Shown here piece by piece: positions 1 to 64,000 of a stretch of 64,000 bases of DNA (positions within the stretch are counted from its first letter, which is position 1; every line of letters starts with the position of its first letter). Position numbers and translations under genes: made by a program. The notes under the pieces were generated by a model. The model had not been told where the DNA came from. It was given only the letters and a program-made list of their open reading frames with translations, and did no database searches. Source of the DNA: Candidatus Latescibacterota bacterium. Its GTDB lineage: Bacteria; Latescibacterota; UBA2968; GCA-2709665. The stretch is from positions 1 through 64,000 of the forward strand of contig CAXXXF010000004.1 of NCBI GenBank assembly GCA_963667175.2. The letters run 5' to 3'.

Positions 1-1123
1 CATCCCCGCGGGGATCGTGCATCCCGACAAGACCTGTGTGATCGGCAACGGGGTCGTGATGGATCCCGAGGCGCTGTTCCATGAGGTGGAGGAACTGGAA
101 TCGAAGGGAATCTCCATCGCGAACCGGCTGTTTGTGAGTCCGAATACGCACCTGGTCATGCCGTATCACAAACGCGTCGAGCTGGCCAGCGAGGCGAAGA
201 TCGGGGGCCGGCGCCATCGGGACCACCCTGCGGGGCATCGGGCCGTGCTATCAGGACAAGGTCAATCGGTCTTCCGGCATTCGCGTGGGAGACCTGTTCG
301 ATGCGGACGCGCTGCCTTCCAGGGTGCGGGAAAACGTGTCCGAGAAAAATGAAATCCTTGAAAACGTGTACGGGGGAGGACGGGCTGGACGCGACGCCGA
401 TCATCGAGGCCTATATGGCGTTCGGCGAGCGCCTCGCGCCGTTTGTGACGGATACGTCCGTTTACCTGAACGATATGATCGACGCGGGCAAGGACGTGCT
501 GTTCGAGGGATCCCAGGGGACGTTGCTGGATATCGATCACGGGACGTATCCGTTTGTGACGTCATCGAATACGACGGCAGGCGGCGCATGCACCGGCGCC
601 GGAATCGGTCCCACCCGGATTTTCCGAGGTGGTCGGGGTGGTCAAGGCGTATACGACGCGTGTGGGCAATGGACCGTTTCCCACCGAACTCACCGGCGCC
701 ATGGGAGACCGGATCCGGGAAATCGGACACGAGTACGGGGCGACCACGGGCCGGCCGAGGCGCTGCGGCTGGCTGGATGCCGTGATTCTCAGGTTCGCCG
801 CGCGGGTGAACGGACTTTCCGGGATCGCGGTGACCCGGCTGGACATACTGGATTCCCTGGAAGAGATCCGTATCTGCACGCATTATTTGTACAGGGGAAA
901 GCGCATGGAGCATTTCCCGAGCGACCTGAAGGTGCTGGCAGAATGTGAGCCCGTGTACGAGACGTTGCCGGGTTGGCGGGCGTCCACCAGCGATGCGAGG
1001 CGGTGGGAGGATCTTCCTGAAAACGCCAGGCGCTACCTGGACAGAATTCAGGAGTTGAGCCGCACGCGAATTGCCATGGTTTCGGTGGGACCGGATCGCA
1101 GGGAGACGATCGTGGTGGATTGA
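1..1123 (+). CDS. purA: Adenylosuccinate synthetase, 5'-truncated by the window edge and split over four segments by three +1 frameshifts at homopolymers (probably sequencing errors)
   Basis: Removing one base at G5 (203-207), G5 (372-376) and T4 (620-623) joins [64 protein letters not shown] and [16 protein letters not shown] into one PurA chain. Confidence 0.92.
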
Positions 1124-1209
1124 CCGCGCATCGAAATCCCGGTTCCCGCCGCGGGGATACGGGTTGACCGCAATGGCGGGTTTGTTATATTTCGATGAGA
1201 AGCACCAAC

Positions 1210-1244
1210 AGCAGCCGTTAGCGATCAGCATTCAGCCGTCAGCT
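1210..1244. repeat. Short tandem heptamer array (NTCAGCN-like)
   Basis: agcagcc gttagcg atcagca ttcagcc gtcagct; the same heptamer type forms the inverted ends at 57168-57383. Confidence 0.55.
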
Positions 1245-1306
1245 AAGACCAGAAACCGAATCAGTTGACGTCAGCACCATGAAGCGGTAGGACTTTATTG
1301 GGCGCA

Positions 1307-1581
1307 GACCTCTCCCCCCGGCCCCCTCTCCTGTGAGGAGAGGGGGAGGAAAGGCAACGATCCGTTAAAATCGGTGAGACGGGAGACGTTAGACGGTAGA
1401 GGATAACGTTGCCATAGTGTTTTCACATTAACCGTGCCTGTCTATCTTTCGTTATCGTAACAGCTAGAAAAACCATACGGCACCCATTTCCTCTCCCCTC
1501 TTACGTCTGGCGTCTGCCCGCCTTTAAGGCACCCACATCATCTCACGTCTCCCCCGGGGTAGGGGACTGGGGGTAGCGGTC
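1307..1581. repeat. GC-rich hairpin repeat element (family C) whose inverted ends enclose a family-A MITE
   Basis: Left end gacctctccccccggccccctctcc..ggagagggggag (1307-1348) nearly matches 55326-55367; right end aggggactgggggtagcggtc (1561-1581) is an imperfect reverse complement of the left end. Confidence 0.65.
1365..1527 (-). mobile_element. 163-bp MITE-like element, family A (heptamer-repeat terminal inverted repeats)
   Basis: Its reverse complement aligns without gaps to 47864-48026 (about 90% identity by eye); ends are TTAA; termini are built from AGACGNN heptamers. Confidence 0.8.
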
Positions 1582-1757
1582 CCGCCCGTATCGATGATTG
1601 ACTTCGCCAGGCCAGAACGATATCCTGTAGATGCGTTGACATCGTCTCCCGTCTTGCGTCTCCCTGCCTTTTGGCGAAGCCGGGGGCATGTCGCAAGACG
1701 ATAGTCTGCAGGAGTGGAACGACCGATTGAAGTGGAGTTCTTAAAGAGAGGAAACGG

Positions 1758-2339
1758 ATGGCCGCCGCGTTCGTCGACAGGGAAGAACTGATGGCCAGGG
1801 CGAAAACAACGGGGGATCTGTCGGGAGAAGATCTCACGGGGATCGACTTAACGGGAGAGGATCTATCGGGCGTCGATTTCTCGGACGCAAGGCTGGACAA
1901 CGCCCTGTTCAGAAATGCAACACTCCTGGAGACCCGGTTTCACAACGCGAGCATGAAGGGCGCCGATCTCAGTGGCGCAAGAATGAACCGGGCGTACTTC
2001 GTCGCGGCCGACCTGCTCGGCGCGGACTTCTCGGGCGCGGTGATGGACGGCGCGTTTCTGTCGGGCGCGGTACTCGGCGGCGCGAATTTCACGGGCGCGA
2101 GTCTGAAGCGGGCCCGCCTGGGTGTTGTGCACGCGTCGTTTCCGAATCCTTCGGGGCGGCCGACGAGTTTCAAGGACGCCGACCTGGAAGCGGCGGTGGT
2201 GGGGGCGACGGATTTCAGGGGAACGGACCTGCGGGGCGCCAATTTGAACGGCGCATTCCTGTACGAGGCGCGACTGCGCGGCGCGATCGTGGACAAGAGT
2301 CAGTTTGACGCGGCCGTGACGCGCGCGGAATCGTATTGA
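1758..2339 (+). CDS. Pentapeptide repeat protein
   Basis: Tandem A(D/N)LxG-type pentapeptides ([27 protein letters not shown]); RBS gagagg upstream. Confidence 0.9.
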
Positions 2340-2355
2340 ACGCGCGAATACGGAA

Positions 2356-3390
2356 ATGACTTCATTTATGACGGACGTCGCGACGGACAGATTGGGCAGA
2401 CCGCTCAGGGACCTTCGGATTTCGGTAACGGACCGGTGCAATTTCCGGTGTCCGTACTGTATGCCGGCGGAAGTCTTCGGGGAGAATTACACGTTCCTGC
2501 CCAGGGCGGAAATACTCACGTTCGAGGAAATCGACCGGCTGGCGCGGCTTTTCGTGGATCTGGGGGTGCGCAAGGTCCGGATCACCGGCGGAGAGCCCCT
2601 GCTCCGGAGGGAACTCGAAGCGCTGATCCGGCGTCTGGCGGCAATTGACGGCGTCGAGGATCTCACGCTTACCACAAACGGCTATCTGCTGCCCCGGATG
2701 GTCGGGGAACTAAGAGACGCCGGGTTGGACAGGATTACGGTCAGTCTGGATTCCCTGGACGAAGACGTATTCGAACGGTTGAATGGGAGAGGGGTTCACG
2801 TTTCGGAGGTGCTGGAGGGAATCCGGGCGGCGGAAGCGGCCGGGTTTTCACCGCTGAAGGTCAACGCGGTGGTCCAGCGCGGGGTGAACGACCATACCGT
2901 CGTGGATCTCGCCAGGCATTTCTACGGTACGGGGCATATCGTCCGCTTTATCGAATATATGGACGTGGGCAACCGCAACGGCTGGCGCCTGGATCAGGTG
3001 GTTCCCGCGGCAGAGATCGTACAGCGCATCCATGAGGAAATGCCGCTCGCCGCAGTGGCGCCGAATTACCCGGGCGAAGTCGCGCGGCGGTTCCGGTATC
3101 TGGACGGAAACGGGGAGATCGGCGTCATCGCCTCGGTTACGCAACCGTTTTGCGGCGACTGCACGCGCGCGAGGCTTTCCACCGACGGAAAGGTGTATAC
3201 CTGTCTGTTCGCCGGCACGGGCGTGGATCTCAGGGGACCCCTGCGCGACGGGGCGAGCGACGAAGAACTCCTGTCGGCGATCTCGGAACTATGGGCGGAC
3301 CGCGAAGACCGGTATTCCGAATTGAGAACGGCCGAGACGGCGGAAGTGCCGTCATTTTCCAAGGTGGAAATGTACCAGATCGGGGGCTAG
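2356..3390 (+). CDS. moaA: GTP 3',8-cyclase MoaA (radical SAM, molybdenum cofactor biosynthesis)
   Basis: [16 protein letters not shown] radical-SAM motif, ITGGEP, second cluster [12 protein letters not shown]-terminal IGG. Confidence 0.97.
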
Positions 3391-3392
3391 CC

Positions 3393-3533
3393 GACAGGCG
3401 GGGAGACGGAAGAAGGGAGAGGTGAGACGATGTGGGCGCCCGTTCAGTAAAATCTCTTGCCGCCGGCATGAAGGAGAAACCAGTCGGGCAAAGATGCCAT
3501 CTACCGTCTAACGTCTACCCTCTTACCGCTTTT
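3393..3533 (+). mobile_element. ~140-bp MITE-like element, family B
   Basis: Aligns to the reverse complement of 7227-7370 and to 55083-55221; shares heptamer termini with family A. Confidence 0.7.
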
Positions 3534-3542
3534 CGTGCGTTT

Positions 3543-3569
3543 CGAGGGCAGGATGCCCTCGCTCCCAGG
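3543..3569. repeat. REP-like palindrome cgagggcaggatgccctcgctcccagg
   Basis: Imperfect hairpin; its reverse complement recurs at about 57268-57294. Confidence 0.55.
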
Positions 3570-3763
3570 GGCACAGGATATAGCGATCAACAGCCGGTCC
3601 GCCAATCCAACTTGAGTAGCGAGAGACTGTCGTCTCTCGTTTTCTGTTGACAGGTTTCCCATTCGAACGTTTATTTATTATATTGTTGATCAACAAACTA
3701 AAGAATATCCACATGGGATCCATTTTTCCCGATCGGAACGGCTGCCGTTTCCGGATAAATTCG

Positions 3764-3792
3764 TTGACTTCACAGGATGAGTTCGATAGATT
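3764..3792 (+). promoter_or_regulatory. Putative sigma70-type promoter for the nitrite/sulfite reductase
   Basis: TTGACT-N17-TAGATT ending about 55 nt upstream of ATG 3846. Confidence 0.5.
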
Positions 3793-3845
3793 ACCCGCCT
3801 GAACAACGCCGTCGCGTCTGGAATCGGTCACCAGGAGACGTTGCC

Positions 3846-6101
3846 ATGTCTGAATCGACAACCTGGAAGGAAGTTCTCGCGGATCGCATACCCGACGAAC
3901 TGGGCCGGGAAGTGGACATATTCGCCACGCAGATCGAGTTGCGCAAACAGGACAAGATCGACGACACCGTTTTTGCCGAAACCCGCCTGCGCCGCGGGGT
4001 TTACGGCCAGCGTTACGATAACGGAAAACGGTTCGACGGCAGCAATACGCAGGTCCTGGAGTTCCCCAGCGGAGACCTGGTCAAGGGGCCGGATACGGTG
4101 TGGGACGCGCCGGGGATGCAGCGGATCAAGATCCCGTTCGGGGGCCTGACCGCGGATCAACTGGATGTGCTGGCCGAACTCGCCGAGGAGTATTCTGACT
4201 GTATCCTGCACGTTACCACGCGCCAGGACGTCCAGCTGCATTACGTGCACATCGACGATACGCCCGATCTCATGTACCGCCTGGCCTCGGTGGGCATCAC
4301 AACCCGCGAAGCCTGCGGCAATACGGTCCGGAACGTGACCGCCTGTCCCCTTTCCGGCGTGTGCCGGACGGAGACGTTCGACGTGACGCCCTATGCCCGG
4401 GCCTGCTCGAAATTCCTCCTGGGCCACAACGACGCGCAGGACTTCGGCCGGAAGTTCAAAATCGCCTTTTCAGGATGCGAACACGAGGCGTGCGGGCTTG
4501 CCAATATGCACGACATCGGCGCGATTGCGGTTACGAGGTCGGTCAACGGCGCCGAGAAACGCGGGTTCAGGTTCTACGTTGGCGGCGGGCTGGGCGCCGT
4601 GCCGCACCAGGCAAAACTGTTCGAGGATTTCCTGCCGGAAGAGGAACTCCTCCCCGTCTCCCAGGCGATCTCCCGCGTGTTCGCCCGCCTCGGCGAGAAA
4701 CGGAACCGGGCGCGTGCGCGGCTCAAGTTCCTGATCGCCAGATTGGGCCTGGAAGAATTCAAGCGCCTGGTGACGGAGGAGCGGAAGGTGATGCCCGACG
4801 ACCCGGAGTGGACGGCGTACCTTTCGGACCTTCACGCCTACGACGAAAAACCGCTGAAGATCGCGCAGCCGCTCAACGGCGCCGTCGTTGCAGGCGGCTT
4901 CGAGGAGTGGACCCGAACCAACGTCTACCGCCAGCGTCAGGACGGCTACGCGGTGGTTACGGTCACGCTGCCGCTGGGCGACCTCACCTCCGACCAGACG
5001 CGGGCCCTCGCCGAACTTTCAAGACGGTTCGTGAACGATACGATTCGAGCCACGGTGGAGCAGAATATCGTACTGCGATGGGTGAGCGAGGCCGATCTTC
5101 CCGAACTCTACAACGCACTCGTGGAAATCGGCCTGAACGAACCCGGCGCCGGGACGATTGCGGACGTGACGGCCTGCCCGGGAACGGATACGTGCAAGCT
5201 CGGCATTGCGTCGTCCCGCGGACTTGCCGCCGAATTGCGCTGGCGCCTGGCCGAAAAGGGCGTGGAAATGGACGCCGCCGTGGAAGGTCTGCGCATCAAG
5301 ATCAGCGGTTGCTTCAACTCGTGCGGTCAGCATCACGTCGCGGACCTGGGATTCTACGGGATCAGCCGTAAGGTAAGCGGCTACACCGTGCCGCATTTTC
5401 AGGTGGTACTGGGTGGCCAGTGGACCGGCAACGCCGCATCGTTCGGACTGGCGATGGGCGCGGTCCCCTCCAAGCGGATCCCCGACGTGGTGGCGCGAAT
5501 CAGCGAGAGCTACATCGAGGGACGAGAGGAGGAAGAGAGCTTTCAGGATTACATCCGGCGAATCGGCAAGGTGCAGGTGAAGCGGATGCTGGACGACCTC
5601 ACCGAAGTGCCCCCCTACGAGATCGACTCCTCGTTCTATATGGACTGGGGTGACAGCCGGGTGTTCACGACCGGAGACATGGGGAAGGGCGAGTGCGCGG
5701 GAGAGGTGGTGCCGCTGGTGCAGTTCGAGCTCTCCAGCTGTGAACGGGAGGCGTTCGAGGCCCAGGTGCAACTGGATAACGGCCATTATGAAAGCGCATA
5801 TAAACAGGCATACAGCGCCATGGTTCACGCGGCCAAGGCCCTGGTAAAATCGCAGTTTCTGGATGTGCCGGAAGACCCCGATACCATTGTGTCCGAATTC
5901 CGCACGAGGATCGTAGACACCGGGCTGTTGCACGACAATCCCGTCACCCGGGGCAAGTTCGCCAATTATCTGTTTCATGCCCATCGACGCAACGTCGATG
6001 CCTACAGTGAAGACCTCGCGCACCGGTTCATCGAGGAGACCCAGCTCTTTATCGAGGCCGCGTACGCCTGCTACGGGCGGATGAACGTCGTAAGCTCCTG
6101 A
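3846..6101 (+). CDS. Ferredoxin-dependent nitrite/sulfite reductase hemoprotein with a C-terminal HEPN-like domain
   Basis: TTRQDVQLH, ACGNTVRNV, RKFKIAFSGC, CPGTDTC and ISGCFNSCGQH siroheme/[4Fe-4S] motifs; helical tail AYKQAYSAMVHAAKALV; start moved to ATG 3846 (RBS ggag). Confidence 0.9.
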   Translation: MSESTTWKEVLADRIPDELGREVDIFATQIELRKQDKIDDTVFAETRLRRGVYGQRYDNGKRFDGSNTQVLEFPSGDLVKGPDTVWDAPGMQRIKIPFGGLTADQLDVLAELAEEYSDCILHVTTRQDVQLHYVHIDDTPDLMYRLASVGITTREACGNTVRNVTACPLSGVCRTETFDVTPYARACSKFLLGHNDAQDFGRKFKIAFSGCEHEACGLANMHDIGAIAVTRSVNGAEKRGFRFYVGGGLGAVPHQAKLFEDFLPEEELLPVSQAISRVFARLGEKRNRARARLKFLIARLGLEEFKRLVTEERKVMPDDPEWTAYLSDLHAYDEKPLKIAQPLNGAVVAGGFEEWTRTNVYRQRQDGYAVVTVTLPLGDLTSDQTRALAELSRRFVNDTIRATVEQNIVLRWVSEADLPELYNALVEIGLNEPGAGTIADVTACPGTDTCKLGIASSRGLAAELRWRLAEKGVEMDAAVEGLRIKISGCFNSCGQHHVADLGFYGISRKVSGYTVPHFQVVLGGQWTGNAASFGLAMGAVPSKRIPDVVARISESYIEGREEEESFQDYIRRIGKVQVKRMLDDLTEVPPYEIDSSFYMDWGDSRVFTTGDMGKGECAGEVVPLVQFELSSCEREAFEAQVQLDNGHYESAYKQAYSAMVHAAKALVKSQFLDVPEDPDTIVSEFRTRIVDTGLLHDNPVTRGKFANYLFHAHRRNVDAYSEDLAHRFIEETQLFIEAAYACYGRMNVVSS

Positions 6102-6105
6102 TCCT

Positions 6106-6687
6106 ATGAACGCGTATCGAATTCAGATCAAGTTCTATCTCGAACGAGGGCAGGATATCGCACCGGAAACCTGGTTCCGGGTATTCAACACCTGGATTCC
6201 GGTAACGACGGATGAGGTGCTTGTGGACGTGGCGGATTACAGCCACGTGCACGATGGGCCGGTCACCCTGCTGGTGGGACACGAGGCCAATTACAGTATC
6301 GATCGGTCGGACGGAAGAACCGGTCTCCTCTACGACCGCAAACAGGCGTCAAACGGCAGTTTCCCGGATCGGCTGAAGGCCGCTTTCGTTTCGGCCCTGA
6401 AAGCCTGCCGGAGGCTGGAGACCGACCCCATACTGGCCGGAAGTGCGAGTTTCCGTCTGGATGATGTCCTGTTTGTGCTGAACGACCGGCTGCTGGCGCC
6501 GAATTCGGTTGAGACGCTGGTGGCCGTTCGGCCGGACCTCGAGCAGGTGCTGGCGAAACTCTACAATGGCGCCGGATTCGACATTGAACACGATTCGGAT
6601 CCGGGGCGAAGGTTCGCCCTCAGAATCCGTTCCGGCTGCCGGGCTAGCGTCGCTCTCTCACTTCGGCGTTTTGATGCGATTTCTTAG
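6106..6687 (+). CDS. Hypothetical protein, co-transcribed with the reductase
   Basis: 193-aa ORF starting 4 nt after the reductase stop; contains DVADYSHVHDGP. Confidence 0.75.
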   Translation: MNAYRIQIKFYLERGQDIAPETWFRVFNTWIPVTTDEVLVDVADYSHVHDGPVTLLVGHEANYSIDRSDGRTGLLYDRKQASNGSFPDRLKAAFVSALKACRRLETDPILAGSASFRLDDVLFVLNDRLLAPNSVETLVAVRPDLEQVLAKLYNGAGFDIEHDSDPGRRFALRIRSGCRASVALSLRRFDAIS

Positions 6688-6698
6688 CCTTTTGACGC

Positions 6699-6726
6699 TT
6701 GACAAACCGGAAGAAAGTTCTATATT
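6699..6726 (+). promoter_or_regulatory. Putative promoter for the ferredoxin
   Basis: TTGACA-N16-TATATT. Confidence 0.55.
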
Positions 6727-6878
6727 TCGTGTGTCATTGGCGCCCGGGGCAATTGCAGTTCGGTCGCCCTCGTGAAGTTGTCCGATATTCCCGTTCCGGA
6801 CGGATTCGATCTTCGCGAACCTGAACTTCATACTTTAAGATTGACCTGTAGGCCGTCTCAAGGAAAGGGGTGAAGAGA

Positions 6879-7142
6879 ATGACGTACATTATCGCCGAGC
6901 CATGCATCGACGTGATGGACAGGGCCTGTGTGGAGGTCTGCCCGGTCGACTGTATCTACGAACCCGACGCAACCAACCTGCCGGAAGACGAGCAACGCCA
7001 GATGCTCTACATCCATCCGGATGAGTGCATCGATTGCGGGGCGTGCGAACCCGAGTGCCCGGTCGAGGCGATTTTTGAGGAAGACGATACACCTGATGAA
7101 TGGAAGGAATATATCGAAATCAATGCGAAAGCGTTCGAGTAA
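6879..7142 (+). CDS. Dicluster (7Fe-type) ferredoxin
   Basis: MTYIIAEPC..ACVEVCPVDCI and CIDCGACEPECP motifs. Confidence 0.95.
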   Translation: MTYIIAEPCIDVMDRACVEVCPVDCIYEPDATNLPEDEQRQMLYIHPDECIDCGACEPECPVEAIFEEDDTPDEWKEYIEINAKAFE

Positions 7143-7180
7143 GGAGTTCCGACCTCTTCGTTCGTCCAGACGACGTGGAG

Positions 7181-7213
7181 AAAATGCCAGGATCCAACCG
7201 ATCCTGGCATTTT
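7181..7213 (+). terminator. Intrinsic terminator-like hairpin after the ferredoxin
   Basis: aaaatgccaggatc-caacc-gatcctggcatttt, perfect 14-bp stem. Confidence 0.75.
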
Positions 7214-7226
7214 GCAATTGGAACAG

Positions 7227-7370
7227 TAAAAAACCGTGAGACGGGAGAGGGGAGACGGTAGAAGACGTCCTTGCCCGATTGGTTGCTCCTTTATGCCTCC
7301 GGCAAGAAATGATACCGAACGGGCACTCATATCATCTCCCGTCTCACGTCTTACGTCTACCCGCCTTTAG
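7227..7370 (-). mobile_element. 144-bp MITE-like element, family B
   Basis: Inverted relative to 3393-3533; heptamer termini gtgagacgggagaggggagacggtaga and cgtctcacgtcttacgtctacccgcctttag. Confidence 0.75.
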
Positions 7371-7391
7371 AAAAGGAAGAATACGTCCATC

Positions 7392-11960
<4,569 letters not shown>

Positions 11961-12065
11961 TAAAGTCCATCCGGGCGCCGGATCTCCGGAGGGTTCCGTC
12001 GGGGGATAGCGCATGGGCGCCCGCGCATCGCATACTGCCGACATTGTGGAACAGGAAGGGTCCCT

Positions 12066-12821
12066 ATGGTCGATATGACTGGCAGAGTTGCATTGATAAC
12101 CGGCTCTTCCAGGGGCATCGGACGAGGGTGCGCGGTGGAAATGGCCCGTGCCGGCGCCAATATCGCCGTAAATTACCATTCGCATCCCGATGACGCGGAA
12201 GACGTTGCGAAAGAAGTCCGGGCACTGGGTGGGGAAGCAATTGTGGTGCAGGCCGACGTGTCGGACCGGGCGGCTGTGGACCGAATGGTGGAAGCAGCCG
12301 TGAGCCGGTTCGGCCGGCTGGACGTTGTCGTGGCCAATGCGTATTACAGCAAGCGCGAACCTTTTCTCGAACTGTCGACGCGGGCGGTACGAAGGACGTG
12401 GGAGGTCTGCCTGTGGGGCAGTTTCCACACCGCCCAGGCCGGCGCGAGGCAGATGGTGGGCCAGGGCGGCGGCGGCAGCATCCTGTTCATCAGTTCCGTG
12501 CTGGCGCATGTCCCCATGCCGACGTCCATGCCGTACAATTCCGCCAAGGCCGGCATCAACCAGATGTGCCGCACCATCGCGGCGGAACTCGCCCCGCACC
12601 GGATCCGCGCGAACGTGATCGAACCCGGCTATACCGACACGCCGGGCGAACGCCAATTCGCCACCGACGAGCAGATCAGGGAAGCGGCCAGGGGATTGCC
12701 GTGGGGCCGGCTGGCCACCATGGAAGACCTGGGCAAGGCGGCCGCGTTTCTGTGTTCCGACGCGGCGGATTACATCACTGGGACGATTCTGAAAGTGGAC
12801 GGAGGCTTATGCCTTAAATAG
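12066..12821 (+). CDS. Short-chain dehydrogenase/reductase
   Basis: TGSSRGIG, YNSAK, ITGTILKVDGG. Confidence 0.93.
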   Translation: MVDMTGRVALITGSSRGIGRGCAVEMARAGANIAVNYHSHPDDAEDVAKEVRALGGEAIVVQADVSDRAAVDRMVEAAVSRFGRLDVVVANAYYSKREPFLELSTRAVRRTWEVCLWGSFHTAQAGARQMVGQGGGGSILFISSVLAHVPMPTSMPYNSAKAGINQMCRTIAAELAPHRIRANVIEPGYTDTPGERQFATDEQIREAARGLPWGRLATMEDLGKAAAFLCSDAADYITGTILKVDGGLCLK

Positions 12822-12908
12822 GCTTCCGGATGCTGACCGACCACGGACTGGCGGTCGGCCTTCCGGCGGGGGTCAATACCCCGTCTCAAAAAACCGTAAG
12901 GGGACGTT

Positions 12909-14039
12909 ATGCGATTTGTTCGATTCACGATTTTTCTGGGTGCGTGCCTCTGGGGGTTTTCGATTCCGGCGGCCGACGTGGTTGTGGAGATGCACCAGGA
13001 GGAAGAAGAGACGGAGTTGCGGTACCGGGTCGGGGTGATTGACGCCGAGTCAGAGACGGTCGACTGGGGTGCGGTGGGAGCGCACGACGACGGCCAGTTC
13101 CCGTCCGTCGCCGTGGACGGAAGGCTTGTCGTGGAAGTACACCAGTCCCACCAGGGGACGAATCTGTGGTACAAGGTCGGCAAGGTCGACGCGGAGACAA
13201 AGGGGATCCGGTGGGGCGCGGGGAGGAAGTTCGACGCGGGCCAGTACCCGATGGTGGCGCTGGACGGCCGGTTGGTGGTGGAGGTGCATCAGTCGCATAA
13301 CGGCACAAAACTGTGGTACCGCGTCGGCATCGTGGATGCCGCGGCCGATTCGATTGCCTGGGGCAATTCGGGGAAGTTCGACGGGGGTCGGTTCCCGTCG
13401 GTAGCGCTGTCTGACGGCGTGGTCGTGGAAGTCCACCAGTCCGAAGAAGGTGAACGTCTGTGGTACAACGTGGGGACAGTGGATACCACGGCGAAGTCCA
13501 TTGCGTGGGGTGACGCGCGGGAGTACGATGGCGGCCAGAGGCCCTCCGTGGATATGGACGATGGCGTGGTCGTGGAGATGCATGAGTCGATCAACGGGCT
13601 TCGCCTGTGGTATCGCGTGGGCATCCTGGATGCGGAACGCAAGATCGTGGCGTGGGGGGAGGCGACGAGATTCGATCGTGGTATCGCTCCCAACGTCGCG
13701 CTGGACAACGGAATCGTCATGGAGGCGCATGAGTCCCACAACAGTGACGATCTATGGTATCACGTCGGTTCTGTGGACGCGGAAATGAAGACGGTGACCT
13801 GGGGGAACGGATGGAACTACGGCGAAGGCATCCGGCCCGCGGTAAGCGTCAGCGTCGGGAAAAAATCGGCGGATTTCGACGGCAGCGGCCGGGTGGACTT
13901 CAGCGATTTCGTGATCTTCGCGAAGGCGTTCGGTACGGTAACAGGGGACCCGGACTTCGAAACAAGGTTTGACCTGGACGGAGACGGCCGCATCGGGTTC
14001 GGCGATTTTGTCCGATTCGCACAGGAATTCGGCACGTAG
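12909..14039 (+). CDS. Secreted protein with six 49-aa repeats (probable six-bladed beta-propeller) and a C-terminal EF-hand/dockerin-like domain
   Basis: Signal peptide; repeat VVEVHQS..LWY.VG.VD...I.WG...FD.G..P.VA occurs six times; tail DFDGSGRVDFSDF..DLDGDGRIGFGDF. Confidence 0.88.
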   Translation: MRFVRFTIFLGACLWGFSIPAADVVVEMHQEEEETELRYRVGVIDAESETVDWGAVGAHDDGQFPSVAVDGRLVVEVHQSHQGTNLWYKVGKVDAETKGIRWGAGRKFDAGQYPMVALDGRLVVEVHQSHNGTKLWYRVGIVDAAADSIAWGNSGKFDGGRFPSVALSDGVVVEVHQSEEGERLWYNVGTVDTTAKSIAWGDAREYDGGQRPSVDMDDGVVVEMHESINGLRLWYRVGILDAERKIVAWGEATRFDRGIAPNVALDNGIVMEAHESHNSDDLWYHVGSVDAEMKTVTWGNGWNYGEGIRPAVSVSVGKKSADFDGSGRVDFSDFVIFAKAFGTVTGDPDFETRFDLDGDGRIGFGDFVRFAQEFGT

Positions 14040-14078
14040 CTACAGTTTGGACACTTCGAGGCGAAGGAGAGAATTCTC

Positions 14079-14115
14079 GCCGCCACGGGAAGGGGTTCCG
14101 TGGCGGCATCTTTTT
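14079..14115 (+). terminator. Intrinsic terminator
   Basis: gccgccacgg-N-ccgtggcggc followed by atcttttt. Confidence 0.65.
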
Positions 14116-14297
14116 GTCCGTTCAATGTACCGGGGCGAAGGTCTGTTTCCGGGCTTTTTTGTACACCTTGAAGAGTCTATTTCCTATATTTTCCGAATAC
14201 GCCGCGGGTTGCCGCCCGGGGGACCGGATCCAGGGTGTATCCAGTGCGGATTGTCCGGTTCCGCGGTGTTTCACGAAGCGGAAATAACCTGAACTCT

Positions 14298-15044
14298 ATG
14301 AGACGAATCCACGAAATCCTCCTCGGAATCCTGATCGGATCGACCGCACACGCGGCCGATCCGCCGGCTCACCTTTATACGCCTTCCCGAGATTCCGTTC
14401 TCATTCTGGAACAATTCGAGTACCCCGAACAACTCGGGCGGTTTCCAAGGAACTGGGAAGGACGGGTGGGCTGGCGCCAGAGGAAAACAAAGAAGAAAGA
14501 GGACCTGTATTACAGGATTCAGTCGGAAAACGGCGATCACTTTCTGCGGGCTGAAACCGTAGGCAAGGCGACAAATACGGGCCGACCCGTAAAAGTAAAC
14601 TTGCGTGTCTGGAAGAAGCTCAGGTGGCGATGGCGGGTGCACAGCCTTCCCGCAGGCGGCAATGAAAACGACAAGAAAACCAATGACAGCGCGGCGGCCG
14701 TACGCCTGGTATTCGGGGGCGGAAGGCGGATCAAGACACTTAAGTACGTCTGGAGCGCGACCCTGCCGGTAGGAACCGAAACGAAGAGTCCGCTTACCGG
14801 TAGCACGAAGGTGATCGTCCTGCGATCCGGAAAGAAAAAGACGGGCAAATGGATCTGGGAAGAGGTCAACGCATACGAAGATTATAGACGCTTGTTCGGC
14901 AGCGACCCGCGACTCGTCGGCGCCGTCGCGTTGATTACGGATTCGGACAATACGAAGACGCACGTGAAAGCGGATTACGACGATATTTCGTTTTTGAAGG
15001 CGCCATCCCGCACGTCGGATGGCGATCCCGATGCGAAACCGTAG
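14298..15044 (+). CDS. DUF3047-like secreted protein
   Basis: LRWRWRV..LP, NDSAAAV, LKYVWS, VLRSG, W..E..N..EDYRRLFG, ITDSDNT pattern; signal peptide from ATG 14298. Confidence 0.8.
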   Translation: MRRIHEILLGILIGSTAHAADPPAHLYTPSRDSVLILEQFEYPEQLGRFPRNWEGRVGWRQRKTKKKEDLYYRIQSENGDHFLRAETVGKATNTGRPVKVNLRVWKKLRWRWRVHSLPAGGNENDKKTNDSAAAVRLVFGGGRRIKTLKYVWSATLPVGTETKSPLTGSTKVIVLRSGKKKTGKWIWEEVNAYEDYRRLFGSDPRLVGAVALITDSDNTKTHVKADYDDISFLKAPSRTSDGDPDAKP

Positions 15045-15242
15045 GCAGATACAGGGGGAAGTAAAATGACAGGAAAATCAGGAACTAGGCGGGAGCGGTT
15101 GCCGAGGTTGATCGTGGGCGGCACCGCGGGTTCCGACAAATTTCCCACGCAAAAACACAGTCGGGAATGGCCGCCTCCCGAAAACGGTGAATTTCCGGAA
15201 CAGTGCTTCGGTGTGGCGGCGAGAGTACTTTTCTTCTTCCGG

Positions 15243-16394
15243 ATGTTGCTGATACGGCCGGCAGTGGTCTGTCTCCTGACCGTCTCGGCAGCATCGGCGC
15301 AGAACGTATCTATTACCGATTACGTTGTGCCCGTGAGCCGTGCGCACAACCTGCGGGTCGACGCGCTCAGCTTCAACTATGTGACGGAGGGTGACGAAAC
15401 CGTTGTTCAGAATGGCAACGTGACCGTGGTATACAAGAAGTTCTACGAGTCGCTTCCGTACGCTTACTCCGTGGACGCAGCCGGCCAGGGTTCGACCAGG
15501 AGGAATATCATCACAAAGGAAAACGAGCGGGACGCCCTGACCCACTTGAAGACGAATCTGAAGAAATACCATCGGAATGAAGGCAGCTTCTTCTATTCCT
15601 GGGGCACGAATTCGGACCTGGATTCCGGATACGATCGACCCAACATCGAGATGACGCTGGGTTTCGGCCACGGACGGTTTATCGACGCCACCGCGCTTCG
15701 GAAAGCCGGAAGAATCGAGGAGTTCTTTCTGGAGGAGGGAATCATCGGCGAGCACTTCTCCAGGGAAACGATGATAGAACTGGCGCACATCATAGACAGG
15801 GAAAGGGAATACAAGGAAAAGCACGGAGACCGGTACGAGAACTACTGGTTCGAAGATATGCTGGCAGAGATCAGGAGGTCCCGCAGGGTTCTGGGAGAAG
15901 AGATCGGATTCGGCCTTGTGCGGATACAGGAAGTGCTGACCCAGGAGCAGATCAGCAAGAGATTCTATGGGTGGGACATTACAACCGGCGTGCAGTTTCA
16001 GGTGCTGAATCCTTACAAAGATACGGAACGGCCGCCGCCCGGTCTCCTGGTCGATTTTCGATATTCCCATCCGATCAGCTGGAGCACGCAGATCAACACC
16101 GATTTCCACTACCATACGCCTTTTTCCGGCGCATTCGGGAGCGACTACAACCTGCGTTGGAATACCGATTTCATCTACGAGGTGACAAACAGGATCCGCT
16201 TCACGACGCTGAAGACAATCCGCGTGCAGAAGCGCGAGGATAGACAAGCCGAGATCACCTCGCATATCGCGTTCGCGCTCAGCTTCTACATCGAAAACAA
16301 ATTCAACATGACACTCTCCGAGTCCTTTCGCGTCGCCAGAGGCGAAAAGTCCAGGCAGAGCTTCAATATGGGGCTGAGTTACCGGATTTTCTAG
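15243..16394 (+). CDS. Putative outer-membrane beta-barrel protein of unknown function
   Basis: Signal peptide MLLIRPAVVCLLTVSAASA-Q, amphipathic strands, C-terminal GLSYRIF; start moved to ATG 15243. Confidence 0.65.
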   Translation: MLLIRPAVVCLLTVSAASAQNVSITDYVVPVSRAHNLRVDALSFNYVTEGDETVVQNGNVTVVYKKFYESLPYAYSVDAAGQGSTRRNIITKENERDALTHLKTNLKKYHRNEGSFFYSWGTNSDLDSGYDRPNIEMTLGFGHGRFIDATALRKAGRIEEFFLEEGIIGEHFSRETMIELAHIIDREREYKEKHGDRYENYWFEDMLAEIRRSRRVLGEEIGFGLVRIQEVLTQEQISKRFYGWDITTGVQFQVLNPYKDTERPPPGLLVDFRYSHPISWSTQINTDFHYHTPFSGAFGSDYNLRWNTDFIYEVTNRIRFTTLKTIRVQKREDRQAEITSHIAFALSFYIENKFNMTLSESFRVARGEKSRQSFNMGLSYRIF

Positions 16395-16550
16395 CGTTCT
16401 GTCCCGGAAATAAGTTGCCTGAATTCGGCCTTCGAGTCGGCCGGCTCGCAAGGCGCCAGAGCGCAGGCGACCGCCGGTCGGCGCCAACTGCTCCGCCTTC
16501 CTCTTGTTATCCCTTCCCGGCGCCCCGGCAATCCCTCGCTGCTGAAACCA

Positions 16551-18815
16551 TTACAGACTTTCGACCGCACTGACCAGCGCATCGATGGTGATGCCGAAGT
16601 GCGCCCAGGTCTCCATATGCCCGTCCGACGGGGCGATGGTCGGATCGGTCAGGCCGACGTGCGCGTGTGGCACGCCGCGTGAAGAAGCCGCGGTGGCCGC
16701 CAGACCCGCAAATCCCCTGAGTCCGGTTTCGGACGTGCCGATTTTTCCGTCTTCGACGGTGACGACGCCGCGGGCGTATTGAGATAACAGCGATTCCAGG
16801 CATCCGTTCGGCAGGGGCAGTCCATTGACGATGTAAACGTCTACGCCCGCGTCACGGCCGTTCAGGACGTCCGCCGCTTCCGCGGCCAGGAATGCCGGCG
16901 CGCCGAATGCCAGGATCGCGCGATCGGCGCCGGCGGCGGTCCGGCAGGTTGTGACGGGCTGCCATTCCTCGTCCGGTTCCCAGAGCGGACCTGAGCCGTC
17001 CTGCTTTTCGAGCACGGGCAGGTTGTCGCGGGGGATGCCGATGACGTGTCCGCCATAGTTGGCGGCCAGGTCGATCACGGCAAGAAAGGCCGACCGCGCA
17101 TCGGCCGGGGCGTAGAACCGGTGCAGGTACGGAAGGTAGCTGAGGCCCACGTTGATCCAATCCAGACCCCAGCCGGAGAAGTGGTCCCGGCCCGTACAGG
17201 CGCCCACGTGAGAGAGATGAAACGTGACGTTCAGGCCCTCGTTCACCCCCGTCAGGTTGCGCTGGTACTGCCACATGTCGAAACCTTCGCGGGCAATGCC
17301 CTCGAAGAAGGCCGCAAAGGTGGACACCACGTTCAGCTGCGGACCCAACGTACTGGTGGCCAGGCCGTTGGCGATCAGGGTGGCGGCCTGTTCCTCGATG
17401 CTGATTTCGAACTGATGATTCCCGGCCAGGTGACCCCGCGCCTTCGCCAGTTTGGTGGAGGCGTCCAGGTCGCAGCTGACCACGAAGACCCGTTCGGGAA
17501 ACGTCTCGGCCACCAGCGCGTACCCGGCTTCCGAACCGTCGCGGGCGCTCTTCATCTCACCCGGGCCGGGTAAGGAAACGCTCGCCGCAGCGCCTTCGGG
17601 CAGCGCCAGGTTCGGGCTTCCCGGGGCCGGCCGGGCCCGGGTGGTGACCGCGCGTGACGGCTGCGACTTCAGGTGCTCCAGCGCTTCCGACTGGCCCGGC
17701 GCGTGCCGGAACATGGGACTGGCGAGCACCTCCGCTTCGTCCCGGTCCTTCATGCCCCCGTCGTGGTGGCCGGCGCCGCCGGGGAGGTCGTTCACCAGGA
17801 AGAGGCATTCCAGCATGGGCGCCACGTCTCTAAAGCTCATCAGCGATCCGGGGACCCAGATCTCGCGGTCCAGGGGCACGTCGTGCCGGCCGGCAAAGGC
17901 TTCCACCGCGTCGAGGATGCCGTGGTGTTCGCCGAAATGCTTCAGATCGATCCGTTTGCCGTTCCGGGACCGGAATCCCACCGGATAAATCATGCTGGGA
18001 CGGCCTTCCTGCGCCAGGACGTAGGCTTCGCGGTACGCCGAGTACAGGCCCTCGGGATCCATAAGTGTGGGGATTTCGAGGATTTCGACGCCCATCGCGC
18101 CGACGATGGACCGGGGATCCTTGTCCAGGATACTCCTGGTGCTGCCGGAAAGCTGGATGCCGTTCCGGTCCATTACAAACGTGATGGGCGCGCCGTGTAC
18201 GTGCGCCGCGTTGAAGCCGTTGAGCGCCTGGCCCGAAATCCAGCCGGCGTCTCCGCAGTGGGCAACCACCCAGCACCCCTCGCCGTAGGCGCCGCGCTTG
18301 CCCAGCGCGTTGCCGACCGCAACGGGTATCATCACCCCCAGTCGTCCGCCGTTCATCTGCGTGCCGCCCGGCAGCCATGAGACGTGGCCCGGGAGATCCA
18401 GGCCGCGGCGAAAGTCGGATACGACGTGTTCGGGATCCACGAAACCCATCACGGATAGCGCGGCGTAATATCCGACGCTGGTGTGAGCGTGTTCGATGGT
18501 GTACTCGATGCGTTCGAAGTCGACCACCGCCAGGGTGAGCAGCAAGGGCGGGATCAGGCCGATGCCGCCGCCCAGATGGTCCGCTTCGCCGATTTCGGAG
18601 AGGGAGGCCAGCGAACGCACGGCCGTGCGGGCGGCCTCGATCTGCAGGGCGGTGAACGCGTCGGCTTGTGTCTTTGTCAACGTAAGGGTATGGCGGACGT
18701 CGATATGCAGTGGCAGGACTTCGGACGTGACGGATTCGGACAGATACCGCGAACCGTCCAGCAGCGCGCGGTTGCGATGTTCCTGCTGCGTTGTCGCGTG
18801 CTGCAATGCGGACAT
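16551..18815 (-). CDS. Divergent single-chain transketolase-like ThDP enzyme
   Basis: DHLGG, LPGH, GDAG...DRNGIQL ThDP-like motif, DLDAST, ISIEEQ, STFAAF, C-terminal VVTVEDG. Confidence 0.8.
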   Translation of the reverse strand: MSALQHATTQQEHRNRALLDGSRYLSESVTSEVLPLHIDVRHTLTLTKTQADAFTALQIEAARTAVRSLASLSEIGEADHLGGGIGLIPPLLLTLAVVDFERIEYTIEHAHTSVGYYAALSVMGFVDPEHVVSDFRRGLDLPGHVSWLPGGTQMNGGRLGVMIPVAVGNALGKRGAYGEGCWVVAHCGDAGWISGQALNGFNAAHVHGAPITFVMDRNGIQLSGSTRSILDKDPRSIVGAMGVEILEIPTLMDPEGLYSAYREAYVLAQEGRPSMIYPVGFRSRNGKRIDLKHFGEHHGILDAVEAFAGRHDVPLDREIWVPGSLMSFRDVAPMLECLFLVNDLPGGAGHHDGGMKDRDEAEVLASPMFRHAPGQSEALEHLKSQPSRAVTTRARPAPGSPNLALPEGAAASVSLPGPGEMKSARDGSEAGYALVAETFPERVFVVSCDLDASTKLAKARGHLAGNHQFEISIEEQAATLIANGLATSTLGPQLNVVSTFAAFFEGIAREGFDMWQYQRNLTGVNEGLNVTFHLSHVGACTGRDHFSGWGLDWINVGLSYLPYLHRFYAPADARSAFLAVIDLAANYGGHVIGIPRDNLPVLEKQDGSGPLWEPDEEWQPVTTCRTAAGADRAILAFGAPAFLAAEAADVLNGRDAGVDVYIVNGLPLPNGCLESLLSQYARGVVTVEDGKIGTSETGLRGFAGLAATAASSRGVPHAHVGLTDPTIAPSDGHMETWAHFGITIDALVSAVESL

Positions 18816-19078
18816 AGACAGGCTCCTCTGCGAGGGAGGCAGGTTCGATTGATACCGGGGGACGGCGCAAAACGAGGGAGGGATTGGGGAGCGAAGACGG
18901 CGAACTAAAAATACAGTGGTTTCGGAAAAAAACCAGCTAAAAATCCTTCAGACTGTCGTCGCGGGCTTCCGCCTTCCGGCGGGAAAACTTGGCTTGGAAG
19001 TTCGGCGGTCCTTTGGTATTTTGTACTCGAATTTGAGCGTTTTCAGGTTGCACGGACGATCGCGGAAAGGAGCGGAAG

Positions 19079-19849
19079 ATGGCCGGCACGGTTTTGGCGG
19101 CGCAGATGTACACGGTGCGCGAATTCACACAGACACCCGCGGACGTCGCGGCCAGTCTGAAAAAGGTGAAGGCGCTGGGATACGATGCCATGCAGGTATC
19201 GGCATTCGGAGAACTCAGCCCGCAGGAACTCAAGGACCTGGCGGACGGTGAAGGCCTCGAAATCTGCGCCACCCACACCAGCTACGAACGCATGCGGGAT
19301 GAAACCCAGGCCGTGATCGACGAGCACCTGTTGTGGGGGTGCAGGTATCCGGCAATCGGCGGGCTTCCCCAGAGTTATCGCGAAGATGGAGGCGACGGTT
19401 ACAGGCGGTTCGCCCGCGAGGCATCCGAAGTCGCGCGAAAACTCGCGGCGGCAGGGCTCACCTTCGGGTATCACAACCACAGTTTCGAACTGGAGCGTTT
19501 CGGAGATCGCACGGGCCTGCAGATCCTGTTTGAAGAGAGCGACCCCGATGTCTTTCAGCTCGAGATCGACACCTACTGGATCCAGCATGGAGGCGGCGAC
19601 CCCGCCGAGTGGATTCGCAAGGCCGCGGGCCGCGCGGACCTGGTTCACGTGAAAGATATGGCCATGCGCGGCCGGGAACAGCTCTACGCCGAGGTGGGCG
19701 AGGGCAACCTGAACTGGCCGGCCATCCTGGATGCCTGCGAGGCGGCGGGCGCCCGGTGGTACATCGTGGAGCAGGACACGTGCCAGCGGGACCCGTTCGA
19801 GAGCCTGGGTATCAGCCTGCGGAATCTGCAGGGAATGGGGCTGGAATAA
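19079..19849 (+). CDS. Sugar phosphate isomerase/epimerase (xylose-isomerase-like TIM barrel)
   Basis: QMYTVRE, YHNHSFE, EIDTYW, HVKD, YIVEQD. Confidence 0.9.
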   Translation: MAGTVLAAQMYTVREFTQTPADVAASLKKVKALGYDAMQVSAFGELSPQELKDLADGEGLEICATHTSYERMRDETQAVIDEHLLWGCRYPAIGGLPQSYREDGGDGYRRFAREASEVARKLAAAGLTFGYHNHSFELERFGDRTGLQILFEESDPDVFQLEIDTYWIQHGGGDPAEWIRKAAGRADLVHVKDMAMRGREQLYAEVGEGNLNWPAILDACEAAGARWYIVEQDTCQRDPFESLGISLRNLQGMGLE

Positions 19850-19879
19850 ATCGTCTGTGAACCCGTGGCGAGGATTCGT

Positions 19880-21868
19880 ATGTCCGTTGCAGGCAATCCG
19901 TCCTTTGGCGCCATCCTGCAGTCCGACGACAGATCGATCTACGATGTCCGCACGCGTGCGCCCGGGCCCGAGGGCCGGCTGATTTCCCTCACCGAAGAGC
20001 GCGTGATCGAATCGCCCAGCGGGGACATCTTCGGGTACAGCCAGAACGCCGGCATGGGCTGGAATCCGGCGGAGCTGGGCCGGCCGGAGGTCCTGATCCT
20101 CAGCACGATGGGGGGCATCCGCGAGCCGGACGGCCGCCCCGTCGCGCTGGGATATCATACGGGACACTGGGAGGTGGGGCTGTTGGTGCGGGAGGCCGCC
20201 CTGGAAATCCATCGCCTGGGCGGCATTCCCTTTGCGGGGTATTGCTCGGACCCCTGCGACGGACGGACCCAGGGCACGACCGGCATGATGGACAGTCTCG
20301 CGTATCGCAACGACGCGGCGACGGTGCTCCGGCGCCTGGTCCGCTCCCTTCCCACCCGCAAAGGGGTGATTGGCGTTGCAACCTGCGACAAGGGATTGCC
20401 CGCGATGATGATCGCCCTGGCGGCGATGCGCTCGCTGCCCACGGCGATCGTTCCGGGGGGCGTGACGCTGCCGCCGGAAGACGGGGAAGACGCCGGCAAG
20501 ATTCAGTCGGTGGGCGTCAGGCTGGCGCACGGAGAGATGACGCTTTCCGAGGTGCAGGACCTGGGCTGCCGGGCGTGCGCGTCTCCGGGCGGCGGCTGCC
20601 AGTTTCTGGGCACGGCGGCCACTTCGCAGGTGGTGGCCGAAGCGCTGGGTCTCGCGTTGACCCATTCGGCCCTGGCGCCGTCGGGAGAGGCGGTCTGGCT
20701 GGACATGGCGCTCCGGTCCGCCCGCGCGGTGTTCGCGATGCAGGGCTCGGGACTCACGACGGCCGACGTGGTTACGGATGCCGCGGTCCGCAATGCGATG
20801 GTCACGCACGCCGCGTTCGGCGGATCGACCAACCTGCTCTTGCACATTCCCGCGGTGGCCTACGCGGCCGGGCTCTCCCGGCCCACCGTGGCCGACTGGA
20901 GCCACGTGAACCGCCAGGTTCCCCGCCTGGTGGACGTGCTGCCCAACGGTCCGGAGTTCCATCCGACCATCCGGGCGTTTCTGGCCGGCGGCGTCCCGGA
21001 AGTGATGCTGCACCTGCGGCGACTCGGGTTGCTGGAAACGGGCGCACGTACGATTACCGGTAGGACGCTGGGTGAGAATCTGGACTGGTGGGAGGGGTCC
21101 GAGCGAAGGTCCGCGCTCAGGGCGGCGTTGCGCGATCAGGACGGAGTCGACCCCGACAATGTGATTATGGATACCGGCCGCGCGCGGGTCCGAGGGTTGA
21201 CCAGCACCGTCTGTTTCCCCACGGGGAATATCGCGCCGGAAGGGTCCGTGGTCAAGAGCACGGCAATCGACCCGTCGGTCGTCGACGCGGACGGCGTGTA
21301 CCGGATGACCGGTCCGGTCAAGGTGTTCACCACCGAACGCGCCGCCGCCGCCGCGCTGAAGGATTCCGGTCCGAAAGGCGTAAAACCTGGAGACGTGATG
21401 GTGTTGATCGGGCGCGGCCCCATGGGCGCGGGGATGGAGGAGATTGCGCAGATCACCACCGCGCTCAAGTACCTGGACTTCGGGAAACACGTCGCGGTGC
21501 TGACGGACGCGCGCTTTTCTGGATTTTCCACCGGGGCCTGTATCGGCCATATCGGCCCGGAAGCGCTGGCTGGCGGTCCGATCGGCAAGTTGGAGGATGG
21601 CGACGTCGTGGAAATCGCCATCGACCGGAAGGATCTCTCGGGCAGCATCGACTTCGTCGGTGTGGGCAAGACCCGGTTCGGACCTGAGGAGGGGGGTCGC
21701 ATTCTGGCGGACCGCGCCACACGGGCCGACCTGTCGCCCGACGCGGACCTGCCGGACGATACCCGGCTGTGGGCGGCCCTGCAGAACGTTGGCGGCGGCA
21801 CCTGGGGAGGGTGCGTGTACGACGTCGATGCGATCATGAACCGGTTGAACGGCGGTACCCCCTCGTGA
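19880..21868 (+). CDS. YjhG/YagF-family sugar-acid (D-xylonate-type) dehydratase, IlvD/Edd superfamily
   Basis: [53 protein letters not shown]; start could also be GTG 19865. Confidence 0.9.
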
Positions 21869-22644
21869 ATCAAGTCGACCGATCAGCGACCGAATCCTGG
21901 CTTCCGCCGCCCGAACGTCCGGTGGCGTTGGACGACGAGGTTCAGGTCTGGCGGATATTCCTGGACCTGCCGGCTTCCGAAATCGATGAAATGAAGGGTG
22001 TGCTTTCCAACGAAGAGAAGGCACGCGCCGCCCGGTTTGCTTTCGAGAAGCACCGGGCGCGTTTTATTTCGGGACGGGCGTCCCTCAGGCGGATTCTGGC
22101 CAGGTATCTGGGGCGGGCGCCCCAACGCCTGGAATTCGGCTACGGGCATCGGGGAAAGCCATATCTGAAGGACGATCCTCCGGGAAACCCGCTTCGCTTC
22201 AACCTGTCTCATTCGAGCGAACTCGCGCTGCTGGCGGTGGTGGGATCGCGGGATATCGGTGTGGACGTGGAGCGGGTGCGGGCGGTCCAGTACCACCTGA
22301 AGATCGCGGGACGTTTCTTTTCTCCAGGGGAGGTCGCCACGATTCGGGCCCTTCCCCCGGAGGTCCAATACGAGGCGTTTTTCAATTGCTGGACGCGCAA
22401 AGAGGCCTATATCAAGGCATTGGGCGACGGCCTCGCCTACCCGTTGGACGCATTCGAAGTTTCGCTCGCGCCCGGAACTCCCGCGGCTTTGCTGCGCGTG
22501 AACGATGACCCGAACGCGTCGACGGAGTGGTTTATGAAAGCGCTGGACCCCGGCCACGGGTACGTGGGCGCCGTGGCGTTGAAGGGAACGGGGTATCGGG
22601 TGACCCGCTGGGAGTGGGGGGAAACCGAACGCCGGGTGGATTGA
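21865..22644 (+). CDS. Sfp-type 4'-phosphopantetheinyl transferase
   Basis: [29 protein letters not shown]; GTG start overlaps the upstream TGA. Confidence 0.92.
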
Positions 22645-22683
22645 TCTCGACGTCACGCGCACGGATTTGTCATTGCGACCAGA

Positions 22684-23673
22684 TCATGCTCCGGGAGCAA
22701 CTCCGGATTGCTCCCGGATTTCTCTGTACGCTTCGGTGGCCGACTGGGGTTTTCCGTAGTCCGCGGCCCATTCGCGATCTTCGGCGGGCTTTTTACCGAT
22801 GGCGCGCGCCATCTGGCGGAGGTGCGACCCCTCGCATCCGCAGCAGCCGCCGATATAGTTCACGCCCAGGCCCAGAGCTGTTTTGGCAAAGTCGCCCATT
22901 TCATAGCGGCTGATCTTGTAGTCGTCGAGCCTGTCCGGGAAGCCGGGCTGCCCCGTGAAGAACGGCACCTCCGGCGTGCATCGATAGGCGACCGGCTGGG
23001 CGGCCACGTGGCACGTTACCGCGTCTCGCATCTGCTCGATGGCTGGGAGCATGTAGGTGGGGTCCTGCCAGCAATTTGCGCCCACCACGTCGGCGCCCGC
23101 GCCTTCCAGCATCCTCGCGGCCTCGCCGGGGGACTTTCCGTCACGGGTTTGGGGCCCTTCGAACGCCAGCGTGATCATGGCCGGAAGGCCCGTCTTTTGT
23201 ACGCGTTCGAGGGCGATGAGGGCTTCGCCCGCGTGGAGAAACGTCTCGCCGATGATGAAGTCGACGCCTTCGGCCATCTGGTAACCGATCTGGGCATCGA
23301 ACAGGCGCCGGCATTCGTCCTCCGATTCGGGGTACTTCCACGTGAGGCAGATATTCCCGGCGACCAGCGCCCGGTCGCCGGCGGCCTCGCGTGCGACTCT
23401 CACTGCCGCGCGGTTGATCTCTTCCAGTCTGCCCGCGTAGCCGATCTGCGCCAGCTTGTTCTCGCTGGCGTAGAACGTGAGCACCTGCAGGACTTCCGCC
23501 CCGGCGTGCACGAATTCCTCGTGCAACGCAAGAAGCGCGTTCGGATTCTCAATGGTTACTTCCGGTGTAAACGGACCGGCCTGGACGTAGCCCCGGTTCT
23601 CCAGGGCGAGCAGGTACCCCCCGTCGCCCAACACCACGCCGCCTTCCAGTTGTTTCAGTATCGATTCGGGCAT
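22684..23673 (-). CDS. Homocysteine S-methyltransferase family protein (BHMT-like)
   Basis: GDGGY..ALE.RGY, GANC and IGGCCG zinc ligands. Confidence 0.9.
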   Translation of the reverse strand: MPESILKQLEGGVVLGDGGYLLALENRGYVQAGPFTPEVTIENPNALLALHEEFVHAGAEVLQVLTFYASENKLAQIGYAGRLEEINRAAVRVAREAAGDRALVAGNICLTWKYPESEDECRRLFDAQIGYQMAEGVDFIIGETFLHAGEALIALERVQKTGLPAMITLAFEGPQTRDGKSPGEAARMLEGAGADVVGANCWQDPTYMLPAIEQMRDAVTCHVAAQPVAYRCTPEVPFFTGQPGFPDRLDDYKISRYEMGDFAKTALGLGVNYIGGCCGCEGSHLRQMARAIGKKPAEDREWAADYGKPQSATEAYREIREQSGVAPGA

Positions 23674-23713
23674 TGGAATTCCCCCGTATCCTTAAAGTGA
23701 ACGTGATTTGTGC

Positions 23714-23870
23714 GGGCGCCCACAAGGTGCGCCTATGCAAATGCAATTTTGCCTCAGATATTGTTGAGCATTGTAACGGATTTTACAATTGCAATGCAAC
23801 GAAATTCGACGCGCGTATCTCAGAGCCCGTTTCCACGTCCTGCACAAGGGCAACCTTTGTGGTTGCCCTT
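23714..23870. repeat. Inverted pair of GTAG-type REP palindromes (REPIN-like) at the left island border
   Basis: gggcgcccacaaggtgcgcctatgc (23714-23738) and aagggcaacctttgtggttgccctt (23846-23870); same family as 39229-39330 and 51153-51177. Confidence 0.7.
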
Positions 23871-23892
23871 GTTGTTCGCACAACGAGGGTAT

Positions 23893-25101
23893 TCATTCAT
23901 GTATCCAGTGCTCTACCGGTTTCGAGAGGAACTCATCGAGGGCAATGCCGTCGCCCCCGACGAGCAAGCTGCGGGTCGGGCGAAAGGCCTCGGCGAAGGC
24001 GGCCATTCCGGCCGGGTTCCGGCCGGTTCGCTCGCTCTTGACTTCAATGGCCGTGACCGTCCGTCCGGAGCGCACGACGAAATCCACCTCGTTGTGGCGG
24101 TCGCGCCAGTAGAAGACCTCGCACGCGCCGCCGGCAGCGGCATTCACCAGGTGAGCGCCTACCGCCGACTCGACCAGCCGTCCCCAGAATTCGTGATCGG
24201 CGCGCGCCTGGGCGAAGTTGAGGCCTGATCCCGCTGTCATCAGGGCCGTATTGAAGACCTGCAACTTGGGGCTGGAACTCCGGCGCCGGACGGCCGCTCC
24301 GGCGTATTTCTGTATTCCCCGGAGCATTCCTGAGGCCGACAGCAGATCGAGATAGTGGGCCAGCGTCGTCGTGTTTCCGGCGTCATGGAGTTGGCCCAGC
24401 ATCTTCGAATAGGATAGGATCTGGCCGGAATAGGCGCAGCCCAATTCGAACAGCCGACGCAGCAGGGCCGGTTTGTCCACGCGTGAAAGCAGCAGGACGT
24501 CACGCGAAATGGTCGTTTCGATGAGTGAGTCCCTGATGTACCGGGACCATCGGCCCGGCTGCTTCGCAAGCGGCGCGGCCCCCGGATAGGCGCCGTAGAA
24601 CAGAAACTGCTCCAGAGACCAGCCGAACGCGGTTCGCATCTCCAAAAAGCTCCAGTGCGGAACGTGCAGAAGCTCGAAACGCCCGGCAAGGCTCTCCGTA
24701 AGGCCTCGTCCGATCAGGAGTTGCGCCGAACCTGACAGAACTACCTTGAGCCGTCGCTGGCTCAGCGTATCCTCGTCCCACATCCGCTTGACCGTTTCCG
24801 ACCAGTTCGGTGCTTTCTGGATTTCGTCCAGGATGAGAAGCGCGCCATCGTCCCCCGCATCGCCCGCGAGAATCCGCGCCGCGTCCCACTGTTGCGCAAT
24901 CCATTCCGGCCCGCGTAACGTGGGTTCGTCGGCGCTGGCATAGCGAAACGGTAGCCCGGACCTCTCCGCGACCTGTGTGATCAGGGTCGTCTTGCCCACC
25001 TGCCTCGCTCCGGCAACGACCTGAATAAAACGCCGCGGCTCACGCAAACGGCGCAGCAGATCCTCCGCTTGCGGACGCGTATATGACAATTTACTCAACA
25101 T
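23893..25101 (-). CDS. AAA_14-type ATPase with DUF4143 and a C-terminal PD-(D/E)XK-like motif
   Basis: GARQVGKT Walker A, LILDEIQ Walker B, ESLAGR, YWR...EVDFV...AIEVKS. Confidence 0.9.
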   Translation of the reverse strand: MLSKLSYTRPQAEDLLRRLREPRRFIQVVAGARQVGKTTLITQVAERSGLPFRYASADEPTLRGPEWIAQQWDAARILAGDAGDDGALLILDEIQKAPNWSETVKRMWDEDTLSQRRLKVVLSGSAQLLIGRGLTESLAGRFELLHVPHWSFLEMRTAFGWSLEQFLFYGAYPGAAPLAKQPGRWSRYIRDSLIETTISRDVLLLSRVDKPALLRRLFELGCAYSGQILSYSKMLGQLHDAGNTTTLAHYLDLLSASGMLRGIQKYAGAAVRRRSSSPKLQVFNTALMTAGSGLNFAQARADHEFWGRLVESAVGAHLVNAAAGGACEVFYWRDRHNEVDFVVRSGRTVTAIEVKSERTGRNPAGMAAFAEAFRPTRSLLVGGDGIALDEFLSKPVEHWIHE

Positions 25102-25131
25102 AATGAGTAATTATACTCAATACATTGAGTA
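25091..25131. promoter_or_regulatory. Two tandem palindromic operator-like sites over the ATPase start codon
   Basis: TTACTCA-N6-TGAGTAA (25091-25110) and TACTCAAT-N2-ATTGAGTA (25114-25131), centres 22 bp apart. Confidence 0.7.
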
Positions 25132-25216
25132 AATGGTAGTGTTTTTTTGGTCGGAGGGTGATGGAGCAGATGGAAATGAATCGATAGCACCGACGACGAA
25201 AATAACGCGTCGATGT

Positions 25217-25981
25217 TCAAGCCGCCAATTCCATTCTCGCGTCTTCACGCTGACTCCAAACCACTGGTCTGACGTCGTAGCTCCGTAGTGCGGCCATCAC
25301 TGTCTGATCGACCTTTCTTTCCGAATCGTTCAGAAATGCGTACACACGTGACCCCGGCGTGCGGACTTCCTTTGTGTCAATCCAAGCAAGTACAACGTTC
25401 TGAGCGGTTGAACGACTTGGGCGGTTGACTGTCTGTATGAGCCGCTCCGGCCGCTCCCGAGATTTCGGAATCACGAAATCAAAGAGATGATCATACCCCG
25501 TTTGACCTGTAAACTTCACCCTTGGCGTGTGGCGAATATCGCAGAGATCAAGCCAAGCTTCCACATCTTCATAAAAGATGTTCGCCACCGTGGGCGCCGC
25601 CATATAGAACATATCGTTGACGGCCAGCATCGCCTGTAAGAGATTGTGTTTTCGGATCGCAAAGTTGTCGGCTGATGCAAGGACCTGTAACTCACGTCCG
25701 TCTCTATGGACTCCAAAACCGTTGAGTGTCATTTGCAGCAGATCTTGCCGTTTGGGACTTTCGAGATTGCAACCACTTTGGGCAAGATCCTCAATTGTAT
25801 ATCCGTCATCCGTTAACACAAAGCCTCCGTTGGCATCTCTCGCATAGATCTGTAGGTAGTCGTTGTGTCTATCCAAATAAGGCGTGGTAATCTCGACCCA
25901 CTGGTCGATTTGGTTCAGGACTGTCTTGTCCTTGAGCCAAGCATAATAATCATCAATGAAAATCTGAATTTCTCGAATCAT
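25217..25981 (-). CDS. DUF1828/DUF1829-family protein
   Basis: [42 protein letters not shown]; start moved to ATG 25981. Confidence 0.85.
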
Positions 25982-26150
25982 GTAAAAAGCTCCCTTACGA
26001 CATTCGGCGGTCGCGTGACGTTGGAAAATTTCAGGAATCCAACAAACGTCACGGACCATTGGCGGCGTGAGGGCATATTGAACAGAAAAACGTCCGGGCG
26101 ATACTCTCAGTTCTTCCTCCGAATGTAGCCTTCACAAGATGTGAATTGAA
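25978..26150 (-). pseudogene. Probable remnant of the small partner gene (DUF6978-like) usually found upstream of DUF1828/1829
   Basis: Frame ending [26 protein letters not shown] overlaps the next ATG (ATGA); in-frame stop upstream; family assignment is from recalled similarity. Confidence 0.45.
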
Positions 26151-26170
26151 GAATGCATGTCCGAACCCTA

Positions 26171-27910
26171 CTATCGACGCAGTTTCGGCAAAAACTCCTT
26201 CAATTTCGTTAAGGCGTGTGTACACTCCTCCGCACTCGCACCGAAGATTCCGCTCGTTACGTACGGCGACCCATCCTGCAATGTTACAAGCGACTCTTCC
26301 ATCTCTTTGAAGACCGAACCTTGGTCTCGTCGGTATGCGAAAGCTCCCGGTGGCGCCCAGTACCTGTCATAGGGCTTGTAATGGGCGCAGCCAAGCGCCA
26401 TCAGTATCTCTAGCTTGTTGAATAAAAGTGTGTACTGATTAGTACCGGGTACGATTCGCTTGGCATGTGATCTTATTGCCTGGTGTATCCAGTCATTGAG
26501 TGGTGCATGGCTCCTTTCCATTCCTTGCAGTTTACACATTGCCTGTCTGCCATCCACAGAAAAACAAGAAGGTGGCAATAGCCTGACAGCGGGTAAATCC
26601 TCCTCGTATTTTCTGTGAATAGTTGTCCCAAACACGCTTCCAACAAAGCTAAGCCGACCAGCTTCGACCGCACCCAATCCCAGCGCGAATAACAAGAGCG
26701 TTGCCGGGTATTTTTCTAAATCAAGCCAGATGACATTTCCCCCGGTAGATGTCGTCGATCCAAGACGCTGCAGCGACCTTTGCCAAACTTGGTAGTGTTC
26801 CTCTTCTGCCCAATGACCACCCACCGCCGCCATTGCCAGCAGTGTTGAACAGGCGGCATCGTATTTGCGAACACGCTTGGTAATCGATTCACTATCTGGA
26901 GTCGAACCACCTTGCAGGGCGAAATCTTCGCCTGATGTCACGTCGATAACTCGCTCGACGGCGTCATGGATCAGATTTGATAACCGAATTCGGTATCGGG
27001 TATCCGGAAGATAGCGTTCCAGACTTGCTACTGCAGCCTCGGTGGAAAGCGGGTGGGGCTTAGAGTATTCTTCAATGGACTCTACATGTTGCTGAACAGC
27101 CGTGAAGAATGAATCAGCATCGTCAATCGGAACCATATCTGCTTCTCGATGCTCAATCAACCTTCGCGCCTCTTCGCCTGGTTCGCCCCTGGACGCCCAG
27201 TACGTGGTGAATCGGCGCGATGGCGCACGGATCAATGCGCTTCGCATTGCACCGTCCCATTCAGCCGACCATCCGCACACGATAAGGCCGAACTCGTCGA
27301 AGATCTGGTCCAAGAGTTTATCGTACTCCGGCGGATACTCATCAAGTTCGGCGGGGGTATTTCTTATGCGGGTATCGACATAATCGCCATTTACCTTGAA
27401 AACGCAACACTGCGTGTGTATCAATGGTAGGGCGCCCTCGACCTGATCGGACGAACTGAGGGTCGTCGGTACAACGCCAACATCATTCAGGGCGGTTTCG
27501 ACGAGACGGTCGAAATTCGTCGTGACGATAACCTTGATGAAACCTTTCGCGGCCAGTGCCGCGATAGCCCGATGCGCCGCTGTCGGCGCTTTAAACCCTT
27601 CCTGGCGCTCCTCGTCAGTCGGCTCAAAATATCCACGGAGCAACTGTTGTCGCTCGGCTTGCGTCCTCGCGAGTTCGTTGAGTAGATCTGAGTACGACGC
27701 CTCTTTGTCGAATTTCTCCACGTACCATCGTTCCGGATCCGGCTCGCATGTTTCGCCACTGAGTTTAGCCAGTTTGCGGATCAAATCCAGCGTGATCTCC
27801 CAGCCCGTCGGAATCTTCGCCGAGCGGGTTACCCCTGATCCCTCGAGAATGGCATATACACCAGGATTGGCCTGAATCGAGAATGACAGTGAGTGGATTG
27901 GATCTATCAA
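26171..27910 (-). CDS. SIR2-like (SIR2_2) domain protein with a helical C-terminal region
   Basis: GSGVTRSAKIPTGW, VTTNFDRL, KVNGD (family motif KxHGD), LIVCGWS..D. Confidence 0.88.
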   Translation of the reverse strand: MIDPIHSLSFSIQANPGVYAILEGSGVTRSAKIPTGWEITLDLIRKLAKLSGETCEPDPERWYVEKFDKEASYSDLLNELARTQAERQQLLRGYFEPTDEERQEGFKAPTAAHRAIAALAAKGFIKVIVTTNFDRLVETALNDVGVVPTTLSSSDQVEGALPLIHTQCCVFKVNGDYVDTRIRNTPAELDEYPPEYDKLLDQIFDEFGLIVCGWSAEWDGAMRSALIRAPSRRFTTYWASRGEPGEEARRLIEHREADMVPIDDADSFFTAVQQHVESIEEYSKPHPLSTEAAVASLERYLPDTRYRIRLSNLIHDAVERVIDVTSGEDFALQGGSTPDSESITKRVRKYDAACSTLLAMAAVGGHWAEEEHYQVWQRSLQRLGSTTSTGGNVIWLDLEKYPATLLLFALGLGAVEAGRLSFVGSVFGTTIHRKYEEDLPAVRLLPPSCFSVDGRQAMCKLQGMERSHAPLNDWIHQAIRSHAKRIVPGTNQYTLLFNKLEILMALGCAHYKPYDRYWAPPGAFAYRRDQGSVFKEMEESLVTLQDGSPYVTSGIFGASAEECTHALTKLKEFLPKLRR

Positions 27911-28137
27911 GGTGTGTTAATCCCCAACTGGTTATTGCTTCATGAGACTTGACCGTCCAAAAAAAACCAAATCCGTGTTGGACCAGGAATAGAACGATCA
28001 GCACTTGCGCTGAGCAAACGCTTCGCCAAAACAGACGACTGAATCCACGGCAACACGGCGATAATCGGTCTATCGGAACTTGGTCCACCTGCACGGATCC
28101 TCTCAACTTCCACATCTTTCTGCCAGCGTTACGTGGT

Positions 28138-28584
28138 TCATCTACTCTCTTCGAGTTTGCGTTTTATTCGTCGCATACAGACGTCCGGGGCTTTTGCCAG
28201 ACGACACTCCCAAATGCGGATGACTTTCCATCCCAACTGGCGAAGGAGACGGTTTGCCCGCCGGTCTCGAGCCTGGGTTCGTGTAATCTTGTCATGCCAC
28301 GCTTTCGGATTTGTCTTCGACGTCAAGTTTCTGCAATTGTGCCCGTGCCAAAAACAGCCGTCCACAAAGACAGCGACCTTCTCCTTCAAAAATGCGAAAT
28401 CTGGTCGTCCCGGAAGCGGTTGGTTTCGTCTCCATCCAGGTAAACGCCACTCGCGCAAGAGACGTGCAAGGCGTTCTTCGGTCGTTTTATTACCCTTGCT
28501 ACGCACGCGGGTCATCAGTTCACCACGACGCAAACCGCCAAACGTCGTACGTTCCTTTCTTGGGTCACCGGGCCAATGACTCAT
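28138..28584 (-). CDS. vsr: Very-short-patch repair endonuclease
   Basis: M.RVRSKGNKTTE, GRPDF, FVDGCFWHGH, GWKVIRIWEC. Confidence 0.95.
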   Translation of the reverse strand: MSHWPGDPRKERTTFGGLRRGELMTRVRSKGNKTTEERLARLLREWRLPGWRRNQPLPGRPDFAFLKEKVAVFVDGCFWHGHNCRNLTSKTNPKAWHDKITRTQARDRRANRLLRQLGWKVIRIWECRLAKAPDVCMRRIKRKLEESR

Positions 28585-28598
28585 GGTCTCGCACCACG

Positions 28599-29687
28599 TT
28601 AATTTTCGGGTAATTCCCCAATTACGGAATGGACCTTCTGCGCAGCTAATTTTGCATATAAAGGGGGAACCGCATTGCCAATAAGATCACAAACTCTCTC
28701 CATGCTATCCGTGGTGAATCTGTAATTTTCGGGAAACGTCTGAAGCAGCGCTGCTTCTCGAACGGAGATCGTGTATCTGGATTTATCGGGATGGCCGAAA
28801 CGGCCTTTGGATGCCGTGGTACACCCACCGGTTATGGTGGGAGAGACCTGGTCCCACGCCATCCTTCCATACGTATTTGTGAAACCCCGATAGTCGCTTC
28901 GGTGACATTTCGGACGTACCGATTCATCAATTGCCAACCACGTTTTACCTGGTTCCGCGGCTTCTAATCTTTTCTTGACCTGAGGTTGAAGATTTCTAAC
29001 TACGTGCCAGTTATGAGACTGAGGTCCACCATTCCCGCGTGCTGCCTTTAACGTGATGGGTGCTCCCAAATGGCCGATCGCTTGCTCTACCGTTTTCCAC
29101 GGCCGCAGCCCGGATCCATCCTCCGGGACACGAGCATGAGTGGGTTCCGGTAACGGAACTTCGAATCCAAGTCCTGCTACGAGGACCAGTCGCCGTCGGG
29201 ACTGCGGTACTCCAAAATCGGCCATCTGTTCAACCCGCCAACTGTACTTGTATCCAAGATCGTCCATGACGCCAAGGAACTGATCGAAAATTCCCTTGCC
29301 CCGATTTAGGACGCCAGGGACGTTTTCCATAAATACCGAACGTGGAAGAATCGCTTCGATGACGTCGGCCATCGCAAGTAGAAGCTCATTTCGCGGGTCG
29401 GCTTCCTGGTATTTGCTTGTAAGCGAACAGAAACCCTGACAGGGTGCGCAACCCGCCAGAAGCGAAATTCGGTCGCTACCGGCCGCCTCCAAGAGAGCCG
29501 AACCGGACACGTCGCGAATATCGCTTGTCAGCAACTGTGTTCGTGGATGGTTCCGTTTGTAGGTTTTCGCCGCGTCAGAGTCTATTTCAACGGCTGCCGC
29601 GACGTTGAATCCCGCATTGCGGATGCCTTTTGTCAACCCGCCGCACCCGGCGAATAGATCGATTGCAATTGGTCTTGCTGTGCTCAT
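28599..29687 (-). CDS. dcm: DNA (cytosine-5)-methyltransferase
   Basis: [41 protein letters not shown]. Confidence 0.96.
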
Positions 29688-31681
29688 TGTTCTGCCTGTT
29701 CTCTTCCAGTCTCAATTGATGCGGACGTTGATTCTTCTGCCAATTTCACGATTCTAGGGTCATCCGCGGGAACACGCGTCCTTACCACATCGAGAAACTC
29801 CGAGTGCAGAATTTCTGCTGCGCTTAGAAGATTATTCCAGCTACGTATATCGAACGTTCCTGCTTTTTGATGGGTCTGCGCGTGGATTTCGTCTTCTTTT
29901 CGTATGCGGTCAGCTATCAACAACCCACCCACGGTAGTACGACGGTTTGCTTCATCAGCCTCATCCTGGAGCCTTCTTTGCAGGAATAACACGTAATCTC
30001 GCAATTGGTCGAATTCCTGTCGTCCAACCATAGCTCCAGGTCGTTTTGTTTCAACGACATATGCCGTCTTAAACCTATCCCCAAGACAAAAGAAATCAAG
30101 TCGTCTCCTTCCTTCACTGCTACCAATGTTACCGATACCGTATTCTTCTGCAATTAGCCCGTCGAGCGTCTTTTCGTGAGCCAGAGATGCCCACTTCGGA
30201 TCGATCAGCCACGGGTGACCACGTACGTAGTCCTGCATATCCGGTTTTTCCGGAACTTTATCGCGGATCATTTCTTTAAACTTGCGGATAATTTCAACTC
30301 GGCCCTTCACGAGATTTGCAGTGTTGACGAGTTCAATGATGTCCCACTCTGAAAGAACTTCGCTGAATTTTTCGTATTCACTGGGAGAAGCTGCATTCAA
30401 TCGTCGTATCGCATCGAGAAAACTTCGATTCGTCAGCGCATTGTAGGCGAATTCCACAAGCTCATCTGCTATATCCCTTCCCTCTTGGTCCTTATCGAGT
30501 TGAGGTATAGCACAAATTCGGTCAACCACTTTCGTGAATATCTGACGTTCTCTTTCAGGCAATTTTTCCGCCTGTCGCAGATAATCCGACACTTTGGGAC
30601 TCTTCCGCTTTGCTTCTCGTCTCTTATCAGACCAGGTTTCCAACAACTCCCTGATCTTGCTTCTTCCCCATTCCTTCAACGGTACTGCCGCAGGATCCTC
30701 CCATCGTACAGTACCTCGATCAGTGGCAATCAAATCTACACTTTCGTCCAAAAAATCAGCTTGAACCTCGCCAGTGAAATATTGCATACCGTGCTGACCC
30801 CACACGCCACCACTAAGGTCGAAAAACCACGGCGTCTGAGCCAGTTTGCCTCTCACGTACACGACAAAGCCACGCTGTTCTTCGTCGGGTATTGTATCCT
30901 TGCAAAATCCCGCCCACCACTGAAATTGCTGTCCGTTCGAAAGTTCATCGGTTTGCCATGTGCCTGGATCTCCAGGAAATCTGAATTGAAATGGAATCTC
31001 TTGTCTCGATATTTGTGAATCATTTACATGGACAGTAAAAGATTCGTCAATCACAAGGAGTCGCCTTGCAATACTCTTGATAAATCGTTCTTCGTTAATC
31101 GATCGCCTGAGCTTAAGCCTCGATAGCCTAACCGTTGTACCGGTCTGGTCATCGGTTTCTCCGCCGTCATCTTGCAGTCGTATGGGTGTATAACCTTCCC
31201 GATCTGCAAAATTCGAACTCCGAGTTAGTTGGTCATAATCCAGTCTAAAATGGGCCACTTGCCCATCCTTAATCGATCGGACGTCGATCAAGTTCGCAAT
31301 ACCGAATCCGGCAAGCTTTCCGATACCCTTTCTTCCCTGAACTTTCCGTGAGGCTAGCCCATTGTACTCCTCAGTCCACTCATCGTGATCTGATCGTCTG
31401 TCTCTTCCTACGGTCAGATAGCGGGCGTTACACTCATTAAAACTCATACCGTGTCCATCGTCCTTCACTACAATTTCGTCACTTGATGTGATCGCGGTTT
31501 GAGTCGGTAGTTCGATCCAGACGTTTCTCGCCATGGCATCGTATGCGTTCGAGATGAGTTCTGAAATTGCCGGGACTGCCCCTGAATACATCTGCAAACC
31601 GAGATGTTTGAACAACTGACCGGCAACGGTCATCTTGTATTCACGCCCATTCCGTGAAGTCGGCGTTTCTTGTTTATTCAT
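29684..31681 (-). CDS. GHKL (MORC/MutL-like) ATPase fused to a C-terminal PD-(D/E)XK-type nuclease; probable restriction component
   Basis: [30 protein letters not shown]; C-terminal RLDFF...VVETKRP...QLRDY; stop overlaps the MTase start. Confidence 0.85.
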
Positions 31682-31952
31682 GGAAGAATCCCAATTATAG
31701 CGAACAAGAATCTCGTTACCGTCGGCAGCAACTCTTATTTCTGCCGGTTAAAATTATCGGGAATTTATCCCGAGAAAACAGATGTTTCAAACGTATCCCA
31801 AATACTGGCATTGCGCCGAAATTCTCAGCTTGCAAAACGTAACGGCGTTTTGTTCAGGTCTTCGAATCCCGATAGTACCATTATTGTAGCCACAGTTTTG
31901 GCGCCGGTCAAGGATTGCCGGTAAATCTTCTCGCGATTGGGTATCCACCCAC

Positions 31953-32232
31953 TGCTGTCCAAGAACCGTCGGATTCCCAGAGATAAGGTTCGAAAAATGG
32001 CTACAATAGGCGATTTTGGACGGGTTTGACCCGGATAATGAAAACCAGGTTTGCCATCGTCTGCGCAATGCTGTCCAAGAACAAGGTGACGTTTCCAGCG
32101 GCCATAATTGTGCTGTTTCCGTCTCAATAAGCCCGTGAAATAAGCACTTTGTGAATCTCAGGCAATCTTGGTCGAGGGATTGCTTCGCGGAAGTGAACCA
32201 GATGCTGTCCAAGACTGAAACCGATTTTGGAC
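31953..32232. repeat. Cluster of repeated TGCTGTCCAAGA and CGATTTTGGAC boxes
   Basis: TGCTGTCCAAGA at 31953, 32069 and 32203; CGATTTTGGAC at 32011 and 32222. Confidence 0.6.
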
Positions 32233-32248
32233 AGGTGTGGTATCCACC

Positions 32249-35041
32249 CTAACGCCGGGCTGTTGTTCGCCCCCGCCGCTTCGGTTTCGCCTTGGCCGCA
32301 AGCGGCGCGACTATTTTTTCATACAGCCCCAGCAAATGTTCCACGCGCTCACGCTCAGAAGCGAAGCCCGTACGCCGGTATAGTCTATCGACGGCGCTGT
32401 CCAGCCTCTGGTGCGCCTTGCGAAGGTCAGGAGGCATCAAGTCGGGGTCGTACAGGTCGGCAAGCGTCGCGTCAGGATGATTCGCGCGAGCGGATAGAAC
32501 GGCGTAGGCGTGGGTTGCAAGCCGTTTCAGGCGTTCTGGCGGTACGGGGGGCATCGGAAACGTATTGTACACGATGCCGATTCCGTATGAAAAGTCACTT
32601 TTGAGCCTTCCTCCGATATTCCTGACCCATGCCATGTGCAATGTCGATGTTAATAGTCCGAATTGCCAAAGGGAGGCGTTTAGCAGTACACGTATCTTAT
32701 TGCTCGGAATCACAGGAGGTTCCAGCCATGCAATCGGAATATAGTCGCGCCGTTCGGAGCTGACTTCCGGCACCACCATGAAAGGGGCCGCTGGAATGAC
32801 GTTGACGTGGTAGAGCTTTGGCGTCATTGCAAGTGTGCGGGTAGGCGCGCTCCTGCTCGCTAACCGATAGTCGCGAACGGCAGCTATGCGTTCCCTGACT
32901 TTCGGTAGTGTCTTGAGTATCTGAGGAGGAACGTCGGCGAGGTGAAGAATCCAGCGCATTCCACCCTGGAGAAACTCGCGGCTGCCGACGAACGGGCGCA
33001 AATACGGTTCAGCGGCCGGTTCATCGCGGAGGAAAGCGGCGCGTTCGTCTGCCTTGAAGATATAATGCCCACCATCGATCGGCTTGGAGCCGATGATCAG
33101 CTTCGGCAGCCCATTGACAGGTAGATGTGACTCCCTTACCACGACTCGCGGATTGGTCAAACTTCCCGCGTCGAAGAGGTAGGGCGAGAGTGCGGTGTGT
33201 TGGCTCTGTTGCGGATCACCATTGGCTGTCTCGTACGAAAACAGACGTTTCTGTCGCGGTGAATCGTCGCGCTTCGTCAATCCAATGATGACGACGTGAA
33301 CGTGCGCCATCCCGCGTGCGTCCGATCCCCAGGCAAAGGTACGGTGGGCAAAGGCGATTTCGAGTTTGCAACGGTCAAACAGGACCGGCCAGAGTTGTGA
33401 GACCTGCTCGCCCTGCGTGATCGAATTGGTGGCCACAAAACCGATTCGTGCCTCGCTATTCTGCACGTATTCCCCAGCCTTGATGAACCACGCGGTCACA
33501 TAGTCGAGCGTGCCGCCGCTCTTCCCCAGCGCGGCGAGGCGGCGCACCTGCTCTCGCTGCTCGTCCGACTGAAACTTGGCGCCTATGAACGGCGGATTCC
33601 CCAGAACGAAGGAACATTCCTCCGGGGGCAGAAGTTCGGACCAATCGAATTCGAGCGCATTGCCCTGCCGGATGTGCGGCGACTTCGCCAGTGGGATGCG
33701 TGCGAAAGTCTCACCAAACTCAAGGCTCAAACGGACATTCATGATGTGATCCATCATCCAAAGCGCTACTTCGGCGATGCGCGCTGGAAACTCCCCTAAC
33801 TCGATGCCGAAGAACTGGTCCACGTTGACAATAACAAGCTGTGTTGGAAAGACGTCGGTTTGGGTTTTCGGGTGAATCTCTCTTAAAACCTCGATTTCCA
33901 ATGCGCGCAATTCGCGGTACGCGACAATGAGAAAATTGCCGCAGCCGCAGGCCGGGTCGAGAATGCGCAGGTCGCGGAGCCTCTGCCGGAACGTGTGAAG
34001 CGCGGGAATCCGGCGCGTATCACGACGGGCCTTCAATTTGCGAAACTCTTCCCGCAATTCGTCGAGGAACAGCGGCTCGATGACCTTGAGGATGTTCTGT
34101 TCCGTCGTATAGTGGGCACCCTGCCGGCGACGTTGGTCCTTGTCCATTACCGACTGGAATAACGAGCCGAAAATTGCCGGCGAGATGTTCGACCAATTGA
34201 AATTGCAGGCGTCAATCAGCTTTTCGCGCATCTCAGAATTGAATGACGGGATGGGCAATGGGTCACGAAACAGGTCGCCGTTGACGTATGGGAAGCGGTC
34301 GAGGTCTTCATCGAGCGTGGTAGGGCGCTGTTCTTCGTGGGTGTTGAGAACCTGGAACAAGTGCATGAGGCGGCTTCCGAGATCCGTCCCGTCAACATTC
34401 GTACGGTTTTCCAGGTAATCGAGAAAGACGTCGCGCGGCTCGAAGATGCCAGTGTCGTCCGCAAAGAAGCAGAAGACAATGCGAACGAGGAATTGCTCCA
34501 GGTCGTGTCCGGTGTAGCCGGATGCAGCCAGCGCGTCATGGAGAAGACCGACGCGTTCCGCCGCCGCGATGTTGACCGGATCCTGATCCTTAAAGGTCCG
34601 CTTCTGAACACCGAGGATAAAGCCGAACTTTTCAACATGATCAGGAAGGTCGGCGAGCGAGAAACGAACTTCCTCGCGTTCATCCCGGTCGATCAGATCG
34701 AACGTCTGGAAGTCACACTGCAACTGGTAACGAGGTCTTTCGTGCTCCTGCAAGGCGTCGAAATAGGCATCCGCCTGCTCTCGCGCCTTCTCCAGATCGA
34801 CACCCGCGCTCTTCTGCTCGACAAGCAATACGCCCGGCCAGAACAGATCGATGAATCCTCTGGAATCATCCACGCGCTGGACATGCTCCTCATAGCGGGC
34901 GACCGTACGGCGTTTCACGCCGAAAATCTCGAAGAATTCGTTGTAGAAACTTTGAGTCTCGCCCTTCTCGTATCCCGAATCCTTCCACTCATCAGCAAAT
35001 CGGGAGGCACGAGAGCGGATTTCATTCCACGATAGACGCAT
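32249..35041 (-). CDS. MmeI/YeeA-like Type IIL/IIG fused restriction endonuclease-adenine methyltransferase
   Basis: N-terminal IDLFWPGVLLVEQKS, GAHYT, LDPACGCGNFL, GNPPF, C-terminal TLADLYDP..H..LD.AVD..Y. Confidence 0.92.
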   Translation of the reverse strand: MRLSWNEIRSRASRFADEWKDSGYEKGETQSFYNEFFEIFGVKRRTVARYEEHVQRVDDSRGFIDLFWPGVLLVEQKSAGVDLEKAREQADAYFDALQEHERPRYQLQCDFQTFDLIDRDEREEVRFSLADLPDHVEKFGFILGVQKRTFKDQDPVNIAAAERVGLLHDALAASGYTGHDLEQFLVRIVFCFFADDTGIFEPRDVFLDYLENRTNVDGTDLGSRLMHLFQVLNTHEEQRPTTLDEDLDRFPYVNGDLFRDPLPIPSFNSEMREKLIDACNFNWSNISPAIFGSLFQSVMDKDQRRRQGAHYTTEQNILKVIEPLFLDELREEFRKLKARRDTRRIPALHTFRQRLRDLRILDPACGCGNFLIVAYRELRALEIEVLREIHPKTQTDVFPTQLVIVNVDQFFGIELGEFPARIAEVALWMMDHIMNVRLSLEFGETFARIPLAKSPHIRQGNALEFDWSELLPPEECSFVLGNPPFIGAKFQSDEQREQVRRLAALGKSGGTLDYVTAWFIKAGEYVQNSEARIGFVATNSITQGEQVSQLWPVLFDRCKLEIAFAHRTFAWGSDARGMAHVHVVIIGLTKRDDSPRQKRLFSYETANGDPQQSQHTALSPYLFDAGSLTNPRVVVRESHLPVNGLPKLIIGSKPIDGGHYIFKADERAAFLRDEPAAEPYLRPFVGSREFLQGGMRWILHLADVPPQILKTLPKVRERIAAVRDYRLASRSAPTRTLAMTPKLYHVNVIPAAPFMVVPEVSSERRDYIPIAWLEPPVIPSNKIRVLLNASLWQFGLLTSTLHMAWVRNIGGRLKSDFSYGIGIVYNTFPMPPVPPERLKRLATHAYAVLSARANHPDATLADLYDPDLMPPDLRKAHQRLDSAVDRLYRRTGFASERERVEHLLGLYEKIVAPLAAKAKPKRRGRTTARR

Positions 35042-35175
35042 TTGGACATGTTCTCTTTTTTCTGAGAAACCGGATTAACGGAGATTGACGTCGTAATGTG
35101 CCGATTTTACTACACGGGACATCACGGACGCCTGGTGCTGTGTAAGACAAATCAGCCCCGAGAAATCTACGGTCG

Positions 35176-35269
35176 TTGCCTGTCACCTATTGCCGACAAT
35201 GTCGTTTGACGGCCACTTTTCGACGTTATTGACCGACAACAGATGTTGTGGGACATAAGTGACCGTCAA
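35176..35269. repeat. 94-bp six-box palindromic element, copy A
   Basis: Alternating 10-bp boxes (TTGYCGGYCA / TGRCCGACAA-like) with spacers 4-6-14-6-4. Confidence 0.85.
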
Positions 35270-35327
35270 AGGGCTCTTCTTTCTTCCAGGTCACACACGC
35301 ATGGGGACGCGCGACGAAATCAAACCG

Positions 35328-35381
35328 TTGCCGGTCATTGATGGCCGACAACTGGCGTTGTAGGACATAAGTGGCCGTCAA
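35328..35381. repeat. 54-bp four-box derivative of the palindromic element, copy B
   Basis: ttgccggtca-4-tggccgacaa-6-ttgtaggaca-4-tggccgtcaa; contains the DUF4276 stop codon. Confidence 0.85.
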
Positions 35382-35998
35382 AACACGCTTCTTTCCTCCG
35401 CAAGCCCCATCAGCACGTTGATAAATCGTTTTGCGTGGGGCGATGCACTTGTGACTTTCGTTGGGTCGATTATCGCGAGGATTTCAAAACTGTGTCTTCC
35501 TTTGTCATAGGTGCCTTTCCTGGTGTTACGGGCAGCACGACGAATTCCGTCGTCTACATCTTTCTTTGGTACCTCTTCAATTTCCGGATTCCGCGGAAGC
35601 GCGTTTGCCTGGAAGCCCTGGCCGTAGTATTCTCCAAGGGCTGTGCGATCTGCAAGAAACCAGGACTCCATCGCTTGCACCATCAAATGGCATTGGTCGT
35701 CCTTCGCGCCGTCGGGTCGGTCCCAGTCATCACGATCCTTGAGGTGCTGCCACGGTCCCGGTTTCCGGACCGGCTCTTCAGCGTCTACTAAGAGCAGAGC
35801 ATATTCGCTTTCATTTGCAGCATCTTTGCTTCTTTTTGCAAAACGGCTGAACGCGTTCGTACGACTGCCGCCGGCTACGAATTCAGGCATATTTCCCTGT
35901 AATCCGGATTTCTCGATGAACCTCATAAAGCCCCTGCGACAGGCGCTGCTTGTGGTCTTTTTATTGCCACCGCCTTCCACGTATACCTTTATTTTCAC
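35378..35998 (-). CDS. DUF4276-family (TOPRIM-like) protein
   Basis: IKVYVEGGG, LLVDAE, MVQAMESWFLAD, YDKGRHS; GTG start overlaps the ATPase stop. Confidence 0.88.
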   Translation of the reverse strand: MKIKVYVEGGGNKKTTSSACRRGFMRFIEKSGLQGNMPEFVAGGSRTNAFSRFAKRSKDAANESEYALLLVDAEEPVRKPGPWQHLKDRDDWDRPDGAKDDQCHLMVQAMESWFLADRTALGEYYGQGFQANALPRNPEIEEVPKKDVDDGIRRAARNTRKGTYDKGRHSFEILAIIDPTKVTSASPHAKRFINVLMGLAEERSVF

Positions 35999-37188
35999 CA
36001 CCGATTGCCTCCAATTTCCCCGCTTATCCATAGCTCACCAAGCCGGTAGTCTTTAAGCCATATCTCGAGCTCCGAGGCGTCAAGACGACGGAGTTGTGTC
36101 GCGCCGTCCGATTTATCGCAAACAATCACCGCTTCCGGTGTATCGGTGAGTGCATCAATGAGAATGTCGGAGTGCGTTGTGACGAAAATCTGGCTACGAG
36201 AAGACGCCTCGACCAAAAGCGACGCAACCTCCGGGATCACATCCGGATGGAGACCAGTCTCCGGCTCCTCAATGCAGACGACAGGCGGCGGATCGGGATT
36301 GCAGAGCACAGCGAGCAGGCAAAGATACTTTAGTGTGCCATCGGAAAGCCGGGTGGCCGGTACGGCATGTTGCAGGCCTTTCTCGTGGAAAGAAACCTGG
36401 ACCGTGTTACTTTGTGTTCTGCTACGCATATCCTCAATTGACGGATGAAAGGAATTTAAGCGATCCATAATCTGGCGCTTTACGGGAGGCTGGTTCAGCA
36501 GATTGTCAAGAATCAGTCCGATATTTGAAGCGTCCTCGAACAGGTTGTCCTGCGGGAGGTCGGCCTGCTGAGGAAGGCGGGATGGCGCAGACCGACCGAG
36601 GTTCCACTCCCGGTAGAAGCGCATTTGCTCGAATTGTTCGGCCAGGTAGGTCAATTCCGGAAAGGAGTCGGGATCTCGGCGCTGCGAGAGAATGGACTGG
36701 TCGGGAATAACTTCGTCTCGCGTGAGACGTCGGTCTGGTCGAGACTCCTGCGTGAAGACGTTGAGCACTGGCTGGCCATCCCGGTATCGATAGAAGATAT
36801 ATGGCTCTTCGTTCCCTGGGGTCGGTGTCTCATTCTCGATTGCCTCTTCCAGCAGTTCAAAACGTGCACCTGTTTCGGTGAATGACAGCCGATACCTGAG
36901 TGGCTGTTTGTCCGCGTAATCGACGGCTACATCCACGGCTGCCGTACCGAGTCGAGTGGCTCCCTTCCATAGCCACTCGATAACGCCTCCTCCCTTTCGA
37001 ATCGGCGCCTGAAGATCCCGACCAGGCGCGGCTGCAATTAGCGACAGCACTTCGATCAAGTTTGATTTCCCGGAAGCGTTAGGGCCGATAAGCACGTTTA
37101 ACGGCTCTAACTCAAACTCTGCGTCCCAGGAACCGTAGGATAGGATATTTTCCAGACGGATCGTTCGGATAAACCTCCTGCCATCCAT
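35995..37188 (-). CDS. ABC/SMC-like AAA ATPase (AAA_15/AAA_21 type)
   Basis: GPNASGKSN, LSDGT signature, CIEEPETGLHP, TTHS. Confidence 0.92.
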   Translation of the reverse strand: MDGRRFIRTIRLENILSYGSWDAEFELEPLNVLIGPNASGKSNLIEVLSLIAAAPGRDLQAPIRKGGGVIEWLWKGATRLGTAAVDVAVDYADKQPLRYRLSFTETGARFELLEEAIENETPTPGNEEPYIFYRYRDGQPVLNVFTQESRPDRRLTRDEVIPDQSILSQRRDPDSFPELTYLAEQFEQMRFYREWNLGRSAPSRLPQQADLPQDNLFEDASNIGLILDNLLNQPPVKRQIMDRLNSFHPSIEDMRSRTQSNTVQVSFHEKGLQHAVPATRLSDGTLKYLCLLAVLCNPDPPPVVCIEEPETGLHPDVIPEVASLLVEASSRSQIFVTTHSDILIDALTDTPEAVIVCDKSDGATQLRRLDASELEIWLKDYRLGELWISGEIGGNRW

Positions 37189-37449
37189 AGGCGACTCCCT
37201 TCAGATTTCCTACACTAACCATGACCAATCGAGTCTTTTTCCGTAATCTAGCCTTGATTCGTCATTTTTCGGGGACGTTAATTCGAATATACGCAAGTTG
37301 ATAAGGGCGATATGGCATCGGATTTCCAGGAACCTTCAGGTCACTGGATGTGAACGGAAAAAATGTGCTTCCGGACGACGTCTTCGGCCCGTTGAGGAAA
37401 CAACTGCAGGGTCACGGCGTTACGACACATGCCGTATCGCACGGATGCC

Positions 37450-37508
37450 CTTTGTGCCTTTTGTGCTTTTTGTGGCCAATTTTGCGGTTTTCTTTTTTCG
37501 AATTGAGG
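37450..37508. repeat. 9-bp-periodic repeat segment (tttgtgcct/tttgtgctt/tttgtggcc) with a second copy at about 61641-61691
   Basis: About 50 bp nearly identical between the two loci. Confidence 0.65.
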
Positions 37509-37618
37509 CTAGAATCGTCAACGTAATGGTGAATTCAAGCGTGTCTCAATGCCAATCGCTGGCGCTTCCCGGACTCGCTACAAGTAGGTCCGTTTGGCTA
37601 CCGGCCACAATCAACCCG

Positions 37619-37712
37619 TTGCCGGTCATCCATTGCCGACAAATGAGTTTGTTGGCCACTTTCTCTCGATATTGGCCAACAAATGGCGTTGTGGGACATA
37701 AGTGACCGTCAA
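37619..37712. repeat. 94-bp six-box palindromic element, copy C
   Basis: Same box order and spacer lengths (4-6-14-6-4) as copy A, with diverged spacer sequences. Confidence 0.85.
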
Positions 37713-37807
37713 GATACTTCCCTGCCTTCCGCAACATTTATGAGTTCGGGAAACGCAAGGACTGCTGCCTTGCGGCCCCTTCCTTAATTCCGTAAAAGCG
37801 CCAGGGT

Positions 37808-38092
37808 TCAGGCATCTTCCAACAGCGCCTTTGCATCCGGCATTACATCCTCAACGGATTTGCCGGTAAGCCGCAAATAAAGAGCATCCGGACACAGTTC
37901 CACGTCCTTACCCCAGGCGATGCCTCCGTTCGTCGTAATATGTACAGTTTTAAAGAACGTCCGGCTGTTCCAGGACTCGAAGACACCGCGCCCGGCGAGA
38001 TCAGACAGGTCGATTTCTCCCGCGGCGCCGTCCGAGAAGCGAAGCCAGATTCGGTAGCCGCTTCGCGGCTCGACGTCGGTTGGTCGGATCAT
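37808..38092 (-). CDS. DUF2442-family protein
   Basis: YRIWLRFSDG..GEIDL, GVF, IAW...ELCPDALY; ATG 38092 with RBS ggagg. Confidence 0.88.
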   Translation of the reverse strand: MIRPTDVEPRSGYRIWLRFSDGAAGEIDLSDLAGRGVFESWNSRTFFKTVHITTNGGIAWGKDVELCPDALYLRLTGKSVEDVMPDAKALLEDA

Positions 38093-38225
38093 GTTTCCTC
38101 CATATGGCAGGTTATTCCATATCCGTACGGATAGTATACAGATTCTTTGGAACCACAAGGCCCAGAGAGTCGCATTCCGATCGCTTCGGCACAGTCATTC
38201 ATGCATCACCTGGGAAATCCATACA

Positions 38226-38372
38226 TCAATCCAGACCATCTGCGACCGTTGCGTCAAAATCGCCCCAGTCTTCGCCGGCGGATGCCATGGCGCGGTATGT
38301 ATCCTCCCACGACGGCGGGTTCGGTTCTCTTCCATAAGAGAGAACAGCCTCTTCCCTTTCTCTGTCGGTCAC
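38226..38372 (-). CDS. 48-aa ORF resembling the acidic C-terminal half of AbrB/MazE-type antitoxins
   Basis: GTG overlaps the vapC TGA; SWEDTYRAMA..EDWGDFDATVADGLD. Confidence 0.5.
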   Translation of the reverse strand: MTDREREEAVLSYGREPNPPSWEDTYRAMASAGEDWGDFDATVADGLD

Positions 38373-38788
38373 GGTGTTTTCCATGGATTCGTGACGTCGA
38401 CGTCCAGGCCGTTGAAATCCGTGACGTTTCTCGTTGCAACGGACAGATCGTGGGCCCTGGCGGTTCCGGCGATGAGCGCATCCCCCAAATCCAGCACTCG
38501 TCCGGCGCGATGCGCCTGCGTTCGAAAGTGAGCCGCCCATTCCGCGCCCGCTCTGTCGACAGGAAGAACGCGGTCCTGGTAGTCCGTGATGATCCCCGAC
38601 AGCGCCGCGCGCAGTACGTCGCGCCGTCGTCCCTGAGGCAATCGCTGCAGACCGAACTCCAACTCATGCACCACAACCGCCGACAGCCACAGATCGTGCG
38701 GCTCAGTCAGAAATGCCAACACATTCGCGTCCGGCGCAGTCCGGGTCAGTTCAGAGACCACGTTGGTGTCCACGAGAAATCCGTTCAT
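38369..38788 (-). CDS. vapC: PIN-domain toxin
   Basis: FLVDTNVVSE, HELEFG, DALIAGTA, ATRNVTDF. Confidence 0.93.
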   Translation of the reverse strand: MNGFLVDTNVVSELTRTAPDANVLAFLTEPHDLWLSAVVVHELEFGLQRLPQGRRRDVLRAALSGIITDYQDRVLPVDRAGAEWAAHFRTQAHRAGRVLDLGDALIAGTARAHDLSVATRNVTDFNGLDVDVTNPWKTP

Positions 38789-39069
38789 TCCGCGCCGCCG
38801 TCAGCGAACGGGATCTCCCGCCGGGACGTACGATCGGAAGGAACGTCGAGATTCGTGCCGCGCGGCATGTTGTCGATCAACCACCGGCCAAGCGGCTTGC
38901 GTGGTGACGCCTGAGCCTTCCAAATATGCTCGGGCACCACAACGAAAGCCTTCCGCGCGCCGATTCGCTGCGGGCCTTCCGCCTCGGACAGACGAAGGAT
39001 TTCAGACAGCCGCGCCTTGGCCTCTGCGACAGTCCAGACCCGGACTGGTTTGGGATATTGGATGGTCAT
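38785..39069 (-). CDS. Phd/YefM-type antitoxin
   Basis: WTVAEAKARLSEILR..EGPQRI; ATGA overlap with vapC. Confidence 0.9.
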   Translation of the reverse strand: MTIQYPKPVRVWTVAEAKARLSEILRLSEAEGPQRIGARKAFVVVPEHIWKAQASPRKPLGRWLIDNMPRGTNLDVPSDRTSRREIPFADGGAE

Positions 39070-39085
39070 ATCGTCTCCTTTTGTT

Positions 39086-39126
39086 GACTAATAGTCCAAT
39101 ATAGACTATATTTGCAATTGAGTCAA
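39086..39126 (-). promoter_or_regulatory. TA promoter with overlapping palindromic operators
   Basis: Minus-strand TTGACT-N17-TATATT; palindromes GACTA-A-TAGTC (39086-39096) and TAGTC-N7-GACTA (39092-39108). Confidence 0.7.
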
Positions 39127-39228
39127 GGGGTTTACACAGGGAATCTACAAAAACAGCCGATCCAGGAACCATGCGGATCGGCAAACTTTGACGGCAACGC
39201 TGCCCTGCGCGCCAACGTCAAAATGTAA

Positions 39229-39330
39229 GGGCGCCCACAAGGGACGCCCCTTCGTCTTACCCCTACGTCGGCCACCCTCAACCCCAATCGAAGCCACCAT
39301 CCTGTGTAGGGGCGACCCTTGTGGTCGCCC
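39229..39330. repeat. Inverted pair of GTAG-type REP palindromes (REPIN-like) at the right island border
   Basis: gggcgcccacaagggacgccccttc (39229-39253) and gtaggggcgacccttgtggtcgccc (39306-39330). Confidence 0.75.
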
Positions 39331-39340
39331 GAAAGATGCG

Positions 39341-41791
39341 TCAGCATTTCATTTTTTCACTTCGGGGATCGTAAAGCGGTTCGCGCGAGACGGTGGCGCG
39401 ATGGCGATTGCCGAAGGTTTCGACGTCCACGGATGTTCCCGGCTTCGCGTACTCCTGTGGGAGGTAGCCGTACGCGATGAACTTGCCGACGGTGTACCCG
39501 TGGTTGGCGCTGGTGACGTACCCGAGTACGCGGCTGCCGTCCAGAACGGGCTCCTTCCCCATCACAACCGCGTCCGGATCGTCCAGGGTAAGGCAGCAGA
39601 GCTTCCGGTCGATTCCCATCTCGCGGATTTTCAACAGGGCATCCCGTCCCAGGAAGTCACCCTTGTCGAGCCTGACGGCCCAGCCGAGCCCGGCTTCGTA
39701 GGGGTTGTATTCCGTATGGAGTTCCGCTCCCCAGAGGCGGTATCCCTTTTCGAGCCGGAGCGCGTCGAACGCGCCGCTGCCGAGGGCAACGAGGCCGTGC
39801 CGGCGTCCGGCCTCCCAGAGCGTGTCCCAGAGCAGAAGCCCGAATTCAGCAGGCGCGTAGATCTCCCATCCCAGTTCCCCCACGTAGGAAATGCGCAGCG
39901 CGAGGGCGGGAATGGACCCGATTTGGATCCGCCTTGCTGAAAAATAGGGGAACGCCCGGTTGGTGAGATCGTCGCTGCAGACGCCTTGAAGGATCTCTCG
40001 GGCCTCGGGCCCCCACAGGCCAACGCCGCACCAGGCGGAGGTCACATCGGAAATCTGAACGGCGACCTCATCCCGGGCGTGGCGGGAAAACCATGCCAGG
40101 TCCCGCATCCCCGCGGCGGCCCCGGTGAGAACCAGGAAGCGGTCCGCGGCCAGCCGGGTGACGGTCAGATCGGCGGCGATGCCGCCCCTTGAATTGAGCA
40201 GGGCCGTATAGATCACCGTTCCGACCGGACGGTCCATCCGGTTGGCGGCGATGCGCTGGAGAAAATTCAGAGCGCCCGCGCCGGCGATTTCGATCTTCGT
40301 GAACGGCGTGATGTCGCACAGCCCCGCGCGGTTTCGGGTGGCCCGGTGTTCCATGCCCTGAACAGGAGACCAGTACCGCGCCTCCCAGCCGGTTCGCGAC
40401 GGCAGACCTTCCTCTTCGTCTAGCCGGACGTTGTTGGCTTCGAACCACTGCGGGCGTTCCCAGCCCGCCCCTTCGAAGAACACGGCATCGAGTGCTTTCA
40501 GGCGGGGATGGAACGGGCTGAGACGCAGGCCTCGCGGATGGTCCATCTGATCCAGCGGATGGATGATATCGTAGACTTCCCGGTATTGCTGCGCCCCCCG
40601 GGCTTCGACGTATTCACGGGTGTGGACGTGCGGGCCGAAGCGGTTGATATCGGCGTCCCTGAGGTCGATTTCCGGCGCGCCCGAGTCCATCCATTGCGCC
40701 ACGGCCTGCCCCACGCCGCCGCCGTGGGTGATCCATACGGCTTCGGCAACCCAGAGCCCGCGAACGTCGACGGACTCACCGAGCAGGGGCAACCCGTCCG
40801 GCGTGAAGGAGAAGAGGCCGTTGATCCTGTAGTCGAGACCGGCGTGTTTCAACGCGGGAATCAGTTCGTCGGCGGCCTCTCGCGCAACCGCGAAGTGTTC
40901 CGGCGTGAAGTCCATGATCGAGGGCGAGAGCCTGGCTTCATCCGGGCTGAGGAGGTCGTCCGGACTCACCGGGAGCGGCTCGTGTTTGTAGGAGCCGATG
41001 CCGTACCGGTCGGCCTGCTGCCGGAAATACATGGCGTAATCCTGGTGGCGCAGGATCGGGTGGACGACTTCCCGGGTTTCTCCCGCCAGTTCCGGGAGGG
41101 GCGTCGTGAGCGCGTACTGGTGCTGTACGGGCGTGAGCGGGATGGAGATTCTCGCCATGCGTCCGACGCGCGGCCCCCAGATACCCGCGCAGATCAACAC
41201 CTGGTCCGCGGCTATATAACCCCGGTCGGTGTCGATTCCGCGGACGCGGCCGTTGGACACCTCGATGCCGGTCACCGTGGTTCTTCCGTGAAACGCGGCG
41301 CCGGGTTCCGACGCGCGCGCCATGGCTTCGCAGGCTCGGACGGCTTTGGCAATGCCGTCGGAGGGAACGTAGTATGCGCCATGGATTCGGCCGGCGTCCA
41401 GAAGGGGGAGCATGGACCGGGTCTCTTCGGGCGAAGTGAGCCGGGCTTCCAGGTTCCAGGACCTGGCGGCGCCCAGTTTACGCTTCAGGTCTTCCATCCG
41501 TTCGGTCGTGTACGCGACTTCGAAACTGCCGACAGGATAGAAACAGGGCTGTCCGTCCAGGTTCAGCGAGTTGTACAGGGCAACCGTGTTCCGGGACAGA
41601 TCGGTCATTGTCTTCGAAAAGTTCGTCTGGAACACCAGCCCCGGCGCATGGGACGTCGACCCGCCGGTATCGAACAGGGGCCCCTGGTCCAGGACCACAA
41701 TGTCCTTCCAGCCCTGGCGTGTGAGATGGTAGACGGTGCTGCAGCCGACAATGCCGGCGCCGATGACAACCAGACGCGCGTGGGATTGCAT
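39341..41791 (-). CDS. GcvT-family FAD-dependent oxidoreductase (dimethylglycine/sarcosine dehydrogenase or oxidase-like)
   Basis: VVIGAGIVG, GSTSHAPG, FSFTPDG, WERPQWF, RISYVGELGWEIY, LRLEKGY; start moved to ATG 41791. Confidence 0.93.
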   Translation of the reverse strand: MQSHARLVVIGAGIVGCSTVYHLTRQGWKDIVVLDQGPLFDTGGSTSHAPGLVFQTNFSKTMTDLSRNTVALYNSLNLDGQPCFYPVGSFEVAYTTERMEDLKRKLGAARSWNLEARLTSPEETRSMLPLLDAGRIHGAYYVPSDGIAKAVRACEAMARASEPGAAFHGRTTVTGIEVSNGRVRGIDTDRGYIAADQVLICAGIWGPRVGRMARISIPLTPVQHQYALTTPLPELAGETREVVHPILRHQDYAMYFRQQADRYGIGSYKHEPLPVSPDDLLSPDEARLSPSIMDFTPEHFAVAREAADELIPALKHAGLDYRINGLFSFTPDGLPLLGESVDVRGLWVAEAVWITHGGGVGQAVAQWMDSGAPEIDLRDADINRFGPHVHTREYVEARGAQQYREVYDIIHPLDQMDHPRGLRLSPFHPRLKALDAVFFEGAGWERPQWFEANNVRLDEEEGLPSRTGWEARYWSPVQGMEHRATRNRAGLCDITPFTKIEIAGAGALNFLQRIAANRMDRPVGTVIYTALLNSRGGIAADLTVTRLAADRFLVLTGAAAGMRDLAWFSRHARDEVAVQISDVTSAWCGVGLWGPEAREILQGVCSDDLTNRAFPYFSARRIQIGSIPALALRISYVGELGWEIYAPAEFGLLLWDTLWEAGRRHGLVALGSGAFDALRLEKGYRLWGAELHTEYNPYEAGLGWAVRLDKGDFLGRDALLKIREMGIDRKLCCLTLDDPDAVVMGKEPVLDGSRVLGYVTSANHGYTVGKFIAYGYLPQEYAKPGTSVDVETFGNRHRATVSREPLYDPRSEKMKC

Positions 41792-42021
41792 AGAGATCCC
41801 TCCGATCAGGCGGGAGAACGGCAGGGTCCGCGGCGCAGAGCGGACGGGACGGCCCCGACTTTCAATAAATCGCTTGACATTGATATTTCCGTTGCCTTTT
41901 TTAGTATCCTGTCCGATACCTGATTGAGGGTTGCGAAAACGCGTTGCAGGCGTTTCGGTTACCGGAGGGTTGCGGTTCACCGGAACATCTCAGCGAATCA
42001 CACGAAAGAGGGAGGTCTGCT

Positions 42022-42657
42022 ATGCCATTGCGATTGGGGGACGACGCACCCGATTTTACCGCCGAGACAACCGAAGGTACGGTCCGATTTCACGAATGGC
42101 TGGGAGACAGCTGGGGCGTCCTGTTCTCCCATCCCGCCGATTTCACGCCGGTCTGCACCACCGAACTGGGCGTGGTCGCCAAGCTGAAGGCGGAGTTTGC
42201 CAAGCGCGACGTCAAGGTAATCGGCGTGAGCGTGGACCCGCTGGATGACCATAGGGGCTGGGTCAGCGATATCAACGAGACCCAGAACACCACCGTTAAC
42301 TTCCCGTTGATTGCCGACCCGGACAAGACGGTGGCCAGCATGTACGATATGATTCACCCGAACGAAGACGACAAGGCCACGGTACGGTCCGTATTTGTCA
42401 TCGGCCCGGACAAGAAGGTCAAGCTGACGTTGACCTATCCCGCGTCTACCGGCCGGAACTTCGCCGAGATCCTGCGGGTGATCGACTCGCTGCAACTCAC
42501 GGCCTACCACCAGGTGGCAACGCCCGTCAACTGGGAGGACGGCGAAGACTGCATCATCGTTCCCGCGGTGACCGACGAAGAGGCAGTCGAAAAATTCCCC
42601 AAAGGATTCACAACCGTCAAGCCGTACTTGAGGTATACCCCGCAGCCGAACAAGTAG
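42022..42657 (+). CDS. 1-Cys peroxiredoxin (Prx6 type)
   Basis: FSHPADFTPVCTTE, YPASTGRNF; RBS ggagg. Confidence 0.96.
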   Translation: MPLRLGDDAPDFTAETTEGTVRFHEWLGDSWGVLFSHPADFTPVCTTELGVVAKLKAEFAKRDVKVIGVSVDPLDDHRGWVSDINETQNTTVNFPLIADPDKTVASMYDMIHPNEDDKATVRSVFVIGPDKKVKLTLTYPASTGRNFAEILRVIDSLQLTAYHQVATPVNWEDGEDCIIVPAVTDEEAVEKFPKGFTTVKPYLRYTPQPNK

Positions 42658-42680
42658 CCGGCATCTGAATCGGTACCCTT

Positions 42681-42728
42681 CAGCCTGCGATGCGCCTCCC
42701 CTGGAGATGCGTTCCAGGCTGTTTTTTT
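42681..42728 (+). terminator. Hairpin terminator between the convergent prx and HAD genes
   Basis: cagcctg...ctcc/ggag...caggctg followed by a T run. Confidence 0.6.
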
Positions 42729-43458
42729 ATACGACGATTGCGGCAATTTCCCGCAGGCTGGAAATCTCGTGGTCCGGTTCCGGAACGTTCGGCTTGAGTG
42801 CTTCACCGTTACGGTTCAGCCAGGCAACCCGGATGCCGACCCGCCGCGCGCCGACGACGTCGTCGTCCTGGGAATCGCCCACGTAGAGGGTTTCCTCCGG
42901 GCGGCTGCCGATCAGGCGCAGGGCTTCGTGGAAGATGTCAGGCGCGGGTTTGTAGGCGCGTGCGGATTCGGAACTGACGACCACGGGAAACGCCAGGTTG
43001 TTTTTCCCGAGCGCACGGGTCAAGTGACCGTGGTCGGCATTGGAGACCACGCCTGTACGGAACGACTCAAGACCGGCCAGCGCGGGCTTGACGTCATCGA
43101 AGACGGGCACCTCGGCAAATGCCGCGAAAAGGTCGTCGGTGTAGTGTTCGAAAGAAACGCGTCTGCCGACGTTTTCGAGCGTCTGTTCAAGGCTGATGAG
43201 ATGGGCTTGCCGCATCGTAAAAAATGTCTCGCCCTCGAGAAGCGGAAAAAACGACCGGTCCCAGGTCTCGAAGAAATCCCGCCCGGACAAATCGAGGTCC
43301 TGTTCACGGACGATGCGGTCGCACAGGGAATGGAGTTCCTCCATGGCGCCCGCCAGAAGGGTCTCGTAAGCGTCGAAGAGTATCGTGGTGACGGGCGATG
43401 TCAAAATCGGGGTCCTTCCCGGCGGCTGCGGCTGATCGCGCGCGGACATCCATTCCAT
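42727..43458 (-). CDS. HAD-superfamily hydrolase
   Basis: ILFDAYETL, VSNAD, YKP, YVGDSQDDDV; true start may lie further downstream. Confidence 0.88.
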   Translation of the reverse strand: MEWMSARDQPQPPGRTPILTSPVTTILFDAYETLLAGAMEELHSLCDRIVREQDLDLSGRDFFETWDRSFFPLLEGETFFTMRQAHLISLEQTLENVGRRVSFEHYTDDLFAAFAEVPVFDDVKPALAGLESFRTGVVSNADHGHLTRALGKNNLAFPVVVSSESARAYKPAPDIFHEALRLIGSRPEETLYVGDSQDDDVVGARRVGIRVAWLNRNGEALKPNVPEPDHEISSLREIAAIVV

Positions 43459-43506
43459 GCGCGCTGCCGAGCCTGGCGACTTATGTCGGAACGTGAGGGG
43501 GCGCGA

Positions 43507-45282
43507 CTATCCCGTGCTCTTTCCGGATACGTCACCGCCTTGTTTTGCGACCGGACCGGTGGGTGCATCCTTGCTATATAGGGCGCCGCCGCGCTCATAC
43601 GAAACCGAAACACGGCCGTCGTGGACTTCGAGCCGCGGGACGTTCTGGTTGAAGACGTCCCGGTCCGGTCCGCGCATCACCGCCAGCTGGGCGTCGGTCA
43701 TCTCCTCGACGAGATCGCCCCATCGGTTCTCGGGGTGCACCATGTCGCCGCCGCTGCGGTTGAAATTGCGGGATGAATATTTGATCAGGATGGCGCGACG
43801 GCCGATCTCGTTCTTCCACGCCAGGGCGCCGTGCGTCTGGCCCCCATCCATAAAGAAGAGCACGTCGCCGGCCTTCATTTCGGGCTGGACGACCAGGCCC
43901 ATGGGGTCATCACAGGACCGCACCCCCCGGGGCACGCGGTACTGGGCTTTATGGCTGCCGGGCACGCATGCGAACCCGCCCAGACCCGCGGGCACGTCCC
44001 TCAGCTGCCAACTGACCGTTACGGCCTCGCAAAAGCTGCGGCCGTTCTGGTACACGTATCCCCGGCCGGGATTCAGCGGTTCGTTCGCGTCATGCAGGGA
44101 ATGACCCGACCCGCCCTTCACGGAACAGAAGGCGGTGGCGTCGCCGAACCTCACGCCGCTGGCGCCCATCCAGTTGAGACGATGCTCCACCACAGGGTGT
44201 GCGACCATGCGCCGGAATGGATCGCAATAAGGTTCCGGAAGGCGCAGCAGGTTGGGCAGCAGCGGCCGGCCGGTCCCGGCCAGCGCTTTCGATCCGCGGG
44301 AGAGTTCCCCGCCCACTTCGATCCTGTCTTCGAATCGATCGATGGCCTGGTTGGCCTGTTCCAGCCACGCTTCGTCCATCACGTTCCGGAGGACGAGGTG
44401 CCCGCAGAGGTCCCAGAAATAGAACTCCTTCTCGTCGATGTCGGAGTCCGGATTCCTGACGTAGATGGACGGATGGTAGACCTCCCGGGATTCGTCGAGT
44501 CGTACCGTCCTGCCGTCCGTGCGGACCGTTGGCGGCGGCGAAGTGCTCCGGTAGCCGGGTCGCCAGATCGAGGCCCTTTGTTCGGCCGTCATGGCGGACA
44601 TCCATTCGGGCATGGGGGCTTCTCCGGTTTTCGGACCGGTCCCGGCCGAGCGGATGGCGCCCCTGCCCGCGAAGTCGTACGACAGCAGGCGCTGCGGACC
44701 GCTCCCCTTCCTGGGTCGCATGCCCTGAAGCAGGGCGCCGGCGACAAGGAGAAGGTCGCCCGCCTTGAGCGCGGGTTGAAGCGTAAGGCCCATATCGTCT
44801 TTTCCGGTGAGAACGTCGTCCGGGGTTTCCACGTTGGATTTGTGTGAGCAGGGCACAATGACGAAACCGCCTGTACCCGCCTCCGCGTCCGCGAGGGCCC
44901 ACACGGCCCGAACCGTCTCACTGAAACGGCGTCCGTTCTGGTAATAGTAGGCCCGGGTGGGGTCGCGCGGTTCGTTGCCGCCTTCGAGGGGCGCATCCGG
45001 ATCGCACGCGTCGTCGCAGAGCAATTCCGGTTCGGTTTCCAGTCGGAAGCCCTGCCCCACAATCTGATTCAGGTACCAGACGAGCTGGGGATGGACCAGC
45101 AGGTCGCGAAAGGGTTCGCGAAGGGGGCGCCGCCACCCCAGCATACCCTGCGACTTCCCGCTGGTATCGATCGCCGAATTCAGGGCGGCGACCTCGCCCC
45201 CGCCGAGGACGCCCCTGACAATGAGGTAACCTCCAACGTCGAAGCAGTAATTCTCTTCGTGGCTCATCGATTCGCGGTCCAT
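43507..45282 (-). CDS. Tandem two-domain PhyH-like Fe(II)/2-oxoglutarate dioxygenase
   Basis: Two copies of FD..G.L..R.V / HP / GGF..VPGSHK / KAGD.L; ATG 45282 with RBS aggagg. Confidence 0.85.
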   Translation of the reverse strand: MDRESMSHEENYCFDVGGYLIVRGVLGGGEVAALNSAIDTSGKSQGMLGWRRPLREPFRDLLVHPQLVWYLNQIVGQGFRLETEPELLCDDACDPDAPLEGGNEPRDPTRAYYYQNGRRFSETVRAVWALADAEAGTGGFVIVPCSHKSNVETPDDVLTGKDDMGLTLQPALKAGDLLLVAGALLQGMRPRKGSGPQRLLSYDFAGRGAIRSAGTGPKTGEAPMPEWMSAMTAEQRASIWRPGYRSTSPPPTVRTDGRTVRLDESREVYHPSIYVRNPDSDIDEKEFYFWDLCGHLVLRNVMDEAWLEQANQAIDRFEDRIEVGGELSRGSKALAGTGRPLLPNLLRLPEPYCDPFRRMVAHPVVEHRLNWMGASGVRFGDATAFCSVKGGSGHSLHDANEPLNPGRGYVYQNGRSFCEAVTVSWQLRDVPAGLGGFACVPGSHKAQYRVPRGVRSCDDPMGLVVQPEMKAGDVLFFMDGGQTHGALAWKNEIGRRAILIKYSSRNFNRSGGDMVHPENRWGDLVEEMTDAQLAVMRGPDRDVFNQNVPRLEVHDGRVSVSYERGGALYSKDAPTGPVAKQGGDVSGKSTG

Positions 45283-45313
45283 CAAACTTCCTCCTTGAAA
45301 TGGGGAACGGGAA

Positions 45314-46225
45314 TCAGGACACGGCCGCCCATTTTTCCCGTTCCCACTGCTTCTGTCCGATCCTTTCCACGTAGGACGCGCCCCTGTGCTCCAGTAGCCA
45401 TCCCTTGAGCGGTACGTCCGCATCCGTCGGCTGCCACCATCCCTTGACGTCCGCCCCGTCCCCCAGCAGCTGGCGCCGGATCGGATCGCATTTTTCGAGG
45501 ATTTCGTCCGGAATCAGGTTATAGTCCAGTCCTCTCAGCCAGCGATAGCTGTATCCCAGAAACAGCACTTTCCTCGTAGTATCGGACGTATTCAAGCCGC
45601 GGGAATGCCACAGTCGCCGGTCAAACAGGACCGCAGTCCCCGCCTTTACCCGGACCTGCATCATGTCTTCGAACCCCGCAGTTCCGGAGGTCCCGTTTCC
45701 ATCTTCGGGCCAGCGGTCCGGCGGGATATCGCGCTTGTGGCTGCCCGGTACGATGCGGATCCCGCCCCTGTCGGGGTCGCGGGTATCGGACAGCCAGAAT
45801 GCGACTTTCAGCGAGAGCCGGGGATGCGGACGCTCCATTTCCGGTACGGGACGGCCGCCGTCCTGATGCCATCCGCCGGTCTTCGAATCAGCTTTTTCAC
45901 GCGGCTCCGGCGGGTAGTAGATCAGGTGTGAAATATAGTGCTGGACATTCCAGCCCAGTATGTCCCAGACAAGCGGGAACGTCTTCGGCAGGTCCAGCAA
46001 GTCCAGAAACGCGTCGTCTTCGACAATGGTCCGGAATTTGTTCATGAGTTGATCCGGCCCGAGCCCCTGGTTTTGGCGTTCACGCGCATCGACGCGGTCG
46101 CATGCGTCCAGCAGCCGTCCCAGCGTTTTCGAATCCAGCGCGTCTTCGACGATCAGAAAACCCCGCTGATCGAAGTGTTCCCGCTGTTCGTCCGTCATAC
46201 AATGGTCAAGGCAGGCTCGATCCAA
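45314..46225 (-). CDS. PhyH-family Fe(II)/2OG dioxygenase
   Basis: WHQDG (HxD), IVPGSHK, LFDRRLWHSRG.N...RK. Confidence 0.92.
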   Translation of the reverse strand: MDRACLDHCMTDEQREHFDQRGFLIVEDALDSKTLGRLLDACDRVDARERQNQGLGPDQLMNKFRTIVEDDAFLDLLDLPKTFPLVWDILGWNVQHYISHLIYYPPEPREKADSKTGGWHQDGGRPVPEMERPHPRLSLKVAFWLSDTRDPDRGGIRIVPGSHKRDIPPDRWPEDGNGTSGTAGFEDMMQVRVKAGTAVLFDRRLWHSRGLNTSDTTRKVLFLGYSYRWLRGLDYNLIPDEILEKCDPIRRQLLGDGADVKGWWQPTDADVPLKGWLLEHRGASYVERIGQKQWEREKWAAVS

Positions 46226-46464
46226 TTTGATTCCTCCGATCGGTGGCGAAAGGCGTCAATAACGACTGATTTAGAATATCGGGCAGATTCCTAAAAGGCA
46301 AGGACAAAAGAAGCGGGGGCGCAGGGCATTCGCGTTGATTTTTTCGTCCGTCGGCGTTAGATTGCGGGAGACTCTTCGACGCGCGGCCCAGCGGCCCGCG
46401 CAGTTTGTCCGGGCAGGAAACAGGACGTTGTCATTCGCAACATTCCTGGAGAGTGAGACGGATT

Positions 46465-47862
46465 GTGGGACCCCGCAAAACAAACGTGGTGTTCATTCTG
46501 ACCGATGACCAGGGTGTCTGGGCGGCGGGGTGCTACGGCAATTCCGAGATCCGCACGCCCAATATCGACCGGATCGCGAACACCGGCGTGCGTTTCCAGA
46601 ACTTTTTCGTGGCAACGCCGGTCTGTTCGCCCAGCCGGGCGACGTTTCTTACGGGCCGCATTTCCTCTCAGCACGGAGTGCACGATTGGATCAGTGGGGG
46701 AAACGTTGGGGAGGACGCGGCATCCTACCTGGAGGAGGAAATCACGTACACGGACGTGCTGGCGGAAAATGGATGGACGTGCGGAATCAGCGGCAAATGG
46801 CACCTGGGCAACAGCCGGATACCGCAGCACGGGTTCGCGCACTGGTTCGTGCACCAGCGGGGCGGCGGCAAATACAACGATGCGCCGATGGTGCGCGACG
46901 GCAGGCTGATCGATGCGCCGGGATACGTGACCAACGTCATTACGGACGACGCGCTGGCATTCATCGACCGGCATGCGGAAGGCGAAGACCCGTTCTACCT
47001 GAGCGTACACTATACCGCGCCGCACAGCCCGTGGACCGGTCATCCGCGGGACGTGGTGGATTCCTACGACGATTGCGCGTTCGATTCCTGCCCGCAGGAA
47101 CCCCGGCATCCATGGGCCATCGGATTGACGGACCAATGCCTGGGCAACCGCGAGACGTTGAAGGGATATTTCGCGGCCGTGACGGCGATGGACGCGGACG
47201 TCGGCCGGATTCTGGACAGGCTGGAGGCGCACGGGATCCGGGACGAGACGCTGGTGGTCTTTGTCAGCGATAACGGGTTCAGCTGCGGGCGCCACGGATT
47301 CTGGGGCAAAGGGAACGGCACGCGCCCCCTGAACATGTACGAGAATTCGGTCAAGGTACCGGCCGTGATGAGCCATCCCGGACGGATTCCTGAAGGACTC
47401 GTTCAGCCGGCAATGGTGAGTGCGTATGACTTTATGCCGACGCTTCTTGAGTACCTGGAGCTGCCGCTTCCGGAGGGCCGCAATCTACCGGGGAAGAGTT
47501 TCCTGCCCGAGTTGCTTGGCCGCGACGATTCGGGCCGGGAGTCAGTGGTGGTCTACGACGAATACGGCCCTACCAGAATGGTCAGGACGCGTGACCGGAA
47601 GTTCATTCTCCGCCATCCGGATGGACCGAACGAACTCTACGACCTCGTGAACGATCCCGATGAACGCACGAATCGGATTGGAGACGCCGTTCATGCGCCG
47701 TGTGTTGCGGAGATGAGGGCAATGCTGGAAGATTGGTTCGCAACCTATGCCGACCCGGAAAAGGATGGGCGCGAGCGCGGCGTTACGGGCAGCGGCCAGC
47801 AACGGCCGCTCGGAAGGGAATGGGAGAACCGAGGCCATGCGTTTCGGGGGAAGAAGCGATAA
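46465..47862 (+). CDS. Formylglycine-dependent sulfatase
   Basis: NVVFILTDD, CSPSRA, GKWHLG, APHSP, SDNG; start uncertain. Confidence 0.93.
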   Translation: MGPRKTNVVFILTDDQGVWAAGCYGNSEIRTPNIDRIANTGVRFQNFFVATPVCSPSRATFLTGRISSQHGVHDWISGGNVGEDAASYLEEEITYTDVLAENGWTCGISGKWHLGNSRIPQHGFAHWFVHQRGGGKYNDAPMVRDGRLIDAPGYVTNVITDDALAFIDRHAEGEDPFYLSVHYTAPHSPWTGHPRDVVDSYDDCAFDSCPQEPRHPWAIGLTDQCLGNRETLKGYFAAVTAMDADVGRILDRLEAHGIRDETLVVFVSDNGFSCGRHGFWGKGNGTRPLNMYENSVKVPAVMSHPGRIPEGLVQPAMVSAYDFMPTLLEYLELPLPEGRNLPGKSFLPELLGRDDSGRESVVVYDEYGPTRMVRTRDRKFILRHPDGPNELYDLVNDPDERTNRIGDAVHAPCVAEMRAMLEDWFATYADPEKDGRERGVTGSGQQRPLGREWENRGHAFRGKKR

Positions 47863-47863
47863 G

Positions 47864-48026
47864 CTAAAGGCGGGGAGACGTTAGACGTAAGAGGGGATAG
47901 GAAATGAGTGCCCTATGGTTTTTCTAGTTGTTACGATAACGAAAAATAGACTGGCACGGTTAATGTGAAAACACTATGCTAACGTTATCCTCTACCGTCT
48001 ACCGGCTCACGTCTCACCGCTTTTAA
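47864..48026 (+). mobile_element. 163-bp MITE-like element, family A, second copy
   Basis: Ungapped match to the reverse complement of 1365-1527; begins 1 nt after the sulfatase stop. Confidence 0.8.
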
Positions 48027-48105
48027 GCAACCTCTCAACCAGGCCGTCGAAGCGCAGCAATAAGGGATCAGCTGAAATCTATAACGTAAGCGCAAGGAGC
48101 AACCC

Positions 48106-49740
48106 ATGAACGTCGCAGATGCGGTAGCCCATATTATGAAAGCGGAGGGCGTGGAATACCTCTTCGCCTATCCTGTGAATCCCCTCATCGAGGCCGCGGC
48201 CAAGGTGGATATCCGGCCCATTCTGGTCCGCCAGGAACGCATCGGCCTGCACATGGCCGACGCGCTGAGCCGGATGACGTCCGGCAAACAGATCGGCGTC
48301 TTCTGCATGCAGAGCGGCCCCGGTTCCGAGAACGCATTCGGCGGGGTCGCCCAGGCATACGGGGACTCGGCGCCGATCCTTGTGCTGCCGCTGGGTTATT
48401 CCAGAAAGCTGACCAACGTACAGCCGAATTTCAACTCGGCGCTGAACTACCGTCACGTCACCAAGCTTTCCGAGCAGGTGATCCTTGCGGAAACCGTGCC
48501 CGAGGTGATGCGGAGAGCATTCACGCAGGTGCGCAACGGCCGCCCCCGCCCGGTGCTTGTGGAATTCCCGGGGGACGTGTTCGACGAGGAGATTGCCGGG
48601 CCTCTCCACTACCGTCCTGCGCCATCGCTGAGGACCGGTCCGGACCCGCGCGACGTCGAGAAGGCGGCGACCTTGCTGCTGGACGCGCACCGGCCCGTGA
48701 TCTATGCGGGGCAGGGCGTGCACTACGCGGAGGCCTGGGAGGCTCTGCGCGACCTCTCGGAACTCCTCGAAGCGCCCGTCACCACCAGTCTGGGGGGAAA
48801 GAGCGCCTTTCCGGAGAACCACCAACTGTCGTTGGGTTCCGGCGGCAGGTCCATTCCCAAACCCGTGCACCACTTCCTGCAGGAGGCGGACCTGATCTTC
48901 GGGATCGGATGCAGTTTCACTCGCACCAATTTCGGAGTGCCCATGCCCGAGGGGAAACGGGTTGTCCACGCCACGCTGGATCCGGGGGATATCAACAAAG
49001 ACGTGGACGTCGAGCACGGGCTGGTTGGTGACGCGAAACTCACCCTGGAGGCTCTGGCGGAGGAAGTCAGCGCGCGGTTGGATGGAAAAGCCCGGGGCCT
49101 GGCGGAAGGGGTGGCGCGGGAGATTGCATCAGTGAAGCGCGAGTGGCTCTCTCAGTGGATGCCGAAGTTGACGCTGAATGAGGCGCCTCTGTCGCCGTAT
49201 CGGGTGATCCGCGATTTGATGCGGACCGTCGACGTTCCGAACACGATCATCACACACGACGCCGGCAGCCCCCGAGACCAGCTCTCCCCGTTCTGGGAGT
49301 CCCATACACCGCTCTCCTACATCGGCTGGGGAAAAACGACCCAGCTCGGTTACGGTCTGGGCCTTGCCATGGGCGCCAAGCTGGCCAGCCCGGACAAGCT
49401 GTGTATCAATGTCTGGGGCGATGCCGCCATCGGCTTTACCGGAATGGACTTTGAGACGGCCGTGCGCGAGCGCATACCCATACTGTCGGTGCTCTTCAAC
49501 AATTTCAGCATGGCGATTGAACTTCCGATCATGCCCGTTTCCACGGAAAAATACCGCAGCACGGACATTTCCGGTCACTACGCAGACATGGCAAAGGCGT
49601 TCGGAGGCTACGGGGAGCGCGTGGAATCGCCCGACGACGTCGTGCCGGCCATCGAGCGGGGAATCAGAAAAACGGAGGAAGGCGTCCCGGTGCTGCTGGA
49701 GTTCATCACGGCGAAGGAGATCGAATTCTCACTCTTCTGA
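48106..49740 (+). CDS. ThDP-dependent enzyme, acetolactate-synthase large-subunit-like
   Basis: RQER...MAD, QSGPG, YAGQG, GDAA...NN ThDP motif. Confidence 0.9.
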   Translation: MNVADAVAHIMKAEGVEYLFAYPVNPLIEAAAKVDIRPILVRQERIGLHMADALSRMTSGKQIGVFCMQSGPGSENAFGGVAQAYGDSAPILVLPLGYSRKLTNVQPNFNSALNYRHVTKLSEQVILAETVPEVMRRAFTQVRNGRPRPVLVEFPGDVFDEEIAGPLHYRPAPSLRTGPDPRDVEKAATLLLDAHRPVIYAGQGVHYAEAWEALRDLSELLEAPVTTSLGGKSAFPENHQLSLGSGGRSIPKPVHHFLQEADLIFGIGCSFTRTNFGVPMPEGKRVVHATLDPGDINKDVDVEHGLVGDAKLTLEALAEEVSARLDGKARGLAEGVAREIASVKREWLSQWMPKLTLNEAPLSPYRVIRDLMRTVDVPNTIITHDAGSPRDQLSPFWESHTPLSYIGWGKTTQLGYGLGLAMGAKLASPDKLCINVWGDAAIGFTGMDFETAVRERIPILSVLFNNFSMAIELPIMPVSTEKYRSTDISGHYADMAKAFGGYGERVESPDDVVPAIERGIRKTEEGVPVLLEFITAKEIEFSLF

Positions 49741-49831
49741 TCGTTCCATTTGAACCATCCGAGCCCAATCCCGCGCAGCGCGAACCCGTTGCGCCAAACA
49801 ACGTCGCTACACACAAACGGAGGGGATTTCA

Positions 49832-50368
49832 ATGAAGCGAACATCGATTTTCGGCTTTGCCGTTCTTGCCAGTGTGGCACTGTCCTGCGGTGACGACAAA
49901 CCCACGGAGCCAGTCCACGAACTGGTAGGATCGTGGACGTTACAGGGATCCAATTTGGTTGCTACGTTCTCAACAAACCTGCGGAATTACCTTTTGGACC
50001 AGGGCGTGGACGAGGCGACCGCGCGAAACGTAGTCGCGGAGTTCATCAGCGGGATAGAAAACAGCATCGGCGGGTTGAACATCGTGCGAATTAACGCAGA
50101 CGGGACGTATCAAGATAATTCGGGAGGCGCCGGTACCTGGTCTGTCCAGGGCGACGTGTTGACGCTCAATGATAACGATGGGTCTACCATTCAGATGCAG
50201 TATTTTTTGGACGGCGATGACCTGACGCTCATCCTGACCAGGGAGCGATACCTGAACCTGTTCAGGCGGTCGCAGGATTCCGATCAAATTGACGCGGAGA
50301 CACTGGCGTTTCTCGATGTCCTGTTTGGGGACGGAGACACGATCCGTTTTTTCTATAAGGCCAGATAA
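49832..50368 (+). CDS. Lipoprotein, lipocalin-like, paralogue 1
   Basis: Lipobox ALSC, LVGSW, GTWSVQGDVLTL. Confidence 0.8.
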   Translation: MKRTSIFGFAVLASVALSCGDDKPTEPVHELVGSWTLQGSNLVATFSTNLRNYLLDQGVDEATARNVVAEFISGIENSIGGLNIVRINADGTYQDNSGGAGTWSVQGDVLTLNDNDGSTIQMQYFLDGDDLTLILTRERYLNLFRRSQDSDQIDAETLAFLDVLFGDGDTIRFFYKAR

Positions 50369-50443
50369 CGACCGGAAATTCCCGCGGAACCTGGCAGGCG
50401 CAGGGATGAAAATGGCGTTGCGACAATGCCGGAGGACGACCTG

Positions 50444-50986
50444 ATGAGCCGGATATCGATGGTCGGATTGACTGTGCTTGTTGGCGTTGCGATGTCCTGT
50501 GGTGACGACAAACCCACGGAGCCGGTCCACGAACTGGTTGGATCCTGGGTTTACCAGACATCCGAATTCAGTGCCACGGCAGCCAGAAACCTGCAGAATT
50601 ACATGGTGAATCAGGGTCTGGACCTGACAGCCGCGGTTCGCCTGGTCTCGGAATTCAGGAATGAGATGGATAGCGGATTCCGGGATACGGGATTGGAGAT
50701 GGTGCGATTTAATCAAGACCGAACCTACGAAGGAAATTCCGGCAATTCCGGAATCTGGTCGGTCCTGGGCGACGTCCTCACGATGGTGGGCGAAGATGGG
50801 TTTACGATTCAATGTCAGTACTTTGTGGATGGCGAAAACCTGACGATCATCCTGAACAAGCAACGATACCTGAACATTGTCAGGGGGCCCGGAGGTTCGG
50901 TTGAGATTGACCCGGACAAAGTGGCGCTTCTGGATATCTTGTTTGGAGACGGCGACTCACTCCGACTCTTCTATGCGGCCAATTAA
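50444..50986 (+). CDS. Lipoprotein, lipocalin-like, paralogue 2
   Basis: Lipobox AMSC; SCGDDKPTEPVHELVGSW identical to paralogue 1. Confidence 0.8.
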   Translation: MSRISMVGLTVLVGVAMSCGDDKPTEPVHELVGSWVYQTSEFSATAARNLQNYMVNQGLDLTAAVRLVSEFRNEMDSGFRDTGLEMVRFNQDRTYEGNSGNSGIWSVLGDVLTMVGEDGFTIQCQYFVDGENLTIILNKQRYLNIVRGPGGSVEIDPDKVALLDILFGDGDSLRLFYAAN

Positions 50987-51152
50987 CGTTCAGGACGGAT
51001 ACGCCGACGATGCTCGGCCGGCATGTCATTCTGTGCGCAGCGAAGAATCTCCCGTCTTCTCGGCTTGACGTGCGGCCGAAGCCTTCACCAACCCCTATGC
51101 GCGGAGGCCGGCTTTTCATCGGCGCCACCTTACCGTGCCCCCTCTGGCCAAT

Positions 51153-51177
51153 GCAGGGGCGTCCCTTGTGGACGCCC
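51153..51177. repeat. GTAG-type REP palindrome
   Basis: gcaggggcgtcccttgtggacgccc, same family as the island-flanking REPs. Confidence 0.65.
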
Positions 51178-51298
51178 GGCCTCCCGAATCGGAAATGATC
51201 GGCCGCCCTGTCATTCTCCGAAGAATTTTCCGCCCAACGGATTGTACGTCGGCCGAAGGCTCTCGTCATCCAATCAGACAAGGTATCGAACATACGTA

Positions 51299-51327
51299 TT
51301 GACATTACAATTATAAAAGTCTATTTT
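51299..51327 (+). promoter_or_regulatory. Promoter implying a near-leaderless transcript of the second AAA-DUF4143 gene
   Basis: TTGACA-N17-TATTTT ending 8 nt before ATG 51336; no RBS. Confidence 0.6.
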
Positions 51328-51335
51328 AGATATTC

Positions 51336-52502
51336 ATGTATAATCGAATATTGAATATAGATTTAATCGATCAACAGACGTGTTTTCTGTGGGGTCCGCG
51401 CCAGACAGGGAAGAGCACGCTCATGCGTGGGTTGTTTCCACGGGCAAAGCGTTACGATCTGCTGCTGGCCGACGTGTATCGCGCTCTGATAGATCGTCCG
51501 GAGTTGATTCGCGAGGAGTGCCTGGCGGCCGGATTGGACGGCGATTCACAGGTCGATCCGATCGTCATCGACGAGGTCCAGCGGATCCCAGACCTGTTGA
51601 ACGAAGTGCATTGGCTCGTGGAAAACAGGGGACTGCGCTTTCTTCTCTGTGGGTCGAGCGCGCGAAAGTTGAGGCGGGGCGGCAGCAATCTGCTGGGCGG
51701 GCGTGCCATTCGTTATCAGTTGCATCCCCTGGTCTATTCCGAGATTCCTGATTTTTCACTCGAACGAGCGTTGAATGCCGGCCTGCTGCCGAGGCACTAC
51801 CTGAGCGCGCGGCCAAGCCGGTTGATTCAAGCGTACGTTGGCGATTATCTTCGTGAGGAAATCTCGGCGGAAGCGCTGACGCGAAATATCCCCGCGTTCA
51901 GCCGGTTTCTCGAAGTTGCGGCCTTGTCGAACGGCGAATTGATCAATTATAGTTCAATTGCCGCGGAATGCGGTGTCAGCGCGCCCACGGCAAGGGAATA
52001 TTTCCAGATTCTGAACGACACCCTGATCGGAAGCCAGGTACCTGCGTTTCGCAGGCGTGCAAAGCGCCGCGTTGTGGCGGCGCCCCGGTTTTATTTCTTC
52101 GATATCGGCGTTGTGGCGCATCTCACGGGCCGCGGACAGGTCCGTCCGGGTTCGGAGTTATTCGGGAGAGCATTCGAACACTTCATCTATATGGAGGTGT
52201 CAGCGCATTCCAGCTATTCCGGGTCTCTCTATCCAATCACGTACTGGCGCACGACGTCCGGTTTCGAGGTCGATTTCATCCTTGGTACCGGCGACGCCGC
52301 CCTCGAAGTGAAGTCGACGTCCCGGATCCAGGACAGACACCTGAAGGGCATCCGGGCGTTCAAGGAAGAATTCGACGTCGCCCGATGTCTCGTCGTTTCA
52401 CAGGACGCGTCGCCGAGGATGACCACCGATGGCATCCTGATATTGCCCTGGCAGGATTTTCTGGAGCGTCTCTGGAACGGCGCGATCGTCCCAACGGCGT
52501 AG
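51336..52502 (+). CDS. AAA_14-type ATPase with DUF4143 (second, divergent copy)
   Basis: GPRQTGKS, VIDEVQ, GSSARKL, YWRT..GFEVDF...LEVKS. Confidence 0.92.
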   Translation: MYNRILNIDLIDQQTCFLWGPRQTGKSTLMRGLFPRAKRYDLLLADVYRALIDRPELIREECLAAGLDGDSQVDPIVIDEVQRIPDLLNEVHWLVENRGLRFLLCGSSARKLRRGGSNLLGGRAIRYQLHPLVYSEIPDFSLERALNAGLLPRHYLSARPSRLIQAYVGDYLREEISAEALTRNIPAFSRFLEVAALSNGELINYSSIAAECGVSAPTAREYFQILNDTLIGSQVPAFRRRAKRRVVAAPRFYFFDIGVVAHLTGRGQVRPGSELFGRAFEHFIYMEVSAHSSYSGSLYPITYWRTTSGFEVDFILGTGDAALEVKSTSRIQDRHLKGIRAFKEEFDVARCLVVSQDASPRMTTDGILILPWQDFLERLWNGAIVPTA

Positions 52503-52631
52503 CCGCCGTTCCTCGCGACCCGCCCCTGCGCTGCTTCCCCGTTAGCCCTCTCCGCAGTTTCCCTCGCCGCTTTGTATTACTTCGATCACCCGCCCTCGCG
52601 TCGTTCACGTCCGCCACCGGTCCTGTGTAAC

Positions 52632-53492
52632 CTATCCCACGATCGCATTGATGTCCTGTACGACGATATCCGTCGCGCCGAGCGTGCGCAGGCGAATCAG
52701 GAGTCCGGCCGTCTGCGATCTGGGCACGACGGTCTCGATCGCGCTGGCGCTGTCCGACGTGGGGCTGAGCGTGGGGGCGCGTCGCGCGGGCAGGGTCTTC
52801 AGAACGGCGGGCCGGCGCCGGTTGTCGACGTTCAGTTTGACGAGCTGATAGTTTTCGGCCTCGAGTGCGCCCGCCATGAGGTCTCCGAGCGCAACAAATT
52901 CGGGCCGGGGTTCCCGCGCGATAAGCACGATGGGCGATACCATGAACTCCTCGACGATTTCAAGCCCGTTCTCGCGGAGGCTGTCGCCCGTGATGGTGAC
53001 CCCCACACCGTAGTCGAAGAGCTTCATCGCCACCTTGATTTCCGTGCTGCCGTGCGAGAAATCAACCGCCGCATGGGGATAGCGCGCGCGGGTAATCGCC
53101 GGATATTCGGAGCTGATGGCGGCTGTCGCATTTTGCGACGGTGGTCGACTGTCCTGCCGTCGGAACAGCACGACGCGCGCGGGCGTACGGGTCTCGCGGC
53201 TGATATTGAGTTCCGCCAGGCGCCGGAGCCGGGTGTCGGATCCCGCCTCGTGGGCGAGTTCGGTTTCGACAACGCAGTCCAGGCCGCAGATGCCGCAATC
53301 GATCTGCCGTTTCAGGAGCGCCCCGGGAATATCCTGGGGACGCATATAGACGGCCTGACCGAAGAGGTCCAGTCCCTCCATCGCAACCTGGCCGTTGCGT
53401 CCCGTGGGGCGAACGTCCAGGCCGACTCGGGAAAGCAGGTCGCAAAGCGGACCCTGCATGCTGCCGTTGGGCAGACCAAGTGTGAAATTCAT
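52632..53492 (-). CDS. hisG: ATP phosphoribosyltransferase, long form
   Basis: GLPNGSM, RPQDIP, CGICGLD, SEYP, GSTE, TGDSLRENGL and a C-terminal regulatory domain (PTLSP..LGATDIVV). Confidence 0.92.
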   Translation of the reverse strand: MNFTLGLPNGSMQGPLCDLLSRVGLDVRPTGRNGQVAMEGLDLFGQAVYMRPQDIPGALLKRQIDCGICGLDCVVETELAHEAGSDTRLRRLAELNISRETRTPARVVLFRRQDSRPPSQNATAAISSEYPAITRARYPHAAVDFSHGSTEIKVAMKLFDYGVGVTITGDSLRENGLEIVEEFMVSPIVLIAREPRPEFVALGDLMAGALEAENYQLVKLNVDNRRRPAVLKTLPARRAPTLSPTSDSASAIETVVPRSQTAGLLIRLRTLGATDIVVQDINAIVG

Positions 53493-53495
53493 GGT

Positions 53496-53924
53496 TTACT
53501 CCGAAACGGTTCCGGGATCCACAAACGCCAGATTCCCGTTGTCGATGCTGCGGTAATAGCAACCATACCGGGCGCGGCCGTTTTCCTTCGTGTGACACGA
53601 TCCCTCGCCCTTCAGGCGCACCATGTATAGCAGGGAATTCTGCTCGCAGTTCACCCGCACGTCGACCAGCTCGAGCATGTTCCCCGACGTTGCCCCTTTG
53701 ATCCAGAGTTCGTTTCGGGACGTACTCCAGAACGTCGCCACCCCATGTTCGAGCGCGTGGTCCAGCGCCTTTCGATTGGCGTAGCCGATGAGAAGGACGG
53801 CTTTGCTCTCCACGTCCTGTACTGCGACAGGGATGACTGAGTGGCCGGTCTGTGCAACCCGGTTCAATTTCCCGAAGTCGAGTTGAATCGATGTGCCCTC
53901 TTCGAGTTTGACGTCGACAGCCAT
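53496..53924 (-). CDS. hisI: Phosphoribosyl-AMP cyclohydrolase
   Basis: PVAVQD, FWSTSRNELWIKGATSGN, NCEQNSL, SCHT...CYYR; ATG 53924 with RBS agagg. Confidence 0.93.
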   Translation of the reverse strand: MAVDVKLEEGTSIQLDFGKLNRVAQTGHSVIPVAVQDVESKAVLLIGYANRKALDHALEHGVATFWSTSRNELWIKGATSGNMLELVDVRVNCEQNSLLYMVRLKGEGSCHTKENGRARYGCYYRSIDNGNLAFVDPGTVSE

Positions 53925-53964
53925 GGCGATTTCCTCTTTGAGCGGGATTCGGGGTCGATTCTCT

Positions 53965-54687
53965 TCATGCTTTCTCAATAATTGCGACGTATACGGCGCC
54001 GGTTTCGGGAATGGTCCTTGAAATTCGCCAGCCGGTGTCCTCCAGAATGAACGCCATCTCCTTTCGGGACACCTGAAGGTAGTCGAACCACGCGTCCATG
54101 TATCGTTCGTACCGGATCCGGATTCTGAGCTGGCACGAGAACCTGCCGCGCCTGCGGTTCGATTCGTGATAATCCAGATGCACTTTACTGGTGGTTGCAT
54201 AAGGGTCCCTGGTTTCCGCGACAATCCGTCCGCCGGAAGACGTCATATTGCGCATTTTCCGCAGCAGCCACCGGGCGCGTTTCAGGTTCCCGAACAGACC
54301 GAAGTTGGCGCCCAGCATGAGAATCGTATCGAACCGGCCGAGCCGCTGGGAAACCTGCGTTACGTTCAGAACCATGGCATTCGTCAGGCCGCGTTCACGG
54401 GCGACTCTGATCGCCAGGGGAGACCGGTCGATGCCCAGGACGTCGAACCCCTTCTGCTGAAGGTGGAGGGCGTGCCGTCCCGGCCCGCAGCCGACGTCCA
54501 GGACGCGTCCCGACACAAAGCTCATCGACTCCTGTTGCTGAGGCGGCCATTCGGAGAAGGGCTTGAAGTAGTCGCTCGACTTGCCGGCGGAGATGCACCC
54601 GTCTTCTCGTTCCACGATTTCCCGGGCGGGAATGCCGCGATGGAAGTCCCACATCATCCGTCCGTAAGCGTCGTCACTGTGTGGCAT
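53965..54687 (-). CDS. Class I SAM-dependent methyltransferase
   Basis: VLDVGCGPGRHAL, GIDRS, FDTILMLG. Confidence 0.9.
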   Translation of the reverse strand: MPHSDDAYGRMMWDFHRGIPAREIVEREDGCISAGKSSDYFKPFSEWPPQQQESMSFVSGRVLDVGCGPGRHALHLQQKGFDVLGIDRSPLAIRVARERGLTNAMVLNVTQVSQRLGRFDTILMLGANFGLFGNLKRARWLLRKMRNMTSSGGRIVAETRDPYATTSKVHLDYHESNRRRGRFSCQLRIRIRYERYMDAWFDYLQVSRKEMAFILEDTGWRISRTIPETGAVYVAIIEKA

Positions 54688-54763
54688 TTTTCCGTTTCCT
54701 TTCCAGGATAAACCCGCCTGGTCGGATTACCGTCCATGGCTGAACCGTTCATCGATGCCCAAT

Positions 54764-54799
54764 AAAAAGGCCCGCTGTCTCTCGACAGCGGGCCTTTTT
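54764..54799 (-). terminator. Intrinsic terminator (attenuator) between the promoter and the first his-operon gene
   Basis: Perfect 16-bp stem aaaaaggcccgctgtc-N4-gacagcgggccttttt; minus-strand U tract UUUUUAUU. Confidence 0.9.
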
Positions 54800-54816
54800 G
54801 TTTCTGCGCAATCAAA

Positions 54817-54966
54817 TCAGGTCCAGTCCACCACCGAGCGAATTTCGCGAAGGGTCGCGGTAGCGCAATAATGCGCATGCCGATGGGCGGTGTGAGCGTA
54901 GAGGTACCCCGTTGGGGTGCTTACCGAATTCCTGAACGTGTCCCGGATGTCATTCATTGTCTTCAT
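54817..54966 (-). CDS. Putative His-rich leader peptide (49 aa; 46 aa from ATG 54957)
   Basis: MKTMNDIRDTFRNSVSTPTGYLYAHTAHRHAHYCATATLREIRSVVDWT*; 4 His in 8 codons; stop lies 17 nt before the terminator; absent from the ORF track. Confidence 0.7.
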   Translation of the reverse strand: MKTMNDIRDTFRNSVSTPTGYLYAHTAHRHAHYCATATLREIRSVVDWT

Positions 54967-54975
54967 CACGATCTA

Positions 54976-55004
54976 AAAATAGAAAAGCAGTATTTGCGCG
55001 TCAA
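54976..55004 (-). promoter_or_regulatory. Promoter of the leader-methyltransferase-hisI-hisG operon
   Basis: Minus-strand TTGACG-N17-TATTTT. Confidence 0.65.
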
Positions 55005-55082
55005 GTTTTTTCTTTCTGGCGCACACCCTCGAGGCCGCGTCCTTTTGCGTTGTATCCGAAGTTTTCATTGGCTATTTTGTTG

Positions 55083-55367
55083 CAAAGCGGGGAGACGTTA
55101 GAGGGTAGACGGGAGAGATTGTCCGCCTCGTCCGGTTTCACTTTTTGCCGCAGGCATAAAGAAAAAACCAAACGGGCAAAGACGTCATCTACCGTCTCAC
55201 GTCTTGCGTCTCACGGGTTTTGCTGCCCTGTGCGGTTTCATCTCTTGCCGGAGGCATAAAGGAAGGACAAATCTGGCAAGGATGTCATCTACCGTCTACC
55301 GGCTCACGTCTCACCGCAGTTAGGCGACCTCTCCCCCCAGCCCCCTCTCCCGGAGGGAAAGGGGGAG
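55083..55367 (+). mobile_element. Composite: family-B MITE (55083-55221), partial second copy (about 55233-55322) and family-C hairpin (55326-55367)
   Basis: Internal ttgccg.aggcataaag core occurs twice; the 30-nt end tctaccgtctaccggctcacgtctcaccgc is identical to 47991-48020. Confidence 0.75.
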
Positions 55368-55405
55368 AAAACCAGGCGTCAAACGATGATTGAGAGGATC
55401 TGGAA

Positions 55406-57166
55406 ATGTCAAAGGTGAATCCCAATGGGTTGACCGTTTCGATCGAGACGCCCATGCCGCCGCCGGAATGGGCGTTGCTCGAACGTGCGTTGATCAGGGC
55501 ACAGACACGGGCCTGCGAGGAATTCTTCAATCGCTACTTCGATGCGCGCGGCTATCTGCAGTGCGTGCCCCGATGGGGCGGCAACGACGGGCCGGACGAC
55601 GCGATTGAGAACCTGACGGGCTGGCCCATTCTGCACGCGATTGGCGCGCCGGATTGCATTCTGGATATGTACAAACTGGGATGGGAAGGACACCTCTTGC
55701 AGTATACGGAGGCGAAAACCGTGGAGGTACCGCTCGCCCGGGACGGGATGATCTACAAGGAGTTTCCGGTGAGCCTGGACTGGTTCCACCACGGCGAGAG
55801 CCTGGCCGTCTTCAATCTGCAGGGATTGTCGGATCCGTACGATATGAACTTCAGGCGCCGGACGCGCCGGTACGCGGGACTCTATATGGATGAGGACCCG
55901 CAGGCGAAGAATTACGATCCGGAGCACAGAATCATCCGCAGCCTGTTTACGGGCAGCCGCGGACCCCTGCTCCGGAAGGCGACGGCGCTGGACTGGGCGG
56001 GAGACCCCATCGAAGTGGAGGGGCGGTTCGATCCCGCGCACGGTGAGCGCACTTTCGAGGAAATGCTGGCGCATTTCGAGGATTATACGGACGTGGTAGG
56101 CGACCATCCCATCAATCTGGCGGCCACGACCCTCGGCCTCAACGCTTTTATGGTCGATGCGGAGGAAAAATACAGGGACTGGGTCGTCGACTACGTGGAC
56201 GCCTGGGCGGAACGGGCCGCCGCGAACAACGGCATCCTCCCCAGCAATATCGGACTGGACGGCACGATCGGCGGCGAGTGCGACGGCAAGTGGTATGGCG
56301 GGTGTTACGGCTGGGGGTTCACGGTGGTCGTCCCCCAAACGGGTGAACTGGCCAACAGGAATGCGATTTCCCGGGGCGTCGCGGGCTTCGGCAACGCCCT
56401 TTTGTTGACGGGCGAACAGAAATACGTGGACGTATGGCGCGGGATGCTCGCGGCCGTGAACGCGAACACCCGCACGGTGGACGGAAGAACGATGTACCCG
56501 CACATGTGTGGCGACGACGGCTGGTACGACTATCAGGAGTCGCCCTACAATCAGGGCGCGCTGGACGTCTACTACTGGTCGATGGATCGTGCGGATCTGA
56601 AATACGTGCCGGAAAACGCGTGGCTGAAGTTTCTGGATGGAGAGAACGGGGGATTTGCCGAGGCGTCGCTACGCCGGGAATTCGCGTCCATCCGCGAAAA
56701 GGTGAACGGCCTGCGCGCGGACACCAGTACCCCCGATACCCGGATGTCGGACGATACGCTGAAGTTCAATCCGGCCATCAACAGCTGTCTGACCCAGTTG
56801 ATGCTGGGTGGATTGAACCCCCGGTACGGCGAACCGCTGCACTGCCGCCTGCGGTACTTCGACCCCGCGCGGCGGCGGGCCGGGATACCCGCGGACGTGG
56901 CTGCGCTCGTCGAGGGGCTGACGGACGAAACGGCCACGGTCTCGCTCATGAACGTGAATCCGGTGGATCATCGGACCGTGATCGTCCAGGCAGGGGCCTA
57001 TGCCGAGCACCAGGTGACCGCGGTCGAGGCTGATGGAAGGACTCAATCCGTGGATTGTCCCTTCTTCACGGTACGACTGGCGCCCGGAAGCGGCAGCCGG
57101 CTCGTGGTCGCCACGAAGCGGTACGTGAACCCGCCGACGTTTGTTTTTCCATGGGACAGGGAATAA
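55406..57166 (+). CDS. Hypothetical protein, probably a helical-barrel enzyme
   Basis: 586-aa ORF with genome-typical codon usage; motifs RWGGNDGPDDAIEN and DWFHHGE; family not identified. Confidence 0.8.
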   Translation: MSKVNPNGLTVSIETPMPPPEWALLERALIRAQTRACEEFFNRYFDARGYLQCVPRWGGNDGPDDAIENLTGWPILHAIGAPDCILDMYKLGWEGHLLQYTEAKTVEVPLARDGMIYKEFPVSLDWFHHGESLAVFNLQGLSDPYDMNFRRRTRRYAGLYMDEDPQAKNYDPEHRIIRSLFTGSRGPLLRKATALDWAGDPIEVEGRFDPAHGERTFEEMLAHFEDYTDVVGDHPINLAATTLGLNAFMVDAEEKYRDWVVDYVDAWAERAAANNGILPSNIGLDGTIGGECDGKWYGGCYGWGFTVVVPQTGELANRNAISRGVAGFGNALLLTGEQKYVDVWRGMLAAVNANTRTVDGRTMYPHMCGDDGWYDYQESPYNQGALDVYYWSMDRADLKYVPENAWLKFLDGENGGFAEASLRREFASIREKVNGLRADTSTPDTRMSDDTLKFNPAINSCLTQLMLGGLNPRYGEPLHCRLRYFDPARRRAGIPADVAALVEGLTDETATVSLMNVNPVDHRTVIVQAGAYAEHQVTAVEADGRTQSVDCPFFTVRLAPGSGSRLVVATKRYVNPPTFVFPWDRE

Positions 57167-57167
57167 G

Positions 57168-57383
57168 TAGCTGTCAGGCGTTAGCTGTCAGCGGTCAACT
57201 CCCCGCCCGACCACCCCCAAGGCACTCTGGCTCCGCTCCTCCTTTCCGTCCGGGAGAGGGACCGGTTTCCCGGGAGCGAGGGCATCTTGCCGTCGTTGCG
57301 CCCGTAATAGCCCTGCCGTTTCACGGCGCTCACGTCAACGAATTGAGATTTTGATTCAAGCTGAAAGCTGACCGCTGATAGCT
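57168..57383. repeat. Element with inverted heptamer termini enclosing a REP-like palindrome
   Basis: agctgtcagcggtcaact versus agctgaccgctgatagct (16/18 reverse complement); internal gggagcgagggcatcttgccgtcg. Confidence 0.6.
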
Positions 57384-57473
57384 GTTTTTGCTGCATTTCG
57401 ACGGCCACGGGAGCGGTCGTCCTTAAAGGTATCTTGAAATTGTCGTTACGTTCAAACCTTCGGAGGATTTGAA

Positions 57474-58316
57474 ATGCGTCTGGATATCGAAAGATGGCGC
57501 CGCCGGCCCAAGATCGACGTGCATTGCCACGTCTGGAATCTTGGGAACGAGGCGGACGAAGCGACGTCCGCCGAGCGGCTGATCTCGACGGGCGACATGC
57601 TGGGCATCACTGAATTCTGGTGTTCGTCGCCCATTACGGGCGGACGGCTTGCCGGTATCGAAGAAGTACGCGCGGAGAACGATGCCGTGCTGCGGGCCAT
57701 GAAACGCTTTCCCGACCGTATCCGGGGTCTGTGTTTCGTCATTCCGGGACATTATCGGCACGCGTTGGACGAGATTGACCGTTGCCTGGACGCGGGAATG
57801 ATCGGCCTGAAACTCTACAACCAGTACCGCATCGACGATCCGGCCGTGTTTCCGGTCATCGAACGCATCATCGAGCGCAAGGTCCCGCTCCTGGAGCACG
57901 CGGGTCTCCCCACCTCCAGGGAATTCCTGGACGCGCAGCCGCTGATCTCCAACGGACGCCACTTTGCCGCAATGAATCGTCGGTATCCGGAAGCGATGGT
58001 CATCCACGCGCACATCGGCGGCGGCGGCGACTGGGAAAACACCATTCGCGCGATGCGGGGCACCTCGCGCAGCCTGGTCTGCGACGTCAGCGGCAGCAAT
58101 CTGGACGACGGGCAGGTCGAGTTGGCGGTGGCCGAAATGGGCGCCGACCGGGTGCTGTTCGGCACCGACGGGACCATGACCGGAAGCGTGGGAAAGGTTA
58201 TCGACGCAACGCTGACGGACGAGGAAAAGGACATGATTTTCTGGGACAACGCGGAGCGGATTCTGGCCGCGCAGGGCGCGGCGCCGCTACGGACGGGGAA
58301 GGAGGCCGTGGCATGA
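57474..58316 (+). CDS. Amidohydrolase_2-family metal-dependent hydrolase
   Basis: IDVHCH, GLKL, LEHAG, HAHIG, LFGTD. Confidence 0.9.
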   Translation: MRLDIERWRRRPKIDVHCHVWNLGNEADEATSAERLISTGDMLGITEFWCSSPITGGRLAGIEEVRAENDAVLRAMKRFPDRIRGLCFVIPGHYRHALDEIDRCLDAGMIGLKLYNQYRIDDPAVFPVIERIIERKVPLLEHAGLPTSREFLDAQPLISNGRHFAAMNRRYPEAMVIHAHIGGGGDWENTIRAMRGTSRSLVCDVSGSNLDDGQVELAVAEMGADRVLFGTDGTMTGSVGKVIDATLTDEEKDMIFWDNAERILAAQGAAPLRTGKEAVA

Positions 58317-59113
58317 AGGTTATTGATCTCAACGCCTGGTTGGGTTCGTGGCCTTTTCGGGGGCTGCGGGACAATACGCCCGACACACTGATCCGGCGGC
58401 TGGAACGGGCCGGCATCGATACCGCCGCCGTCTCCCGGATCGAGGCGATACTGCACCGGAGCGTCCAACCGGCAAACGAACGGCTGGCGGAGGACCTGGA
58501 GGGGTCTACCGATCGGTTGATCGCAATGGCAACGATCAACGCGGCCGACGCGAACTGGGAGGGCGACCTGCGCCGGTGTCACGAAGACCTGGGCATGAAG
58601 GGCGCACGTCTGTTCCCGCAATATCATGGGTTCGACGTGGACGGACCCGAGGCGCGCAAGGTCGTGGCGGCGTGTGTGGAACGATCGCTTCCCGTGTTCA
58701 TTCCCCACCGGATCGAGGACGTCCGGCAGCGGCACTGGATGGATCCGGGACGGACGTTGGATCTCGATGGCGCGGCGAACCTGATCGCCGCGGTATCCGG
58801 GGCGACAATCGTGATCCCCAATGCGCGGGGTATTGCTGATTCCCCCGTGTGGCGACGACAAGACATTCGAGACCGTGACTGGTATTTCGACCTCTCCCTC
58901 GCTGAAGTCCACTACTCATTGAACCGAAACGTGAACGACCTGGGAGATCTGGCGAATTTCATCGAACAGGGCGGCGCGGGCCACCTCGTATTCGGCACGC
59001 ACGCGCCGTTCTCTTATCCCTCCGCCGCGACGGTGAAGTGTGCGGTGTTGCCCGTGGATGAGGAAACGCTGGAAGAAATCTGCCACAAGCGGGCGGAACG
59101 AATGTTGAGTTGA
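58313..59113 (+). CDS. Amidohydrolase_2-like protein with degenerate metal ligands
   Basis: IDLNAWLGSWPF, GARLFPQYH, VFGTHAP; ATGA overlap with the upstream gene. Confidence 0.85.
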   Translation: MKVIDLNAWLGSWPFRGLRDNTPDTLIRRLERAGIDTAAVSRIEAILHRSVQPANERLAEDLEGSTDRLIAMATINAADANWEGDLRRCHEDLGMKGARLFPQYHGFDVDGPEARKVVAACVERSLPVFIPHRIEDVRQRHWMDPGRTLDLDGAANLIAAVSGATIVIPNARGIADSPVWRRQDIRDRDWYFDLSLAEVHYSLNRNVNDLGDLANFIEQGGAGHLVFGTHAPFSYPSAATVKCAVLPVDEETLEEICHKRAERMLS

Positions 59114-59138
59114 TATTCTGTTTAAGGAGCGACAAGGC

Positions 59139-61553
59139 GTGGTAACGGCTGACATGATCACCCGTCTGGAAGGCGCGTGCATACCCGCCGTCGAGACCCC
59201 GATGAGCCGGCGATATCTGCGGATGGCGCAGAAGTGGCTTCCCACCGCGCTGAGCTATTTCCAGGATTGGGGGGAGCGCCCCAACTGCGGACACTTTTTC
59301 GGCGGCGTCCATTGGTACGGCATAGAGACGGCCGTCCCGCTGCACGCCCTGGCCGCGGTGGGCGCCTCGCCGGAGTACGACGAAAAGACAACGGGACTCT
59401 CCATCGACGACCTCCGGGAGGTCGTCATAAAGGCCATCCGATACCTTTGTTTCACGCACGACACGGGCCCCGAGGAATGCCTGCGGCCGTCAATCGGACT
59501 GGGCATGCCGCGGTCCTGGGGCACCAAGTGGGGGGAACGGGGTCGGGGGTTCTTCCCGGAGAGCCAGTGCGGCGGGACCGTCGCGAATATGACCTCCGCC
59601 TCCCTCATGCTGCAGCAGTACGTGGACGACGAAACGCGGATGATGCTGGCGGGAATCTGCCTGGACTATCTCGAACGGTTCGGAGACATGGCGCCGAAGA
59701 GCGGGGTATTCGCCGATACGCAGATGGAAGAGAACGCGTGGACGGCGCACGGCCTGGCGGCGTGTTATCTGTTTCTGTCCGGACACGAGCATGCGGAAGC
59801 CTGGGAAACCTGCGCACGACGATGGATGTTTTCGGCATGCGCGGCGCCGCAGGACAGGTTCAACGAGGGGGCGCTGGAATCCGGGTTGACGGCCGCTGCG
59901 CTGACCGGCAAGACGTTTACCACGCTGCCGGACTACATGGCGGAGAACCACGGGATGGTCCACCCCGGGTACACCGCCTCCGGGGTCCAGTCGGTGGCCG
60001 CCCTGGGTTTGCTCTACCGGATGTACGGAAGGACCGAACCTCCGGAGGCCTACTGGAACCGCCAGCGCGTCTACGATGCGATTAAACTGCTGACGGACGA
60101 GACCGGATCGGCGATGCCGACACAGGGGATGGACCGGCTGTATCTGGGAGAACAACACGCGCTGCACGCATCGGCTTATCTGTTTCTGAAGGACCCCGAT
60201 GCCGGGTATTTCGAGGAAGTTTCACTTGCGCTGAGAGAAAAAAAGCAGGAAGGGAACGGCGGGCGGTTGATTGATCCCGTCGTTTCGGCAACCTGCCACG
60301 AGGTGGAAGACCCCATGGAGATCAAGGAATCGGAGATGATCGCCTTGATCGTGAAGCCCTACCTCCTGCACCGGCTGATGGATGCGGAAGCGCCGGCGCC
60401 GACGTCCGCCGAGGAGATCGCGAGCAAGTTCAATGGCGTCCGATTGTTCCCGCATTCGGGATTCGTACATCACCGACACATGAAGGGACAGAATTCCCTC
60501 TCCTGGCGAAATTACATGATGGCGCTGCCGTTCACGCGCGACGGCGTGCATACAGTCGGGCCCAGCCGGTGGAGTCTGCTGGCCAACGTGACCGTGAAGG
60601 ACCGCCCGGAAAGCCACGACTTAATTGTGATGGAGGTGAACCGGAAGGACGACGGCTTTGCGGCGTTGATGGTCAACCATCGGGCCCAGGACGCCATTCG
60701 CCAGCGCGTGTTGTGCTGCTCGCTTCCGGACGGACGAATGGTGGTCAGTGAACAACTCGATGCGTTGGAAGACTGTATCGTAGAGCGGCTCGATCAGGGA
60801 TTCATCAGAGTCGTCAACGAGAACTTCCCGCTTGTCGGCGGCGCGTGCGACGGAAAGCGAATTTTATATCATGCGAACGGAGCCGAGACGTTTCCGGGGT
60901 TTCCAGGCAACGATCCCGACGCCGACGTCGTGTTCGACCTGCGCGATCCGGGGTGGCTGAACGTGGACGATCAGCTGGGGATCGTCTTCAAAGGGACCGG
61001 CGGGACCCGCTACGTGAACCGCCACTATTTTCCGCCGTTCGCGTTCAGGGCGGTGGCCGACGATCTGTTCCTGAGTCTGGACGAGACGGCGAAGGAGTGC
61101 CGCGCCGGCGAGCAGGTGGGCGCGCTGGCGATGCTGATCTGTCCCGAGCAGCCTCACGAGGAAACGCCGGCCCAGTTCCTGAGCGTCGCCGACTCGTCCG
61201 ATGATACGGTCGGTCTGATCGTGGACGGATATCTGTGCGCCGGCAACTTCGGAACGACGCGGAAGTTGTGCACGTTTGAGACCGTCGCCGGGAGTGGGGC
61301 GCCGGTTTTCGGAAGTACCACCCGTGTATCGGGACAGCGCGTCGAGTATACAGTGCCAATCGAAGGAGGAGCGGCCGTCTACGCGAAGGAGGTGCTGAAG
61401 GTCCGGACCGACGGCGATATCCGGATCGAAACGGTCCCCGGCGGCAGCGCATACGTCACCAACGAAGCGGGACGCAGCGTGAAAGTGAATATTCAGAAAG
61501 GCGGCAGAGAACGCGAATTGTGTCTGGACGTGGGCCAGGTGGCGCCCGTATGA
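59139..61553 (+). CDS. Large hypothetical protein, possibly polysaccharide-lyase-like (helical N-domain, beta C-domain)
   Basis: 804 aa; DTQMEENAW and ENHGMVHPGY motifs; beta-rich C-terminal half; fold is inferred. Confidence 0.7.
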   Translation: MVTADMITRLEGACIPAVETPMSRRYLRMAQKWLPTALSYFQDWGERPNCGHFFGGVHWYGIETAVPLHALAAVGASPEYDEKTTGLSIDDLREVVIKAIRYLCFTHDTGPEECLRPSIGLGMPRSWGTKWGERGRGFFPESQCGGTVANMTSASLMLQQYVDDETRMMLAGICLDYLERFGDMAPKSGVFADTQMEENAWTAHGLAACYLFLSGHEHAEAWETCARRWMFSACAAPQDRFNEGALESGLTAAALTGKTFTTLPDYMAENHGMVHPGYTASGVQSVAALGLLYRMYGRTEPPEAYWNRQRVYDAIKLLTDETGSAMPTQGMDRLYLGEQHALHASAYLFLKDPDAGYFEEVSLALREKKQEGNGGRLIDPVVSATCHEVEDPMEIKESEMIALIVKPYLLHRLMDAEAPAPTSAEEIASKFNGVRLFPHSGFVHHRHMKGQNSLSWRNYMMALPFTRDGVHTVGPSRWSLLANVTVKDRPESHDLIVMEVNRKDDGFAALMVNHRAQDAIRQRVLCCSLPDGRMVVSEQLDALEDCIVERLDQGFIRVVNENFPLVGGACDGKRILYHANGAETFPGFPGNDPDADVVFDLRDPGWLNVDDQLGIVFKGTGGTRYVNRHYFPPFAFRAVADDLFLSLDETAKECRAGEQVGALAMLICPEQPHEETPAQFLSVADSSDDTVGLIVDGYLCAGNFGTTRKLCTFETVAGSGAPVFGSTTRVSGQRVEYTVPIEGGAAVYAKEVLKVRTDGDIRIETVPGGSAYVTNEAGRSVKVNIQKGGRERELCLDVGQVAPV

Positions 61554-61640
61554 GATCGGGAGCACAATCCCGGCGGGACGGTCGATGATACGTACCTGCT
61601 GGGTCACGGCCTTACGACACACGCCGCTTCGCACCGAACC

Positions 61641-61691
61641 CTTTTATGCTTTTTGTGGCCAATTTGACGGTTATCTTTTTTCGAATTGAGG
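61641..61691. repeat. Second copy of the 9-bp-periodic segment seen at 37450-37508
   Basis: cttttatgctttttgtggccaatttgacggttatcttttttcgaattgagg; ends 4 nt before the MlrC-like ATG. Confidence 0.6.
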
Positions 61692-61695
61692 GTAA

Positions 61696-63084
61696 ATGCG
61701 ACTGGCGATTTGCGGGATCAGGCATGAAACGAACACGTTTTCGCCGCTTCGGGCGGGTATTGAGGACTTTCGCGTTTTACGCGGGGATGAAGTCATGGCC
61801 GACGTCCCCCGGCAGGCGTTCGACAACGTCGAATGGTCGCCAACGCTGGTCTCGAAGGCGCAGCCGCATGGGCTGGTCCTCCAGGAGGCGTACGAGTCCA
61901 TGGCAGCGGAGATGGTGGATCGTCTGCGCCGGGCATTTCCGCTGGACGGCGTGTACCTGGACCTGCACGGGGCAATGGAGGTGGAGGACGTTGGCGACGG
62001 GGAGCGCGACCTGGTCTGCCGCGTGCGCGAGACGGTCGGCGACGAGATTCCGATCGTCGCAAGCCTGGATCTGCACGCCAATCTGGCGCCCGAGGTCGTG
62101 GAGAAGACCAATGTACTCACCGCGCTGCGGACCGCGCCCCACGTGGACCGGCGCGAGACCCAGGTACGCGCGATCGGACATCTGGTCCGCTGCGTAAAGG
62201 AAGGCGTCCGGCCGCTGAATGCCATCGTAAGGCTGCCCATGCTGCTTCCGGGCGAACACGCGGCTACGGGGGTGGAGCCCGCCCGGTCTCTGTACGCGGG
62301 GCTTCAGGACGTGGAAGCGCAGTCCGACGTTCTGGACGCGTCGCTCATGATCGGGTGCGCGTGGACCGACTCGCCGTATACATCGGTGGCCTCGATCGTG
62401 GTTTCGGAGAATCGCGACGCGGCGGGGGAGCAGGCGGAACGCATGGCGCGGAGAATCTGGCTGCGGCGCGATGAATTCGCGCCGGACGTGGTGACGCTGC
62501 CCGTGGAAGACGTCGTTCGCCAAGCGATCCGCGAGACCCGCTTTCCCGTATTTCTTTCCGACTCGGGAGACAACGTCACGGCAGGGGCGGCGGGGGACGT
62601 CCCGGTGGTCCTTAAGGCGCTGCTGGACGCGGGCGCAAGAGACGCGGTTGTCGCGGGGATCGCTGACGCCAAGGCCGTGGCGCGGTGTCTTGAAGGGGGG
62701 ATCGGGGCTGGACTGACCCTGAACGTGGGCGGCAAGCTCGACAGGATAAACGGTTCTCCTCTGGAGGTAACGGGCCGGGTCGTCTCCACGAATCCGCCGC
62801 GGATTGCCGTGTTTCTGGTGGAGGACGTCAGGGTCGTGTTGACTGCCGACCGCATGCCGTTCCTGGACCTGCGGGCCTTTGCAGAGGCCAACGTGGATCC
62901 CGCTGCACACGAGATCGTGGTTGTAAAACACGGATATCTCGCCCCGGAACTGCGGGAAGTCGCCGGCACGGCGCTGATGGCGATCAGCCCGGGGTGTACG
63001 ACCCTGGCACTGGAGACATTGCCCTACAAACGGATTCGACGGCCCGTGTTTCCACTGGACGAGGACGTCGAATTCCCCGTGTGA
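61696..63084 (+). CDS. M81 (MlrC-like) metallopeptidase
   Basis: HETNTFS, LDLHGAM, DLHAN, PHVD, DSGDN..AG, VVKHG. Confidence 0.92.
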   Translation: MRLAICGIRHETNTFSPLRAGIEDFRVLRGDEVMADVPRQAFDNVEWSPTLVSKAQPHGLVLQEAYESMAAEMVDRLRRAFPLDGVYLDLHGAMEVEDVGDGERDLVCRVRETVGDEIPIVASLDLHANLAPEVVEKTNVLTALRTAPHVDRRETQVRAIGHLVRCVKEGVRPLNAIVRLPMLLPGEHAATGVEPARSLYAGLQDVEAQSDVLDASLMIGCAWTDSPYTSVASIVVSENRDAAGEQAERMARRIWLRRDEFAPDVVTLPVEDVVRQAIRETRFPVFLSDSGDNVTAGAAGDVPVVLKALLDAGARDAVVAGIADAKAVARCLEGGIGAGLTLNVGGKLDRINGSPLEVTGRVVSTNPPRIAVFLVEDVRVVLTADRMPFLDLRAFAEANVDPAAHEIVVVKHGYLAPELREVAGTALMAISPGCTTLALETLPYKRIRRPVFPLDEDVEFPV

Positions 63085-64000
63085 TGGACCGCGAAATGAT
63101 CGTGATCTTAGTGGTGTCGGCCCTGGTGTTTCTGCTGATTCTGATGCCTGGACGTCTTTGCGCGGGACCCGTGTTTCATCCTGGCGTCGACCAGGGTCAT
63201 GTTGCGGGTCTCGAGAAGAGCCTGGCGCCCCTTATGGCGCTGACCGAAGACGAGCTTAAGCGATTGATTCCGGACCGGTCCGGCTTCAGGTTTGTGGACT
63301 GTCCGAATTGCGAGGGGGGCGCCGAGGAGAATCAACTGTCGTGGTCGATCGAGGAGCCCGACCGGGTCTTCTGCCTGTTCTGCAAGATGCGGTTTCCGAA
63401 CCCGACGTTTCCCGAAAACGGGGTGATGCGGGTAACCAATCCGCGGGGCGAGGTCCAGGAGTATCCGTACTGGGAGGCGCCGTTTCCCCCGCCGGCTGAG
63501 CTGCCCGGATCGCTCTCGCATTTTGCGCCCGACAGGAAGTACCGGCACTATTTCCGGGCCAAGGGATGGTACGTGGCCCGGATGTATTTTTCGGATGCGG
63601 CCCTTCGTCTCGGAAAGCTGTATTTTCTCACCGGCAAACTGGAATTCGCCCGCAGAGCGGCGTTGATCCTGGATCGCTTCGCCCATGTCTATCCCGGATA
63701 CTGCGCACGGTTCGACGCGCCGTTCCGGCCCAAGGTGGTTTTTGAGGGAGACCGGACGTTCCCCTTTCCGGTGTCACCGTATCTGGCGGCGAAGTGGGAC
63801 TACTGGGCGTATGGGGATATTCCGTCGAACCTGGTCCTCGCCTACGATCTGATTCGCGAGAGCGGCCAGGTTGCCGACGGAATGAAGCGGAGAATCGAAG
63901 ACGATCTGATTCGGGGAAGCGTTTCGTTTGTGCGTTCCTATCCGATTACGCTCAGCAATATGGATCCGGCGATCCTGCACGGCCTGATTTCGGCGGGACG
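63084..64000 (+). CDS. Secreted heparinase II/III-like protein, 3'-truncated by the window edge (absent from the ORF track)
   Basis: Open from ATG 63084 to the end: hydrophobic signal, CPNC and CLFC pairs, LGKLYFLTG...ARRAALILDRFAHVYP, AYDLI, SNM. Confidence 0.75.
   Translation, partial: MDREMIVILVVSALVFLLILMPGRLCAGPVFHPGVDQGHVAGLEKSLAPLMALTEDELKRLIPDRSGFRFVDCPNCEGGAEENQLSWSIEEPDRVFCLFCKMRFPNPTFPENGVMRVTNPRGEVQEYPYWEAPFPPPAELPGSLSHFAPDRKYRHYFRAKGWYVARMYFSDAALRLGKLYFLTGKLEFARRAALILDRFAHVYPGYCARFDAPFRPKVVFEGDRTFPFPVSPYLAAKWDYWAYGDIPSNLVLAYDLIRESGQVADGMKRRIEDDLIRGSVSFVRSYPITLSNMDPAILHGLISAG

Follow-up and report, generated by a model that had tools for sequence, protein, structure and literature searches.

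How a 15.7-kb stretch of anti-phage defence genes came to lie between two metabolic genes, with REP hairpins at both of its ends, is the question raised by this locus of a Candidatus Latescibacterota genome (G000), which we analysed within a window of 64 kb, the whole stretch of DNA considered here. The preliminary description of the window proposed that the two flank genes had once been adjacent around one REPIN and that 15 kb of cargo then entered there, possibly with the help of a RAYT acting in trans or by recombination between REPs. Our comparison with relatives makes it likely instead that the interval is an ancient core-genome defence hotspot common to the genus, whose ancestral array has since been remodelled and in which the REPs and a RAYT-like gene are residents.

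Table 1. Features of the defence island and its flanks, with the evidence for each assignment
Feature	Position	Strand	Evidence
YjhG/YagF-family D-xylonate dehydratase, left core flank	19865..21868	+	NCBIfam TIGR03432, 1103 bits vs cut-off 808
4'-phosphopantetheinyl transferase, left core flank	21769..22644	+	NCBIfam NF042922, E 5e-68, below cut-off
Homocysteine S-methyltransferase-family gene ("BHMT-like" in the preliminary description)	22684..23673	-	Pfam PF02574, E 1e-44
Left REP doublet	23714..23868	23714-23734 (+), 23848-23868 (-)	GGGCRNCCACAAGGGNYGCCC scan
PDC-S01 candidate defence gene (AAA_14 + DUF4143)	23893..25101	-	PADLOC PDLC04791, E 7e-176; Pfam
Near-perfect palindrome upstream of PDC-M24B gene	25086..25137	.	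Inverted-repeat scan
PDC-M24B candidate defence gene (DUF1828 + DUF1829)	25217..26059	-	PADLOC PDLC04539, E 1.5e-104; Pfam
SIR2-domain protein, PDC-S65	26171..27910	-	PADLOC PDLC05061, E 2.5e-210; Pfam SIR2_2
Type II restriction-modification module, whole	28138..31681	-	Pfam PF03852, PF00145, PF13589; PADLOC
Vsr nicking endonuclease of type II module	28138-28584	-	PF03852; PADLOC Vsr
C5 cytosine methyltransferase of type II module	28599-29687	-	PF00145; PADLOC MTase_II
HATPase_c_3 restriction-enzyme-like protein of type II module	29684-31681	-	PF13589; PADLOC REase_II
MITE-like repeat, 290 bp	31950..32239	.	Terminal inverted CTGTCCAA/TTGGACAG; flanking direct repeat GGTATCCACCC
MmeI-family type IIG restriction-modification enzyme	32249..35041	-	Five of five MmeI Pfam domains; PADLOC PDLC03598, 1171 bits
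Element B, two adjacent copies	35174..35403 (35174-35269, 35342-35403)	+	Direct-repeat scan
HEC-01 two-gene system, whole	35378..37188	-	PADLOC + Pfam
DUF4276 protein, HEC-01B	35378-36031	-	PADLOC E 5e-78
AAA_21 ATPase, HEC-01A	35995-37188	-	PADLOC E 8e-167
Third element B copy, upstream of HEC-01A	37617..37783	+	Repeat scan
DUF2442 protein, possibly antitoxin-like	37808..38158	-	Pfam PF10387, E 1.7e-12
VapC PIN toxin	38369-38788	-	Pfam PIN, E 3e-14; NCBIfam VapC below cut-off
Phd/YefM-like antitoxin	38785-39069	-	Weak Pfam PhdYeFM
Right REPIN	39229..39330	39229-39249 (+), 39310-39330 (-)	GGGCRNCCACAAGGGNYGCCC scan
Dehydrogenase, DAO-FAO_M-GCV_T-GCV_T_C, right core flank	39341..41980	-	Pfam

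The border REPs enclose seven defence modules and toxin-antitoxin genes by Pfam and PADLOC, which bears out the defence nature assigned earlier to the cargo, and GC is lower in the island (0.47-0.57) than in the flanks (0.60-0.66). The statement that no integrase is linked also held, as none of the ORFs of at least 80 aa across 23674-39340 has an integrase, recombinase or transposase domain match. On the left side, the D-xylonate dehydratase gene shares 85-92% nucleotide identity with its counterparts in 14/14 congeners, and the 4'-phosphopantetheinyl transferase gene is convergent with the methyltransferase-family gene. The product of the latter, itself one of nine matches to this protein in the genome, can be named only to the level of the homocysteine S-methyltransferase family and not as BHMT: it reaches 89.4 bits against the curated BHMT model NF005718 (cut-off 338), and its gene is missing, truncated or interrupted in four of the 14 congeners (G001, G002, G011 and G006). 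The dehydrogenase gene is kept in G001, G002 and G006 and appears as two adjacent matches (split) in G011. Its product has the domain architecture of dimethylglycine/sarcosine dehydrogenases, with no NCBIfam equivalog above its cut-off, and the true start probably lies about 45-60 codons inside the ORF, since homologues in several congeners align from residue 41-60. The VapC/antitoxin pair adjoins this gene in 14/14 congeners, and the neighbouring DUF2442 protein matches the DhiA antitoxin model weakly (32 bits, cut-off 200).

An exhaustive scan of the window with the REP query at up to 3 mismatches returned five sites, at 23714 (+, 2 mismatches), 23848 (-, 1), 39229 (+, 0), 39310 (-, 0) and 51157 (-, 0), and none inside the island. 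This reproduces the same-family pairs reported at both borders, along with their distances from the flank genes (40 nt from the left REP to the start of the methyltransferase-family gene and 10 nt from the right REP to the stop of the dehydrogenase gene). The left doublet, whose first arm is degenerate, measures 134 nt from start to start and is orthologous to a 134-nt doublet in G012 (blastn block 23713-26037 = G012 7168-9492), while the right REPIN is a canonical inverted doublet of 81 nt with arms 91% complementary and GTAG at the 5' side of the second arm. Genome-wide, the REP occurs at 49 sites with at most 1 mismatch and at 62 with at most 2 in 5.52 Mb. Since the border spacers (219 + 426 nt) hold four sites against about 0.007 expected, the bracketing is not explained by REP abundance, and the association, which the preliminary description had exposed to that objection, is non-random. 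Moreover, in 10 of the 11 genomes in which the interval is contiguous, it shows a 9-149-fold enrichment of REPs.

The interval in relatives bears on its history. Cargo is present there in all 14 congeners, the ten contiguous intervals span 4.8-22.7 kb, and none is empty; by its own account the preliminary description, with dehydrogenase-REPIN-BHMT as the inferred ancestral order, would fall if relatives never had the two genes adjacent, and the flank genes are adjacent in 0/14 congeners and 0/7 other family genomes. Where one flank gene has an ortholog in a complete genome of another genus, which is so in two cases, the other flank gene is not nearby. The full cassette set of G000 is found again, with its order unchanged, in G003, which belongs to the other clade of a species tree built on rpoB alone (one key node has support 81/86, and G002 was left out as its rpoB is partial), and subsets in the same order occur in G001, G004, G005, G007, G009, G011, G012 and G013. 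This collinearity in both rpoB clades argues that the island predates the genus radiation and that its cargo is ancestral, which is at odds with a single 15-kb entry event. Short alleles nest among long ones, as in G008, which is short and whose rpoB sister G005 has M24B and MmeI, and G007 keeps a 76-residue SIR2 remnant; the alleles of 4.8-5.8 kb thus look like losses. The palindrome upstream of the PDC-M24B gene is likewise found upstream of the homologue in G005, and it persists in G008 with the gene deleted.

The cassettes also differ widely in divergence. Between G000 and G009/G012, rpoB identity is 94.9-95.2%, the flanks are 91-92% identical and M24B 98-99%, whereas SIR2, MmeI and HEC-01A of G000 and G009 share only 77%, 79% and 75%; MmeI of G000 is closer to that of the clade-B genome G003 (85%), and HEC-01A to that of G013 (81%). 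Since the divergence of some cassettes far exceeds that of the flanks and runs against the species tree, the comparison points to allele exchange at single cassettes. Further defence-type genes occupy gaps in the relatives (DUF4268, HNH_5, DUF4365, Fic, Schlafen/AlbA_2, HepT-like, DUF4357 and TPR), and no integrase, recombinase or transposase domain was detected at E <= 1e-5 in 45 of the 51 gap ORFs, six of 91-135 aa having been left out.

These observations are best explained by an ancestral array of PDC-S01, PDC-M24B, SIR2, Vsr/C5-MTase/REase, MmeI, HEC-01 or Fic, DUF2442 and VapBC, in that order, which was probably in place before the sampled species diverged and has since been remodelled by lineage-specific deletions, by swaps of single cassettes for diverged alleles and by insertion of other defence-type genes. 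We infer that the exchange ran mostly by homologous recombination, through the conserved flanks and internal sequences such as element B, with the REPs as passengers. The GC of the island, well below that of the flanks, weighs against this reading, as it is unexpected for purely vertical residence and argues for continuing import.

The residence of the REPs may be traced to a RAYT-like HUH/Tyr gene (202 aa) that adjoins the methyltransferase gene position in 5/14 congeners, with REPs of the GTAG-tagged family on both sides. It is intact in G010, G014, G007 and G001, in the last of which it takes the place of the methyltransferase gene, and lies across two contig ends in G005. The HUH motif is conserved in the protein, as are W, Q, R, Y and N residues aligned to E. 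coli TnpA-REP; its scores fall below both curated cut-offs (NF047646, 59.3 vs 80 bits; PF01797, 17.4 vs 23 bits). Between its HUH and Tyr motifs the gene carries an in-frame REP in G010 and G001 and a degenerate one in G014; the scan found none in G007, although the protein there retains the homologous segment of the insert. The gene was probably lost in G000 and its sister species G009/G012, given that G000 has no orthologue (best paralogue 41-42% identity, 37-38% by tblastn) and that G009 and G012, both with islands, have no match to the protein. The bona fide RAYT of G000 lies elsewhere, on contig C3 (NF047646, 100.8 bits vs cut-off 80), flanked by a different REP, GAGGGCATCCCTGCCCTC; the RAYT-type enzyme invoked earlier is therefore linked to the locus in relatives but not in G000. 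REP counts at up to 1 mismatch are 84-148 in genomes with the hotspot RAYT (G001 110, G005 148, G007 91, G010 106, G014 84) and 49, 31 and 54 in the RAYT-less clade (G000, G009, G012), yet the count does not track RAYT cleanly, as G003 (151) and G008 (95) are high without it. The interval is probably also the home locus of this nuclease and its paired REP family, with REPINs accumulating around the gene and in the non-coding parts of the hotspot, and the border doublets, probably the remnant of a RAYT-linked cluster, would mark the edges of the variable region rather than an insertion scar. The large island of G009, with no REP at all in the interval, indicates that the hotspot can persist without REPs, and the link between the two could thus be a coincidence of RAYT position.

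A more active role, in which REPIN arrays and the nuclease drive cassette gain and loss as working parts through nicking at GTAG-tagged hairpins or REP-REP recombination, we consider unlikely. It would account for the extreme and conserved enrichment, for the gene within the hotspot in five congeners, and for the REP arrays that stand where genes are absent (at the methyltransferase gene position in G001 and the PDC-S01/M24B position in G007). However, the one recent deletion mapped, in G008 relative to G005, does not end at a REP (the nearest stands off by about 130 nt, element B by about 90 nt), the cassette boundaries inside the G000 island are free of REPs, G009 has its full island without any, and the islands of G009 and G012 exist without a RAYT-like match, G012 having island and REPs but no Y1-transposase match in a two-contig, 98%-complete assembly. 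No junction showing REP-mediated movement of cargo was seen, and the movement by RAYT or REP-REP recombination put forward in the preliminary description is left without support.

Element B, whose core of about 100 nt consists of GGCCAACAA-type motifs that alternate in orientation, bears on a further possibility, which appears distinctly improbable: that an unrecognised site-specific mobile element inserted repeatedly at this site in each species, with a recombinase that was lost or is encoded at another locus and with element B or the REPs serving as attachment sites. The HEC-01 and Fic cassettes are flanked by element B as direct repeats (in G000 the double copy lies downstream of HEC-01B and upstream of MmeI), a solo copy stands where the cassettes are absent (G012, G010), G009 and G013 have Fic and HEC-01 in different orders, and the low GC would also fit. 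Against this, recombinase domains are lacking in the island and gap ORFs scanned as above, the copies are only 73-94% alike and hence old, and no copy of element B lies outside the hotspot in the 15 genomes scanned. When 185,579 species genomes were scanned for exact pattern matches, 14 stretches were obtained, 13 on seven contigs that are apparently those of the congener hotspots and the other on a hotspot-like fragment of 3.8 kb, and thus no sign of spread. Element B may be a shared promoter/operator region that acts as a substrate for homologous recombination. The original entry model is highly improbable: one REP family does bracket the island with none inside, integrase is absent, GC is low and the genome has a bona fide RAYT, but the missing adjacency, the collinear cassettes, a whole doublet at each border in place of half a split REPIN, the other REP beside the C3 RAYT and the lack of a cognate RAYT-like orthologue in G000 all stand against it.

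The nearest known kind is the core defence hotspot, here co-located with a REPIN-RAYT home locus. Such hotspots without identifiable mobile elements include cDHS1/cDHS2 of P. aeruginosa (Johnson et al. 2023, PMC10250203) and hotspot #37 of E. coli (Hochhauser et al. 2023, PMC10121019), for which transfer by flanking homologous recombination has likewise been proposed. They share with our locus a fixed position between conserved genes, occupancy in nearly all genomes, varied defence sets, GC below that of the genome and a general lack of identifiable mobile-element genes. Our locus differs in that its conservation extends over the species of a genus, at 86-95% rpoB identity, rather than over strains of one species, in its largely collinear cassette order, and in its RAYT-like gene, dense REPIN arrays and hotspot-specific element B.

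REPIN-RAYT systems were reportedly set out by Bertels and Rainey in 2011. The features they share with our locus are a GTAG-tagged hairpin (stem of 8 nt, loop of 5 nt), inverted doublets (with a spacing of 78-83 nt in the relatives), a copy number per genome from tens to about 150, a single-copy HUH/Tyr gene that has the repeats on its sides and occupies one common locus in five species, and the lowest REP counts, mostly single REPs, in the clade where no RAYT-like orthologue was found. In the literature used for this comparison ("Ancient Darwinian replicators", bioRxiv 10.1101/2021.07.10.451892; Quentin et al. 2018, PMC6006769), a RAYT is present as a single copy, passes on vertically and stays in one extragenic space, REPINs decay once the RAYT is lost, and the described REP families are mostly proteobacterial. 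Relative to those accounts, our RAYT-like protein is unusual in falling below curated cut-offs, in the REP carried in frame by its own gene, in having a defence hotspot as home locus, and in belonging to a lineage that is probably not proteobacterial. No literature linking REPIN or RAYT with defence islands appeared among the top-ranked matches listed.

Integron cassette arrays and dif-module-type cassettes are bounded by short recombination sites. The single HEC-01 and Fic cassettes between copies of one short structured repeat, the solo repeat where a cassette is missing and the order that varies between species resemble them, whereas no integron integrase or other recombinase lies nearby and neither an attC nor a dif signature is recognisable in element B. 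Mobile elements also insert into REP sequences, the idea behind the entry model; REPs do border foreign-looking DNA here, but there is neither a mobile-element gene nor a split REP, and no relative has an empty site. A 993-aa minus-strand ORF over the D-xylonate dehydratase gene and a 255-aa plus-strand ORF over the VapC/antitoxin pair were rejected as spurious. The MITE-like repeat has 19 other full-length copies in the genome at 91-100% identity, and its site is empty in G012, where the flanking blocks abut at 15942-15952.

The interval between the methyltransferase-family gene and the DAO/GCV_T dehydrogenase gene (positions 23674-39340) carries seven defence modules by PADLOC and Pfam, with all real genes on the minus strand, and no integrase, recombinase or transposase domain was found in any of its ORFs of at least 80 aa, so that the preliminary description of a defence island without an integrase holds. 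The flanks have a GC content of 0.60-0.66, which falls to 0.47-0.57 within the island. On the left, the methyltransferase-family gene is preceded by two plus-strand genes, one for a D-xylonate dehydratase and one for a phosphopantetheinyl transferase. The MmeI enzyme exceeds the cut-offs of PF20464, PF20465, PF20473, PF20466 and PF20467, and joins an N-terminal nuclease, a helical spacer and the methyltransferase, target-recognition and C-terminal domains in one chain, as in the MmeI-family type IIG enzymes. The ORFs at 19043-22024(-), 21883-22662(-) and 38147-38914(+) were discarded as spurious, the opposite strand carrying real genes.

Features of the island and its flanks in the window (single positions are REP sites)
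Feature	Position	Strand	Evidence
Methyltransferase-family gene	22684-23673	-	Pfam
REP, left border	23714	+	Exhaustive scan
REP, left border	23848	-	Exhaustive scan
PDC-S01 (AAA_14/DUF4143)	23893-25101	-	Pfam/PADLOC
Near-perfect palindrome	25086-25137		
PDC-M24B (DUF1828/DUF1829)	25217-26059	-	Pfam/PADLOC
SIR2 protein, PDC-S65	26171-27910	-	Pfam/PADLOC
Vsr, C5 methyltransferase and HATPase_c_3 restriction-type protein	28138-31681	-	Pfam/PADLOC
MITE-like element	31950-32239		
MmeI-family type IIG enzyme, complete	32249-35041	-	Pfam/PADLOC
Element B, copy 1	35174-35269		
Element B, copy 2	35342-35403		
HEC-01 system, two genes	35378-37188	-	Pfam/PADLOC
Element B, copy 3	37617-37783		
DUF2442 protein	37808-38158	-	Pfam
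VapC and Phd-like antitoxin	38369-39069	-	Pfam
REP, right border	39229	+	Exhaustive scan
REP, right border	39310	-	Exhaustive scan
DAO-FAO_M-GCV_T-GCV_T_C dehydrogenase gene	39341-41980	-	Pfam
REP, outside the island	51157	-	Exhaustive scan

Two smaller structures were observed inside the island. The 290-bp MITE-like element separates MmeI from the restriction-enzyme gene; its termini are inverted (CTGTCCAA/TTGGACAG) and the direct repeat GGTATCCACCC stands on either side; 19 further full-length copies (91-100% identity) occur genome-wide, the corresponding site in G012, a sister species, is empty, and a 141-aa ORF overlapping the element (31787-32212) is probably spurious. The palindrome upstream of the PDC-M24B gene, with two arms of ~24 nt (TTACTCAAT...ATTGAGTAA type), is kept in the congener G005, persists in G008 despite the deleted PDC-M24B gene and is likely an operator.

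An exhaustive scan likewise bears out the pairs of same-family REPs (GTAG-tagged hairpins) at both borders, 40 and 10 nt from the flank genes, with no site inside the island. The hairpin has an 8-nt stem (GGGCRNCC/GGNYGCCC) and a 5-nt loop (GGGCRNCC-ACAAG-GGNYGCCC), and CTAC, which is GTAG on the hairpin's other strand, follows 34 of the 46 sites listed out of 49 at up to one mismatch; tag and hairpin agree with the definition of Quentin et al. (2018, PMC6006769), in which a GTAG or GTGG tetranucleotide stands 0-2 nt away on the 5' side and the hairpin's stem measures 7-20 nt and its loop 2-5 nt. The window's own genome (G000; 5.52 Mb in 18 contigs, the window being positions 1-64000 of contig C4) contains 38, 49, 62 and 92 sites at 0, 1, 2 and 3 mismatches, an independent count at up to one mismatch also giving 49, and its congeners contain 28-151 at up to one mismatch. 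Inverted doublets spaced 78-83 nt are common in G003, G005 and G014, and sites in G000 are mostly single; the right border doublet, at 81 nt, is canonical, and the family is thus multi-copy, extragenic and arranged in inverted doublets as REPs and REPINs are. The border spacers (645 nt) hold four REP sites against ~0.007 expected from 62 sites in 5.52 Mb, so abundance of the repeat does not explain the bracketing. In G005 and G010, REPs recur on one strand at a period of 66-67 nt; a CRISPR-like interpretation of these runs was rejected, as the supposed spacers are near-identical and the runs are therefore tandem duplications. No Rfam family matched between 22000 and 42000 at E <= 0.1, and the REPs and element B, a hotspot-specific repeat, are therefore not described RNA families.

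The preliminary description further held that the two flank genes were once adjacent around one REPIN, and that 15 kb of defence cargo entered there. This was examined against 14 other congeneric species (G001-G014) and seven genomes from other genera of the family, with the locus retrieved from all 14 congeners and the window's proteins mapped onto each. The flank genes are adjacent in none of the 14, within the genomes searched the very outcome that the preliminary description had named as refuting its model, and the hotspot is occupied in all 15 genus genomes. In G002, G004, G005 and G011 the locus is rearranged or spread over several contigs, with cargo adjoining each flank gene. Among the other genera, G015 has a methyltransferase orthologue (80% identical) with no dehydrogenase gene within ~6-12 kb, and G017 has a dehydrogenase gene (70% identical) with no methyltransferase gene nearby. 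In G011 the hotspot is broken: a methyltransferase-gene fragment lacking its island-facing end lies on a 33-kb contig, and the dehydrogenase gene and remaining island, with a duplicated SIR2 fragment, lie on a separate contig.

Hotspot interval and REP enrichment by genome (REP sites at up to one mismatch within the interval, relative to genome-wide density)
Genome	Interval between flank genes (nt)	REP sites	Enrichment
G010	4785	14	149-fold
G008	5390	12	120-fold
G006	5437	4	91-fold
G014	5830	13	138-fold
G012	15174	6	40-fold
G007	16404	14	54-fold
G003	17225	9	18-fold
G001	17476, counted from the phosphopantetheinyl transferase gene, the methyltransferase gene being missing	15	43-fold
G009	18573	0	None
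G013	22699	3	9-fold
G000		3	22-fold

Public sequencing runs were also searched; 18 matched, each with less than half of the stretch, and contigs of four were examined. Apparent joints from 23868-23872 to 39228-39230 were dismissed as an empty site, since the 21-23 matching letters per side are REP only, with 15-35 unrelated letters between the sides, and they represent other metagenomic REP pairs. An apparent joint from 35162 to 37615 was similarly dismissed as an excision, being accounted for by the likeness among element B copies. Sponge-metagenome runs contain difference-free pieces of the window.

The distribution of cassettes over an rpoB tree of 20 rows (G002 excluded, its rpoB being partial) likewise does not bear out a 15-kb entry event. 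One clade joins (G011, G013, G007) with (G012, G000, G009); the other comprises G010/G014, then G006, then G003, and then G004/G001 and G005/G008. All window cassettes except DUF2442 occur in the same order in G003, which belongs to the other clade, and ordered subsets occur in G001, G004, G005, G007, G009, G011, G012 and G013, so that cassettes are collinear across both clades, with short alleles nested among long ones. G008, with its short allele, is sister to G005, which has M24B and MmeI, and the SIR2 gene of G007 is cut down to its first 76 residues. This is most simply read as a single ancient island that was reduced at least three times.

Superimposed on this collinearity is a divergence that differs from cassette to cassette. 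The sister species G009 and G012 share 94.9-95.2% rpoB identity with G000, and 91-92% in the flanks and 98-99% in M24B; SIR2, MmeI and HEC-01A of G009 are 77%, 79% and 75% identical to those of G000, whose MmeI is nearer to that of G003 (85%) and whose HEC-01A is nearer to that of G013 (81%). This conflict with the species tree points, on the basis of these comparisons, to the replacement of individual cassettes. Gap genes of defence type in relatives comprise DUF4268, HNH_5, DUF4365, Fic, Schlafen/AlbA_2, HepT-like, DUF4357 and TPR, and no integrase or transposase was found in the 45 gap ORFs scanned out of 51 (six of 91-135 aa omitted).

Entry of the cargo by REP-REP recombination or by a RAYT (REP-associated tyrosine transposase), as had been proposed, found no counterpart in the junctions: among those mapped, none indicates REP-moved cargo, each island border has a full doublet and not half of one, and the 18.6-kb island of G009 has zero REPs. 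The left doublet, including its unusual 134-nt spacing, is common to G012. REP-REP recombination was also considered for the 7.3-kb deletion in G008 relative to G005 and rejected, as its ends, ~130 nt right of a REP and ~90 nt left of element B, are not at a REP.

The hotspot of several relatives contains a RAYT-like gene. An intact ORF of 202 aa (L035:7313-7921, minus strand), noticed within the REP array of G010, encodes a protein with an HUH motif (MPNHVHGI) and a W-Q...Y...N motif (LWQRNFYEHIVR...YIVDNP) that are conserved in all four intact orthologues. Orthologues occupy the same place in G014, G007 and G001 (74-82% identity), and the gene of G005 is divided between two contig ends, giving one orthologue (at least 71% identity) per genome in 5 of the 14 congeners, always at the methyltransferase-gene border, which is the single-copy, constant extragenic placement of a RAYT. 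REPs lie on both sides in the four contiguous cases (G010, G014, G007 and G001), the arrangement of a REP family around its cognate RAYT. The protein scores below curated cut-offs, with 59.3 bits against 80 for the REP-associated tyrosine transposase model NF047646 (E 3.7e-16) and 17.4 bits against 23 for PF01797, the match being broken into two stretches by an in-frame REP insert. The nearest solved structure is E. coli TnpA-REP (PDB 4er8), in a weak alignment (E 0.42) spanning the HUH, W94, Q95, R104, Y115 and N119 positions, so that the protein appears, from its sequence, to carry the HUH motif, the catalytic Tyr and the W/Q/R residues of a RAYT; passages of Quentin et al. (2018, PMC6006769) describe the W/Q/R residues of TnpA-REP as reading GTAG. 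In G010 and G001 a copy of the gene's own REP was observed in frame, separating the two motifs, and G014 has it in degenerate form; the scan found none in G007, in which the homologous insert segment is still present in the protein. The literature passages on RAYTs that were retrieved contain no description of an in-frame REP inside a RAYT gene.

The suggestion that G000 itself might carry a RAYT flanked by the border REPs was checked and none was found, its best paralogues of the RAYT-like protein reaching 41-42% in the protein search and 37-38% by tblastn. Its three Y1_Tnp matches are one RAYT on contig C3 and two paralogues on C7. The C3 gene (~192.5-193.1 kb, L057:1201-1806) is a bona fide RAYT (100.8 bits against 80 for NF047646), and in its flanks a REPIN-like unit that is larger than the border REPs and distinct from them recurs several times; the core of this unit, GAGGGCATCCCTGCCCTC, has ~13 genome copies at up to two mismatches by a best-match regex count that may be low. 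The C7 paralogues (~59.5-60.1 and 62.9-63.4 kb) have a different putative hairpin embedded in them and lack a neighbouring CCACAAGG core; their insert, at the position of the in-frame REP of the RAYT-like gene, differs from that REP and translates to ...GAGLKPAPT.... Further paralogues lie on C8 and, as a partial match, on C6, and none of the listed REP sites is on C8 or less than 70 kb from the C6 match.

Genome REP totals at up to one mismatch are 84-148 in the five genomes with a hotspot RAYT; the RAYT-less clade has 49 (G000), 31 (G009) and 54 (G012), and elsewhere G003 and G008, also without a hotspot RAYT, have 151 and 95. These totals agree in part with the published decay of REPINs after RAYT loss, and, the genomes being few and related, no statistical claim is made.

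A second repeat marks the cassettes themselves. Element B (~100 nt) consists of GGCCAACAA-type motifs alternating in orientation and was found nowhere else in the G000 genome than in its three window copies. It is present in 13 of the 14 congeners, with all matches within the hotspot, and scanning 185,579 species genomes for exact matches to its pattern gave 14 stretches: 13 are on seven contigs that equal congener hotspot contigs in length, and the last is on a 3.8-kb contig with an MmeI gene that aligns to the hotspot of several congeners. Element B lies on both sides of HEC-01 in G000, G003, G006 and G007, on both sides of Fic in G001, G005 and G008, and between HEC-01 and Fic, with differing cassette order, in G009 and G013; solo copies occur in G012 and G010, both without HEC-01 and Fic, and a further location is ~130 nt upstream of MmeI. 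Candidate roles are a shared promoter or operator that also serves recombination as a substrate, or a genuine recombination site. An integron, defined by an IntI tyrosine recombinase beside an array of attC-bounded cassettes, is not supported, as a search for recombinase domains in the island and in the relatives' scanned gap ORFs came back empty.

With conserved flanks, varied systems and no single mobile-element family, the locus is a core defence hotspot in the sense of Johnson et al. (2023, PMC10250203). It resembles the P. aeruginosa and E. coli hotspots described in PMC10250203 and PMC10121019 in its fixed flanks, high occupancy, varied systems, low GC and lack of mobile-element genes. 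Unlike them, it is conserved genus-wide with a recognisable ancestral cassette order, is co-located with the home locus of a REPIN-RAYT system and has a private cassette-bounding repeat. Overall, the REP-bracketed island is confirmed as an observation and the insertion model is not supported; the bracketing of an island by REPs does not imply insertion at a REP. We regard as improbable a cis-acting machinery of the hotspot's own, in which REPIN arrays served by the RAYT-like nuclease and a protein-bound, iteron-like element B would provide single-strand nicks or recombination substrates for integrase-free cassette swaps. Were it true, the long-sought host benefit of the REPIN-RAYT system would be the upkeep of a plastic immune locus in this lineage.

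Johnson et al. (2023, PMC10250203) and Hochhauser et al. (2023, PMC10121019) present the formation and turnover of defence islands at sites lacking mobile-element genes as an open question, and the benefit that retains RAYTs and REPINs in genomes is likewise an open question in published work. No paper linking REPINs or RAYTs to defence islands was found among the top-ranked literature matches listed. The present locus joins both questions as a genus-wide allele series of one hotspot, with a RAYT-like gene and REPs at a constant place beside up to seven defence systems and a private repeat bounding exchangeable cassettes, in a lineage that is probably outside the Proteobacteria. Even if the co-location is coincidental, the series offers a clean natural experiment on how cassettes are lost, how alleles are replaced and how REPINs decay once the RAYT is gone.

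The flank genes had also been described as a probable glycine-betaine catabolic pair, of which the dehydrogenase architecture stands and the BHMT identity and the pairing are not supported. The supposed BHMT scores 89.4 bits against a cut-off of 338 for the BHMT model NF005718; a bifunctional methyltransferase/MTHFR model, through its N-terminal half, gives the best match, which is also below cut-off, the protein belongs to Pfam family PF02574 only, and G000 has nine matches to it. G001 lacks the gene, G002 and G011 retain a fragment of it and G006 has an interrupted copy, and the dehydrogenase gene is kept in G001, G002 and G006. The low score, the nine matches and this pattern of loss and retention leave the metabolic pairing an unsupported guess here. 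The dehydrogenase exceeds the Pfam cut-offs for DAO, FAO_M, GCV_T and GCV_T_C, the architecture of the dimethylglycine/sarcosine dehydrogenase family, an assignment at family level, and none of the NCBIfam equivalogs is above cut-off. In G011 it is seen as two adjacent matches spanning residues 131-876, and in G008 it lies in three frames. Congener homologues align from residue 41-60 of the 879-aa ORF, the G010 ORF is 834 aa, and the true start is probably ~45-60 codons further inside.
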